43,503 nucleotides of DNA from Candidatus Xenobia bacterium (GTDB taxonomy: Bacteria; Vulcanimicrobiota; Xenobia; Xenobiales; QWHO01). Position 1 is the stretch's first letter. The number at the start of each line of letters is the position of its first letter. Shown here piece by piece: positions 1 through 43,503 of the stretch. The translations under genes and the position numbers were made by a program. Below the pieces are notes generated by a model. That model saw only the letters and a list, made by a program, of their open reading frames with translations. It ran no database searches and was not told the DNA's origin. The DNA is taken from the NCBI GenBank assembly GCA_045863235.1, contig BTUM01000067.1, positions 1 to 43,503 on the forward strand. Reading direction: 5' to 3'.

Positions 1-138
1 GCCTGTCAACTCGGTCGGGGCAAAGTTGACAGCTCGCGCGTCTGCTCATGAGCTGGCACCGGGCCTGTCAACTCGGTCGGGGCAAAGTTGACAGCCCGCG
101 CGTCTGCTCATGAGCTGGCACCGGGACTGTCTACTCGG
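1..138. repeat. 62-bp tandem repeat (two full copies 1-62 and 63-124, partial third 125-138), each with an internal hairpin CTGTCAACT...AGTTGACAG
   Basis: Copies 1 and 2 differ at one position (agctcg vs agcccg). The array may continue left of the window. Confidence 0.9.
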
Positions 139-143
139 GCTGT

Positions 144-174
144 AAAAACAAAGGCCGACCCGAAGGTCGACCTT
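144..174 (-). terminator. Intrinsic terminator of the tRNA-like RNA
   Basis: Minus strand AAGGTCGACC-TTCG-GGTCGGCCTT followed by TGTTTTT; cUUCGg tetraloop. Confidence 0.75.
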
Positions 175-195
175 CTCTCCCGCGCAAGTTCCAGA

Positions 196-267
196 AGCAA
201 AGGACTGGACTTGAACCAGTTACCTCTCGATCCAAAATCGAGTGCTCTACCGATGAGCTACGTATGT
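196..267 (-). ncRNA. tRNA-Gln(TTG)-like RNA or pseudo-tRNA with a mismatched acceptor stem and no encoded CCA
   Basis: Minus strand: D-arm TAGCTCATCGGTAGAGCA, anticodon arm CTCGA-TTTTGGA-TCGAG, T-arm ACTGG-TTCAAGT-CCAGT. Acceptor ACATACG/CCTTTGC pairs only 4 of 7. Confidence 0.7.
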
Positions 268-297
268 ACGCTTCTGCTGTGAGGTCGCGGTAAGCTG

Positions 298-306
298 ATT
301 ATAGCA
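298..306 (-). promoter_or_regulatory. Extended -10 promoter (TGCTATAAT) for the tRNA-like RNA
   Basis: Perfect TGnTATAAT on the minus strand ~30 nt upstream of the cloverleaf. Confidence 0.7.
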
Positions 307-308
307 GC

Positions 309-926
309 TCAGTGCAAGGCCTTGCCACAGCGCCCGCAGTAATCGCTCTCGGCGTCCTCCTCGCGGGCCCCGCAGGAGGGGCAGAAGACAGTGCGCTTGG
401 GCAGCGCGGAGGGCTCAGCGGCCCTCTTGGCGGGAGCAGGCTTCTTGCGGGCAGGAGCCTCCTCATCGAGACGCCCCGAGGGGGCGTAGTCGGGGGGCTC
501 GAGGTTCAGCCGGCTCAGCACCGAGGACCGGGCGGGGGGAGCCTCGGCGGGCTCGTCCTCATCGTCCTCGTCGAGCACCACCTCGAACGCCTTCTTGCAG
601 ACGATCTCGCGGTCGAGGATGCCCCAGACCTCCCACTTGACCGGGGCCGAAGCGGCCCGGCCGATGGCCTGCTTGAGACGCTTGAAGAGGCCAGGGCCCT
701 TGACGTCCTCGGGCAGACGCAGCTCGAAGGCGTAGTTGCCCGAGGCCAGCTCGCGCGGGCCATCCAGGGTACGAGAGGTCTCGTAGACCATCTCCCCCTC
801 GCGGGTGGCGGTCAGGCCCACCGCAACCCTGAGGTTGGGGCGAGCCGCGTCGAGCGCGAAGCGAAACACGCCCCGCACGATCTGGCGCGGGTCGTACTCG
901 TGCTTGTCCAATTCCAGGCTGAACAT
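309..926 (-). CDS. Hypothetical protein with C-terminal zinc ribbon
   Basis: 205 aa ORF ending CPSCG-x8-YCGRCG; GC3-rich codon usage. Confidence 0.75.
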   Translation of the reverse strand: MFSLELDKHEYDPRQIVRGVFRFALDAARPNLRVAVGLTATREGEMVYETSRTLDGPRELASGNYAFELRLPEDVKGPGLFKRLKQAIGRAASAPVKWEVWGILDREIVCKKAFEVVLDEDDEDEPAEAPPARSSVLSRLNLEPPDYAPSGRLDEEAPARKKPAPAKRAAEPSALPKRTVFCPSCGAREEDAESDYCGRCGKALH

Positions 927-983
927 GGGCGCGAGTTTCGCGAGCGGCAGGGTGCCCCCCTGCGGCAGCCCGAACAGGGAGGC

Positions 984-1301
984 ATGACCTGCCCCCAGTG
1001 CGGCGCTCCGGTGGCCGCCGGCAAGAAGTTTTGCACCCGCTGCGGCACCGCCGTGGCCGTGCCCGAGGAACGGGTGAGCAGCCTCAGCATCGACCCCGAG
1101 TCGTTGCAGAAGCTGCTGACCGTCTTCGCCCCCCAGGTGACGCTGGAGGAGGGACAGCTGCAGTTCGGCAAGCTGAAGGTCGATCCGGTGCGGATCCTGC
1201 AGCCCGAGCTCAAGCTCAGGTTGGAGAACTGGCCACCTCTGGCCGTCGATCAGCTCTCACTCGGGCCCCAGGGCTTGAGCCTCACCTTGCGCCTGACGTG
1301 A
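984..1301 (+). CDS. Zinc-ribbon domain protein
   Basis: GGAGG RBS before ATG 984; MTCPQCG...KFCTRCG. Confidence 0.75.
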   Translation: MTCPQCGAPVAAGKKFCTRCGTAVAVPEERVSSLSIDPESLQKLLTVFAPQVTLEEGQLQFGKLKVDPVRILQPELKLRLENWPPLAVDQLSLGPQGLSLTLRLT

Positions 1302-1783
1302 TCGAGCTGACCCTCACCGAAGCCCACGTCAACCTGCTGCTCGACCGGGTGCAGGACCTCTCGGCAAGCTACCAGGACGGTTGCTTCGTCCTGCACCGTA
1401 AGCTGCCCATCGGCGCCGCCTCGCTGGTGGCCGTGCCCACCGTGGAGGGCAGCGAGCTGGTGCTCTACCTGCCGTTTGATCAGATCCGGGGCAATATCAC
1501 CGGCAACCTGATGGGCCAGTTGACCAAGATGCTGTGGGGCGTCATCACCGACCAGGTGCTCAAGCAGGCCGGCCCGCGCCTGGTGGCAGCCGGCCTCCCA
1601 TCGGACACCCTGAGCGTGGAGCAGGTCAGTTTCCAGGGCAAGAAAGCCGGCCGCATCGGCATCTCACTGCGCCGGCTGAACGAGTGGCTCTCGCGCCAAA
1701 AGTGGGTCGATCCGCTGCACGTGTCGGTGGAATCGCTGAGGTTCGAGCCGGGCCTGCTGACCGCGAAGCTCGACCTGAGCTAA
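1298..1783 (+). CDS. Hypothetical protein
   Basis: GTG overlapping the previous stop (GTGA); 161 aa with typical codon usage. Confidence 0.7.
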   Translation: MIELTLTEAHVNLLLDRVQDLSASYQDGCFVLHRKLPIGAASLVAVPTVEGSELVLYLPFDQIRGNITGNLMGQLTKMLWGVITDQVLKQAGPRLVAAGLPSDTLSVEQVSFQGKKAGRIGISLRRLNEWLSRQKWVDPLHVSVESLRFEPGLLTAKLDLS

Positions 1784-1862
1784 GTCGGCCGCCCAGGTCC
1801 CGGATTCGACGAGCCGGCCTCGGTGGTCCGCATCGTGAGTGGCCAGGCCACCTGAACGGTGC

Positions 1863-2372
1863 TTAAAGTCTGAGCCCGACCCGAGCAGCTGCCGCCCGAG
1901 CCAGGTCCACGTGCCTCTTGACAAAGGGGGGCAGGGGACCTCGGTAGCCGGCCTCGGCCACGACGATGTTGGAATTCAAAGTCCCCATGGCAGGAATCTG
2001 GCCGTCCATGACCAGCCCGCCCGTGACCACCCCCGCCAGCTTGCCCGGACCTACCGACCAGGCTGTGACGTTGGTGGTCATATCGATGTCCCCCGGGACT
2101 GGCTCGCCCAGCGCCGCCAGAATCTCGGCGCAGTCCTTCTCGACCGGCGCCGATGGATTGATCAACTCCTCGAACCCGAAGTTTGCTTTCAGCCCGGCCA
2201 GATGGGCCCGCGCCTGCGCGTCGACCGGCTCATCGGGCTCTGCGCTGAAATGTGTTGAGTCCCGGGCAGGCGGGGCCTCCTGTCGCCGGCCGGGTCCAAA
2301 CGAACGGACTCCCCCCTCCGGGCCGACCGGCCGGGATGGCTGTTGTAAGCCAGAATGAAGAGCCTGCGTCAT
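1863..2372 (-). CDS. Hypothetical protein with low-complexity N-terminus
   Basis: GGAGG RBS upstream of ATG 2372. Confidence 0.6.
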   Translation of the reverse strand: MTQALHSGLQQPSRPVGPEGGVRSFGPGRRQEAPPARDSTHFSAEPDEPVDAQARAHLAGLKANFGFEELINPSAPVEKDCAEILAALGEPVPGDIDMTTNVTAWSVGPGKLAGVVTGGLVMDGQIPAMGTLNSNIVVAEAGYRGPLPPFVKRHVDLARAAAARVGLRL

Positions 2373-2587
2373 CGATGCCTCCACAAGTGGGTAACTGCTG
2401 ACCCTGGGCTAATTTAGCGGCCCGACCTTTGGAGAACCCTTGATCAGGCCAGGAAGCGTAGTCGAAGTGCGGAAGAGCCACCCAGGGGCAGGGTCATGCT
2501 GGTTCTTCTCTTGCTTGTCGGCCTGGCTCGGGCTGAAGACCGAGTCTGCCAGGTCGAGCGTGTCGAGATCATGCTCCGACTGGGCGC

Positions 2588-3481
2588 CTAAAGCTCCCCG
2601 TCGAGCACCTGGCGGATCTTCTCCAGCATCACCTTCTCGCGATTGGGCCGCTCCACCACCTTCGCCAGCGAGCCATAGTGATGCTCGAGGCACTCCAGCA
2701 AGAGCTCCTTGAGCGCCTCCTCGGGCGGGCCGTGGGGCACGGCGTTGGAGTCGGGGTAGATCTTCTCCAGCGTCTTGATGCGCTCGTCAAAGTGGGCGAA
2801 GACCGCCTCCAGAGGCCAGTCGCCCTTGCGGATGGCCTTGAGCTGGTCGTTGCCGCGCAGCAAGTCGAGGTCGCCCTCGAGCAGAATCTGCTCCACCTCG
2901 TTGAGCAGGCGCACCAGGTGGTAGGCGTACTTCACGTCGTAGCCGTGCTCTTTGATCGACTTCTGGCGAGCCTCACTCTTGGGGTCGGTGCGGGTGCGGA
3001 TCTTGGACATCTGGGCGAAGGCGTAGCCCTTGAACGTGTGCCAGCACTTCTTGCTCAAGAAGAGCTTGCGTTGCTCGCGCACCCGCTGGCCCACCGGCGT
3101 CATGAACAGGATGCAGTGGGCCGGGGTGAACAGGCTGTCAACCATGTTGGGGTTGCCATCGGCGCAGAGACGGAAGTAACGCACGATGGAGTAGATGGTG
3201 AGGTCGTAGGATTTGCGCTCGTTGGGCAGATCGATGTGGTGCTGCTGGAAGTCGTTGAAGGTGGGCACGTTCTGGTCCCAACCGGGAACGACCCCGGCCA
3301 GGTGGGGAAAGACCACGTCGCGCGGGGGGATGCAGAAGCCGTAGACGTCCGAGTCGGAGCTGTCGCTCGAAACGCCGTAGGCCTGGCTGCCCATCAACGT
3401 CTCGTAGTGGACGTTCTCGGCCACGAAGCGAGGGGGCTTGATCAGGTCGAGCGAGACCAGCTTCTTGGTCAGGCAGCCCAA
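2588..3481 (-). CDS. PolB-superfamily nucleotidyltransferase (RlaP/PF10127-like)
   Basis: GSQAYG-x6-DSDVYG motif, GNPN, and GYDVKYAYHLVRLL. Start uncertain (TTG 3481 vs 3508). Confidence 0.8.
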   Translation of the reverse strand: MGCLTKKLVSLDLIKPPRFVAENVHYETLMGSQAYGVSSDSSDSDVYGFCIPPRDVVFPHLAGVVPGWDQNVPTFNDFQQHHIDLPNERKSYDLTIYSIVRYFRLCADGNPNMVDSLFTPAHCILFMTPVGQRVREQRKLFLSKKCWHTFKGYAFAQMSKIRTRTDPKSEARQKSIKEHGYDVKYAYHLVRLLNEVEQILLEGDLDLLRGNDQLKAIRKGDWPLEAVFAHFDERIKTLEKIYPDSNAVPHGPPEEALKELLLECLEHHYGSLAKVVERPNREKVMLEKIRQVLDGEL

Positions 3482-3485
3482 GGCG

Positions 3486-3911
3486 TCAACGGGCGGCCTT
3501 CTCGCCAAACTCGCGCAGGCGCCGGGCCATGCCGCGCAGCAGGCCCAGCGAGAAGTCCGAGCTCTGCAGCAGCGTAAGCAGAGCCTGGCGGTCCAGGGTC
3601 AACAGCTCGCAGGGCTCGAGCGCGTCGGCCGTGGCCTGACGAGGGATATCCTCGAGCAGGGCCATCTCTCCCAGGTAGTCGCCCGGCTTGAGCGTGGAGA
3701 GAGATTTGCCGTCCACCGTCAGGCTGAGCGAGCCAGCCAGGACCACGTAGAATTCCGAACCCGTCTCGCCCTGCGTGAGCAGGCGCTCACCCGCCTGGAG
3801 CTTCTTGATCTTGGAGTGCCGGGCCACTTCGGTCAACTGCTCCAGGCTGAGGGCCGAGAACATCGGCACCGCCTTGAGGGGAACTCGAACCGTTTCCACC
3901 GGGACTTGCAT
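3486..3911 (-). CDS. Stand-alone cyclic-nucleotide-binding domain protein
   Basis: GDYLGEMALL...PRQATA phosphate-binding cassette; QGETGSEFYVVLAG. Confidence 0.9.
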   Translation of the reverse strand: MQVPVETVRVPLKAVPMFSALSLEQLTEVARHSKIKKLQAGERLLTQGETGSEFYVVLAGSLSLTVDGKSLSTLKPGDYLGEMALLEDIPRQATADALEPCELLTLDRQALLTLLQSSDFSLGLLRGMARRLREFGEKAAR

Positions 3912-3922
3912 CGTCAGCCTCC

Positions 3923-6900
3923 TTAGCGTACTCGCCGCAGCGGGAAATCCTGCCCGCTGCTGTATTGCACCACATCTTGCGGTTGGCCGAAGTACTCCTC
4001 GGCCAGCCGGGGCACCTCGCCCGACACGAACAAGAGCAGCCCGTTCACGGTCACCAGACCGCGAGAGTTCACCGGCGCTCCCGGGGGCTTGTCGTCACCC
4101 AGGCCGTTCAGCACCGAGTAAGTCAGCAGGCCGTGCTCCAGCTTGCCGGCTTCCAGCGCCGCCTGGTCCGAAGAGGCCGCCGCCACCAGGAATACCCCGC
4201 TCTGGCGGGCCAGATCCTGCTGGGCCCGCACCAGTCCGGCTGAGAGAGCCTGGTTCATGCTGGTGGCCGCCGCCCCCGAGTGGCAGCAGTCGAGGACCAC
4301 GAACTGGCGCGTTGCGGCCACCCGAGTCAGGCCTTGAGCCAGCTCCACGGAGGACAGACAACTGGCCTGGATCTGCTCGGGAGTGGCCACTTTCCCCTCA
4401 TGGGGCACGAAGTAGAACGTCTGCCCCAGCACCTGGCCGTGGCCGGCCAGGAACACCAGCAGCGTGTCCTGGGGGGCCGCTCCCGCCTTCAGGTCCTCCA
4501 GGGCCTTGCGAACTCCGGCCGCACTGGCCTGCTCATCCACCAGCAGGGTCACCTTCACCTCTTCGAACAGGCCGCCCGGCTTGAAGGCCCGCGCGATGGA
4601 CTCGGCGTCCGCCCGGCCCGCCCTCAAGTTGAGCGCGCTGTCGCGATAGCGGCTGACCCCCACCGCCAGGACATGCAGCCGGGGCTTGGCGCCCTGGGCC
4701 AGGCAGGTGACCCGCACGGTATCTCCCCGGCTCTCCACCTTGCCCTCCCGGTCGAAGGCCGTGGCCCGCAGGGTGTTCAGGCCGCCTTCCAGGTCGACCC
4801 GGGCCCGGGCTTCACCACCCTCCACCTGGATGCGCTCGTCCGGCACGCGATGGCCGTTCTGGAAGAGACGCACCTGCGAGACTCCGCCGCCCCGATCCTC
4901 GAGCTTGACCTCCACGGTCACGCTGGTCTCGCTCACCGAGTCGCCGGCCTGGGGTTTGAGGATGGTCAGCTCGGGAGGGGCCACCTTCAGGCTGCTCAGT
5001 GCCTGAGCGGGCCGGGGAGCCGGCCCGGGCTGGAGCAGCCGGGTCAAAAGTCCAGGCGCGAAGAAGTCGTTGTAGAACTGGTCCAGGGCGTAGAGCTGCC
5101 CCCCGAGCCGCCACTGGATCTGGGTGAAGGCCGCGGACGAGCCATCGAACAATCCGTCCGGTGCGGCCACCAGCCATTGAGCCCCCTCGTCGAGCATGAT
5201 GGCCGAGGCCAGCAGCTTGCCTTCGGGCGCTCTCCAGAATCCCACTGAGGATTGGGAGTCCGGAGCGATGAGCACCCCCTCGCGCAGGAAGGCCCGAGCG
5301 GTCGGAAAGGGAGGGGTGAGCGAGAAGAGCGTCTTGCCGGTCGTCAGGTCCCGCTGCTCGATCACCCGGTCCTGAGCCAGCAGCGCGGTACCCGAGTCGG
5401 CCGAGCAAAGTACGGAGGGATTGTCCTCCGGGTCCACGACTCTCGGGGCCGCCCCCGGCTTCCAGACAACCAGCCCCTGTTTGCGGGTCTTGGTCACCAG
5501 CGTGCCATCTCGAGCAAAGGCCAGGCTGCTCCGGCCCATCTGGTCGGTCTGGGGCATCAGGGTGCGCGCTTTCCCCGAGGAGACCTCCCACTCGACCACC
5601 TCTCCCCCGTTGGTGGCAGACGCCAGACGCCGCCCGTCGGGAGAGAAAGCCAGGCCCCCCAGGGCGCCCCGCCAGGTGTCCTCTTGCTCGGCTTTCAGCA
5701 CCCGGGTCTGGCCCCCCGGCAGGGCGATCAGCGACAGGCGTCCCACCACCTCGCCGGCCGCCAGCCAGCGCCCATCGGGACTGAAGGCCAGGCTGAGATA
5801 GCCGGTATCGGTTCTGCGCCCGCTGATGCTCCCGTCGGCCTGCCGGGTGAAGGCGGGAGGAGCGGCTTTCGAACTCTCCAGCACCAGGCTCTGACCCGGC
5901 AGCTCCCACACTCTGAGCCGCACGGTCCCGATTCTGGCATACTCGCCGGCCGCCAGCATCCGGCCGTCGGCCGAGAAGGCCAGGCTGAGCACCTCCTGGC
6001 CTCCCAACTGGCCGAAGCGGTAGACCGGCTTGCCCCGCTCCAGATCCCAGATGACCACGGCACCGTAGCCTCCGACCGCCAGCAGCCGGTGGTCGGGACT
6101 CAAGGCCAGGGCGGTCAGACAAAGGGACCTGCCGGTCAGCTTCTGGCTCAGCTGCGCCCCATCCCAGAGCTCGCACTCCTCGCCCTGACAGACCGCGAAC
6201 AGACTGGTCTTGAGACTGGCGGCCACGGCGTTGTAACCGACCGTATCGAGCATATTCCCTTGCGCGCCCTGCATGGTTTCCCTGGCGAGCTCTTCGCCTT
6301 CATAGGACTCTCGCTCAGCAACAAGCACCTTCGTCTTCAGGTCGCTCCCCAGCCAGGCCAGGCGGGGATGACTGCTGGTGTTGAGGAAGTTCGAGACCAG
6401 AATGCCTGCCTGGCCCCAGGCGATCCGCCGCCAGGCGCCGGGAGCCGAAGCGAGCTTGCTGCCGTTGGCGGGGTCAAAGAGGGCCACCTCGTTCAGATCG
6501 GCGACGGCCAGCTTGCGGCTGTCGGGGCTGAATGCCAGGCTGAGTTGCAGATCACAGCTCGGGTCGATCCCCTGCCGCTCGGTCAGAGCCATGCGAGCCA
6601 GGGGCTGGCCGTCTCCGAACAGAGCCCGCACCTCGGGCCGCGGCTGGAAATCGTCCCCCACCAACGGGCCCGAGAAGCGGCCAAAGGCCGAGACATCCCA
6701 GACGGCCACGAAGCGGTCGGTGGCTTTGAGCTCGCGAGGGGCCAGCTCGAGATAGGCCATGGCCAGATACTTGCCGTCCGGGCTGAGGGCCAGCCCCGCC
6801 GGTACCAGCCTCGCCTGGGGCTTTATGCTCGGCAATGGCCAGCCAATTCCGATCCGGCCGCCCCGCTTGAGGTCGGCCAGGGTGGCCCGAACTCTCAACC

Positions 6901-7306
6901 CGGATCGGTCGCCGGTGATGGCCACCACCAGATCGGGACTCAAGAAGGCCAGAGCCGCAGGGTTTGTCAGGGCGGCGCCCGGCTGCCCGGGGTTCAGGGC
7001 AAGTCCATTGCGGGCATCGTAGATGGTCACGCCCTGGGAGGTTCCCACCGCCAGGAGCCCACCGGGATTGAAGGCCAGCGCCACCGGATCGTGCTCGAGA
7101 TGGATGGTGCAGTGGAGCTTGTCGGCCTCCAGGTCCCACAGCTTCACGGTCTGGTCCACCGAGCCGGTGGCCAGCCAGCGTCCCGTAGGGTCGAAGGTCA
7201 GGCAGGTCAGCCTGTCGGTGTGCCCATCCTGCAAGATCAGGGTGGGAGGCTCGGCCATCCCGGGCAGAGCCAGCCAGCCGATCAGAATGAGAATCACGAG
7301 GAGCAA
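3923..7306 (-). CDS. Secreted WD40-repeat / caspase-like (peptidase C14) protein
   Basis: Hydrophobic signal-like N-terminus after GGAGG (TTG 7306), many GH..LAFSPDG..WD repeats, an Ig-like segment, and a C14 dyad FLAGHG / LDCCHSG. Confidence 0.88.
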   Translation of the reverse strand: MLLVILILIGWLALPGMAEPPTLILQDGHTDRLTCLTFDPTGRWLATGSVDQTVKLWDLEADKLHCTIHLEHDPVALAFNPGGLLAVGTSQGVTIYDARNGLALNPGQPGAALTNPAALAFLSPDLVVAITGDRSGLRVRATLADLKRGGRIGIGWPLPSIKPQARLVPAGLALSPDGKYLAMAYLELAPRELKATDRFVAVWDVSAFGRFSGPLVGDDFQPRPEVRALFGDGQPLARMALTERQGIDPSCDLQLSLAFSPDSRKLAVADLNEVALFDPANGSKLASAPGAWRRIAWGQAGILVSNFLNTSSHPRLAWLGSDLKTKVLVAERESYEGEELARETMQGAQGNMLDTVGYNAVAASLKTSLFAVCQGEECELWDGAQLSQKLTGRSLCLTALALSPDHRLLAVGGYGAVVIWDLERGKPVYRFGQLGGQEVLSLAFSADGRMLAAGEYARIGTVRLRVWELPGQSLVLESSKAAPPAFTRQADGSISGRRTDTGYLSLAFSPDGRWLAAGEVVGRLSLIALPGGQTRVLKAEQEDTWRGALGGLAFSPDGRRLASATNGGEVVEWEVSSGKARTLMPQTDQMGRSSLAFARDGTLVTKTRKQGLVVWKPGAAPRVVDPEDNPSVLCSADSGTALLAQDRVIEQRDLTTGKTLFSLTPPFPTARAFLREGVLIAPDSQSSVGFWRAPEGKLLASAIMLDEGAQWLVAAPDGLFDGSSAAFTQIQWRLGGQLYALDQFYNDFFAPGLLTRLLQPGPAPRPAQALSSLKVAPPELTILKPQAGDSVSETSVTVEVKLEDRGGGVSQVRLFQNGHRVPDERIQVEGGEARARVDLEGGLNTLRATAFDREGKVESRGDTVRVTCLAQGAKPRLHVLAVGVSRYRDSALNLRAGRADAESIARAFKPGGLFEEVKVTLLVDEQASAAGVRKALEDLKAGAAPQDTLLVFLAGHGQVLGQTFYFVPHEGKVATPEQIQASCLSSVELAQGLTRVAATRQFVVLDCCHSGAAATSMNQALSAGLVRAQQDLARQSGVFLVAAASSDQAALEAGKLEHGLLTYSVLNGLGDDKPPGAPVNSRGLVTVNGLLLFVSGEVPRLAEEYFGQPQDVVQYSSGQDFPLRRVR

Positions 7307-7355
7307 GTCCAACCTCCCGCAGGCGACCGGGATCGTTCCTGCGAAGTTCGCGCCC

Positions 7356-9125
7356 ATGCCGATCCGCCCTGCTGTGACCGCCATGGCCCTGGCGGCTCTG
7401 GTCAGCAGCCTGTTCTGGTTGGTCCGCGGGACCGACCTGGTACGCCGCCTCGAGCTCACCCTGCTGGACGCGCGCTTCGTGTGGCGTTCGGATCAGGCCG
7501 TGCGGGTGGATCCCTCCATCGCCCTGATCGAGTTCGACGAGAAGAGCTACCGGGCCATCGAGCGCCATCCGGTCTTCTGGCTCGGCCTCTGGGGCCGGCT
7601 GGCAGGAAAGCTCTTGGACAACGGGGCCACCGTGGTGGGGCTGGACGTCATCCCCACCCACGTCGAGCCAGCCGAATTCGGCGACTTTGCGCGGGTGGCC
7701 GTGCAGCACCGCGGCAAGCTGGTGCTGATCGCTGCCCTGGACGGGGTGACGCTGGTCCACCCGGCCGACGAAGTGGTGGCCGCGCTGGGGGCAGAGAACC
7801 TGGCCCTGGCCAACCTGACCCGGGACTTCGACGGGGTGGCCCGGGCCCAGGCCGTGCAACCCCTCCCCCACCGGGCCCTGGGGCGCGACAGCTGGCCCTT
7901 TCTGGCCGCCCTGCTGGCCGAGCGGAAGGCCGGCGTCAAGGCCAGCGAGCCGCTGGTCATGATCAACTACCAGAGCCGCAGCCACTTCGCCAGCTACCGG
8001 CTGGAAAAGGTGCTGGAGATGTCCCCCGAGGAGCTGCGCCGCGCCTTCGCGGGCAAAGCCGTGCTGGTGGGTACGCTGGCCCGCTCCGATCAAGACCTGG
8101 CCGACACCCCCTTCAGCCTCCGGCCGGCCTCGGATGGACGGCGCCACTCCATGCCGGGCCTCTGGGTTCAGGCCTTCACGCTGAACACGCTGCTCACCGG
8201 CCAGAAGCTCCTCCCGGTGCCACCCTGGGCTGCTTTTGGGGCCCTGTTTCTGGCCAACCTGGCGCTGGCTCTGGCGGCCACCTTCTGGCGCGCCCCCCGG
8301 GTCTTTCTGGTCTGGCTGGCGGTCAGCCTGGGGGCCTTGCTGGGCGGCTACCTCCTCTTCGTGCTGGCCGGGCGCTGGTTGGAGCTGGCCCCCATCTTCC
8401 TGTCGCAGCCTCTCTGCCTGGTGCTGGCCACGGCCACCCGCCTGCGTTCGGTGGAACGCGAGCGCATCGAGTTCGAACGAGCCGTCGAGCGCTTCGTGGC
8501 CCCCGAAGTGCTCGACGAGATGCTGGCCGAGCCCGGTCTGCGCCGCTCCCAGCTCAACACCCGCCGCGTCGTCACGGTGCTGTTCTCGGACATCAACGAC
8601 TTCTCCACCGTGTGCGAGGTGGAGGACCCGGTGGTGGTGGCCCGGATGCTCGACGAGCACTACCAGGAGATGTCCCGGGTGATCTTCGCCCACCGGGGAA
8701 CCATCATCCGCTTCGTGGGGGATCAGTTCATGGTGCTGTTCGGGGCTCCCCTGGCCCACCCCAATCCGGCCCAGGCAGCCCTGCAGACGGCCGTGGCCAT
8801 GGTGGAGCGATGCCGCGAGCTGGCCCAGCTCGGTAAACCCGGCTTCTACGGCCTGAAGGTGGGCATCCACACGGGCGAGATGCTGCTGGCCACCATCGGC
8901 AACGACCAGAAAAGCGAGTACACCGCGGTGGGCGACAACGCCAACCAGGGCGCGCGCATCCAGGACCTGACCAAGAAGGTGGGGGTGGCCATCCTGGCCA
9001 GCCAGGCCACCGTGGAGGCGGCCGGGCCCACCGAGGGCCTGCGCATCGAGGATCAGGGCGAGCACCCGGTGAAAGGACGCGTCAAGCAGGTTCGCGTCTA
9101 CGCGATCTCTCGGGAGGGTGCATGA
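7356..9125 (+). CDS. CHASE2-domain class III adenylate/guanylate cyclase
   Basis: N-terminal TM, CHASE2 motifs (VVGLDV, DFDGVAR, GKAVLVG), 3 TMs, cyclase motifs VLFSDINDFS, GDQFM, GIHTG, YTAVGDNANQGARI. Confidence 0.9.
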   Translation: MPIRPAVTAMALAALVSSLFWLVRGTDLVRRLELTLLDARFVWRSDQAVRVDPSIALIEFDEKSYRAIERHPVFWLGLWGRLAGKLLDNGATVVGLDVIPTHVEPAEFGDFARVAVQHRGKLVLIAALDGVTLVHPADEVVAALGAENLALANLTRDFDGVARAQAVQPLPHRALGRDSWPFLAALLAERKAGVKASEPLVMINYQSRSHFASYRLEKVLEMSPEELRRAFAGKAVLVGTLARSDQDLADTPFSLRPASDGRRHSMPGLWVQAFTLNTLLTGQKLLPVPPWAAFGALFLANLALALAATFWRAPRVFLVWLAVSLGALLGGYLLFVLAGRWLELAPIFLSQPLCLVLATATRLRSVERERIEFERAVERFVAPEVLDEMLAEPGLRRSQLNTRRVVTVLFSDINDFSTVCEVEDPVVVARMLDEHYQEMSRVIFAHRGTIIRFVGDQFMVLFGAPLAHPNPAQAALQTAVAMVERCRELAQLGKPGFYGLKVGIHTGEMLLATIGNDQKSEYTAVGDNANQGARIQDLTKKVGVAILASQATVEAAGPTEGLRIEDQGEHPVKGRVKQVRVYAISREGA

Positions 9126-10018
9126 AGCGACACTTTTCGACCGTTCCTGCCGTCGCCAGAACTCAGCGACGACCGGAGCGACGACAGATTTTCTGGGTCC
9201 TGGCGCTGCTCTTGCTGATCGCGGCCGGAGCCCCCCCGGTGGCCATGGTGAGCGACCTGAAGGGCAAGATCGAAGGAGTCGCCCTCTTTGGCATGCTGTC
9301 CGCCGGAGCCGAGCTGCGGCTGCCCGCCGGAGCCGAGTTGAGCCTCAGCTTCGTGCAGGGCGGCCTGCGCGAGCGCCTGAAAGGGCCCTGCCTGGCCCGC
9401 CTGGAGCCGACCGGCGTGAAGGTGCTCGAGGGCGCCCCCGCGGTCACAATGCGCCCCGCCGAGGGAGAATCGGCGGCCCTGCCCACGGGCCTGAACCTGG
9501 ACAAGATCGGAGGCCTGCGCCGGGGGGAGGTGCGCTTTGTCAACGATCCGGTCAGCCTGACCTCCCGCCCGGTGCTGCGCTGGGTCAGCAGCGAGCGGTT
9601 CTCGGAGCTAGAGGTCATGATCGAGGAGGCGGGTACCTTCAAGCGGGTGCTCAAGCAGCGGGTGCCTCCCGAGCCAGCCAGGCTGCAGGTCGAGCTCTCC
9701 CCGGGCAAGAGCTACCTCCTCTCGCTGACGGCCTTCCGGGCGGACGGCTCGCACATTCCCAACGAGCCGTTGCCGGTGCCCCTGCGGGTTCTCTCGAGCG
9801 AAGAGAGCGAGCGCTACGAGGCCCTGGCCCGCGAGGCCCGGATGGAGCTGCAGGCCCACCCGGAGGACCTGGCCCCCCTCAACGAACTGCTGGCAGCCTA
9901 TTTGTCTGAGGAGCTCTACGCGCCGGCCCTGGAGCTGGCCCGCGAGCTGACCCGACGGCGCTCGGGCGATGCCATCCTGACGAAGCTGGTGAGCGACCTG
10001 GAGGAGCGCCAGCGTTAG
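9122..10018 (+). CDS. Exported hypothetical protein coupled to the cyclase (DUF928/FecR-like position)
   Basis: ATGA overlap with the cyclase stop; hydrophobic N-terminal segment; helical C-terminus. Confidence 0.7.
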   Translation: MKRHFSTVPAVARTQRRPERRQIFWVLALLLLIAAGAPPVAMVSDLKGKIEGVALFGMLSAGAELRLPAGAELSLSFVQGGLRERLKGPCLARLEPTGVKVLEGAPAVTMRPAEGESAALPTGLNLDKIGGLRRGEVRFVNDPVSLTSRPVLRWVSSERFSELEVMIEEAGTFKRVLKQRVPPEPARLQVELSPGKSYLLSLTAFRADGSHIPNEPLPVPLRVLSSEESERYEALAREARMELQAHPEDLAPLNELLAAYLSEELYAPALELARELTRRRSGDAILTKLVSDLEERQR

Positions 10019-10503
10019 AGGTGGACCCACTTGGCGGAGCGGATTTTCTGGCGGGCGGCTTCGGGGATCTGGGCCGCCTCGAAGAGCTCGATCGGGATCT
10101 CGTCGGGCTCGGGGGGAACACCGACCGTGGCGGTGGTTTCGCCGCCCTGGACCCAGCCAAGCTTGGGATCGACCCTCCAGAGGCTGGTGACTTTGAGGCC
10201 GGCAGGACGGCCGGGCATGACGATGGTGGCGCCGTAGAAAACGCCGGAGTCCTGCACCACCAGGTAGCTCCCCGGCTCGCCTCCCTGGAGGGCGGTCCGC
10301 AAGAGGAGATGCTCCTCAGTGGACAACTTCGAGCCGTCATTGGGAGATGGGGCCCAGCTCGGAAGCGGACGGGGCTGGGGAATGGCGGTTGCCTGAGGAC
10401 TGGAGGAAGGCGCTGGCGCGGGGGATTGTGGGCGCAGATACACCAGCCCGATCAAGCCGACCAGGCCGAGGAGCAGGAGCGGCTCCCAGAATCTCCGCGT
10501 CAC
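10015..10503 (-). CDS. Membrane-anchored hypothetical protein
   Basis: GGAG-containing RBS region overlapping the upstream fragment stop; N-terminal TM followed by a Pro-rich linker. Confidence 0.7.
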   Translation of the reverse strand: MTRRFWEPLLLLGLVGLIGLVYLRPQSPAPAPSSSPQATAIPQPRPLPSWAPSPNDGSKLSTEEHLLLRTALQGGEPGSYLVVQDSGVFYGATIVMPGRPAGLKVTSLWRVDPKLGWVQGGETTATVGVPPEPDEIPIELFEAAQIPEAARQKIRSAKWVHL

Positions 10504-10507
10504 CTCC

Positions 10508-10650
10508 TCAGCCCTTCTGCACCCGCCCGCGCACCTTCAAGGCCACGTTGCCCAGGATGACATGGCTGCCGGTCTCGGCCACGGCGGCCCCGGGCTGCTC
10601 GCCGGAGACCGCCTGAGCCAGGCTCTCCACCTGCTCGCGAGCGCGCCTCT
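10508..10650 (-). pseudogene. Orphan 3' gene fragment encoding the shared C-terminal tail motif
   Basis: Reads ...RAREQVESLAQAVSGEQPGAAVAETGSHVILGNVALKVRGRVQKG*; out of frame with the upstream gene and lacking a clear RBS or start. Confidence 0.5.
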
Positions 10651-11226
10651 TTAGACGCGACGCCCAAGCACCACGCCGCCTACCACCAGACGTCCGCCCC
10701 GCTCGGCCAACTGCGAGCCCGAGCCAGCCTTCATCGTCTGGAGCATGCCATTCAGTTGGCGGGCCTCGGTAAGGAGCCGCAGCGCCTCGGCCACCTGCGG
10801 CTCGTGACGGGAAGCCTGATCCCGATAGCGGTCGGCCTCGATGCGGTCCTGCGCCCGGTCACACCACAGCTGAGTGGAGCAGCGGTCGAGCTGCTCGCTC
10901 AGGTCCACCAGCTCGGCGTGACGGCGCAGGCAATAGAACACTCCCGCTCCAGCCGCCAGGCCGCCCAGTGCGAAGACCGGATGCACCGAGGCGGCCAGAG
11001 GAACCGAGAGAACCGTGGGCAGGATCAGCCCCATGCCGGTGGTGGTGGCGCGGGACTTCTGGCCCTCAACCGCCTGCATTTGAAGGCGCAACTGGTCGTA
11101 TTCCCCAACCCTGGCATCAGAGCGGCGCTCATAGCGGTCGGCGATGCACACCATCAGACGTCGCTGGGTCTCGCGCTCGGCCCAGTCTGCCTGCAGGTTG
11201 AAAAGGGGAACAGCGGTAAGATTCAT
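10651..11226 (-). CDS. Two-TM coiled-coil protein with C-terminal VVGG-basic tail
   Basis: 191 aa; hydrophobic hairpin; ends SQLAERGGRLVVGGVVLGRRV. Confidence 0.75.
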   Translation of the reverse strand: MNLTAVPLFNLQADWAERETQRRLMVCIADRYERRSDARVGEYDQLRLQMQAVEGQKSRATTTGMGLILPTVLSVPLAASVHPVFALGGLAAGAGVFYCLRRHAELVDLSEQLDRCSTQLWCDRAQDRIEADRYRDQASRHEPQVAEALRLLTEARQLNGMLQTMKAGSGSQLAERGGRLVVGGVVLGRRV

Positions 11227-11300
11227 AGCCAGAGGATAAGCCAGGAACCTGAAAATTTGCTTGTCAGAGTTCTTTCAAGCTGGAACGGTAGACTCAGGCC
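11227..11300. promoter_or_regulatory. Divergent leaderless promoters TTCA-N11-TANNCT-N6-ATG
   Basis: Plus: TTCA 11274-77, TAGACT 11289-94, ATG 11301. Minus: TTCA 11250-53, TATCCT 11233-38, ATG 11226. Confidence 0.65.
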
Positions 11301-12416
11301 ATGATCGCTGGCGCTCTCAACAGTCTGCGACCCGCCTGGATTCCCACCCGGGCGGCCGCGACGAGCGCGCCCGATCCCCTTGACCAGGTCGTCGACACGG
11401 TGCACACCGCGGTTCAGGCCGTGGAAGACGCCGTGGTCCATCCCGAGGGCCCTCGCCGGACGGCCATGTACTGCGCCGGACGTACCTGCCTGAGCTTCCT
11501 GACCGGACCGGTGGCCCACGGGGTGGGCCAGGCCCTCAAAGCGCTGGGCCACAACACTCGAGAGATCAATCCGGCGCCGCCCCCCAGCCCGCTGGCCGAC
11601 CTGCCCGCCTCCACCCTGTCACGCCCGGTTCTGATGGTTCACGGCTGGCACACCAAGATGGAATTCTACCAGGCCCTCACCGACAAGCTCACCGAAGGCG
11701 GCGCCAACGGCGGCCGGCCAGCCTTCGTGCAGAAGGGCCAGCTGTTCGAGGACGCCGAGTGCACCCGCCCACTGGCCCATCCCAGCCCGGACATGCGCGT
11801 CTTCGTCAGCGTCTTCAGCAGCCATCGCCTGGCTCCCGACCAATCCGCCCCGGAGCTGAAGGCTAACCTGGAGGCCGTCTCTCGCCTCACCGGCCAGGCC
11901 CTGGTGGACGTCAGCGCCTACAGCATGGGCGGTCTGGCCACGCGCAGACTGGTGGACGAGTTTCCCGAGAGCCACGGCGTGGGTAAGTTCCTGATGGTCG
12001 GCACCCCCAACCAGGGAGCCGGCATGGCCGGTCTTTGCGCTTTGACCCTGGCCAACGAAAAGAAAGGGCAGGACTTGCGCTGGCTGCTCAACACCAAGGA
12101 CGTCCTGGCCGAGGACGAGCAAGCCCTGGAATGGCTCCGCCCCACTTCGGCCCTGCGCGAAGAGCTGAACTCGCGCTGGCCCACCCAGATGGCCTGCTTC
12201 GAATCGGTGCTGCACCTGGGCTCGAAAGCCGTGCTGACGCCCAGCTTGCTGCTCTGGCCAGTGCCGGGCGACGGCACCGTCTCAGCCGTGAGTCTGGGCC
12301 TGGAGGGCATGCCGGTCAAGTTTGTGAGAAGCCACGGACAGTACGGCAGCCACAAGAACTTGCTGGCCAACCCGGACACCTACATGGAGATGCGCGACCA
12401 CTTCGGCTGGCACTGA
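11301..12416 (+). CDS. Alpha/beta hydrolase (lipase-like) with N-terminal extension
   Basis: PVLMVHG, nucleophile elbow AYSMGG, GTPNQGA, GDGTV, and a C-terminal His. Confidence 0.85.
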   Translation: MIAGALNSLRPAWIPTRAAATSAPDPLDQVVDTVHTAVQAVEDAVVHPEGPRRTAMYCAGRTCLSFLTGPVAHGVGQALKALGHNTREINPAPPPSPLADLPASTLSRPVLMVHGWHTKMEFYQALTDKLTEGGANGGRPAFVQKGQLFEDAECTRPLAHPSPDMRVFVSVFSSHRLAPDQSAPELKANLEAVSRLTGQALVDVSAYSMGGLATRRLVDEFPESHGVGKFLMVGTPNQGAGMAGLCALTLANEKKGQDLRWLLNTKDVLAEDEQALEWLRPTSALREELNSRWPTQMACFESVLHLGSKAVLTPSLLLWPVPGDGTVSAVSLGLEGMPVKFVRSHGQYGSHKNLLANPDTYMEMRDHFGWH

Positions 12417-12498
12417 CCCGCCAGAGCCTGGAACTTGCGTGGGCGATGAGACGACCCCGAGCACTCTGGCCGAAAGGTGCACGAAAGGTCCCGGCCTC

Positions 12499-12729
12499 AT
12501 GATGGTCCCAGACCATCGAGAGGAGAATCAACCCGTGATCAAGCTACCCCGAATCTTTTCCATGCCAGCTGGCCAGCGCAAGTGTCCACCCGAGACCGTG
12601 CCCAGTCAAGAAGAGGTCGACAAGACACTGAAGGAATCGCTTGAGCGTGGCCGAGAATCCAACCGGGCTCTGGCGGCCGCACTGGGATGGGATGACTCCA
12701 AGATCGATGCCTACTTCCCCAGCACCTGA
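12499..12729 (+). CDS. Small hypothetical protein
   Basis: Short ORF; alternative GTG start at 12535 with GAGGAG RBS. Confidence 0.4.
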   Translation: MMVPDHREENQPVIKLPRIFSMPAGQRKCPPETVPSQEEVDKTLKESLERGRESNRALAAALGWDDSKIDAYFPST

Positions 12730-12731
12730 CC

Positions 12732-13292
12732 TCAGCGCTTGCGAATCAAGGTCCCCCCGACCACCAGGGAGTCCTTGCGCTCCATGATGTTGCCGACCTG
12801 GCGGAGCCCATCCGCCAGGGCGGTCATCTCCTCGGTATCCTGCTTGAGCAACGCCGCGCGGGCCTGGGCCAACTGGGGGTAAGCCCGGGTCTTCAACAGC
12901 TCCTGCCGGTGCTCCACGCTGGGATAGGTCATCTGGTACTCCATCCGGGCACTGTCCCGGCGCATGCAGGCCACCTGGCAGGTGGTAATCCCTATCAGGA
13001 AGACGCCCAGCCCCGGAAAGACCCCGTGGGTGCCGAGACCCATGGCCAGCGAGACACCCATCCCGACCATGGCCAGGACTCCCCCGGCCACGGCTCCCTT
13101 CAGGCCCCAACCCGCGATCTTGTCGTTCCTCAGGGCGGAGGTGCGCCACTTCTCGCAGTTCTCCAGGTCGGTCTTGATCTCGGGCTCCCACTTGTCGACC
13201 AGCCCCTGGAAGTGCGTGATGGTATTGTTCAGGCGCTCTCGACTGGTGGGCTCTGGTGGTGCGCTGGAGGCGCTCAATGGCATCAGGTACAC
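12732..13292 (-). CDS. Two-TM coiled-coil protein with C-terminal VVGG-basic tail
   Basis: GAGGAG RBS; hydrophobic hairpin; ends VGNIMERKDSLVVGGTLIRKR. Confidence 0.75.
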   Translation of the reverse strand: MYLMPLSASSAPPEPTSRERLNNTITHFQGLVDKWEPEIKTDLENCEKWRTSALRNDKIAGWGLKGAVAGGVLAMVGMGVSLAMGLGTHGVFPGLGVFLIGITTCQVACMRRDSARMEYQMTYPSVEHRQELLKTRAYPQLAQARAALLKQDTEEMTALADGLRQVGNIMERKDSLVVGGTLIRKR

Positions 13293-14173
13293 GGCGTAAG
13301 CTCTCCTCTTCGGGGCAGCAAAGTCAGCGGGGTAGCGTTCTTCATCTCCTGGGCATCGGCCCGCACCGAGCCCTCGCGCTGCTTGGAGAAACCCAGGGCG
13401 GTCCGCATCCCCACCATGGTCTCCATGTGGCAGACCACCAGAACCGTCCGGCCCGGGTGTCGGTCGGCCACGTCCCCCAGGAAGCTCTGGACGCGGTCGA
13501 CCACGTCCAGACGGCTCTCTCCTCCCGGGAAGCGATGCACGAAGTCGTAGCCCGGTCCTTGAAACGAGTCCATGCGGTGGGCGAAGTCGGGATAATCAGA
13601 GCGCAGGTCGTCACGCGTCTTCATCTCGTAGCAGCCAAAGTGAATCTCCTTGAGCCGGTCATCCGGGAGGATGGGCAACTCCACCGCTCCGCCTGAGCGC
13701 TCACGCAGCAAGCTCACCAGGGCTTCGGCCGTCAGAGCCGCCCGGGTGAGCGGGCTGGTGTAGACGACGGGCAAGAGGGAAGGATCCCGGGCCGCCCGCT
13801 GCAACCAGGCCTCGCCCCCAAGCTGCGAGAAAAGCTGCTCGGCAGCGTCCTCGGCCTGGTGTCGACCGGTGTCGGTCAGGGCCACCTCGCTCTGGCCCGA
13901 AAGGATGGCGGGCTTCCCCTGCTCGCGTGCCAGGTTGGCCACGGTCTGGCCGTGGCGCATGGCCAGAAGGTGCACCCCGGCGCACTCGAGCTTGCCCCGC
14001 ACGCAGGAAGGACCGCTGTAAGCGATGGTGCCTGACTCGGCATTCACCAGCCTGAACCCGGCCGGGACGCAGGTCGATTCGAGACCTTCCGATACCTTCG
14101 GAGTCATCCCAGCGGAACGAATGGGAACCGTCAGAGAGCTCCAGATCGGGCGCAGGCAAACCGGGGGCAGCAT
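13283..14173 (-). CDS. Histidine phosphatase (phosphoglycerate mutase family)
   Basis: MRHGQT, YTSPLTRA, RLKEIHFG, PGGES and VLVVCH motifs. Confidence 0.88.
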   Translation of the reverse strand: MLPPVCLRPIWSSLTVPIRSAGMTPKVSEGLESTCVPAGFRLVNAESGTIAYSGPSCVRGKLECAGVHLLAMRHGQTVANLAREQGKPAILSGQSEVALTDTGRHQAEDAAEQLFSQLGGEAWLQRAARDPSLLPVVYTSPLTRAALTAEALVSLLRERSGGAVELPILPDDRLKEIHFGCYEMKTRDDLRSDYPDFAHRMDSFQGPGYDFVHRFPGGESRLDVVDRVQSFLGDVADRHPGRTVLVVCHMETMVGMRTALGFSKQREGSVRADAQEMKNATPLTLLPRRGELTPCT

Positions 14174-14211
14174 GCTTTGAGCTTAGGCGACGGCTCTGAA
14201 AAAGCTCAGAA
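14174..14211 (-). promoter_or_regulatory. Leaderless promoter TTCA-N11-TAAGCT-N6-ATG
   Basis: TTCA 14197-200, TAAGCT 14180-85, ATG 14173; TTCT repeat 11 bp upstream. Confidence 0.6.
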
Positions 14212-14285
14212 CCTGTTCACACGATTTTGGATCGGCTCCAACTCGGCGGGGCATGCTGGGGTCATCACGCAGGGAGGTACGTCCA

Positions 14286-14528
14286 ATGGACATCGGTGGC
14301 ATTTCCATCCCCCAGACGCAACCCTACGGCCCCCGGAACGAGACCCGCCAATTGGAGCTCGAAAAGCTCCGCGACGAGCAGCGCGAGAAGGCTCAAGAGC
14401 TCCAGCGCCGGGCCCGCTTTGAGGAGGACCTTTCCGACTGCACCCGCCTGTCTGACAGTCCTCGCCGAGAGAAAGGCTGTCAGGAGCTGGTGGAGGGGCT
14501 CAAAGAGAACTACACTCCCGCGCGTTGA
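14286..14528 (+). CDS. Small hypothetical protein
   Basis: GGAGG RBS; 80 aa MDIGGISIPQTQPYGP... Confidence 0.6.
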   Translation: MDIGGISIPQTQPYGPRNETRQLELEKLRDEQREKAQELQRRARFEEDLSDCTRLSDSPRREKGCQELVEGLKENYTPAR

Positions 14529-14559
14529 CTGTTCAGAATCAGAACGCGCGGGAGTGTAG
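14510..14559. terminator. 17-bp perfect inverted repeat over the stop codon (terminator or stability hairpin)
   Basis: CTACACTCCCGCGCGTT (14510-26) / AACGCGCGGGAGTGTAG (14543-59); no U-tract. Confidence 0.5.
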
Positions 14560-14627
14560 ACAATCTGTTGAACGGCGCCGCGCCAATTCCTGAAGCGTTC
14601 AACGCGCGGCGCCTTTGCCGGCTGAGC

Positions 14628-14702
14628 TCAGTCCGGTCTCTTGATCCGCCGGGGCGGCACCCACTCGTCCCACTCGCTGCCGTAGTCAAGGTACCTCATC
14701 AT
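14628..14702 (-). pseudogene. Fragment resembling the end of a Tudor-knot/chromo-barrel domain
   Basis: MMRYLDYGSEWDEWVPPRRIKRPD*; WDEWV-x3-RI is the Tudor-knot signature. Confidence 0.4.
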
Positions 14703-14810
14703 CGAGCCGGCTTCGAGGGCTAGCAAAGGAGAGACCTCCAGGCGAACGAAGGCGGTCGACGTCGACAAGGTCGCAGACTCGTCGCCCACACCAACTCGGG
14801 GAGCAAATCC

Positions 14811-15677
14811 ATGGCACGCACCGTCTTATCCGGTCTCATCCAGGCCTCCAACCCGATCAACGACGAGTCCCGCCCGGTCGCCGATGTTCAGGCGGCCATG
14901 CTCGACAAGCACCTGCCGATGATTCACGACGCCGGCAAGCAGGGCGTTCAGATCCTGTGTCTGCAAGAGATCTTCAACGGCCCCTACTTCTGCCCGGGCC
15001 AGGACAAACGCTGGTATGACGCCGCCGAGCCCGTCCCGGGGCCCACCGTCGAGCGACTATCGCAGATCGCCCGGCAGTATGAGATGGTGATGATCGTCCC
15101 CGTCTACGAGCGCGAGCAGGCCGGCGTCTACTACAACACCGCCGCCGTCATCGACGCGGATGGCAGCTACCTCGGAAAGTACCGCAAGACCCACATCCCC
15201 CAGACCAGCGGGTTCTGGGAGAAGTACTTCTTCCGCCCCGGCAACCTCGGCTACCCGGTCTTCAGGACGCGCTACGCGACCATCGGCGTCTACATCTGCT
15301 ACGACCGCCACTTTCCCGAGGGCGCCCGGGCCCTGGGCCTGGCGGGCGCGGAGATCGTCTACAACCCCTCGGCCACGGTGGCCGGGCTCTCGCAGCACCT
15401 CTGGAAGCTCGAGCAACCCGCTCACGCGGTGGCCAACGGCTACTACGTGGGAGCCATCAATCGGGTCGGCACCGAGGCGCCCTGGAACATCGGCAAGTTC
15501 TATGGCAGCTCGTACTTCGTGAATCCGCGGGGGCAGATCATTGTCTGCGGCAGCGAAGACCAGGACGAGCTGGTGGTGGCCACGCTCGACCTGGACATGA
15601 TCGAGGAAGTGCGCCGCACCTGGCAGTTCTTCCGGGATCGCCGCCCGGACGCCTACGGTCCGCTGGTCGAGGCCTGA
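14811..15677 (+). CDS. Nitrilase-superfamily amidase (beta-ureidopropionase / N-carbamoyl amidase-like)
   Basis: Catalytic triad E (CLQEIF), K (YRKTHIP), C (ICYDRHFPE); FWEKYFF. Confidence 0.9.
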   Translation: MARTVLSGLIQASNPINDESRPVADVQAAMLDKHLPMIHDAGKQGVQILCLQEIFNGPYFCPGQDKRWYDAAEPVPGPTVERLSQIARQYEMVMIVPVYEREQAGVYYNTAAVIDADGSYLGKYRKTHIPQTSGFWEKYFFRPGNLGYPVFRTRYATIGVYICYDRHFPEGARALGLAGAEIVYNPSATVAGLSQHLWKLEQPAHAVANGYYVGAINRVGTEAPWNIGKFYGSSYFVNPRGQIIVCGSEDQDELVVATLDLDMIEEVRRTWQFFRDRRPDAYGPLVEA

Positions 15678-15719
15678 CGCGGGCAACACTGAGGGGTGGC
15701 CGGGGATCGGGATCGGCCG

Positions 15720-18230
15720 TCAGGTGCGCCGACGCTCGCGGACGACCACCCCGCCCACCGTGACCTTGCCCGGTGAGAGCTCCACCATAGCGCCTGGCGA
15801 GCGGTCGGGCACCTTCAGGTGGCGCCGCAGAGCCAGCTCGCGCGCCGACTCCCAGGGCATTCCCTGGCGGCGCAATTCGCGGGCTTGCTGATAAACCTGC
15901 ATCCCGTCGCTTTGCAGCCGGGCCTGCAGCTCCAGATAGCGCTCTGCCCCGCTGGCCCAACCGTCGGGGTCTTGAACCAGCTCGTGCAGCACCGACAGCG
16001 AGGCATCCAGCTCGTCGGCATCGACCAGCCTGGAGAGCACCGGGTGCGCCCTGGCCTGAGCGCAGAAACCGTCCTGAATGGCTTGCTCGAGGGCTCGCTG
16101 ATCGCTGGAGGCCCGGGCCAGCTTGAGGCTGGACCGGTAACTGGCCAGGCGCTCGGGCAGGTCCTGGCCGGCAAAGCCGCTGACCGCGCGAGTGGCCTCG
16201 TTGGCCACAAAGCCATCCACCAGGGCTTCCAGCTCGGCTGGCACCGTGGCCGTGCCGCTCTCCAGCTCCGGTCGAAGCAGGGTCAAGAGCTTCTCGGAAA
16301 GCTGCGGCTGCTCGGTCCAGAGATTGGAAAGCAAGCTGAGCGAAGCCCTGCCCTCGGGGCCCAGCTCCTCGAGCGAGCCGGCCTGGCGGTAGCCCTCCTC
16401 GAAGCGGGCCAGGGCCGGCCCGGCCAGGGCGCTTCGCTCGGCCGGGTCGAGGGCCGCCAGCAAGGGGGCCGAGCGCTCCGAAGGCAGCTGGTCTTCGTAG
16501 GCCTCCACCCGGTCCGGCCAGGGAGGATCGGGCACCTCCTCGCCCAGCAGAGCGTTGAGCCGCAGCAGGCGCTCGAGCTCGCCAGCGCGCTCGGAGCCGG
16601 AAAGCTGCCTCAGGCGCGCGGGGCCTTGCTCCAGGGCGTGCAGTCGTGCCGCATCCACCATCCGGCGGGTGGCCCGGTGCTGGGGCTGGCTCTCCAGCTC
16701 GCCCTCGAAGACAGCATAGAGCCGCGGCCGATTCCCGGGGTCCTGGTGCAGCAGGGCCAGGGTGGCCCGGGCGCGCGGGGACAGGGCCTCCAGGCTGCCG
16801 GCCTGCTGGTAGGCTGTCTTGAGCCCGGTCAAGAGCGACTCGGCCCGCTCGCCCACCAGCCAGGGGTAGACCGTCTCTTCGACATCGCGGTTCCAAACGT
16901 CCAGAACCCGGTCGTCGGTTCCCACTTCGAGCAGATGGTCAAGAGCAGCCTCGGGAAGGCTGGTGCTCAGGGGCAGCGTGGAAAGGAGCTCCGCGGGGCA
17001 ATCCTTCAACAGCTGAGCGGCCAGAGTGAACTCGTCGGTGCTGCGCATCAGGTGCTCGCCGCTCTGCCCGCCCCGCGACTGAAACAGTTTGCCGGCCACC
17101 CAGGCGACCTGCTCGGGGGTATCAGGCCGCCAACCGAGCTTGAGCCCGGCTACTTTGACCGTGTTCTCCACCGGCGCGGGCAGGTAGACGCCACGATGCT
17201 GCTGACAGAGCTCTTGCAGCACCGGGCTCATCAGCTCGGGGCGGCGCTCGAAGAGCTCGATCAGGGACGACTGGGCGGCATAGCTCGGTCCGACCTGATC
17301 GGCGAACAGCAGCGGCAGGAGGTTGCGGCTCACATATCCGGCCTCCTCGAGCTGGGGATGCTGCTCGATGAGCTTGCCCAGGGCGGAGGCCAGCTCGCCA
17401 CCCTCGCGCCCGAGCCGGCCTTCGGCCTGGAGGCGGGCGGTGGGATCGGGCTCGGCCGGATCGAGGCGAGCGATGTCGAGCGGTCTGGGATGGACCTCGA
17501 TCCGGTTCCCCGAAACGGCCGCGCCCAGCCCGACTTCGTCCAGCGTCCCACCCACCAGCTGGGCCTGCCCGCTCTGCACCCAGGCTTCCACCAGGGCGCG
17601 GCAGCGCTGAGCCAGCTTGAGGTCTTGCTCGACCGGCTCTTCCTCACGCACCTCAAGCTCGAGGCGCGAGCGATCTTCCAACCCGGCCCAGAGATGCACC
17701 ACCGTGCGCAGAGCAGTGGGAGTCATGGGCCGTTCCTGGAGGTGATCGAGAAACTGGCCCCAGACGTCCAGGTGGAGGGCAAAAGCGCGGTCAGGCTGAG
17801 AGCGGTCCTCGGCCAGCCGCTCGTGCTGGCGCTCGAGGTAGGCCACCGGGTCGCCCGCTTCGGCCGTCCACATCTCCAGCGCTGAATCATAGTGTCCGTG
17901 GTCGTCGAGCAGCACGCGAGCCAGGCGGGCCGCCAGGGGATGCCCCTGGCCGTGGGCCTGTCGCCCCAGCTCGGCCTGCATGGGCTTGTCCAGGTCCCTC
18001 CCGGCGATGAGCTGCCGGCGCAGTCCGGTCAGGAAGGCCATAGCCAGTCGGCCCTCGGGGGCCGGCGCCTGGACGGCAGCCGTCTCGGCTACCAGGGCCG
18101 GGACGATCCTCCCGGAGCCGGTTGGGCGCTCTTCACCCAGAACGACGCTGTCCGGGCTCTCAGCCGAGCTCGCTCGCTGAGGCCCGAACCAGCTCAGGGT
18201 GCGGACGGCGCTCTGGGCTAGAATGTGCAT
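15720..18230 (-). CDS. Large helical hypothetical protein with C-terminal VTVGG-basic tail
   Basis: 836 aa; internal repeats (YQQAGSLEALSP / YRQAGSLEELGP); ends MVELSPGKVTVGGVVVRERRRT. Confidence 0.8.
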   Translation of the reverse strand: MHILAQSAVRTLSWFGPQRASSAESPDSVVLGEERPTGSGRIVPALVAETAAVQAPAPEGRLAMAFLTGLRRQLIAGRDLDKPMQAELGRQAHGQGHPLAARLARVLLDDHGHYDSALEMWTAEAGDPVAYLERQHERLAEDRSQPDRAFALHLDVWGQFLDHLQERPMTPTALRTVVHLWAGLEDRSRLELEVREEEPVEQDLKLAQRCRALVEAWVQSGQAQLVGGTLDEVGLGAAVSGNRIEVHPRPLDIARLDPAEPDPTARLQAEGRLGREGGELASALGKLIEQHPQLEEAGYVSRNLLPLLFADQVGPSYAAQSSLIELFERRPELMSPVLQELCQQHRGVYLPAPVENTVKVAGLKLGWRPDTPEQVAWVAGKLFQSRGGQSGEHLMRSTDEFTLAAQLLKDCPAELLSTLPLSTSLPEAALDHLLEVGTDDRVLDVWNRDVEETVYPWLVGERAESLLTGLKTAYQQAGSLEALSPRARATLALLHQDPGNRPRLYAVFEGELESQPQHRATRRMVDAARLHALEQGPARLRQLSGSERAGELERLLRLNALLGEEVPDPPWPDRVEAYEDQLPSERSAPLLAALDPAERSALAGPALARFEEGYRQAGSLEELGPEGRASLSLLSNLWTEQPQLSEKLLTLLRPELESGTATVPAELEALVDGFVANEATRAVSGFAGQDLPERLASYRSSLKLARASSDQRALEQAIQDGFCAQARAHPVLSRLVDADELDASLSVLHELVQDPDGWASGAERYLELQARLQSDGMQVYQQARELRRQGMPWESARELALRRHLKVPDRSPGAMVELSPGKVTVGGVVVRERRRT

Positions 18231-18269
18231 CCAGCCCAGTCTACCCGGGCCGCCTGAAGGGAGCTTGAA
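18231..18269 (-). promoter_or_regulatory. Leaderless promoter TTCA-N7-TTCA-N11-TAGACT-N7-ATG
   Basis: TTCA at 18266-69 and 18255-58, TAGACT 18238-43, ATG 18230. Confidence 0.65.
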
Positions 18270-18335
18270 AAGCGCCTGCTCCCACCCGAGCCACGACCGC
18301 TGTTCCGCGATAGGCGGAACGACGGCCCGGGTGGC

Positions 18336-18575
18336 TCAGTGCAGCAGCTTCTGGAAGGCGTCGCCGATCTGCTGGAGGGCCGGACGCAGCTCTTTCTGGA
18401 ACTGCTGCCACTTCTCTTCACGCCTGTGGCGCTCGTCCTCGAGTTGGCACCGGTAGCGCTCGAGCTCGGCGCGCAGCTCGGCCTGCCGCCACGCGAAGGC
18501 CTCCCCGGCGTGGGCCTTCTCCTCGCGCACGCGAATGGCCGCAGCGCTCTTCCAGATCTTGGTTCGCGTGTCATC
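18336..18575 (-). pseudogene. Probable 5'-truncated gene (coiled-coil C-terminus)
   Basis: Coding-like frame ...DDTRTKIWKSAAAIRVREEKAH...FQKLLH* that loses coding character upstream at the arm-like repeats. Confidence 0.35.
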
Positions 18576-18660
18576 TATCCCCTTCCCGATGTGGCACTTC
18601 TGGTGGCACCCACGAGGCTAAATTTGGATCACTTTGAGTCACTCTGGCGAGCGAGACGAC

Positions 18661-18690
18661 AAACAAAAAAGCCCGATTTCTCGGACTTTA
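18661..18690 (-). terminator. Intrinsic terminator downstream of the tRNA-Trp 3' duplicate
   Basis: Minus strand AAAGTCCGA-GAAA-TCGGGCTTT followed by TTTGTTT. Confidence 0.6.
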
Positions 18691-18739
18691 GTTGGCAGGG
18701 GAGACAGGATTTGAACCCGCGGCCTACGGTTTTGGAGAC
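18691..18739. repeat. att site (49-bp direct repeat; 3' part of tRNA-Trp)
   Basis: GTTGGCAGGGGAGACAGGATTTGAACCCGCGGCCTACGGTTTTGGAGAC, identical to 37031-37079. Confidence 0.95.
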
Positions 18740-18795
18740 AGAAGGCCAATCGGAAAAATCCCAGCAAAATAAAGGTTATAGACGAAGGAGAAAAT

Positions 18796-18818
18796 CCGGT
18801 GTCCATTTAGGTGTCCAT
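18796..18818. repeat. Arm-type integrase binding repeats (GGTGTCCAT x2, 12-bp period)
   Basis: CCGGTGTCCATTTAGGTGTCCAT; matches 36917-36939 at 22/23 positions. Confidence 0.75.
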
Positions 18819-18944
18819 AACAGGAGGTGAGCGGACCTGCGCGGAAGAGAGTCGGGAGAAAAACAGAACCCCGACCCGAAGGCCAGGGCACTGAGTAGCA
18901 CCGTAGTCTTCGCCCGACGGCCGGGAGTTCCCTGGAGGAGCACC

Positions 18945-20126
18945 ATGGCGAAGAAGAACAACCCTGACCGGGGCCTGTATGAGCGCCCCCCCGGAAGCGG
19001 GGTTTGGTGGATCCAGTATAACGACTGCGAGGGCAACAAGAAGCGCGAGAAGGTGGGCACGAAGGCCGCCGCCCGAACCCTCTATCAGAAGCGCCAGACC
19101 GAGAAGCTCCAGGGCAAGAAGCTCCCAGAGCTGACCCCCAGGAAGGCCCTCCTGGTGAGGGACATGATCGAGCGATTCCGCCCCCAGTGGGAGGCCAAGA
19201 AGAGCGCCGCTGATGATCGCCGGTATGCTGCTTACTGGAGCGAGGCCCTGGGAGCGCTGGCCGCCAGCGAGGTGCGCCCCTCTGACATCGAGAGCTGGAG
19301 AGCAAAGCGCCAGAAGGTCGACGGGGTGGCCCCGGCCACCGTCAACAGAGCTGTTGCGTTCTTGAAACGGGTCTACAACCTGGCCATCCGGGACGCCCTC
19401 TTCGAGGGCAGCAACCCCGTGGCGAAGGTCCGGCAAATCCGCGAGAACAACAGCGTCGTGCGCTACTTGAGCGACGAAGAAGAGGCCCTCCTGCGCCCCT
19501 GCTGCTCGCCCGAGCTGTGGCTGAAGGTGGAAATCGCCTACCTGTCCGGCCTGCGCCAGGGCGAGCAATTCGGGCTTCGGCGCAAGGACCTCGACTTCAG
19601 GGCTCGGGTGATTCACGTCCGCGAGAGCAAGCATGGCGAGAGCCGGACCGTGCCCATGAGCGACCGCCTGGCCGAGCTGTTCCGCGCGCAGCTCGATTCC
19701 CATGACGCAGAGTGGGTTTGGCCCGGCGAGGACCCGAGCAAACCCTACCTCAAGACCTCCTCCTACACGGCTCTTCAGCGAGCCTGCAAGAAGGCCGGGC
19801 TCAAGAACTTCCGCTGGCATGACCTCAGGCATACCTTCTGTTCGCGCCTGGCCATGGCCGGCTGTAGTCTGGCTACCATTCAGGCCCTGGCTGGCCACAA
19901 GACGATCACCGTGACCCAACGCTACGCTCACCTGAGCCCCGAGCACAACCGGGCCGCCATGGAGCTGCTGGCCCCGCGCCCGAAGCCCGCGCCCGAGCCT
20001 CCCCTCCCCTGGGGCGACCCCGAGGCCCTGGCGGAGGTGCTCGCTGGCCGGCTGAGTGAGTCCGACCTGGCCGCCCTGGTGGCCGCCCTGGCCCGCCGGG
20101 GGCGACACCTGCGGGTCGTGAGGTGA
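18945..20126 (+). CDS. int: Tyrosine recombinase/integrase
   Basis: GGAGG RBS; SGLRQGE (R), SKHG (K), HDLRHT, LAGH, TQRYAH; adjacent to att. Confidence 0.95.
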   Translation: MAKKNNPDRGLYERPPGSGVWWIQYNDCEGNKKREKVGTKAAARTLYQKRQTEKLQGKKLPELTPRKALLVRDMIERFRPQWEAKKSAADDRRYAAYWSEALGALAASEVRPSDIESWRAKRQKVDGVAPATVNRAVAFLKRVYNLAIRDALFEGSNPVAKVRQIRENNSVVRYLSDEEEALLRPCCSPELWLKVEIAYLSGLRQGEQFGLRRKDLDFRARVIHVRESKHGESRTVPMSDRLAELFRAQLDSHDAEWVWPGEDPSKPYLKTSSYTALQRACKKAGLKNFRWHDLRHTFCSRLAMAGCSLATIQALAGHKTITVTQRYAHLSPEHNRAAMELLAPRPKPAPEPPLPWGDPEALAEVLAGRLSESDLAALVAALARRGRHLRVVR

Positions 20127-20308
20127 AGGTTCGCGAAGTCATCCGAATGCTCGAGGCCGACGGATGGAGACAGACCTCCCAGCGTGGCAGCCACCGTCAA
20201 TTCGAGCACCCGGTAAAGCCTGGCAAAGTAACCGTTCCCGGCAAGCCCGGGGATGAACTTGCGAAGGGGACGGAGAACAGCATTCTCAAGCAGGCAGGGC
20301 TGAAGTAG
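20123..20308 (+). CDS. hicA: HicA-family toxin (mRNA interferase)
   Basis: MKVREVIRMLEADGW...RGSHRQFEHPVKPGKVTVPG...SILKQAGL. Confidence 0.92.
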   Translation: MKVREVIRMLEADGWRQTSQRGSHRQFEHPVKPGKVTVPGKPGDELAKGTENSILKQAGLK

Positions 20309-20322
20309 CCCTCTGAAAGGAG

Positions 20323-20577
20323 TTGAGCAGGATGCAGGTGGCTATCATCATCGAGAGCACGTCAACCGGCTTCTCTGCCTATGCGCCCGAGGTTCCCGGC
20401 TGTGTGGCCACCGGAGCGACACAGGAGGAGTGTATCCGGGAAATGCAGGAGGCGCTGGCCTTCCATTATGAGTCGATGGTTCGGGACGGGGATGACCTGC
20501 CCGACGTGACCGGGGTGGCCTGCGTCATGGTGGACGTGCCCCTCGAGAATCTGCTGGCCGAGCGCGACGCCGCCTGA
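20323..20577 (+). CDS. hicB: HicB-family antitoxin
   Basis: FSAYAPEVPGCVATGATQEECIREMQEAL; directly follows hicA. True start may be ATG 20332. Confidence 0.9.
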   Translation: MSRMQVAIIIESTSTGFSAYAPEVPGCVATGATQEECIREMQEALAFHYESMVRDGDDLPDVTGVACVMVDVPLENLLAERDAA

Positions 20578-20687
20578 CGCTATAGGAAAATGAGCCAAAC
20601 AGAGCAGGTGTTCGCGAGGAGTCACCAGTCTACCTGAAGAAAATTCACCTCGCACAGGCCCTCGTTGCTTCCGAGAAGGAAGCTGGT

Positions 20688-20987
20688 ATGTCCAACAAAG
20701 CGAATAGCTCAAAGCGCTGCGACGAGCGGAAGCGAACCGCTTCGGCGAAGCTCCAGGATCTCGCGGCGACGCTTGCCCAGGCCGGCAAAGCATTCGACCC
20801 GATCCTGGACGTGTTCATGGCCGCCGTCTACACGGGCCGGCACGAGCAGACCCTCCGCGAGGCCGTCCGACAGCGTGAGTTGGCTTGCTGCCGCACAGGC
20901 ACCCGGGGCCACATGCGCTTCCGGCTCTCACACCTCAACGCCTGGTTAGCTCGCCAGGAGCAACGCGCCGCCAGGGTGGCCGGATGA
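20688..20987 (+). CDS. Excisionase-like HTH protein (paralog 1)
   Basis: HEQTLREAVRQREL...RGHMRFRLSHLNAWL aligns with 21577-21792. Confidence 0.65.
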   Translation: MSNKANSSKRCDERKRTASAKLQDLAATLAQAGKAFDPILDVFMAAVYTGRHEQTLREAVRQRELACCRTGTRGHMRFRLSHLNAWLARQEQRAARVAG

Positions 20988-21019
20988 TCGCCGCCGATCT
21001 AGCGATGCTCCTCCTCCAA

Positions 21020-21466
21020 CTACTGGCTCACGGTCAGGTGACCTACGCCCTGCTGCACGGCGCCCGCACACACCGACGCCAGGATCCGGCCTCGGACGCC
21101 GGCGAGGCGGTCGAGCACCTCCAGCGGGTCGGCGTCCGACGCTGTACCGTCCATCACGACCACCGCGCCGAGCGCGCGCCGAAACTCTCGCTCCCCCAGC
21201 TCGCCCACCAGGCCGTCGAGCACTCGGTCAGGGTCTGGGGCTCCGGCTGCAACGAGCGCCCCCAGGAGCGGCAACAGCGAGGCGCGACGAGGGATCACCG
21301 CGTGGTACTCCCAGCGTTTCCATACCGTTTCGGCGATGCCAACCGCCTCCATGTCGCGGAGGGTCAGGCCCAGGCGCTTCCGCACGAGGCCAAAACGATT
21401 GTTTCTTTGAGATTCCTTCAGCATTTTTTCTTTAGTCTCTACGCCATTTTTGGGCTCTTGAGGCAC
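21020..21466 (-). CDS. XRE-family HTH repressor
   Basis: VRKRLGLTLRDM..GIAETVWKRWE...P; divergent from the early operon. Start may be ATG 21424. Confidence 0.7.
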   Translation of the reverse strand: MPQEPKNGVETKEKMLKESQRNNRFGLVRKRLGLTLRDMEAVGIAETVWKRWEYHAVIPRRASLLPLLGALVAAGAPDPDRVLDGLVGELGEREFRRALGAVVVMDGTASDADPLEVLDRLAGVRGRILASVCAGAVQQGVGHLTVSQ

Positions 21467-21576
21467 ACTTCAGAGTCGCAAGTGTGTCCTGCGCGACCCC
21501 GGCCAAATCGCTAGACTCATTTTAACGCAAAGAACAGCGCCGCGCAATATTTTCAAACAGGAGGACTAAGATCGGC

Positions 21577-21792
21577 ATGACTGCTGCAGACTTTGACCGT
21601 TGCATCTCGCTCAAAGAGGCCGCTGAGCTGGCCTGTTGCCATCACCAGACCCTGCGCCAAGCCATCAGGCACCGCGAGATCGAGGTCGTGCGCAGGGGGG
21701 GCGTCCGAGGGCACATTTTCATTCGTTTGAGTGCGTTGGATTCGTGGATCAAGCGTACCACGATCCCGGCCTCCAGGGTGGCGGTGGCGTAG
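21577..21792 (+). CDS. Excisionase/AlpA-like HTH protein (paralog 2)
   Basis: GGAGG RBS; ISLKEAAEL...TLRQAIRHREI...IRLSALDSWI. Confidence 0.8.
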   Translation: MTAADFDRCISLKEAAELACCHHQTLRQAIRHREIEVVRRGGVRGHIFIRLSALDSWIKRTTIPASRVAVA

Positions 21793-21977
21793 TGCGAAAA
21801 AATACAGCAGCCGGGCGCATCCTACCTCGCCCGGCCACAGAAACCACCAACAGCCCAAGTGTAGCATACTACGCCGGCATTTGCAAATCTTTCAAGGCCG
21901 CTATGAAAAAGTGCATCGCCTGCCAGTCGCCCGGGTGGATTGACCGGCCGTGCTACTGCGCGCAGGAGGTGGCATGA
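21792..21977 (+). CDS. Small Cys-rich hypothetical protein
   Basis: GTG overlapping the previous stop; CIAC...CYC; its stop overlaps the next ATG. Confidence 0.5.
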   Translation: MRKNTAAGRILPRPATETTNSPSVAYYAGICKSFKAAMKKCIACQSPGWIDRPCYCAQEVA

Positions 21978-23845
21978 GCGAGCCGCCGACCATCATTGCC
22001 GAGCCCCCCGTCCACCGGATGACCCAGCAGGCCCTGCAGGCCCTCGTGGCCAATAACGATCCCCCGACCCTCTATCGGCGGGGACAGTCCCTCGTCCGTC
22101 TGCGCCGAGACACCGAGATCCCCTCCCTGCAGGTTCTCGGGCCGGATGCGTTGCGGGGTGTGCTCGACCGCTCCATCCGCTGGATGCGCCGGACCGCAGG
22201 AGGCGAGCTGAGGCCGACCAGGCCCGACAAGGACGTCGTGGCGGACATCCTGAGCCTGCCAGACCTCGCGATGCTCCCCGCGCTGGACGGGGTGATCACC
22301 GCCCCGGTCTACACCGCCGATGGGCTCCTGCTCCTGGCTCCTGGATACCATGCCGACTCAGGCCTCTGGCTCGAGCTCGGTGACCTCCGAGTGCCCCCCG
22401 TCCCCACCGTCCCCACGCAGGCCCAGGTAGACAGGGCGCGAGGACTCCTCCTCGAGCCGCTGGCCGATTTTCCGCTCGCGGAGAGCGCCAGCCGGGCGCA
22501 TGCCGTCGCCCTGATGTTGCTACCATTCGGGCGCGATTTGGTGGCCGGCCCGACACCCCTGCACCTGGTCGCCAGCCCGACGCAAGGCAGCGGCAAGGGT
22601 CTCCTCGTAGCTGTCGCCAGCGTGATCGCCACCGGCACGACGCCCGAGGTCACGACCTGGCCGACCACTCGCGGCGCAACCGACGAGGCTGAGCTACGCA
22701 AGCGCCTCTGGGCGCACCTCCTGGCCGGGACCAGGATGATCGCACTCGATAACGTGCCGACCGGGCTCGACAGCGCCACCCTGGCCGCCGTCCTCACGGC
22801 CGAAACCTACGCTGACCGGACCCTGGGCGGAAGCACCGTCCCTAGTTGCCCCGTCCGGTGTGTCTGGGCCGCCACGGGCCTGAACCCGACCCTGACCGGG
22901 GAGCTGGCCCGCCGGGCTATCTCGATCCGGCTCGAGCCGTCGGAGGAGGCGCCCTGGGAGAGGCAGGGCTGGCGCCATGCCGACCTGCTCGGATGGTGCC
23001 GGGAGCACCGCGGGGAACTGGTTTGGGCCGGCCTGGTCCTCTGGCGAGCTTGGCTCGCGGCTGGACGGCCGCGCTGGACCGAGCAGACCATGGGGAGCTA
23101 CGCCGCCTGGAGCGAGACCATGGGCGGCGTGCTGGAGGTCGCCGGTATCCCCGGCCTCCTGGGTAACCGTCAGGACATGTGGCAGGCCACCGAGACCGAG
23201 CTGCCAGAGCTCCGGGCGCTCGTGGAAAACTGGTGGGAGGAGCACGGAGAAGCTCAGGTCGAGGTCCGCGCCCTCATCCAACTCTGTAGACGCCGCAGGA
23301 TCCTGGTCGATGTCCTCCATGGCAGGCGCGACAAGACCAAGGCCCTCGGTCGTCTCCTGCGACAGCACTCCGGCCGGGTGGTGGACGTGGGCGGCCTGCG
23401 CCTCCAGATGCGGCTCTCTGGCATGACCCGCACCCGCACCAACCTATGGCGACTCGCGCGCCCACTCCCTGCACCCAACTCCCTGCAGCCAAAACCCATC
23501 CAGGACGCCATTCATGGGCAACAACAAAACTCACCACTGGCCCACTCCCTGCATGACTCCCTGCAAACGGAACCGCTCCGTGTAGCCAAAACTAAGCAAT
23601 CTGCAGGCATTGCAGGGAGTCATGTAACCCCCCCCGCGCGGGAAGAAAATATACATGAGAACCGACATGGTGTCGATCACTCCCTGCAATGCCTGCACCC
23701 GACCCAAAAACCCCGCCAGGACGCCACCCAGGCTGCAGGGAGTGGTGCAGGGAGTGCGCAGGGAGTGGGGGGATCACTCCCTGCAAAGCCTGCACGGAGC
23801 ACATGGAGCCAGCGAGACCAAGAGCAGCTCGAGGGCCTGCTGTGA
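21974..23845 (+). CDS. SF3-helicase-like P-loop replication ATPase
   Basis: GGAGG RBS; Walker A SPTQGSGKG, Walker B MIALDNV, sensor ATGLN, arginine finger LARR. Low-complexity tail overlies the iterons. Confidence 0.75.
   Translation: MSEPPTIIAEPPVHRMTQQALQALVANNDPPTLYRRGQSLVRLRRDTEIPSLQVLGPDALRGVLDRSIRWMRRTAGGELRPTRPDKDVVADILSLPDLAMLPALDGVITAPVYTADGLLLLAPGYHADSGLWLELGDLRVPPVPTVPTQAQVDRARGLLLEPLADFPLAESASRAHAVALMLLPFGRDLVAGPTPLHLVASPTQGSGKGLLVAVASVIATGTTPEVTTWPTTRGATDEAELRKRLWAHLLAGTRMIALDNVPTGLDSATLAAVLTAETYADRTLGGSTVPSCPVRCVWAATGLNPTLTGELARRAISIRLEPSEEAPWERQGWRHADLLGWCREHRGELVWAGLVLWRAWLAAGRPRWTEQTMGSYAAWSETMGGVLEVAGIPGLLGNRQDMWQATETELPELRALVENWWEEHGEAQVEVRALIQLCRRRRILVDVLHGRRDKTKALGRLLRQHSGRVVDVGGLRLQMRLSGMTRTRTNLWRLARPLPAPNSLQPKPIQDAIHGQQQNSPLAHSLHDSLQTEPLRVAKTKQSAGIAGSHVTPPAREENIHENRHGVDHSLQCLHPTQKPRQDATQAAGSGAGSAQGVGGSLPAKPARSTWSQRDQEQLEGLL
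23464..23785. repeat. Iteron cluster (ACTCCCTGCA, 10 copies in both orientations), putative replication origin
   Basis: Direct copies at 23464, 23478, 23544, 23556, 23679, 23776; inverted copies at 23611, 23734, 23746, 23757 (variant). Confidence 0.8.
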
Positions 23846-24588
23846 GGGCCATCCACAGGCACGAACACCTCACCGTTTTCGGGTTAGCCGCCCTGGTCCG
23901 TCTGCTACACAGGCACAACGTCAGTCTCGTCATGCACACCGACCAGCCGGGATACTACCACCTGGCCAAGACCATCGAGAGCAAACCCCTGCTCCTCTGG
24001 ATGCAACCCGAGCCTGTTCGGGAGCTGATTGGGAACTTTCAGGCCGAGATCCGGGCTATGGCGAGGCTCTATGCGACGAGGCCGCCCAGCAACGAGTGGA
24101 CAGACATGCTTGCTCAGCTCGGGGTGCGCATGCAGGTACGCTTTCGCGAGAAAACGTTGTGTGGACTTAGATTGCGCCTCCCTGGATACTACGCGATTCG
24201 GCTCGAGGTGTGGTCAACGCCCAGCTTCCCGAAGCGAAGAAAGGCTGAATTTTGCCAGCAAGGCGCCCCCGCAGCCTCGCGCGCGCCCGAGGACGGCCCA
24301 CCCCAGCGCCGGGAGCACCTGGCCCTGGTCGCCCGAGTGGAGGAGGCTGAGCAGCAACTCGCCGGCCTCTTGGACTGGGGATCCAGGTGGGGAGTGCGTC
24401 CTGACGCCACTCTGGACCCGCTGACAGTTACCCTGGCTGACTGTCGAGCAGCCACTGAATCACTGACGGCCGTCAACAGTCTACCTGCTTCGACATTGAA
24501 CCGTTCTCAACAAACCGGAACCCAAGCAATGACGGCCTTTCAGCCGCCGAACACCGTGAATCTACCTCAAGGAGGCACCCATGACTGA
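23842..24588 (+). CDS. Hypothetical protein
   Basis: GTG overlapping the previous stop (GTGA); 248 aa. Confidence 0.6.
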   Translation: MRAIHRHEHLTVFGLAALVRLLHRHNVSLVMHTDQPGYYHLAKTIESKPLLLWMQPEPVRELIGNFQAEIRAMARLYATRPPSNEWTDMLAQLGVRMQVRFREKTLCGLRLRLPGYYAIRLEVWSTPSFPKRRKAEFCQQGAPAASRAPEDGPPQRREHLALVARVEEAEQQLAGLLDWGSRWGVRPDATLDPLTVTLADCRAATESLTAVNSLPASTLNRSQQTGTQAMTAFQPPNTVNLPQGGTHD

Positions 24589-24952
24589 CACATCACCCCT
24601 GGATCCCATCCTCGTCGCCACCGTCGAGCATGCCGTGGCCACCGGCCCGGAGCAACTCGAGGCCCTCCTGGCTGAGCACGGCCTGGCCTCGATGCCGCCG
24701 CCCGGCCTGCGGGAGCCGGCTGCCCAGGCCCTGGTCCACCTGGTGCTCGAGCACCTCCGGGGTCTGCTCGAGGAGACCCCCGACCTCGACCAGGCCCAAC
24801 TGGCCGGCCAGAACTACTCCGCCGTCATGCTGATGAAGGCGCAGCGCCTGGTTGCCACCTGGATCGACCGCCAGGGCGAGGACGCTGGGCCCTGGCCATC
24901 GCCCGCCCACGCCGTCTTGGGCCACGCCCTGGCCACGCTGGGGCCGGTGTAG
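24581..24952 (+). CDS. Hypothetical protein
   Basis: AGGAGG RBS; overlaps the previous stop. Confidence 0.7.
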   Translation: MTDTSPLDPILVATVEHAVATGPEQLEALLAEHGLASMPPPGLREPAAQALVHLVLEHLRGLLEETPDLDQAQLAGQNYSAVMLMKAQRLVATWIDRQGEDAGPWPSPAHAVLGHALATLGPV

Positions 24953-24954
24953 CC

Positions 24955-25554
24955 ATGGGACGTGTCGCTGCTGACGTTCTCCTGGCTCGCCACCGCAAGT
25001 TCGCTGCCCTGGTGGCCCGGGGAGACATCAGCCACGCCGACGCTGCAAAGGCTTGCGGCTACTCGCGCAAGTGGGCCTCCAGGCACGCTTGGAAGCTGAT
25101 CAAGCATCCCGTTGTGGCCGCCGAGATCCAGCGCCTGCAGGAGGAGACTGCTGCCCTCGCCCGGGTCGAGCGGGTGGAGATCGTCGAGGGCCTGCGGGAC
25201 GCCATCGCCCGGGCAAAGGCCGACGCCGAGGCCCAGGCCCTACGGGGCAAGCCGGCCGCCCAGGCCATCGCTGCGGAGGTCAAGGCCTGGGAGCTCCTGA
25301 GCAAGGTCACGGGCCATTTGACGCCGGCCGGCACAACGGTAAACGTCGGAGTCGGCGTCAACGCCGAGAAGGAGCGACCGGTCTACATGGTTTTGTGGGA
25401 GGGCGAGGATGGCCTCCTGGCCCCGAGTCAGCCCTGCCTGCCCGACCCCCGCCCCGAGCCTGTGGAGCCCTGGCTGACCCCGATTCGCCAGCCTCGCACC
25501 GTCGAGGCCAAGATCATCCAACCCGAGGAGGACATCGACTTTGACCGTTTCTAG
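24955..25554 (+). CDS. terS: Terminase small subunit
   Basis: N-terminal HTH ADAAKACGYSRKWASRHAWKLIKHPVVAAEI typical of TerS, then a helical oligomerisation region (KAWELLSKVTG). Confidence 0.75.
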   Translation: MGRVAADVLLARHRKFAALVARGDISHADAAKACGYSRKWASRHAWKLIKHPVVAAEIQRLQEETAALARVERVEIVEGLRDAIARAKADAEAQALRGKPAAQAIAAEVKAWELLSKVTGHLTPAGTTVNVGVGVNAEKERPVYMVLWEGEDGLLAPSQPCLPDPRPEPVEPWLTPIRQPRTVEAKIIQPEEDIDFDRF

Positions 25555-25993
25555 TATCACTTGGACCCAGGGCACGGCCGGCTGTGCCGTCACCATTCGC
25601 CCTCGCCAGAGAGGCCGCACTGCCCGACAACTCGACCGCCTGCTGGTCAACGCCCAAGGAATCGTGACATACTCGCCCTTCGGGGTCGTGGTGGAAAACC
25701 TGGACTATCACCTATCGTTGGCCCTGGTGCGACGCCTGGAGGCCCTCCTCGGCGCCACCGCAACCAAGCCGAATGGGGCGGGACTGACCACCGCCAGGCC
25801 CTGCCAGGATGCCCTCCGGCAGCTCGACCGCCCCGCCCCGCCCGCCCGAGCCCGAGCCCGCCACCGTAGCGGCCACTGCTGGGCGGCACGCCGAGCAGGA
25901 GCCGGGTCTGGAATCGTGCCGGGCCCTGCCCACGTCTCCCCCTGGGTCGGCGGGCTACAGCCGGGCCGCTGGCTGGACCGGGAGGGCGCATGA
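25541..25993 (+). CDS. Hypothetical protein
   Basis: Fills the operon gap with overlapping start and stop. Confidence 0.45.
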   Translation: MTVSSITWTQGTAGCAVTIRPRQRGRTARQLDRLLVNAQGIVTYSPFGVVVENLDYHLSLALVRRLEALLGATATKPNGAGLTTARPCQDALRQLDRPAPPARARARHRSGHCWAARRAGAGSGIVPGPAHVSPWVGGLQPGRWLDREGA

Positions 25994-26691
25994 ACGAGCG
26001 CGACCTCACGACCGCGTTCTTGCGCGGCTGCCGTAGCGTCGGGTTTCACGCGGCTCGCATCCCCGACGCAGGCAAAGCCGACCGCTTCACGACGGTCAAA
26101 CCCTACGATCTAGTCATCGCCACCCCTCCAGGCCGCTATCACGCCGTCGAGCTGAAGCTCGTGACGAAGGGGGCCTCCTGGCCTATTCGAGCACTCCAGC
26201 CCCACCAGGAGGCCGCCCTCCTGGACGCCGAGCGGGTCGGGGCTCCCGGCTGGGTCATTGTCGGGTGGAACGTCCGGCTGAGCGAGCGGGAGCGGGAGCG
26301 CCAGGGCCGGGACGTGGTATCCGGGGCCTGGGCTGCACGCATCCGCCAAGTGGTCCAGGCGAGGGTGGAGGAGGCTCGCACCAACCTGCCCATCCATTGG
26401 TTCGTCCAGCACGCCATTGAACTGCCCCGCCTGGCCCTACGGGGTGAGGACGGGAGCCGGGTGGCCGCCTACGATCCCCGCCCGCTCGTGGCCCGTGTCG
26501 AGACCGGAGCGCCTGCTCCCCCGCCACCCTCGTCGCCAGGCTCAGCGTCCCCTCCTGGACCCTCCCCGGAGCCGAAGGATCCGACGCCCCCCGCGAGGGC
26601 CGAGGGTCCGTCCTTGCCGCCCCCCCGGCCGAAGCCGAGCAGGTGTGACCGTAGCCTGGACCTCTTCCGGCCGCTGGGAGAGTCCGCATGA
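25990..26691 (+). CDS. RecU-like PD-(D/E)xK Holliday junction resolvase
   Basis: RIPD...KPYDLV...HAVELK...LQPHQEAAL pattern; Pro-rich tail. Confidence 0.7.
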   Translation: MNERDLTTAFLRGCRSVGFHAARIPDAGKADRFTTVKPYDLVIATPPGRYHAVELKLVTKGASWPIRALQPHQEAALLDAERVGAPGWVIVGWNVRLSERERERQGRDVVSGAWAARIRQVVQARVEEARTNLPIHWFVQHAIELPRLALRGEDGSRVAAYDPRPLVARVETGAPAPPPPSSPGSASPPGPSPEPKDPTPPARAEGPSLPPPRPKPSRCDRSLDLFRPLGESA

Positions 26692-26882
26692 CGCCGGGGC
26701 TGCCGCTCCCCTCTCCCCTGGTGAGGGACTGTAGCAACTGTGGGAATCTCCAACGGTTCGACCCCCGGCCCGATGAGCCAGCGGCTCAGGGTTGCTCACG
26801 CGAGGGGTGCTATCTGGAGCCATCTGATAAGGCTGTTCACTCAGTGAACACCCCTGGGGGGCACAGAAGGTCGTCTTTCTGA
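26688..26882 (+). CDS. Small Cys-rich protein
   Basis: ATGA overlap; CSNC...CSREGC. Confidence 0.4.
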   Translation: MTPGLPLPSPLVRDCSNCGNLQRFDPRPDEPAAQGCSREGCYLEPSDKAVHSVNTPGGHRRSSF

Positions 26883-26996
26883 ATGAGTCTGCTCGACAGC
26901 AACCTGACACGCCCCCTCTGTTGCGGCTTCGGTTGGCGACCAGTTTGAGAATTTTCCAAAATCGCGTAGCACACACGCCCAAAGGAGTCGCTCCTT

Positions 26997-27272
26997 GTGT
27001 CATCATCCGACTATGAGCCAATGTTTGAGCCCGAGAACAAAGTGCCCGTCAACGTCCGACTCCCGCCTGCTCTGCTCGCCGAGCTGCGGAGGCTATCGCA
27101 CGATCACCTCTGCGTCACCCGTTCCGAGCTGCAACGTGTGGCGACCGAGCTGGGCATCGCCGCGATCAAGCAAGCCCTCGAGCGCGAGGGCATTCGACCG
27201 GGGTCGCCGGGTTGGGAGCAGGCAGCATGGGCGCTGATCTCAGGGCAGGACAGCAAAGCGAGGACAGCATGA
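26997..27272 (+). CDS. Ribbon-helix-helix-like DNA-binding protein
   Basis: AAGGAG RBS; KVPVNVRLPPALLAELRRL...TRSEL. Confidence 0.6.
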   Translation: MSSSDYEPMFEPENKVPVNVRLPPALLAELRRLSHDHLCVTRSELQRVATELGIAAIKQALEREGIRPGSPGWEQAAWALISGQDSKARTA

Positions 27273-28198
27273 GCGAGATTCCCCCGGACATCACGGTGAA
27301 AATCTCCTGGGCGGACATCTTCCCGCCAAAGGACCCGCTCGCCTCATTTCGTGCCGACGTGGAGGCCGCAAAGGCCGAAGTCTACGCGGCTGGCCTGGCC
27401 GTCAACCAGACCCGCGAGGAAATGCCCAATCACCCGATGCTGCCTGTCGCCGAGAATCGGCGCCAGAAGGCCGAGGAAGCCCTGGCCCAGGCCGAGCAGC
27501 GCCTCCAGCGTCAGGAGCAGCGCCTCCAGTCAGAGAGTGCCTGGGCGGGCTACCAGACCCCGGACGTGAGCGCCCTGGAGGCCACCATCCAGGGCGCCCT
27601 CGCCGACCTGGCCGAGGTGGCGTCACAGGCCGAGGGCACCCTGGCCGCCTGGACGGAAGATTGGCAGGTCCGTCGCCAAGCCGCGAGAGAGAACCGCCGC
27701 AACGAATCTTTCCCCCGACCCGCCCTGTCGGACGGGTGGGCTGGCATCCTGGACCACATCGGGGATCTGTTGCGCAAGGGGAAAGCCCTGCAACAGCGCG
27801 CGCCCCACTCCTGGGGAAAGCCCGAGGACCGCGACCCGCTGGACGTGCTGACCGAGGGGGGGCGAATCTCCGAGGACGATCTGGCGATTCCTCGTGTGCG
27901 CAGGGCCGTCCAACAGGCCGAGGAGGCTCGCGCGGCCTGGGATTCGGAACAGACCAAGCTCTTCTGGCAAACCAAGATTCGGGTCAGGGTTCCGCCACCG
28001 CGCTACGATTATCGGGCCGGGTGCTGGGTTCAGACCGGGCCCGATGGGGAGCCTGCCCGCCGCGAGTGGGCCGATACCGGCATTCAGCCAGGCCTCTCGC
28101 GCGAGCGCCAGGTGATCAGCATCTCGGCCAAGAGCAGCCACCGGGAGACCTGGGAGCCTGGCACCGACCGGATGTCTGGCCGCTGGGGGCCAGCGTGA
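27269..28198 (+). CDS. Coiled-coil hypothetical protein
   Basis: ATGA overlap; heptad-rich N-terminal half. Confidence 0.7.
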   Translation: MSEIPPDITVKISWADIFPPKDPLASFRADVEAAKAEVYAAGLAVNQTREEMPNHPMLPVAENRRQKAEEALAQAEQRLQRQEQRLQSESAWAGYQTPDVSALEATIQGALADLAEVASQAEGTLAAWTEDWQVRRQAARENRRNESFPRPALSDGWAGILDHIGDLLRKGKALQQRAPHSWGKPEDRDPLDVLTEGGRISEDDLAIPRVRRAVQQAEEARAAWDSEQTKLFWQTKIRVRVPPPRYDYRAGCWVQTGPDGEPARREWADTGIQPGLSRERQVISISAKSSHRETWEPGTDRMSGRWGPA

Positions 28199-28998
28199 AC
28201 CCCCTTCTGCAGCGTGTGGTTGACCACAGCCTCAATCCCCAGCGTGAAAGGACAAACGAAGTGCACGACCTGATCGTCAACGGAGAGCTGTTTCAGGAGT
28301 CCGAGGCGCGATTCTCGGAAGGTCGCACGGCCAACGGGGTGCCCTATCGAGATGTCCCCGCCCGGCTGTTCTCGGTGGGCGTCCACAACGGGAGAAGCTA
28401 CACTCTGGCCGACCTCCAGGAACTGGCCAGCACCTTCCAGGCTCCCAAGACGGACCTTGAGGACTGGGATGTTCCGATTCAGCTCGACCACTCGAGCAGC
28501 GCTCGAGATACCATCGGCCACGTCAGGAGCGTCAGCGTCCGGGGTAGTGACCTGATGGGTATCCTACGGTTCGTCGGAGAGGACGCGATCAAGCCGGTCC
28601 GTGAGGGACGTTACCGCAAACTTTCGGTGGGCATTCGGCTCACCAAGCCCAAGCGCCTGAAGGAGGTCAGCGCGACCCCGTTCCCGGCGCTGACCAACGC
28701 GGCACTTGCTGCCAGCTTCAATGAGAAAGGCGACACCATGAGCCTGGAAACCAAACTCGACACCATTCAAACCATCTGCGACCGTAAGAAGGCCGAGCTC
28801 GCGGAAAGCCTCTTCGGCGAGGACCGCTATGCCGAAGCCCGACTGAACGGCCAAGCCGACACGTTCGGTCGAGAATATGAGAAGGCCCTCGACGCGATGG
28901 ATGCGGTTCAGACGGAGCTGGTCCAGCAGGCTTTCGCCCAGGAGTCTGAGGAGCAGTTCAGCGACCGCTGGCTCAAAGAGTCGGGCCAGGGTAAGTGA
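28195..28998 (+). CDS. Mu gpI-like prohead protease/scaffold
   Basis: PIQLDH (His), GHV, GRYRKLSVGI (Ser), LKEVSATPFPAL; acidic helical C-terminal third. Confidence 0.75.
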   Translation: MNPLLQRVVDHSLNPQRERTNEVHDLIVNGELFQESEARFSEGRTANGVPYRDVPARLFSVGVHNGRSYTLADLQELASTFQAPKTDLEDWDVPIQLDHSSSARDTIGHVRSVSVRGSDLMGILRFVGEDAIKPVREGRYRKLSVGIRLTKPKRLKEVSATPFPALTNAALAASFNEKGDTMSLETKLDTIQTICDRKKAELAESLFGEDRYAEARLNGQADTFGREYEKALDAMDAVQTELVQQAFAQESEEQFSDRWLKESGQGK

Positions 28999-29132
28999 TT
29001 CAGGTTTCGCGGCCGGGCGTGGCCGCGAAAAGGGAGACCTCCTTCGTCTCAAGGCCGACCCGGCGGGGCTGGTTCTCATACTTGCCAGCCCCGCCGGGGG
29101 AGCCACCTTCGCAACCCGATTGGAGAATGACA

Positions 29133-29345
29133 ATGTGCAAAACGCAGCAGCTCTCGCTGGCCCTCAGCGGTCTCACCCGAGAGCAGGTAAGATTGGCCGT
29201 GGAGGCCGCCTACTGCACCCCCAACCGCAACGTGCCGACCAATGATGACGTGTGGCGCCACGTCCTGGCCAACCAACCGCCGTCGCCTCCCCTCCTGGAT
29301 CCCGTCGCCGCCGCCGAGCGCATCCTGAGGGAGGTTCAGCCATGA
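29133..29345 (+). CDS. Small hypothetical protein
   Basis: GGAGA RBS; stop overlaps the next ATG. Confidence 0.5.
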   Translation: MCKTQQLSLALSGLTREQVRLAVEAAYCTPNRNVPTNDDVWRHVLANQPPSPPLLDPVAAAERILREVQP

Positions 29346-29725
29346 ACGTGACCGTCATCACCCGCCCGAGCATGACCGTCGAGCTGGCCGGCCGGCAGTT
29401 CCGCCTCGAGGAGTTCAGCGTCCCTGGTCTGCAGGCCTATCTCGCCCAGCTCGAGGCCTTGGCCAACCCCGCCCGCTGCGTGGGAGACCACTCCTCGGAG
29501 TCCCTGGCCGAGGCCTTCGACGCCTGGATGGCCGCCCAGGATAGCTTCCTGGCCGCCCTCCTGGCCACCCCTCTGGAGGGGGAGCCACCGACCGCCGAAT
29601 GGGTGCGCGAGCACGTCTCCCTCGAGATGAGGCGGGGCCTGGTCCAGGCCATCGACGAGCTCAATCGTTTGCCCGCTCTGGTGACCGACCTGGCCACCAT
29701 TCGTGAGGTGGCGCGTGGCCGATAG
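29342..29725 (+). CDS. Tail assembly chaperone-like protein (G-like)
   Basis: GGAGG RBS; lies immediately before TMP; TVELAGRQFRLEEFS...EWVREHVS...ELN. Confidence 0.6.
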   Translation: MNVTVITRPSMTVELAGRQFRLEEFSVPGLQAYLAQLEALANPARCVGDHSSESLAEAFDAWMAAQDSFLAALLATPLEGEPPTAEWVREHVSLEMRRGLVQAIDELNRLPALVTDLATIREVARGR

Positions 29726-32700
29726 CACCATCCCGATTTCTATCAAGATCATGGCTACCCGCGACAGCTCGGTGGGCCAGGCCATCCAGAAAACCAAGCA
29801 AGACCTGAATGCGCTTGCTCCTGGAGGCAGCTCTGGCGGCGGCTCTGAGACCGCCCAGCGGCGCAGAGAGCTGGAGGAGGGCAAGCGAGCCGCCGAGGAC
29901 TTCGGCAAAACGCTAGCGACTGGTCTCGGAGCGGTCTCCGTTCTCATGGCTGGCATCGGAGGCGCGGCCGTCAAGATCGCCGCCGACTTCCAGCAGTCGC
30001 AGGCCCAGCTCGAGACCGTGCTCAAGTCCTCCGCCGCCGCTGCTGAGACCTTCCAGGAGGCTGTCCAGTTCGCCGCCAAGACGCCCTTCGACGTGAAGCA
30101 GGTGGTGGATGCCACGGTTCAGCTCGAGGTGTACGGGCAGCGCAGCAAAGAGATTCTCCCCCTGGTTGCCGACCTGGCCGCCGGAATGCGCAAGGACCTT
30201 GGTGCCTCGGCCCTGGTGGTGGGCAAGGCTCTGTCGGGCAGCGCCGAGGGCTTTGAGTCGCTGCGCAACGAGTACGGCATTACCAGCGCCGAGCTGAAGC
30301 GCTTCGGCGCAGTTCTCAACGAGACTGGTGGCCTCAGCCTGCGCACCTCCAGCGAGATCGCCAAGGCCGGCAATGCCTTGCAGGCCATCATCAAGCGCGA
30401 CTTCTCCGGGGCCATCGAGCGCCAAAGCCAGACCCTCAACGGTCAGCTCAGCAACCTGGCAGATACCTTCATTCGTCTTGGGAACAACATCGGCCGGGCC
30501 CTCATCCCGGCCGTCTCGCTGGGCGCGAAGGGCATCGGGATCCTGGCCAGCGCCGTCGAGGCGATCCCCGGGCCCCTGGTCTCCATGGGTGCCTCCGCCG
30601 GGCTCGCCGTGGCCGGGCTGGCCGGGCTCGGGGCTGGCGGCTATGCCGCCACCCAGGCCGTGCTCGGGCTGAACGAGAAGCTCCAGGCCGCCGCCGCCGT
30701 GCTGCCGGTGCTCCAGCCCCTGGCGGGTCGGGTGGCGACCGTGCTCGAGGCCGCCGGCGTCAAGGCCAAGGCCTTCGCGCAGGCGCTCCTGAGCATCAAC
30801 CCCGCCCTGCTGGGCATCGGGGCCGCCACGGGTGTCGCCATTCTCGCTGTCCAGGCCCTGGACGAACACTATCGGCGCCTGGGCGAGACCATCCAGCTCC
30901 AGGCAAAGACCATGGCCGACAACAGCCAGGGCTTGCGCGAGTTGCGCGACCTCCTCAACTCCCTGGGAGGCGGCCAGGTCAGCGCTACATCCGACACCAG
31001 CGCCTTCTTCGACCAGCTCGCCGCCAGCATCGAGTCTGTTCCAGCCGTCGAGCTGGCCCGGGCCCTGGAGAAAGCCGGGCATTCAAGCGAATCGCTGAAG
31101 AAGTCCCTGGCTCAGAATCGCTCTGAGGCCAACCAGTACCGGTCCGCCCTGGTCGAGCTCAAGGCGGCTACCGAGGGCATCGCCAACCTGCCCGGCAACA
31201 CCGTCGCCGTCCCGGCCGCTGCCCGGCAGTTCTTCGGAGGTCGCTCCCGAGCCTCGCTCGAGGAAGTAAACCAGGTCCTGGAAAAGCTGAACTTCCAGTT
31301 CGGCCAGCTCGGCCAGCGGGCCGGGGCCATGCAGTCGCTGGTGGACGTGCTCGAGCAGCTCTCCGACCCCATGGCCAAGCTGGTCGAGGACAGCAAGAGC
31401 ATCGACGGGTTCCTCAAGTTCTCACGACAGATCGGAGATGCTCAGACCCTGCAGACCGGGCTCGAGGCGGTGAACGAGCAGCTCACCAAGCTGCGCTCAT
31501 TCGCCAGCGAGAAGGGCATCCCGGTGGACACCGCCGGCCTGCTGAACATCCTTCAGACCGAGCCCGGCTCGACCCGGGCCGCCTTCGCCGAAGAGTTGCT
31601 CAACAAGCAGCGAGCCGCCGAGGACTTCGCCGAAGCTCAGCAGGCGCTCGAGGAGAAGCGGGTCCAGGAGCGTGTTCAGGCCATCGATGATGGGTTCCGC
31701 CGGGAGCACCTCTCCCGCGAGGCCTCTCTGCGGGAGATGATCGCCAACGAGAACGAGAAGCTGAACGTGGTCCAGGCTGGGTCGAACGAAGAGCTGGCCA
31801 TCCTGGAGCGCAGGGCCGACCTCGAGCGACAGCTCCGGGAAAAGGGCACGAAGCGCGTGGAGGAGGCGGCTCGCTCGCAGGCTCAGTCTATCCTGGACAC
31901 CCTCGACCTGGTGAAGAGCCAGAGCGGCGCCTCTTCGCAAGAAGCCGCCGATGCCTATGAGGTGGTCATCACCCGACTCGAACGGCTCGGGGAGGCCTAC
32001 AAGAACACCTCGCCCGAGCTGACCAAGTTCGTGAACGAGCAGATCAAGAGCGCGAAGGCTGGCCGCGACCAGGCCCTGGCCCTGGTCCCCAAAGAGAACT
32101 TCAAGGTTTTGAACGATTCGGTGAGCGAAATCGGGGCCGGGCCAACGAAGAACACGCTCGAGGAGCTACAGCAGGTGGATGCCCAGATCCGCCTGGTCGA
32201 GCAGGCCAGGCGTAGGCTCGGGGCCGCCAACCTGGACGAGGCCAGCACCACCAAGCTGCTGACCCAGCTCGGTCAGCAGCGCCTGCAGGTGGAGCAGCGC
32301 ATCGCCCAGGCTCGCCAGCAAGCAGCCCAGGAGCTGCGCGGGCTCGAGCTCTCGGCCCAGGACCAGGCGATCCAGGAGCTGGAGGCTCGGGCGGCGGCCG
32401 GGGAAAACGTCGAGAGCAAGCTCCAGCAAGCCCGGCTCGACCGCCTGAACCTCGCCCTGGAAGCCATCGATGCTGAGACCCAGGCCGAGATCGAGGCCAC
32501 CGGGCTCAAGGAGGAAGCCGTCTCGAAGGCCGAGCTGAAGAAGACCGCCCTGCTGCGAGCCTTCTCGCTGGAGCAGTTCCAGCGTTCGCAGGCCAGCACC
32601 CGGGACGCCAGGGCTCAGCTCGAGCAGCAGGACCAGGACTATGCCCGCTCGCTTGATCGCCGCCGGGGCCTGGCCAACCGGGCCGGTGGCCCTCAGTCGC

Positions 32701-33080
32701 CGCTGCAGTCCTTCGAGGAGGCCTTCGGCCAGGGGAACGGGTTCAACTTTACCGGGGTGGAGCAGTCGAGCTTCGGCCGCAGCGCCCTCCGACCCACGGC
32801 CCCCAAGGTCCCCCGCCTGGAGACCCCCGAGCAGATTCGTCAACGGGTGGCTGCCTCGCAGAAGCCGGGTCAGGCCCAGCTTGCCGATGGCCCCGGGTCT
32901 CGGGTCAGGCCCGACGGGTCGAAGGTCTACAACACCACCATCAGCGTGGACGGCCAGTTCGGGCGCCTGAGCGATCCCGAGGTCAACCGCCTGGTCGATG
33001 CCGTGGTGAACAAGCTGAGCCGCAAAATCGAGCAGAAGCGCCGCACCGGTCCGGCCCCTGGACAGAGCTTCCGTGAGTGA
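29715..33080 (+). CDS. Phage tail tape measure protein
   Basis: ~1121 aa; tape-measure domain (FAAKTPFDVKQV...LEVYG...LADLAAG; QSQTLNGQLSNLAD), Ala/Gly hydrophobic stretch and long coiled coils. Confidence 0.9.
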   Translation: MADSTIPISIKIMATRDSSVGQAIQKTKQDLNALAPGGSSGGGSETAQRRRELEEGKRAAEDFGKTLATGLGAVSVLMAGIGGAAVKIAADFQQSQAQLETVLKSSAAAAETFQEAVQFAAKTPFDVKQVVDATVQLEVYGQRSKEILPLVADLAAGMRKDLGASALVVGKALSGSAEGFESLRNEYGITSAELKRFGAVLNETGGLSLRTSSEIAKAGNALQAIIKRDFSGAIERQSQTLNGQLSNLADTFIRLGNNIGRALIPAVSLGAKGIGILASAVEAIPGPLVSMGASAGLAVAGLAGLGAGGYAATQAVLGLNEKLQAAAAVLPVLQPLAGRVATVLEAAGVKAKAFAQALLSINPALLGIGAATGVAILAVQALDEHYRRLGETIQLQAKTMADNSQGLRELRDLLNSLGGGQVSATSDTSAFFDQLAASIESVPAVELARALEKAGHSSESLKKSLAQNRSEANQYRSALVELKAATEGIANLPGNTVAVPAAARQFFGGRSRASLEEVNQVLEKLNFQFGQLGQRAGAMQSLVDVLEQLSDPMAKLVEDSKSIDGFLKFSRQIGDAQTLQTGLEAVNEQLTKLRSFASEKGIPVDTAGLLNILQTEPGSTRAAFAEELLNKQRAAEDFAEAQQALEEKRVQERVQAIDDGFRREHLSREASLREMIANENEKLNVVQAGSNEELAILERRADLERQLREKGTKRVEEAARSQAQSILDTLDLVKSQSGASSQEAADAYEVVITRLERLGEAYKNTSPELTKFVNEQIKSAKAGRDQALALVPKENFKVLNDSVSEIGAGPTKNTLEELQQVDAQIRLVEQARRRLGAANLDEASTTKLLTQLGQQRLQVEQRIAQARQQAAQELRGLELSAQDQAIQELEARAAAGENVESKLQQARLDRLNLALEAIDAETQAEIEATGLKEEAVSKAELKKTALLRAFSLEQFQRSQASTRDARAQLEQQDQDYARSLDRRRGLANRAGGPQSPLQSFEEAFGQGNGFNFTGVEQSSFGRSALRPTAPKVPRLETPEQIRQRVAASQKPGQAQLADGPGSRVRPDGSKVYNTTISVDGQFGRLSDPEVNRLVDAVVNKLSRKIEQKRRTGPAPGQSFRE

Positions 33081-33729
33081 GCTGACCCGCCGGGTCGTGC
33101 TCGTGGAGGTCGCCGGGCGGAGGTTTCGCATCCAGGAGTTCACCCTGGCCCAGCTCGAGCGGTATCTACAGATGATCCAGGGGGAGCTCGAGGAGGCCTT
33201 TGCCTGGCTACTCCGTCGCCCCCTGGAGGGCTCGCCGCCGTCCCCGGCCTGGGTCAGGGATAACCTCTCGCCGTCCGAAATGCAGGCCCTGCAGGCCCTC
33301 GTGGCCGGGCTGCACGACCTCCAGCCAGCTACTCCGACCGAGAACGAGGGCCCCGGGTGGGCCACGATCATTCACCCCATCGCCGCCGCCTATGGCCTGG
33401 ACCCTCTCCACGTCTGGAAACGGTGGACTTTACGCCAACTCCAGGCCGTCCTCGTCCCGATTCGGGAAGCGCAATGGGACGAGAGCTGCTTCAGGTTGAG
33501 CCTCCACGGATTCAAGCCGCCGGAGAAGCCGGCCCCGGCTCAGCGCAAGCTGACAAAGGAAGAGGAGCAGGAGGCCATCGCGCGCCTGAAGGCTCGCATG
33601 GCCGGCCTGGGCCTGAACAGGAAGCCTGTCGAGCCCGAGGCCATGAAGGCTCGCCTCGCTGAGCAGGGCGTCCAGATTGATGTCGTCGACCCCCTGAAGG
33701 AATCCCGGAAAGGCAGCGCCCGTGGCTAG
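33073..33729 (+). CDS. Second tail-assembly-chaperone-like paralog with C-terminal extension (GT-like)
   Basis: VEVAGRRFRIQEF...PLEGSPPSPAWVRDNLS mirrors 29342-29725; adds IAAAYGLDPLHVWKRWTLRQL. Confidence 0.6.
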   Translation: MSELTRRVVLVEVAGRRFRIQEFTLAQLERYLQMIQGELEEAFAWLLRRPLEGSPPSPAWVRDNLSPSEMQALQALVAGLHDLQPATPTENEGPGWATIIHPIAAAYGLDPLHVWKRWTLRQLQAVLVPIREAQWDESCFRLSLHGFKPPEKPAPAQRKLTKEEEQEAIARLKARMAGLGLNRKPVEPEAMKARLAEQGVQIDVVDPLKESRKGSARG

Positions 33730-34052
33730 TAGCGATGAACCCAGGTTGTCCCGTTCTCGTCGGTGGAGACCTCCGGGAACGGGTCGGCCTCCGGCTCGAA
33801 GTTCATCTCCTGCGTGTATCCAGCGTCCAGGACGCCATGCACCGCTTCCATTGCGAGCATGGCGTGGCTGCCCCAGCCGGGCAGGTCTGCGCTGGGCAGG
33901 CACGGAGGATGGACGGAGCGCGTTCGACCGTTGCACCAGCGGGCGAGGGCTTCCATTGCCGGGTCGCTCCCGGAAAAACGGCCCTCCAGCCATACCAGCT
34001 CGACGGGGAACCCGTGGAGGAAGCCCCGCCAGGTGATCGTTCGGGCGGTCAT
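33726..34052 (-). CDS. Hypothetical protein
   Basis: Coupled to the upstream gene by an ATGA overlap. Confidence 0.55.
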   Translation of the reverse strand: MTARTITWRGFLHGFPVELVWLEGRFSGSDPAMEALARWCNGRTRSVHPPCLPSADLPGWGSHAMLAMEAVHGVLDAGYTQEMNFEPEADPFPEVSTDENGTTWVHRY

Positions 34053-34423
34053 TTCTTCTCGCCGGGCCTCCAGTTTGGGATCCAGGGATGGGGCTTCTCG
34101 GGTGAGGGGACGGAATCATCCGGTGTCGGGTCGGAGGAGACTGGCCGAACGACGACACACAATGGATCGTGAACCTCCAGGCGCCCGGAATGCAAGTCTT
34201 CCAAAAGGTATCGGACCCAACCGGCGTCCTTCACTCGGCGCCTGTCCTTCGGGGCGGCGTCGGGCTTCTCGCCGGCCTTCGTGAGCGCGCGAAGCTCCTC
34301 GCACTCCAATCCCTGGATCCACTTCAGGGTGTCCGGGTTGAGTCGAATCGCCAGCTTCGGGGCGCCCTTGCCTTTGCCCTCGCCGTTGTAGGTTCGCGGT
34401 CGTCCGCCTGGATGTTTCGCCAT
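34049..34423 (-). CDS. Putative DNA-binding protein (GRP motif + RHH-like)
   Basis: MAKHPGGRPR...KLAIRLNPDTLKWI; divergent from the resolvase. Confidence 0.55.
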   Translation of the reverse strand: MAKHPGGRPRTYNGEGKGKGAPKLAIRLNPDTLKWIQGLECEELRALTKAGEKPDAAPKDRRRVKDAGWVRYLLEDLHSGRLEVHDPLCVVVRPVSSDPTPDDSVPSPEKPHPWIPNWRPGEKK

Positions 34424-34429
34424 AGCTTG

Positions 34430-34512
34430 AAGAAGTATACACTTTCTAGTTTTTGTCTGTCAAATACTTGACGAAGATACTCCCCGGTGCTAGTATTTGG
34501 GAGACAAATACT
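34430..34512 (+). promoter_or_regulatory. AT-rich divergent promoter / res-like site
   Basis: TTGACG(34468)-N17-TAGTAT(34491); inverted repeats AGTATTTG-N5-CAAATACT (34492-34512) and GTCAA-N4-TTGAC. Confidence 0.65.
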
Positions 34513-34524
34513 CTGGAGGCAAGC

Positions 34525-35178
34525 ATGAAAGCCGTCGCTTACGTCCGGGTCAGCACCGAGGACCAAGCCCGCGAAGGAGTCTCCCTGGATGCCCAGACTG
34601 CTCGAATCGAAGCCTACGCAAGCATGGCCGGCCTCGAGCTGGTGGCCGTCGTCCGCGAGGAGGGTGTGAGTGCCGGCAAGCCACTGAAGAACCGCCCGGC
34701 TGGCCGCGAGCTGCTGGCCATCCTCTCTGAGGGCCGGGCTCAGCACGTCGTCGCCCTCACGCTGGCCCGGCTCTTCCGAGACACGGTGGACGCCCTGCAG
34801 GTGGTCCAGGAGTGGGAGCAGGGCAAGATCGCGATGCACCTGGTCGACCTCGGCGGAGTGACCCTCAGAACGGACACCGCGATGGGCAAGATGTTCCTCA
34901 CTTTAGGCGCTGCGTTCGCCGAGCTCGAGCGCAACCTCATCAGCGAGAGGACCCGAGCGGCGCTGCAACACAAGAAAGCATGCGGTCAGAGACTAGGCGC
35001 TAAACCCTACGATAACCAGCGTGGCCTTGATCGCCTGCGCGAGCTGGCCGGCCTGGGCCTGAACCATCGGGACATCGCCCAACGCCTGAACAACGAGGGC
35101 ATACTGGCCCAGCGAGGCGGGCCCTGGTATCACGGGACTGTTTCTCGTGTCCTGGCAAGACTGACCATTCCGGGCTGA
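34525..35178 (+). CDS. Serine recombinase (resolvase/invertase family)
   Basis: GGAGG RBS; AVAYVRVSTEDQ, FAELERNLISERT; C-terminal IAQRLN...PWYHGTV. Confidence 0.9.
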   Translation: MKAVAYVRVSTEDQAREGVSLDAQTARIEAYASMAGLELVAVVREEGVSAGKPLKNRPAGRELLAILSEGRAQHVVALTLARLFRDTVDALQVVQEWEQGKIAMHLVDLGGVTLRTDTAMGKMFLTLGAAFAELERNLISERTRAALQHKKACGQRLGAKPYDNQRGLDRLRELAGLGLNHRDIAQRLNNEGILAQRGGPWYHGTVSRVLARLTIPG

Positions 35179-35255
35179 CGCCCGCCTAGATAGATCCCCG
35201 CCGCACCGCCAGGGAGGCCCTGGTTGGCGCGAGCCATGCCCAAAGGAGAATGCTG

Positions 35256-35396
35256 ATGTCCAAGAAGACCGACGCCGCCACGAAGGCGGCAAGACCCGAG
35301 GTGAAGGAAGCCCCTGTCGAGCAGGCCCTGGCCGAAGTCGAGCTGCTGCGCCGGCAACTGGAGCTGGCCCGGCGATTGGATCCAGGCCATGCATGA
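35256..35396 (+). CDS. Small hypothetical protein (46 aa)
   Basis: AAGGAG RBS; MSKKTDAATK...; overlaps the next start. Confidence 0.45.
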   Translation: MSKKTDAATKAARPEVKEAPVEQALAEVELLRRQLELARRLDPGHA

Positions 35397-36009
35397 CGGA
35401 CTCGAGGCCGAGCTGGCCGCCCAGCTCACCGCCATCACCGCCGAGCACGCCGACCTCATCCGCCCTGGACTCTGCCGCGGGACTCACCGCAATGGCAAGC
35501 CCTGCAAGCGGCCTGTCGTGAGCAAAGAGGAGGCACGTCGCTGCCAGAGGTTGGGCCATCCCATCCCTGAGAGGAATCTTTGCCGTGCTCACGCCGACAA
35601 AGCACGCCGGGCCAAGAGCAAAGCACCTCGCCGGTTGGAACCCTCCCCGGAAACAGAGGAAGCAATGGTTGTCCGTTTCCTTCATTTGCTCAAGCGCCTG
35701 ATTGCCTCATACCGCGCAGCCTACCCAGAGACCAAGTGTGACGCCACATTTGACGATTTCACGCTTGCGATCCTCGTATACTACGGTTGGAGGTTGAGTG
35801 TAAATCCATCCACGAAAGCGCGCGCCAATGTTTGGCGCGCCACCGACCGCCACATCTATGTGGACATGAACCCAGAACAGCCAGATTGGCTGTTTGCGAT
35901 GGAAGTGAGCTTGGCCTACGTCGTGCATGAATTGGAGGGCAAGAAGGTCAAGAGGGAGGAGTTCCCGGCTTTCCGCGCGGCATTGAGGCTTGTCTGGGAG
36001 TTTGACTGA
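35389..36009 (+). CDS. Hypothetical protein with C-x8-C...C-x2-H zinc-binding motif
   Basis: CRGTHRNGKPC...LCRAH; lower-GC 3' half. Confidence 0.6.
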   Translation: MHDGLEAELAAQLTAITAEHADLIRPGLCRGTHRNGKPCKRPVVSKEEARRCQRLGHPIPERNLCRAHADKARRAKSKAPRRLEPSPETEEAMVVRFLHLLKRLIASYRAAYPETKCDATFDDFTLAILVYYGWRLSVNPSTKARANVWRATDRHIYVDMNPEQPDWLFAMEVSLAYVVHELEGKKVKREEFPAFRAALRLVWEFD

Positions 36010-36031
36010 CACACTTGGGGAGCACACCCTC

Positions 36032-36063
36032 AGCCCTCCGGGAGACCGGGGGGCTCTTTCTTT
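36032..36063 (+). terminator. Intrinsic terminator
   Basis: AGCCCTCCGG-GAGA-CCGGGGGGCT then CTTTCTTT. Confidence 0.7.
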
Positions 36064-36524
36064 GGCGCCGAAACGCAACCGCCCCCAGTGACGGGGGCGG
36101 AAGACTCGCCGAGATGGCCCAGCTCCTGACCGAGATGGGGTTCCAGGTGGAGGGTGTTGTGCGTTGAACACACAGCTGCGGTGGCCAGACGTTCGTGTGC
36201 ACTGAATGCACACGAACCCTGCTCATGGGCCCGCCCCCACTGGGACAAAGCCGGTGTCATCCCTGCGAAGGCTGTTCTCGGCGACGTGACCCGTGAGCAC
36301 TGACCGCTTCAAGCCCGCCTGGACAGCGCCCGAGCGGCCCTCGCCTGCCCGGCCTGCGCGCTCCAGAAAGCAGAGTGTTCGGCGGGAGATCAAGAGGTGA
36401 CCGTCGAATCCGATACACCTGCAGCCCGTTCAGTGGGCATAGCGTAGCGTAGCACAGCGAAGAGGTTCACGCCGAATAACGATCCAACCAACACGGGCAG
36501 CAAGATCACCACGGAGGTATCCCC

Positions 36525-36722
36525 ATGGAATCTGCGCTGTCAAACCCCAGGCCGGTCAGAGTCTCTTTCACGAGGCGAAGCCTCGCCAGAGTCAACGTCA
36601 CCATCGTCAACCAGAATGGTCTGAAATGCGACCAGTGCGGGCAGATTTGGTACCCCACGAAGTTGCCGTTGAGAGGAACTTGGTGGGAATGCCCGACTCG
36701 CGGCTGTAACAAGCCCGAGTAG
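36525..36722 (+). CDS. Small zinc-ribbon protein
   Basis: GGAGGT RBS; CDQCG...ECPTRGC; followed by a terminator. Confidence 0.6.
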   Translation: MESALSNPRPVRVSFTRRSLARVNVTIVNQNGLKCDQCGQIWYPTKLPLRGTWWECPTRGCNKPE

Positions 36723-36746
36723 TTCAGTGGAGGCGTGAACCAGACG

Positions 36747-36777
36747 GCCCCCGGAAGAACCCGGGGGCTTTTTCTTT
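36747..36777 (+). terminator. Intrinsic terminator
   Basis: GCCCCCGG-AAGAAC-CCGGGGGC then TTTTTCTTT. Confidence 0.75.
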
Positions 36778-36916
36778 ACGGGTGGAAGTTTGGGAAAAAA
36801 GACCGTAAAAGACCGTAGGCATCTTGCGCCCCGTCAAGCTAAGCGAAAAAGCGGGCGGCGAATCATGGGATTCAAGCCAAATTCACACTCCTGGTATGTC
36901 AGACCTCTACCTCTGG

Positions 36917-36939
36917 CCGGTGTCCATTTTGGTGTCCAT
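36917..36939. repeat. Arm-type integrase binding repeats
   Basis: CCGGTGTCCATTTTGGTGTCCAT; matches 18796-18818. Confidence 0.75.
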
Positions 36940-37002
36940 TCCCCCGCTCAAAAGGACTCTTTTCGACTCACTTTCGCTCACCAGAGAGGAAACCCCGAGA
37001 AG

Positions 37003-37030
37003 CAGAAAACCCGCTCTGTGGCGGGTTTTC
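37003..37030 (-). terminator. Element-supplied terminator for tRNA-Trp
   Basis: GAAAACCCGC-N6-GCGGGTTTTC hairpin just 3' of the tRNA. Confidence 0.65.
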
Positions 37031-37079
37031 GTTGGCAGGGGAGACAGGATTTGAACCCGCGGCCTACGGTTTTGGAGAC
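37031..37079. repeat. att site (49-bp direct repeat)
   Basis: Identical to 18691-18739. Confidence 0.95.
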
Positions 37080-37109
37080 CGTCGCTCTAACCAGCTGAGC
37101 TACTCCCCT
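37033..37109 (-). tRNA. trnW: tRNA-Trp (CCA)
   Basis: AGGGGAG-TAGCTCAGCTGGTTAGAGCG-ACGGT CTCCAAA ACCGT-AGGCC-GCGGG TTCAAAT CCTGT-CTCCCCT G CCA; TATAAT at 37122-27 upstream. Confidence 0.97.
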
Positions 37110-37161
37110 ATTTGCGCCCCCCATTATAGACAGGCCAGGGCCTGCTTGGCAAGAGCCGGGG

Positions 37162-37527
37162 TTACTCGTACCACTCCTCCATCCGGCCGTCCGGGTGACG
37201 GACCAGGACCTGGGTGAGGCCGTAGCAGCTCGTGCGCAGGGTGCGGGTGGTGCCTGGGCCATACTCGATGGACTGGCGGGCATCCTCGCAGTCGGCCTGA
37301 TAGGTGTAGATCACGCCGTCCAGGGTGGACTCGCGCTCCCAGCCGGAGCAAAGCAGGATCTCGGGGTAGTCGATGCGCGCATCCATCAGGCTGCGCAAAG
37401 GAGCGGGATAGCCGCACTCGGCCATGCCGCGCAGCAGGTTGGGCGATACATGGCCCGTGGAGTTGTTGTCGAGCAGGAGACCGCTAACGGTCACCGGTTT
37501 CATCATCGTCATCATAACGATTCCCAT
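37162..37527 (-). CDS. Hypothetical protein
   Basis: Coding-like ORF; start uncertain among several ATGs. Confidence 0.55.
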   Translation of the reverse strand: MGIVMMTMMKPVTVSGLLLDNNSTGHVSPNLLRGMAECGYPAPLRSLMDARIDYPEILLCSGWERESTLDGVIYTYQADCEDARQSIEYGPGTTRTLRTSCYGLTQVLVRHPDGRMEEWYE

Positions 37528-37700
37528 GATGTCCAGGCCCGTTGCGCATGCGTTGCACGGTTGTTTCCAAAAGGTTGCCGTATGGACAAGTCGCCCCGAC
37601 TGGTTCACGAACAGGTGCTCGTTTTTTATACCGGCGGTATCGGAACTTTGTTCGATTGAGCAAGCAGGCTCCCCCAGCCAGTTGCGGAAATCTGGCCGGT

Positions 37701-38810
37701 ATGCGCGTGCTCCTTCTCGCTCTCCTCGGGCTCGTGACTTTCGGCTGCACCTCCCCCACTTCCGTATTGCCGCCAGGTTCTGAGAAGGTCTCGAAGGAGC
37801 CCACGCCGCCCTTGCAGCTGGCAGCTCCACCTCTGCCGGGCAAGGACCTGGGAGAGGTCGACCTGTCCAGTGTGAGCGCTCAAGAACTGGCCGAGGGTGG
37901 CTCCTTGTTCATTGCTGAAGGCCGGTGGGACGAGGCAGCCCGGTGCCTGGCCTGGGCAGTGAGCCGGGGGGCGGACCAGCGCTACAACCTGGCCTGCGCG
38001 CTGGCCCGCAACAACCAGCTTGAAGCGGCCTTCTACTGGCTGCAGAAGGCGGCCCTCGAGGAGGGGGTGGACGCGGACTGGGCCACGCGCGACCCGGACC
38101 TGGCCCACCTGCGCAGCGATCCCCGCTGGTCCCAGGTGGGGCCCTTTCTGGGTGCCTGCAACGCGTACTACGCGCAGCAGGACCTCCTGCGGGTCAGTTG
38201 CGTGGTGCCCGAAGGGTACGATCCCGCCCAGCCCATCGTCACCGTGGTGGGACTGCACGGGCTGGGGGGCGATGAAGCGTTCATCAATGAGAACTATCAA
38301 GCGCTCTCGAACCGTCTGGGGGTTGCCTTCGCGGGAGTCAGCGGCACGCGAGCGCTCGGTCCGAAGTCCTACAGCTGGAGCGAAGACCGCGAGCAGGACC
38401 ACCGGCAGGTGCAAAGGGGGCTGCAGGCGCTCAAGCAGAAGCTGACCCCAGGTCAGGGCTCGATTGTGTTGTTCGGATTCTCACAAGGTGGCCAGATGGC
38501 GTTCGAGCTCGCTGCGGCGTACCCCGAGTCCTATGTCGGAGCGCTCTCGATGTCCCCTGGGCTGCGTGATGACGGGGAGCTCAGCGGTCTCACAGCCTCG
38601 CCGGGGAACAAGCATCAGCGCTTCATCCTGGTCGCGGGCGAGGAGGAGCATCCGGGGACGGTGGCCTGCGCGCGCGCGGACGCCGACTGGGCCAGGCGCG
38701 CTGGTGCTCAGGCGAAGCTGCAGCTCTACCCCAAGGTCAGCCAGCATGCCTTCCCACCCGACTTCCAGGAGGCGTTCCCGGGCTGGCTCGACTGGCTGCA
38801 AGGGAAGTAG
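37701..38810 (+). CDS. Lipoprotein with TPR-like segment and alpha/beta hydrolase (esterase)
   Basis: Lipobox-like VTFGC; YNLACALA TPR-like segment; GLHGLGG, GFSQGG, and C-terminal HAF. Confidence 0.85.
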   Translation: MRVLLLALLGLVTFGCTSPTSVLPPGSEKVSKEPTPPLQLAAPPLPGKDLGEVDLSSVSAQELAEGGSLFIAEGRWDEAARCLAWAVSRGADQRYNLACALARNNQLEAAFYWLQKAALEEGVDADWATRDPDLAHLRSDPRWSQVGPFLGACNAYYAQQDLLRVSCVVPEGYDPAQPIVTVVGLHGLGGDEAFINENYQALSNRLGVAFAGVSGTRALGPKSYSWSEDREQDHRQVQRGLQALKQKLTPGQGSIVLFGFSQGGQMAFELAAAYPESYVGALSMSPGLRDDGELSGLTASPGNKHQRFILVAGEEEHPGTVACARADADWARRAGAQAKLQLYPKVSQHAFPPDFQEAFPGWLDWLQGK

Positions 38811-38891
38811 GTTCGGTGACCATGGGTCGGTCCATGAAGTGCTCGAGGAGACAATCTTGCAACGGCTCGGCACCAAGCCAACGCGCGGCGC

Positions 38892-40592
38892 CTAACGGGC
38901 GACGGCGTTCTCGAAAGCCGGGCGCAGAGCGGGGTCAAAACGGGTGCCGAACTCGCCCCGCATCTTGGTGAGCAGCGCGTTGCGGTCGGCGCCCTTCTCG
39001 CTCACAGCCTCCACCCAGGCTTCGGCCACGGCCAGGACGCGAGCCAGGCGGGGGATCTCCTCCTCCTTCAGACCGTCGGGGGTGCCGCTGCCATTGTAAC
39101 GCTCGTGGTGGTGGCGCACGATGGGGATGACTTCCCGGAAAATCTTGACCCGCTCGAGCATGCGGGCGCCGACCTCGGCGTGGGCCGGGTCGTTGGGATC
39201 GGCGCATTTGACCTTGCCGATGTCGTGCAGCAGTCCGGCATAGCAGAGGCGCTCGATCTCGGGCGGCGAAAGCCCGAGCTCGCGGCCGATGGCGGTGGAG
39301 ATGCGGGCTACCTCGATCAGGTGGTGGCGGCTGATCCGGTCATGTTTCTCCAGGATCTCGATCAGAATCTCCACCGACTCGTTGAAGAAGTTCGTCAAAC
39401 GGCCCATGGTCTCGGCGTTCTGCAGGGCGATGGCCGCCTGGCTGCAGAGCACCTCCATGTACTTCTCGTCCACCTCGGTGAAGCCACCGGGGTCCGTCTT
39501 GTTGATCGCCTCGATGACGCCCAGTGGCTCGCCTCGATAGACCACCGGGCAGACCAGCACGGACCGGGTGGTGAACTGAACCGCCTCGTCCACCACCTTG
39601 CTGTGGCGCGGGTCGCGGCGCACGTCGTTGACGCGCATCATCTTGCGGTTCTGAATGGCGAAACCGGCCAGCGAGTGCTCGTCGAGCGGGAAGCGCACCC
39701 GCTTGACATCCTCTGAGCGCGGACCGAGCGATTCCTTGAAGAACAGGTCATTGCCACCCTCGCCGATCAAGATCAGCGAGGCTCCTTCCGCCCCGGTCAG
39801 CTCGGCGGCGGCGTGCAAGATGTGCTGGAACAAAAGGTTGCTGTCCAAAGTGGAGGTCAGCGCGTTGCCGATCTCCAGCAGGCGCTTGTAGGCTTCCAGC
39901 TCGTTGGAAGGAGGGGCGCTGCGGACCGCCACCGGCCCCGTACCCAGGCCCAGGCTGATGGGATTGACCTTCAAGGTCGTGGTGCCCACCGAGCCGCGCA
40001 GAAGCGAATCCTCCGACTTGGCCTTCTCGCGCGTGGCCGACATGAACTTGGGCTTCTCGCCGCTCTGCTCGGCCTCTTCCCGCTCGCGCTCCTTGGACTT
40101 GGCGGCCTGGGCCCCGGTGGGAGTGGAGGCGTCGATGTACTGGATGGTGACCTTGTAGGCCTCCTCCTGAGCCTTCAGGATGTCGCCGAGGAATCCCACC
40201 ATGGCCTCCACCTCGAGGCCGGTGCGCATCTTTACGTATTCGATGGCAAAAGTGTCATGAGGGTCGGCCATGGCCACCTGCACTTTGCCGTCACCCTTCT
40301 TCAGGCAGATCAGGTTGAACTTCTTGGCCATCGACTGGGGCACGGTCTGGGCCACCGAGGGGCTGACCCGCATGCAGGACAGATCCACCGAGGGGCGCCC
40401 GGTGATCGACTCGAGCACCTTCAAAAGGTCGGCCCGACTGACGTCTCCCGCCTCCACCACCAGCTGCTCGAGCGGTTTCTCGCTGCCGGCATTCTCCTGC
40501 AAGATCTGATCCAGACGCTTCTTCTTGAGCTTCTTGTCATTGATCAGAATCTCGGCAATCTTGTTATCGCGCTCGGGATTCACGCTCGGCAC
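38892..40592 (-). CDS. T2SSE_N(MshEN-like)-GAF-HD(GYP-like) signalling protein
   Basis: QVAMADP T2SSE_N motif; GAF (NDVRRDPRH, TTRSVLVCP); LHDIGK and HHHERYNGSGTPDGL. Confidence 0.85.
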   Translation of the reverse strand: MPSVNPERDNKIAEILINDKKLKKKRLDQILQENAGSEKPLEQLVVEAGDVSRADLLKVLESITGRPSVDLSCMRVSPSVAQTVPQSMAKKFNLICLKKGDGKVQVAMADPHDTFAIEYVKMRTGLEVEAMVGFLGDILKAQEEAYKVTIQYIDASTPTGAQAAKSKEREREEAEQSGEKPKFMSATREKAKSEDSLLRGSVGTTTLKVNPISLGLGTGPVAVRSAPPSNELEAYKRLLEIGNALTSTLDSNLLFQHILHAAAELTGAEGASLILIGEGGNDLFFKESLGPRSEDVKRVRFPLDEHSLAGFAIQNRKMMRVNDVRRDPRHSKVVDEAVQFTTRSVLVCPVVYRGEPLGVIEAINKTDPGGFTEVDEKYMEVLCSQAAIALQNAETMGRLTNFFNESVEILIEILEKHDRISRHHLIEVARISTAIGRELGLSPPEIERLCYAGLLHDIGKVKCADPNDPAHAEVGARMLERVKIFREVIPIVRHHHERYNGSGTPDGLKEEEIPRLARVLAVAEAWVEAVSEKGADRNALLTKMRGEFGTRFDPALRPAFENAVAR

Positions 40593-40617
40593 TTTCCCGA
40601 ATCTTGAAAGGACTCCT

Positions 40618-42639
40618 TCAGGCCGGCGCGACCGGGGAAACCCGCACCACGCCTTCGCGCGGCCAGACCAGCTCGAGGCGGACGAAGAGGCGCTCGCCGG
40701 CCGCGAAAGGACGGCCGGGAAGATGAGGGCAATCGGTCTCCCAGAGCACCTCGGTGATTTGAACCAGGTTCCGATCAGGGCCGTTCTGCAGCACCAGGGC
40801 GTCCAGCTCGTGACCTCGGCGAGCTTCCAGGTAGCGCAAGACCCAGTAGTTGCGCCGATCGCGCTCGAGCATCTCGGCCGTCTCCGAGGCCCGCTGGATC
40901 TGGGCCAGCACCTCCTGCATCTGCTCGCGCGAATACAGCGTTTGCCCCTGAAGAGCAGCCTTCAGCTGGCGTTGAAGCACCAGATCTCCGTAACGGCGGA
41001 TGGGCGAGGTGACCTGCAGGTAAGCGTCCAGGCCCAATCCGGCGTGGCGGGCCGGGTCGAGCCCCATCTCCCCCTTGCGCAAGAAGCGGCGCAGGCGAAA
41101 GAGGGCTACCGGGTCGCGAAAATCCTCCGGATTCAGAGCCTGCTCGGGAGCCGGCTGGCTGCGGTAGATGGCGGGCACATCCCGCTCGGCCAGGAACTCG
41201 CCGGCCAGACGGTTGGCCAGGATCATCATCTCGCTCACCAGCACCTGGCCGGGGGCAGTGGGTGACTCGCGCTCGATCTCCACCTCGCCCTGCACGCAAC
41301 GCACGTTCAAGCGCGGAAAACCAACCGTGATGGCCCCGCCCGCCTCGCGTTCGGCGCGCAGCGACTCGGCGATGGCGATCATGGGCTGCCAGTCGGCTCC
41401 GGCCGCCAGCTCAGCTTCAGCCTCCTGGTAGGTCAACCGCTGGCGCACTCGCACCAACGAGGGGTGCATGCTCTTGCCGACCAGCTTCAACGAGGCGTCG
41501 AACTCGGCCAGGAAGGAGAAGGCCGGACGGTCGTGGCCGGCCATCAGGCTGCAAGCATGCTCAGACAGGGGCGAGGGCAGCATGCGCACCTTGAGGTCGG
41601 GCAGGTAGATGGCCGTGCCCCGGTCGCGGGCCAGAAGGTCCAGCTCGCTGCCCGGCTCGACGTAGGCCGAGGCATCGGCGATATGGATGCCCACCCGGAA
41701 GCCCCCGTGCTCGAGCCGCTCCAGTGTCAGGGCGTCGTCGATCTCGGTTGTCTCGGCATCGTCGATGGTGAAGGCCTCCAGGTGGCGCAGGTCGAGGCGG
41801 GCCGAATCGTGCAAGGGAGCGGGATCCTCGCTCCGCGCTCTGGCCAGCTCCAGCATCTCGGAGGCAAAGTCGATGGCCACCCGGTTCTTGTGGAGCAGCA
41901 AGTTCTCATCGCTGGACCAGTGGCCGGCCTTGAGCATGAGCCGGAAAGCTGCGTCCTTGCCGCTGATGCCTGCCTGCTTGAGCAGAGTCTGCACCTCCTT
42001 GAAGCGGGACGCCTCGGTGCCGAACAGCGCCACCTCGCGGATCCAGGTGAAGTAGCGGCGAGCGGCCTCCTCGAACTCGGCCGGATAGCCGGTCGGCTCG
42101 GAGCCCTCGGGGCGCTGCCACAGCTTCTTGAGCCAGCCCGAGATCTGCTCGCGGTTCTGCTCCTTCTCGGCCTCCACCCGCAGGCGGGTGAGGATGTCGT
42201 CCACCTGCGCCCGGGGACGCAGCTGGTAGCGCTCTCCCTTGCGGGTGAAGTAGATGCGGTCGGCCTCCAGGGCCCGGTAGAGGCCGGACAGGTCCTCGGG
42301 CTGGTAGCTGGCGCCAAAGTAGAGCTCGGCCAGCTCCTTGAGCTCGTAGCTGTCGGCCGCGTCCTCGGCCAGCAGCTCGTAGAGCTCGTCCAGGGGGATC
42401 TCGGCCGCCACCTCCTGGCGCCGGCGCGAGGCCGACTGCAGGAAGGAGAGGGCCTGCTCGCGGGCCGGCTCGCCCGACAGGGTGGTGGGCTGGTGGAACA
42501 CCACCTTGCTGGCGGCCACCCTGTCCTCGCGGTTGTCCTCGGTCAGGAGGTAGAGCACGTCCTTGTTGTCGCGCTTGAGACAGATGGCGCAGGCCAGACG
42601 CTTGCCCTGCAGGTATTCCACCAGCGCTCCCGGATTCAT
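40618..42639 (-). CDS. Ribonuclease II/R family (RNB domain) exoribonuclease
   Basis: FTIDDAETTEIDDAL, GIHIAD, EMMILAN, HAGLGL..Y.QVTSPIRRYGDL. Confidence 0.92.
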   Translation of the reverse strand: MNPGALVEYLQGKRLACAICLKRDNKDVLYLLTEDNREDRVAASKVVFHQPTTLSGEPAREQALSFLQSASRRRQEVAAEIPLDELYELLAEDAADSYELKELAELYFGASYQPEDLSGLYRALEADRIYFTRKGERYQLRPRAQVDDILTRLRVEAEKEQNREQISGWLKKLWQRPEGSEPTGYPAEFEEAARRYFTWIREVALFGTEASRFKEVQTLLKQAGISGKDAAFRLMLKAGHWSSDENLLLHKNRVAIDFASEMLELARARSEDPAPLHDSARLDLRHLEAFTIDDAETTEIDDALTLERLEHGGFRVGIHIADASAYVEPGSELDLLARDRGTAIYLPDLKVRMLPSPLSEHACSLMAGHDRPAFSFLAEFDASLKLVGKSMHPSLVRVRQRLTYQEAEAELAAGADWQPMIAIAESLRAEREAGGAITVGFPRLNVRCVQGEVEIERESPTAPGQVLVSEMMILANRLAGEFLAERDVPAIYRSQPAPEQALNPEDFRDPVALFRLRRFLRKGEMGLDPARHAGLGLDAYLQVTSPIRRYGDLVLQRQLKAALQGQTLYSREQMQEVLAQIQRASETAEMLERDRRNYWVLRYLEARRGHELDALVLQNGPDRNLVQITEVLWETDCPHLPGRPFAAGERLFVRLELVWPREGVVRVSPVAPA

Positions 42640-42695
42640 GGCCGTCTTGTTCGCGAGAGGGGGCGGGCCGGACCTGTCGCGAAGGGCCGGCGCCT

Positions 42696-43503
42696 ATGCT
42701 GAACGTTGCCGAGTCCGCCGCCCGAGCAGCCGGCGAGCTGATCCGCCAGGCCTTCGCCGGCCCCGTCGCAGTGCGCCACAAAGGGGCAGTGGATCTGGTC
42801 ACCGAGGTGGATACCGCCTGCGAGGCCCTCATCCGCAACCGCCTGCTGGAGTCCTTCCCTCATCACGGCTTTCTGGGCGAGGAAGGGGGCGTTACGGCCG
42901 AAGCCGCCTCCATGTGGATCGTGGATCCGCTCGACGGCACCACCAACTTCGCCCACGGTTACCCGTTCGTGGCCGTCTCCATCGGCCTGGAGGTCAACGG
43001 GGTGATGGAGCTGGGCGTGGTCTACGATCCTCTGCGTGAGGAGCTGTTCACCGCCCGGCGCGGAGAAGGGGCGCGGCTCAACGGCAGGCCCATCGCAGTC
43101 AGCGACCGTTCGAGGCTGGAGGAGGCGCTGCTGGTGACCGGCTTTCCCTACTCCTACCGGCGCGACCCGGAGCGAATCCTGGCGCTATTCAGGGCCTTCT
43201 CGTTGCGCGCTCGAGGCATGCGACGTGATGGCGCTGCGGCGCTGGACCTGTGCTACCTTGCCTGCGGGCGATTCGACGGGTTCTACGAGTTGGGCCTGGC
43301 TCCCTGGGACACGGCGGCGGGGAGCCTGATTGTGAACGAGGCCGGGGGTATGCTCACCGATCTCGAGGGGAAGCCGTTTGACATCCGCCGGCCCTCGATG
43401 CTGGCCAGCAACGTGCGGCTGCACAAAGAGATGCTGGACGTGGTGTGGTGGGGGCGGGGCGCCGGGTCCCCGCCCCCCCACGGTGTGGGATGGGGAGAAG
43501 GAG
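42696..43503 (+). CDS. suhB: Inositol monophosphatase family protein (no stop before window end)
   Basis: DLVTEVD, FLGEEG, WIVDPLDGTTNFAHG, GAAALDLCYLACGRFDG, PWDTAAG. Confidence 0.92.
   Translation, partial: MLNVAESAARAAGELIRQAFAGPVAVRHKGAVDLVTEVDTACEALIRNRLLESFPHHGFLGEEGGVTAEAASMWIVDPLDGTTNFAHGYPFVAVSIGLEVNGVMELGVVYDPLREELFTARRGEGARLNGRPIAVSDRSRLEEALLVTGFPYSYRRDPERILALFRAFSLRARGMRRDGAAALDLCYLACGRFDGFYELGLAPWDTAAGSLIVNEAGGMLTDLEGKPFDIRRPSMLASNVRLHKEMLDVVWWGRGAGSPPPHGVGWGEG

Follow-up and report, generated by a model that had tools for sequence, protein, structure and literature searches.

An integrated element of 18,389 bp (~18.4 kb), lying within the 43,503-nucleotide stretch of bacterial DNA that we analysed (the window), is probably a phage satellite of Mu-head temperate siphophages that builds chimeric tails. 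Its gene set includes two tail assembly chaperones and a tape measure protein (TMP) but none of the genes for the virion shell, and the most likely reading is that it parasitises a helper and assembles hybrid tails, a strategy recorded to date in few other satellites. Sequence comparison shows the kinship of its protease, G, T and TMP to the Mu-head siphophage family. The original prediction of a 'distinct satellite type' was overstated, because TMPs have been reported in PLEs, PLE-like elements and some cf-PICIs (PMC12987554) and in EPIPs (PMC12822802). TMP-carrying satellites are thus already known, and what this analysis adds is the split G and fused G-T pair that flanks the TMP.

The element and its genes

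The element is bounded by identical att repeats (Table 1), and G004 contains a probable empty version of the tRNA-Trp integration site. The host DNA has 64–70% GC and homologs are labelled 'bacterium CPR1' and 'Vulcanimicrobiota bacterium', which points away from Vibrio. The coding fraction of the element is 0.90, and 12 of the 13 gene junctions in the operon at 21974–33729 overlap or are no more than 2 bp apart. PHROG and Pfam searches of its 27 ORFs, together with chaperone HMMs, bear out the integrase, the TerS, the TMP and the two chaperone-like genes of the original prediction, as direct comparison does for the att repeats. Its repressor, xis and replication modules stand in part: there are two HTH_17 xis-like ORFs, but the repressor match is weak and the primase domain is missing; no element ORF matched AlpA in Pfam or PHROG. 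The head protease/scaffold gene does match phrog_976, but with the scaffold part shortened. The operon is indeed tightly coupled, but given the missing primase domain and the shortened scaffold 'no obvious decay' was slightly too strong.

Table 1. Features of the element, in window coordinates.
Feature	Position	Strand	Evidence
att repeat, integrase end	18691..18739		Duplicates tRNA-Trp 3′ end; 49/49 bp identical to 37031–37079
Tyrosine integrase	18945..20126	+	PF00589 3.7e-33, phrog_1 2e-72; dN/dS 0.25 vs sibling L079
HicA-HicB toxin-antitoxin pair	20123..20577	+	PF07927 5e-24, PF15919 4e-9
xis/HTH_17 regulator 1	20688..20987	+	PF12728 8e-8; dN/dS 0.18 vs sibling L079
Divergent repressor-like ORF	21020..21466	-	Weak CII-like match, phrog_4836 E 0.009
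xis/HTH_17 regulator 2	21577..21792	+	PF12728 2e-6
Replication protein, primase-helicase family C-terminal part	21974..23845	+	phrog_10537 8e-79, phrog_19930 6e-33
Iteron cluster, putative replication origin	23464..23784		9-bp motif, both orientations
Two orphan ORFs, 248 and 123 aa	23842..24952	+	L079 copies 62–64% identical, dN/dS about 0.5
Terminase small subunit (TerS)	24955..25554	+	phrog_51 2e-12, PF03592 4e-5; dN/dS 0.16
Orphan ORF	25541..25993	+	First 62 aa conserved, dN/dS 0.12
Holliday-junction-resolvase-like ORF (weak) and 64-aa Cys-rich ORF	25990..26882	+	phrog_843 8e-4
Arc-like ribbon-helix-helix ORF and 309-aa coiled-coil protein	26997..28198	+	phrog_4738; homologs P0007/P0008
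Mu gpI-type head protease, scaffold region shortened	28195..28998	+	phrog_976, E 4e-15 and 9e-16
Orphan ORF, 116 aa	28995..29345	+	No match in PHROG/Pfam or HMM search
Tail assembly chaperone G, stand-alone	29342..29725	+	HMM of 6 prophage G proteins, E 3e-13
Tape measure protein, 1,121 aa	29715..33080	+	phrog_1272 4e-12
In-frame G-T fusion chaperone, 3′ of TMP	33073..33729	+	G HMM 9e-7 and T HMM 1e-11 in a single ORF
Two convergent small ORFs	33726..34423	-	In sibling L079 at 89% and 40%
Serine resolvase/invertase	34525..35178	+	PF00239 1e-32; also in sibling L079 and the G004 and G007 elements
Three accessory ORFs	35250..36722	+	ORF 35389 N-terminus common to an ORF of the C72 element
att repeat inside tRNA-Trp, covering its 3′ end	37031..37079		49/49 bp identical to 18691–18739
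tRNA-Trp, integration target left intact	37033..37109	-	ARAGORN

The tail cassette

The G gene, found in a search space of 117,880 segments, contains neither a T frame nor a slippery heptamer. We moved the start of the TMP to the GTG at 29715, which most likely gives the 1,121-aa protein. Prophage TMPs are about 30–33% identical to it across most of its length, and an IMG/VR phage TMP matches it at E 5e-93. The tail of 165–170 nm originally predicted from this TMP is arithmetic on an assumed length per residue (~0.15 nm) and stands as a prediction.

The G-T fusion is a paralog of the element's G, and its copies elsewhere are 89–91% identical; a single-sequence AlphaFold model of it was uninformative (pLDDT 43). 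None of 11 candidates was confirmed when viral contigs were searched with G-T, nor any of 107 when genome contigs were searched with the TMP. T-domain matches numbered 10 in 301 genomes, and in seven of the ten G and T lie in different frames beside a tail tube gene. The order G, TMP, fused GT without a tube gene was found in the element and in a distant capsid-less one (G013:C1); it is not attainable by deletion alone. An in-frame G-T fusion is also present in a cluster that encodes capsid and tube (G065:C82), and some T4-like phages are reported to carry a separate G gene and a fused GT gene (PMC10885494).

Absence of shell genes and the probable helper family

No element ORF matched a capsid, portal, TerL, tail tube, baseplate, holin or lysin (0/27, PHROG and Pfam). 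Comparison of all 339 six-frame element segments with 34 proteins from related prophages and the genome's own prophage, including portal, capsid, TerL, tube, adaptor, neck, Dit and hub, gave no shell-gene match or pseudogene scrap; besides two integrases and one primase, the only match was a 38-aa segment out of frame, which we put down to chance (E 0.008). Run on related prophages, the same tests do recover a capsid, a portal, TerL and a tube. Lineage-matched hub and Dit queries found no match in the element, where orphan ORFs remain, and a head-to-tail adaptor likewise had none. These results agree with the originally reported absence of shell genes and with the satellite reading, since the unassigned ORFs gave no capsid, portal or TerL match and the closest homolog, L079, is also capsid-less and not a full prophage.

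ORFs 23842 and 24581 belong to no PHROG or Pfam family. The structure search proposed earlier for the unassigned ORFs was partly informative, returning only coiled-coil matches for ORF 27269 (the 309-aa protein) and no usable match for ORF 23842. The AlphaFold model of the former has long helices (pLDDT 70, pTM 0.29); Foldseek and VIA-align placed it with generic coiled-coil hairpins (best Z 10.6 over 76 residues), and the matches listed included neither a capsid nor a satellite scaffold. In the ESM Atlas the best TM by query was 0.31 for ORF 27269 and 0.29 for ORF 23842, neither of them usable. Among the matches listed, the model of ORF 27269 gives no sign of a capsid fold. In two distant homologs (P0007/P0008) the ribbon-helix-helix and coiled-coil ORFs are apparently one fused protein.

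The helper-type family is represented by prophages of G030, G017 and G005 and by the IMG/VR contig L102. The 97.6% complete source assembly yielded no Mu-head siphophage helper, and phrog_113 and phrog_807 found no match in this genome, their positive controls being equally silent. The head of the resident prophage (53.9 kb) is of HK97 type, and neither the TMP nor the chaperone of that prophage matches its counterpart in the element. The proposed search for related elements and a co-resident prophage thus recovered capsid-less relatives, but the resident prophage is of a different family, and for this reason the element's being a third of that prophage was dropped as support. A small protein beside the TMP might be common to all three co-resident elements, but the match is only at E about 0.005 and is not claimed here; its HMM found nothing convincing beyond the seeds and sibling L079.

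Relatives, selection and alternative origins

L079, the nearest relative, is a capsid-less 13.4-kb element at tRNA-Gln with a different replication module, and is 88% identical in TerS, 95% in TMP and 91% in G-T. Between the two, dN/dS is 0.19 for TMP (0.09 in its C-terminal half), 0.15 for G-T and 0.16 for TerS (dS 0.3–0.5; Fisher p ≤2e-12 for all three), and these genes are under purifying selection. A 4.4-kb in-frame deletion in L079 removed the protease, G and the TMP N-terminus, joining the first 62 aa of ORF 25541 in frame to the TMP. The joint also occurs in two of four runs from two studies, and a circulating deletion form means either that the family can do without G and the protease or that it is decaying.

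Of 23 further TMP loci, seven belong to small elements that lack shell genes; six of the seven are att-bounded and measure 13–26 kb, four of these 17.7–18.2 kb. This points to TMP-carrying satellites being common in the phylum, for which the literature listings searched held no description of any. Tools that forbid tail genes are likely to miss such satellites. In a TMP tree the capsid-less elements form no single group but fall in separate places among the prophage sequences (five changes; monophyly in 0/200 bootstraps), a pattern that repeated reduction fits as well as repeated capture. This tree covers the TMPs other than those of C72 and the C1 prophage (without a domain match), G011:C5, G057:C88, G057:C27, G001 and G039. 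The G019 TMP appears split across two frames. The capsid-encoding prophage loci that we fetched are only about 27–44% identical to the element.

Could the element instead be a decaying Mu-head siphophage prophage from which deletions have stripped terL, portal, capsid, neck, tube, tip and lysis genes? The polyphyletic TMP tree would fit, as would the integrase, xis, primase-family, protease, chaperone and TMP homologs common to the G017 prophage, the lack of a primase domain, the shortened scaffold, the further deletion in L079 and the existence of a true remnant of the Mu-head family (G001:C192). This history would, however, require at least three clean deletions plus duplication of a chaperone, its frame fusion and its relocation 3′ of the TMP, in a layout that recurs in a distant element. 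Shell-gene scraps are missing, the gene junctions are coupled, and strong selection acts between two capsid-less copies with different tRNA sites and replication modules; the relaxed selection that marks a defective prophage is absent (dN/dS 0.09–0.25 for TMP, G-T, TerS and int). We therefore regard this origin as quite improbable.

Selection on TMP and G-T even in the variant without G and the TMP N-terminus would also suit a mobile defence island, in which the two proteins act mainly as dominant-negative decoys, titrating the tail tube or initiator of an invading phage to leave tailless particles, and are not built into satellite virions. Interference with tail assembly is a published form of defence (PMC11364771, PMC10884400). 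A free G-T gene could also yield GT in far greater proportion than the 30:1 G:GT ratio that is reportedly crucial in lambda. On the other hand, the TMP is full-length and best conserved in its C-terminal half, and it is accompanied by G, TerS and an origin-like cluster, all of which fits particle building, and PADLOC matched only HicA among 13 ORFs. We consider such a role unlikely as the main one, though jamming and satellite functions are not exclusive.

Replication, packaging and head genes

The replication ORF lacks the N-terminal primase domain present in most relatives, its alignment beginning at residue 314 of an 826-aa prophage homolog; 17 of 68 homologs, several of them partial, also have little N-terminal extension. 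The iteron cluster holds all ten copies of its motif in the window within 321 bp (0.92 expected; 0 of 100 shuffles reach ten) and on this pattern is a probable replication origin. An attP or empty-site joint was not among the 15 of 36 joints listed for assembled contigs, and an RNA-labelled run was unable to show expression. The missing primase domain and unseen attP joint, and the primase or helicase genes of the genome's other integrated elements, could mean that this copy of a once-active satellite is replication-defective and depends on a co-resident element or helper. This is the least probable of the alternatives, as the iteron cluster is intact, stand-alone versions of the replication protein sit on long contigs (P0057, P0041) and a 96% identical partial copy is known elsewhere (P0022).

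The element's TerS gave no pairwise alignment with helper-type TerS and has only its PHROG family in common with it. The protease lacks a conserved scaffold block of ~75 aa relative to homologs of 348–432 aa. Its alignment has invariant His and Ser columns, presumably the catalytic residues, and a PDB search with its profile returned a single chance match. Contigs of other samples run through from the protease gene to that of G, differing at 66 positions in 1.7 kb, and carry no capsid gene in this interval. As regards the three points of hijacking originally proposed, the tail arm is best supported (TMP, G and G-T, with selection on TMP and G-T) and packaging through TerS is plausible, but the head-assembly arm is weak, since the protease lies in the stretch deleted from L079 and is missing from all six relatives' elements scanned. 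From its sequence, the shortened protease-scaffold is a candidate capsid morphogenesis gene.

A model for chimeric tail assembly

In the satellite model that we favour, helper induction or infection would trigger excision of the element and replication from the iteron cluster, and its TerS would direct helper TerL onto satellite DNA. Element G would coat its own TMP and the G-T fusion would join this complex to the helper tail tube protein, so that helper tube and tip polymerise round the satellite TMP to give chimeric tails as in PLE; separate G and GT genes would fix the G:GT ratio without a frameshift. Least certain is whether the shortened protease-scaffold might work on helper procapsids, possibly shrinking them. 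Counting against this model are the lack of a matching helper in the assembly, the replication ORF without a primase domain, the circulating deletion form, the scattered TMP tree, the G-T fusion of G065:C82, the split G019 TMP and the failure of TerS to align with that of the helper type.

A broader proposal, which we offer tentatively and do not expect to hold in full, is that an order-wide guild of satellites in this uncultured phylum uses a captured TMP, and not a capsid remodeller, as its core tool. One lineage would have turned the G/GT frameshift into two TMP-flanking genes, its tail initiator outcompeting the helper's for tube protein, and three such elements, with at least two helper types, would share this genome. 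If true, this would explain how a satellite's TMP comes to be chosen over the helper's during tail assembly, a mechanism that the PLE work leaves unexplained (PMC12987554). The compact G, TMP, G-T cassette for a non-contractile tail, in which the G:GT ratio is uncoupled from frameshifting, makes selective TMP incorporation testable.

Comparison with known satellites and phages

The PLEs of Vibrio cholerae, satellites of ICP1, put their own TMP into helper tails, making them chimeric (PMC12987554). Like the element (about 18 kb) they are of similar size (median 17.7 kb; PMC10085698), integrated and capsid-less, with their own TMP and a tail chaperone distantly related to the helper's, but they are described as encoding a baseplate hub and exploiting a lytic, contractile-tailed phage (PMC12987554). 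Compared by description and not through PLE core protein sequences, the element differs in its inferred temperate siphophage helper, two TMP-flanking chaperones, TerS and head protease, and in having no hub match. The EPIP of Mycolicibacterium aichiense is likewise small, with a TMP, TerS, scaffold-type gene and temperate helper (PMC12822802), and the element has the EPIP trait of TMP and TerS without tail tube or holin. The EPIP, however, is 11 kb with a serine integrase, a head-to-tail adaptor and a stopper, and its main text names no tail chaperones (PMC12822802), whereas the element's integrase is of the tyrosine type, G and G-T are both present and no adaptor was matched.

With PICIs and SaPIs the element has in common an integrase at an att site and TerS, and it resembles them in its divergent regulators and in a replication gene with origin-like repeats (PMC10085698, PMC5644958), though the regulators are HTH_17 xis-like ORFs and a weak CII-like match and the replication ORF lacks the primase domain. 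Its shortened scaffold resembles PICI CpmB, described as a competitor of the helper scaffold (PMC5644958, PMC10085698), a likeness without CpmA/CpmB or Ccm homology. Tail genes are, however, 'forbidden' in the PICI model of SatelliteFinder as described (PMC10085698), whereas the element has TMP, G and G-T. cf-PICIs have their own capsid, portal and TerL, none of which was matched in the element although the positive controls worked. Further parallels are the Mu-head siphoprophages G030:C6, G017:C57 and G005:C30, from the same bacterial order, and contig L102, the family from which the element's protease (phrog_976), G, T and TMP derive; the L102 TerS is of the same PHROG family as the element's. 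They encode TerL, portal (phrog_113), capsid (phrog_29), neck, tail tube (phrog_807 in G030 and L102) and tip, none of them matched in the element. Their G and T lie in different frames 5′ of the TMP, whereas in the element G precedes the TMP and G-T follows it.

Gene content and the missing virion shell

The element lies between identical repeats and carries an integrase match, as the original prediction had it; the repeats are 49 bp long and copy the 3′ end of tRNA-Trp, and the integrase is of the tyrosine type. Going by the labels of homologs, the host probably belongs to Vulcanimicrobiota (Eremiobacterota). The congeneric genome G004 has an apparent empty site, its left flank matching over only ~110 bp, and no excision was seen among the joints listed in assembled contigs. 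Family scans of the 27 ORFs returned the integrase, HicAB, two xis-like HTH proteins, a weak repressor, a primase-family ORF, TerS, a weak Holliday-junction resolvase, an Arc-like ORF, a Mu-type head protease, the tape measure protein (TMP) and a serine resolvase; on comparison with homologs, the primase domain is absent from the replication ORF. Twelve of the 13 gene junctions between 21974 and 33729 overlap or abut. Because all ten window copies of a 9-bp motif cluster in one stretch (0.92 expected), we regard it as a putative replication origin.

The claim that capsid, portal, TerL, tube, baseplate and lysis genes are absent was upheld: none of the 27 ORFs had a PHROG match to any of these, and capsid, portal, TerL and tube were all detected in related prophages (26 control ORFs). 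Likewise, all 339 six-frame segments, searched without a filter, gave no real structural match to 34 proteins, which included structural proteins of related prophages and of the resident prophage. The sole orphan big enough for a capsid, ORF 27269 (309 aa), is predicted by modelling to form long helices. Its clear homologs among 1.8 billion representatives fall into two clusters, and each of these is extended at the N-terminus (ribbon-helix-helix-like in cluster P0008). Contigs from other samples that span the stretch between protease and chaperone G hold no capsid gene there.

Coordinates of the features discussed (window positions unless a genome or locus is given)
Feature	Position	Remarks
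Element	18691-37079	
Putative origin	23464-23784	9-bp motif cluster
TerS	24955-25554	
Stretch missing from sibling L079	25725-30105	
75-bp deletion joint	26812-26888	3/4 runs; takes off end of 64-aa ORF
Protease	28195-28998	
Chaperone G	29342-29725	
TMP	29715-33080	1,121 aa
Fused G-T	33073-33729	
Tandem 62-bp duplication	1-124 and 196-267	contig start, beside tRNA-Gln; may be assembly edge or another element's end
Six diverged 48-bp repeats	5612-7207	spacing presumably like WD40-type protein repeats
Resident siphoprophage	G000:C1:153120-207015 (L002-L004)	77-bp att at tRNA-Phe
Capsid-less element	G000:C38:1-14300 (L006)	one end is contig end
Capsid-less element	G000:C72:3504-18377 (L007)	14.8 kb
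Integrase element	G000:C30:2799-14517 (L008)	11.7 kb; 45-bp att at tRNA-Lys; no TMP match
Second integrase end and HicAB	G000:C28:71-1020 (L074)	second copy, 82% DNA identity; at contig end; may belong to another related element
Short prophage	G030:C6 (L033-L034)	25.4 kb
Decayed remnant of helper-type family	G001:C192 (L050:17872 to L051:2925)	
Capsid-and-tube cluster	G065:C82 (L105:7141-12851)	

A G-TMP-GT cassette

Six prophages encode the tail assembly chaperones G and T ahead of the TMP gene, each in its own frame; of five that were checked, four have GGGAAAC or GGGAAAA close to where G ends. HMMs built from these chaperones identify ORF 29342 as G alone (G HMM, E 3e-13) and ORF 33073 as G plus T in a single frame (G HMM 9e-7, T HMM 1e-11); neither contains a slippery heptamer. 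The same G-TMP-GT order occurs in an 18.0-kb capsid-less element (G013:C1) whose TMP is only 33% identical. Against 301 genomes the T profile gave ten matches, eight of them its own seeds: seven are split and adjoin a tube gene, two have the G-TMP-GT layout, and one is fused within the capsid-and-tube cluster of G065, a counter-example to satellite-specific fusion. There the in-frame fusion lies behind a 369-aa orphan, and the 14.6-kb contig has no TMP match. In lambda, G attaches to TMP and T to the tube protein, and a G:GT ratio of 30:1 is described as crucial (PMC5009743). Since some T4-like phages are reported to encode G and a GT fusion in two distinct genes (PMC10885494, citing Vladimirov 2022), the arrangement can, by analogy, be functional. 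Our literature search found it described in no satellite.

Selection and loss

L079, the nearest relative, measures 13.4 kb and sits at tRNA-Gln between 50-bp repeats. It matches the element at 75% identity in the integrase and at 88-95% in TerS, TMP and G-T, whereas its replication module is a different one, DnaB and O-like. Against it, the TMP has a dN/dS of 0.19 (0.09 over its C-half), G-T one of 0.15 and TerS one of 0.16, with dS at 0.3-0.5. L079 has undergone an in-frame deletion of protease, G and the TMP N-terminus; this joint recurs in two of four runs (two studies), beside full-form contigs. As read from sequence, the family shows itself both live and undergoing loss.

Origin of the structural genes and candidate helpers

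TMP homologs are present in 19 of 61 genomes. Besides the window there are 23 such places: 12 adjoin genes for head or tail, seven are small elements without them, and four lie on contigs too short or unexamined. Prophages sharing protease and chaperones with the element encode a portal of phrog_113 and a capsid of phrog_29, and no sheath was seen in them; the G030 prophage has a phrog_807 tube, and an IMG/VR contig (L102) carries the whole structural module. From this gene content we take the helper type to be the siphophage family with that portal and capsid, which was not found in the element's own assembly. A co-resident prophage was indeed found, apparently complete at 53.9 kb (TerL, portal, protease, capsid, tube and a 1,004-aa TMP), but its head is HK97-type and not of the helper-type family. 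It might conceivably still serve as a helper, since PLE TMPs are reported to be only 20% identical to the helper's (PMC12987554). An 8.2-kb integrase-helicase element follows it in tandem at the same att. The G030 prophage, bounded by 88-bp repeats, has a short TerL frame, one IS and no replication genes seen, and is probably itself defective. The G001 remnant retains protease, decoration protein, a truncated capsid and TMP scraps, one of which (58 aa, opposite strand) is 93% identical to the C-terminus of the element's TMP.

A wider set of capsid-less elements

A search for homologous elements in related genomes was productive: five relatives hold six att-bounded elements with integrase and TMP (13.2-26.3 kb, four at 17.7-18.2 kb), five with a primase or helicase match and only the one in G007 with a clear TerS. 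Among their 170 scanned ORFs, picked by length and codon filters and clipped at locus borders, there is no capsid, portal, TerL or tube. The own genome has two more (C38 and C72). Both carry an integrase and replication genes together with coiled-coil ORFs and a protease domain of HK97 type, and their TMPs share 33% identity with each other across the C-terminal 650 aa. Because capsid-less elements branch in among prophages when the conserved TMP domain is placed on a 20-row tree, two having a well-supported prophage sister, these elements are, on that phylogeny, a convergent guild and not a single clade.

Proposed mechanism and comparison with known satellites

Gene content, kinship, layout and selection are demonstrated here; the mechanism is a proposal built on them. 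With tail length scaling at ~0.15 nm per TMP residue, the predicted tail would be near 168 nm; TMPs of helper-type prophages are about 1,150-1,410 aa. The element's protease keeps the invariant His and Ser, lacks a 75-aa scaffold block and ends in residues similar to those of two close homologs. It might act as a CpmB-like size switch, an analogy that is possible but weak because the gene is dispensable in L079. TerS would direct packaging, as in PICIs, and chimeric tails would form, as reported for PLE (PMC12987554).

Judged by its genes, the element would resemble PLE and EPIP in tail piracy and PICIs in packaging. It departs from each of PLE, EPIP and PICI in a defining trait, but the proposal of a distinct satellite type is overstated, because TMP-bearing satellites have already been published (PMC12987554, PMC12822802). 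To these our analysis adds the G-TMP-GT cassette, evidence of selection and order-wide occurrence.
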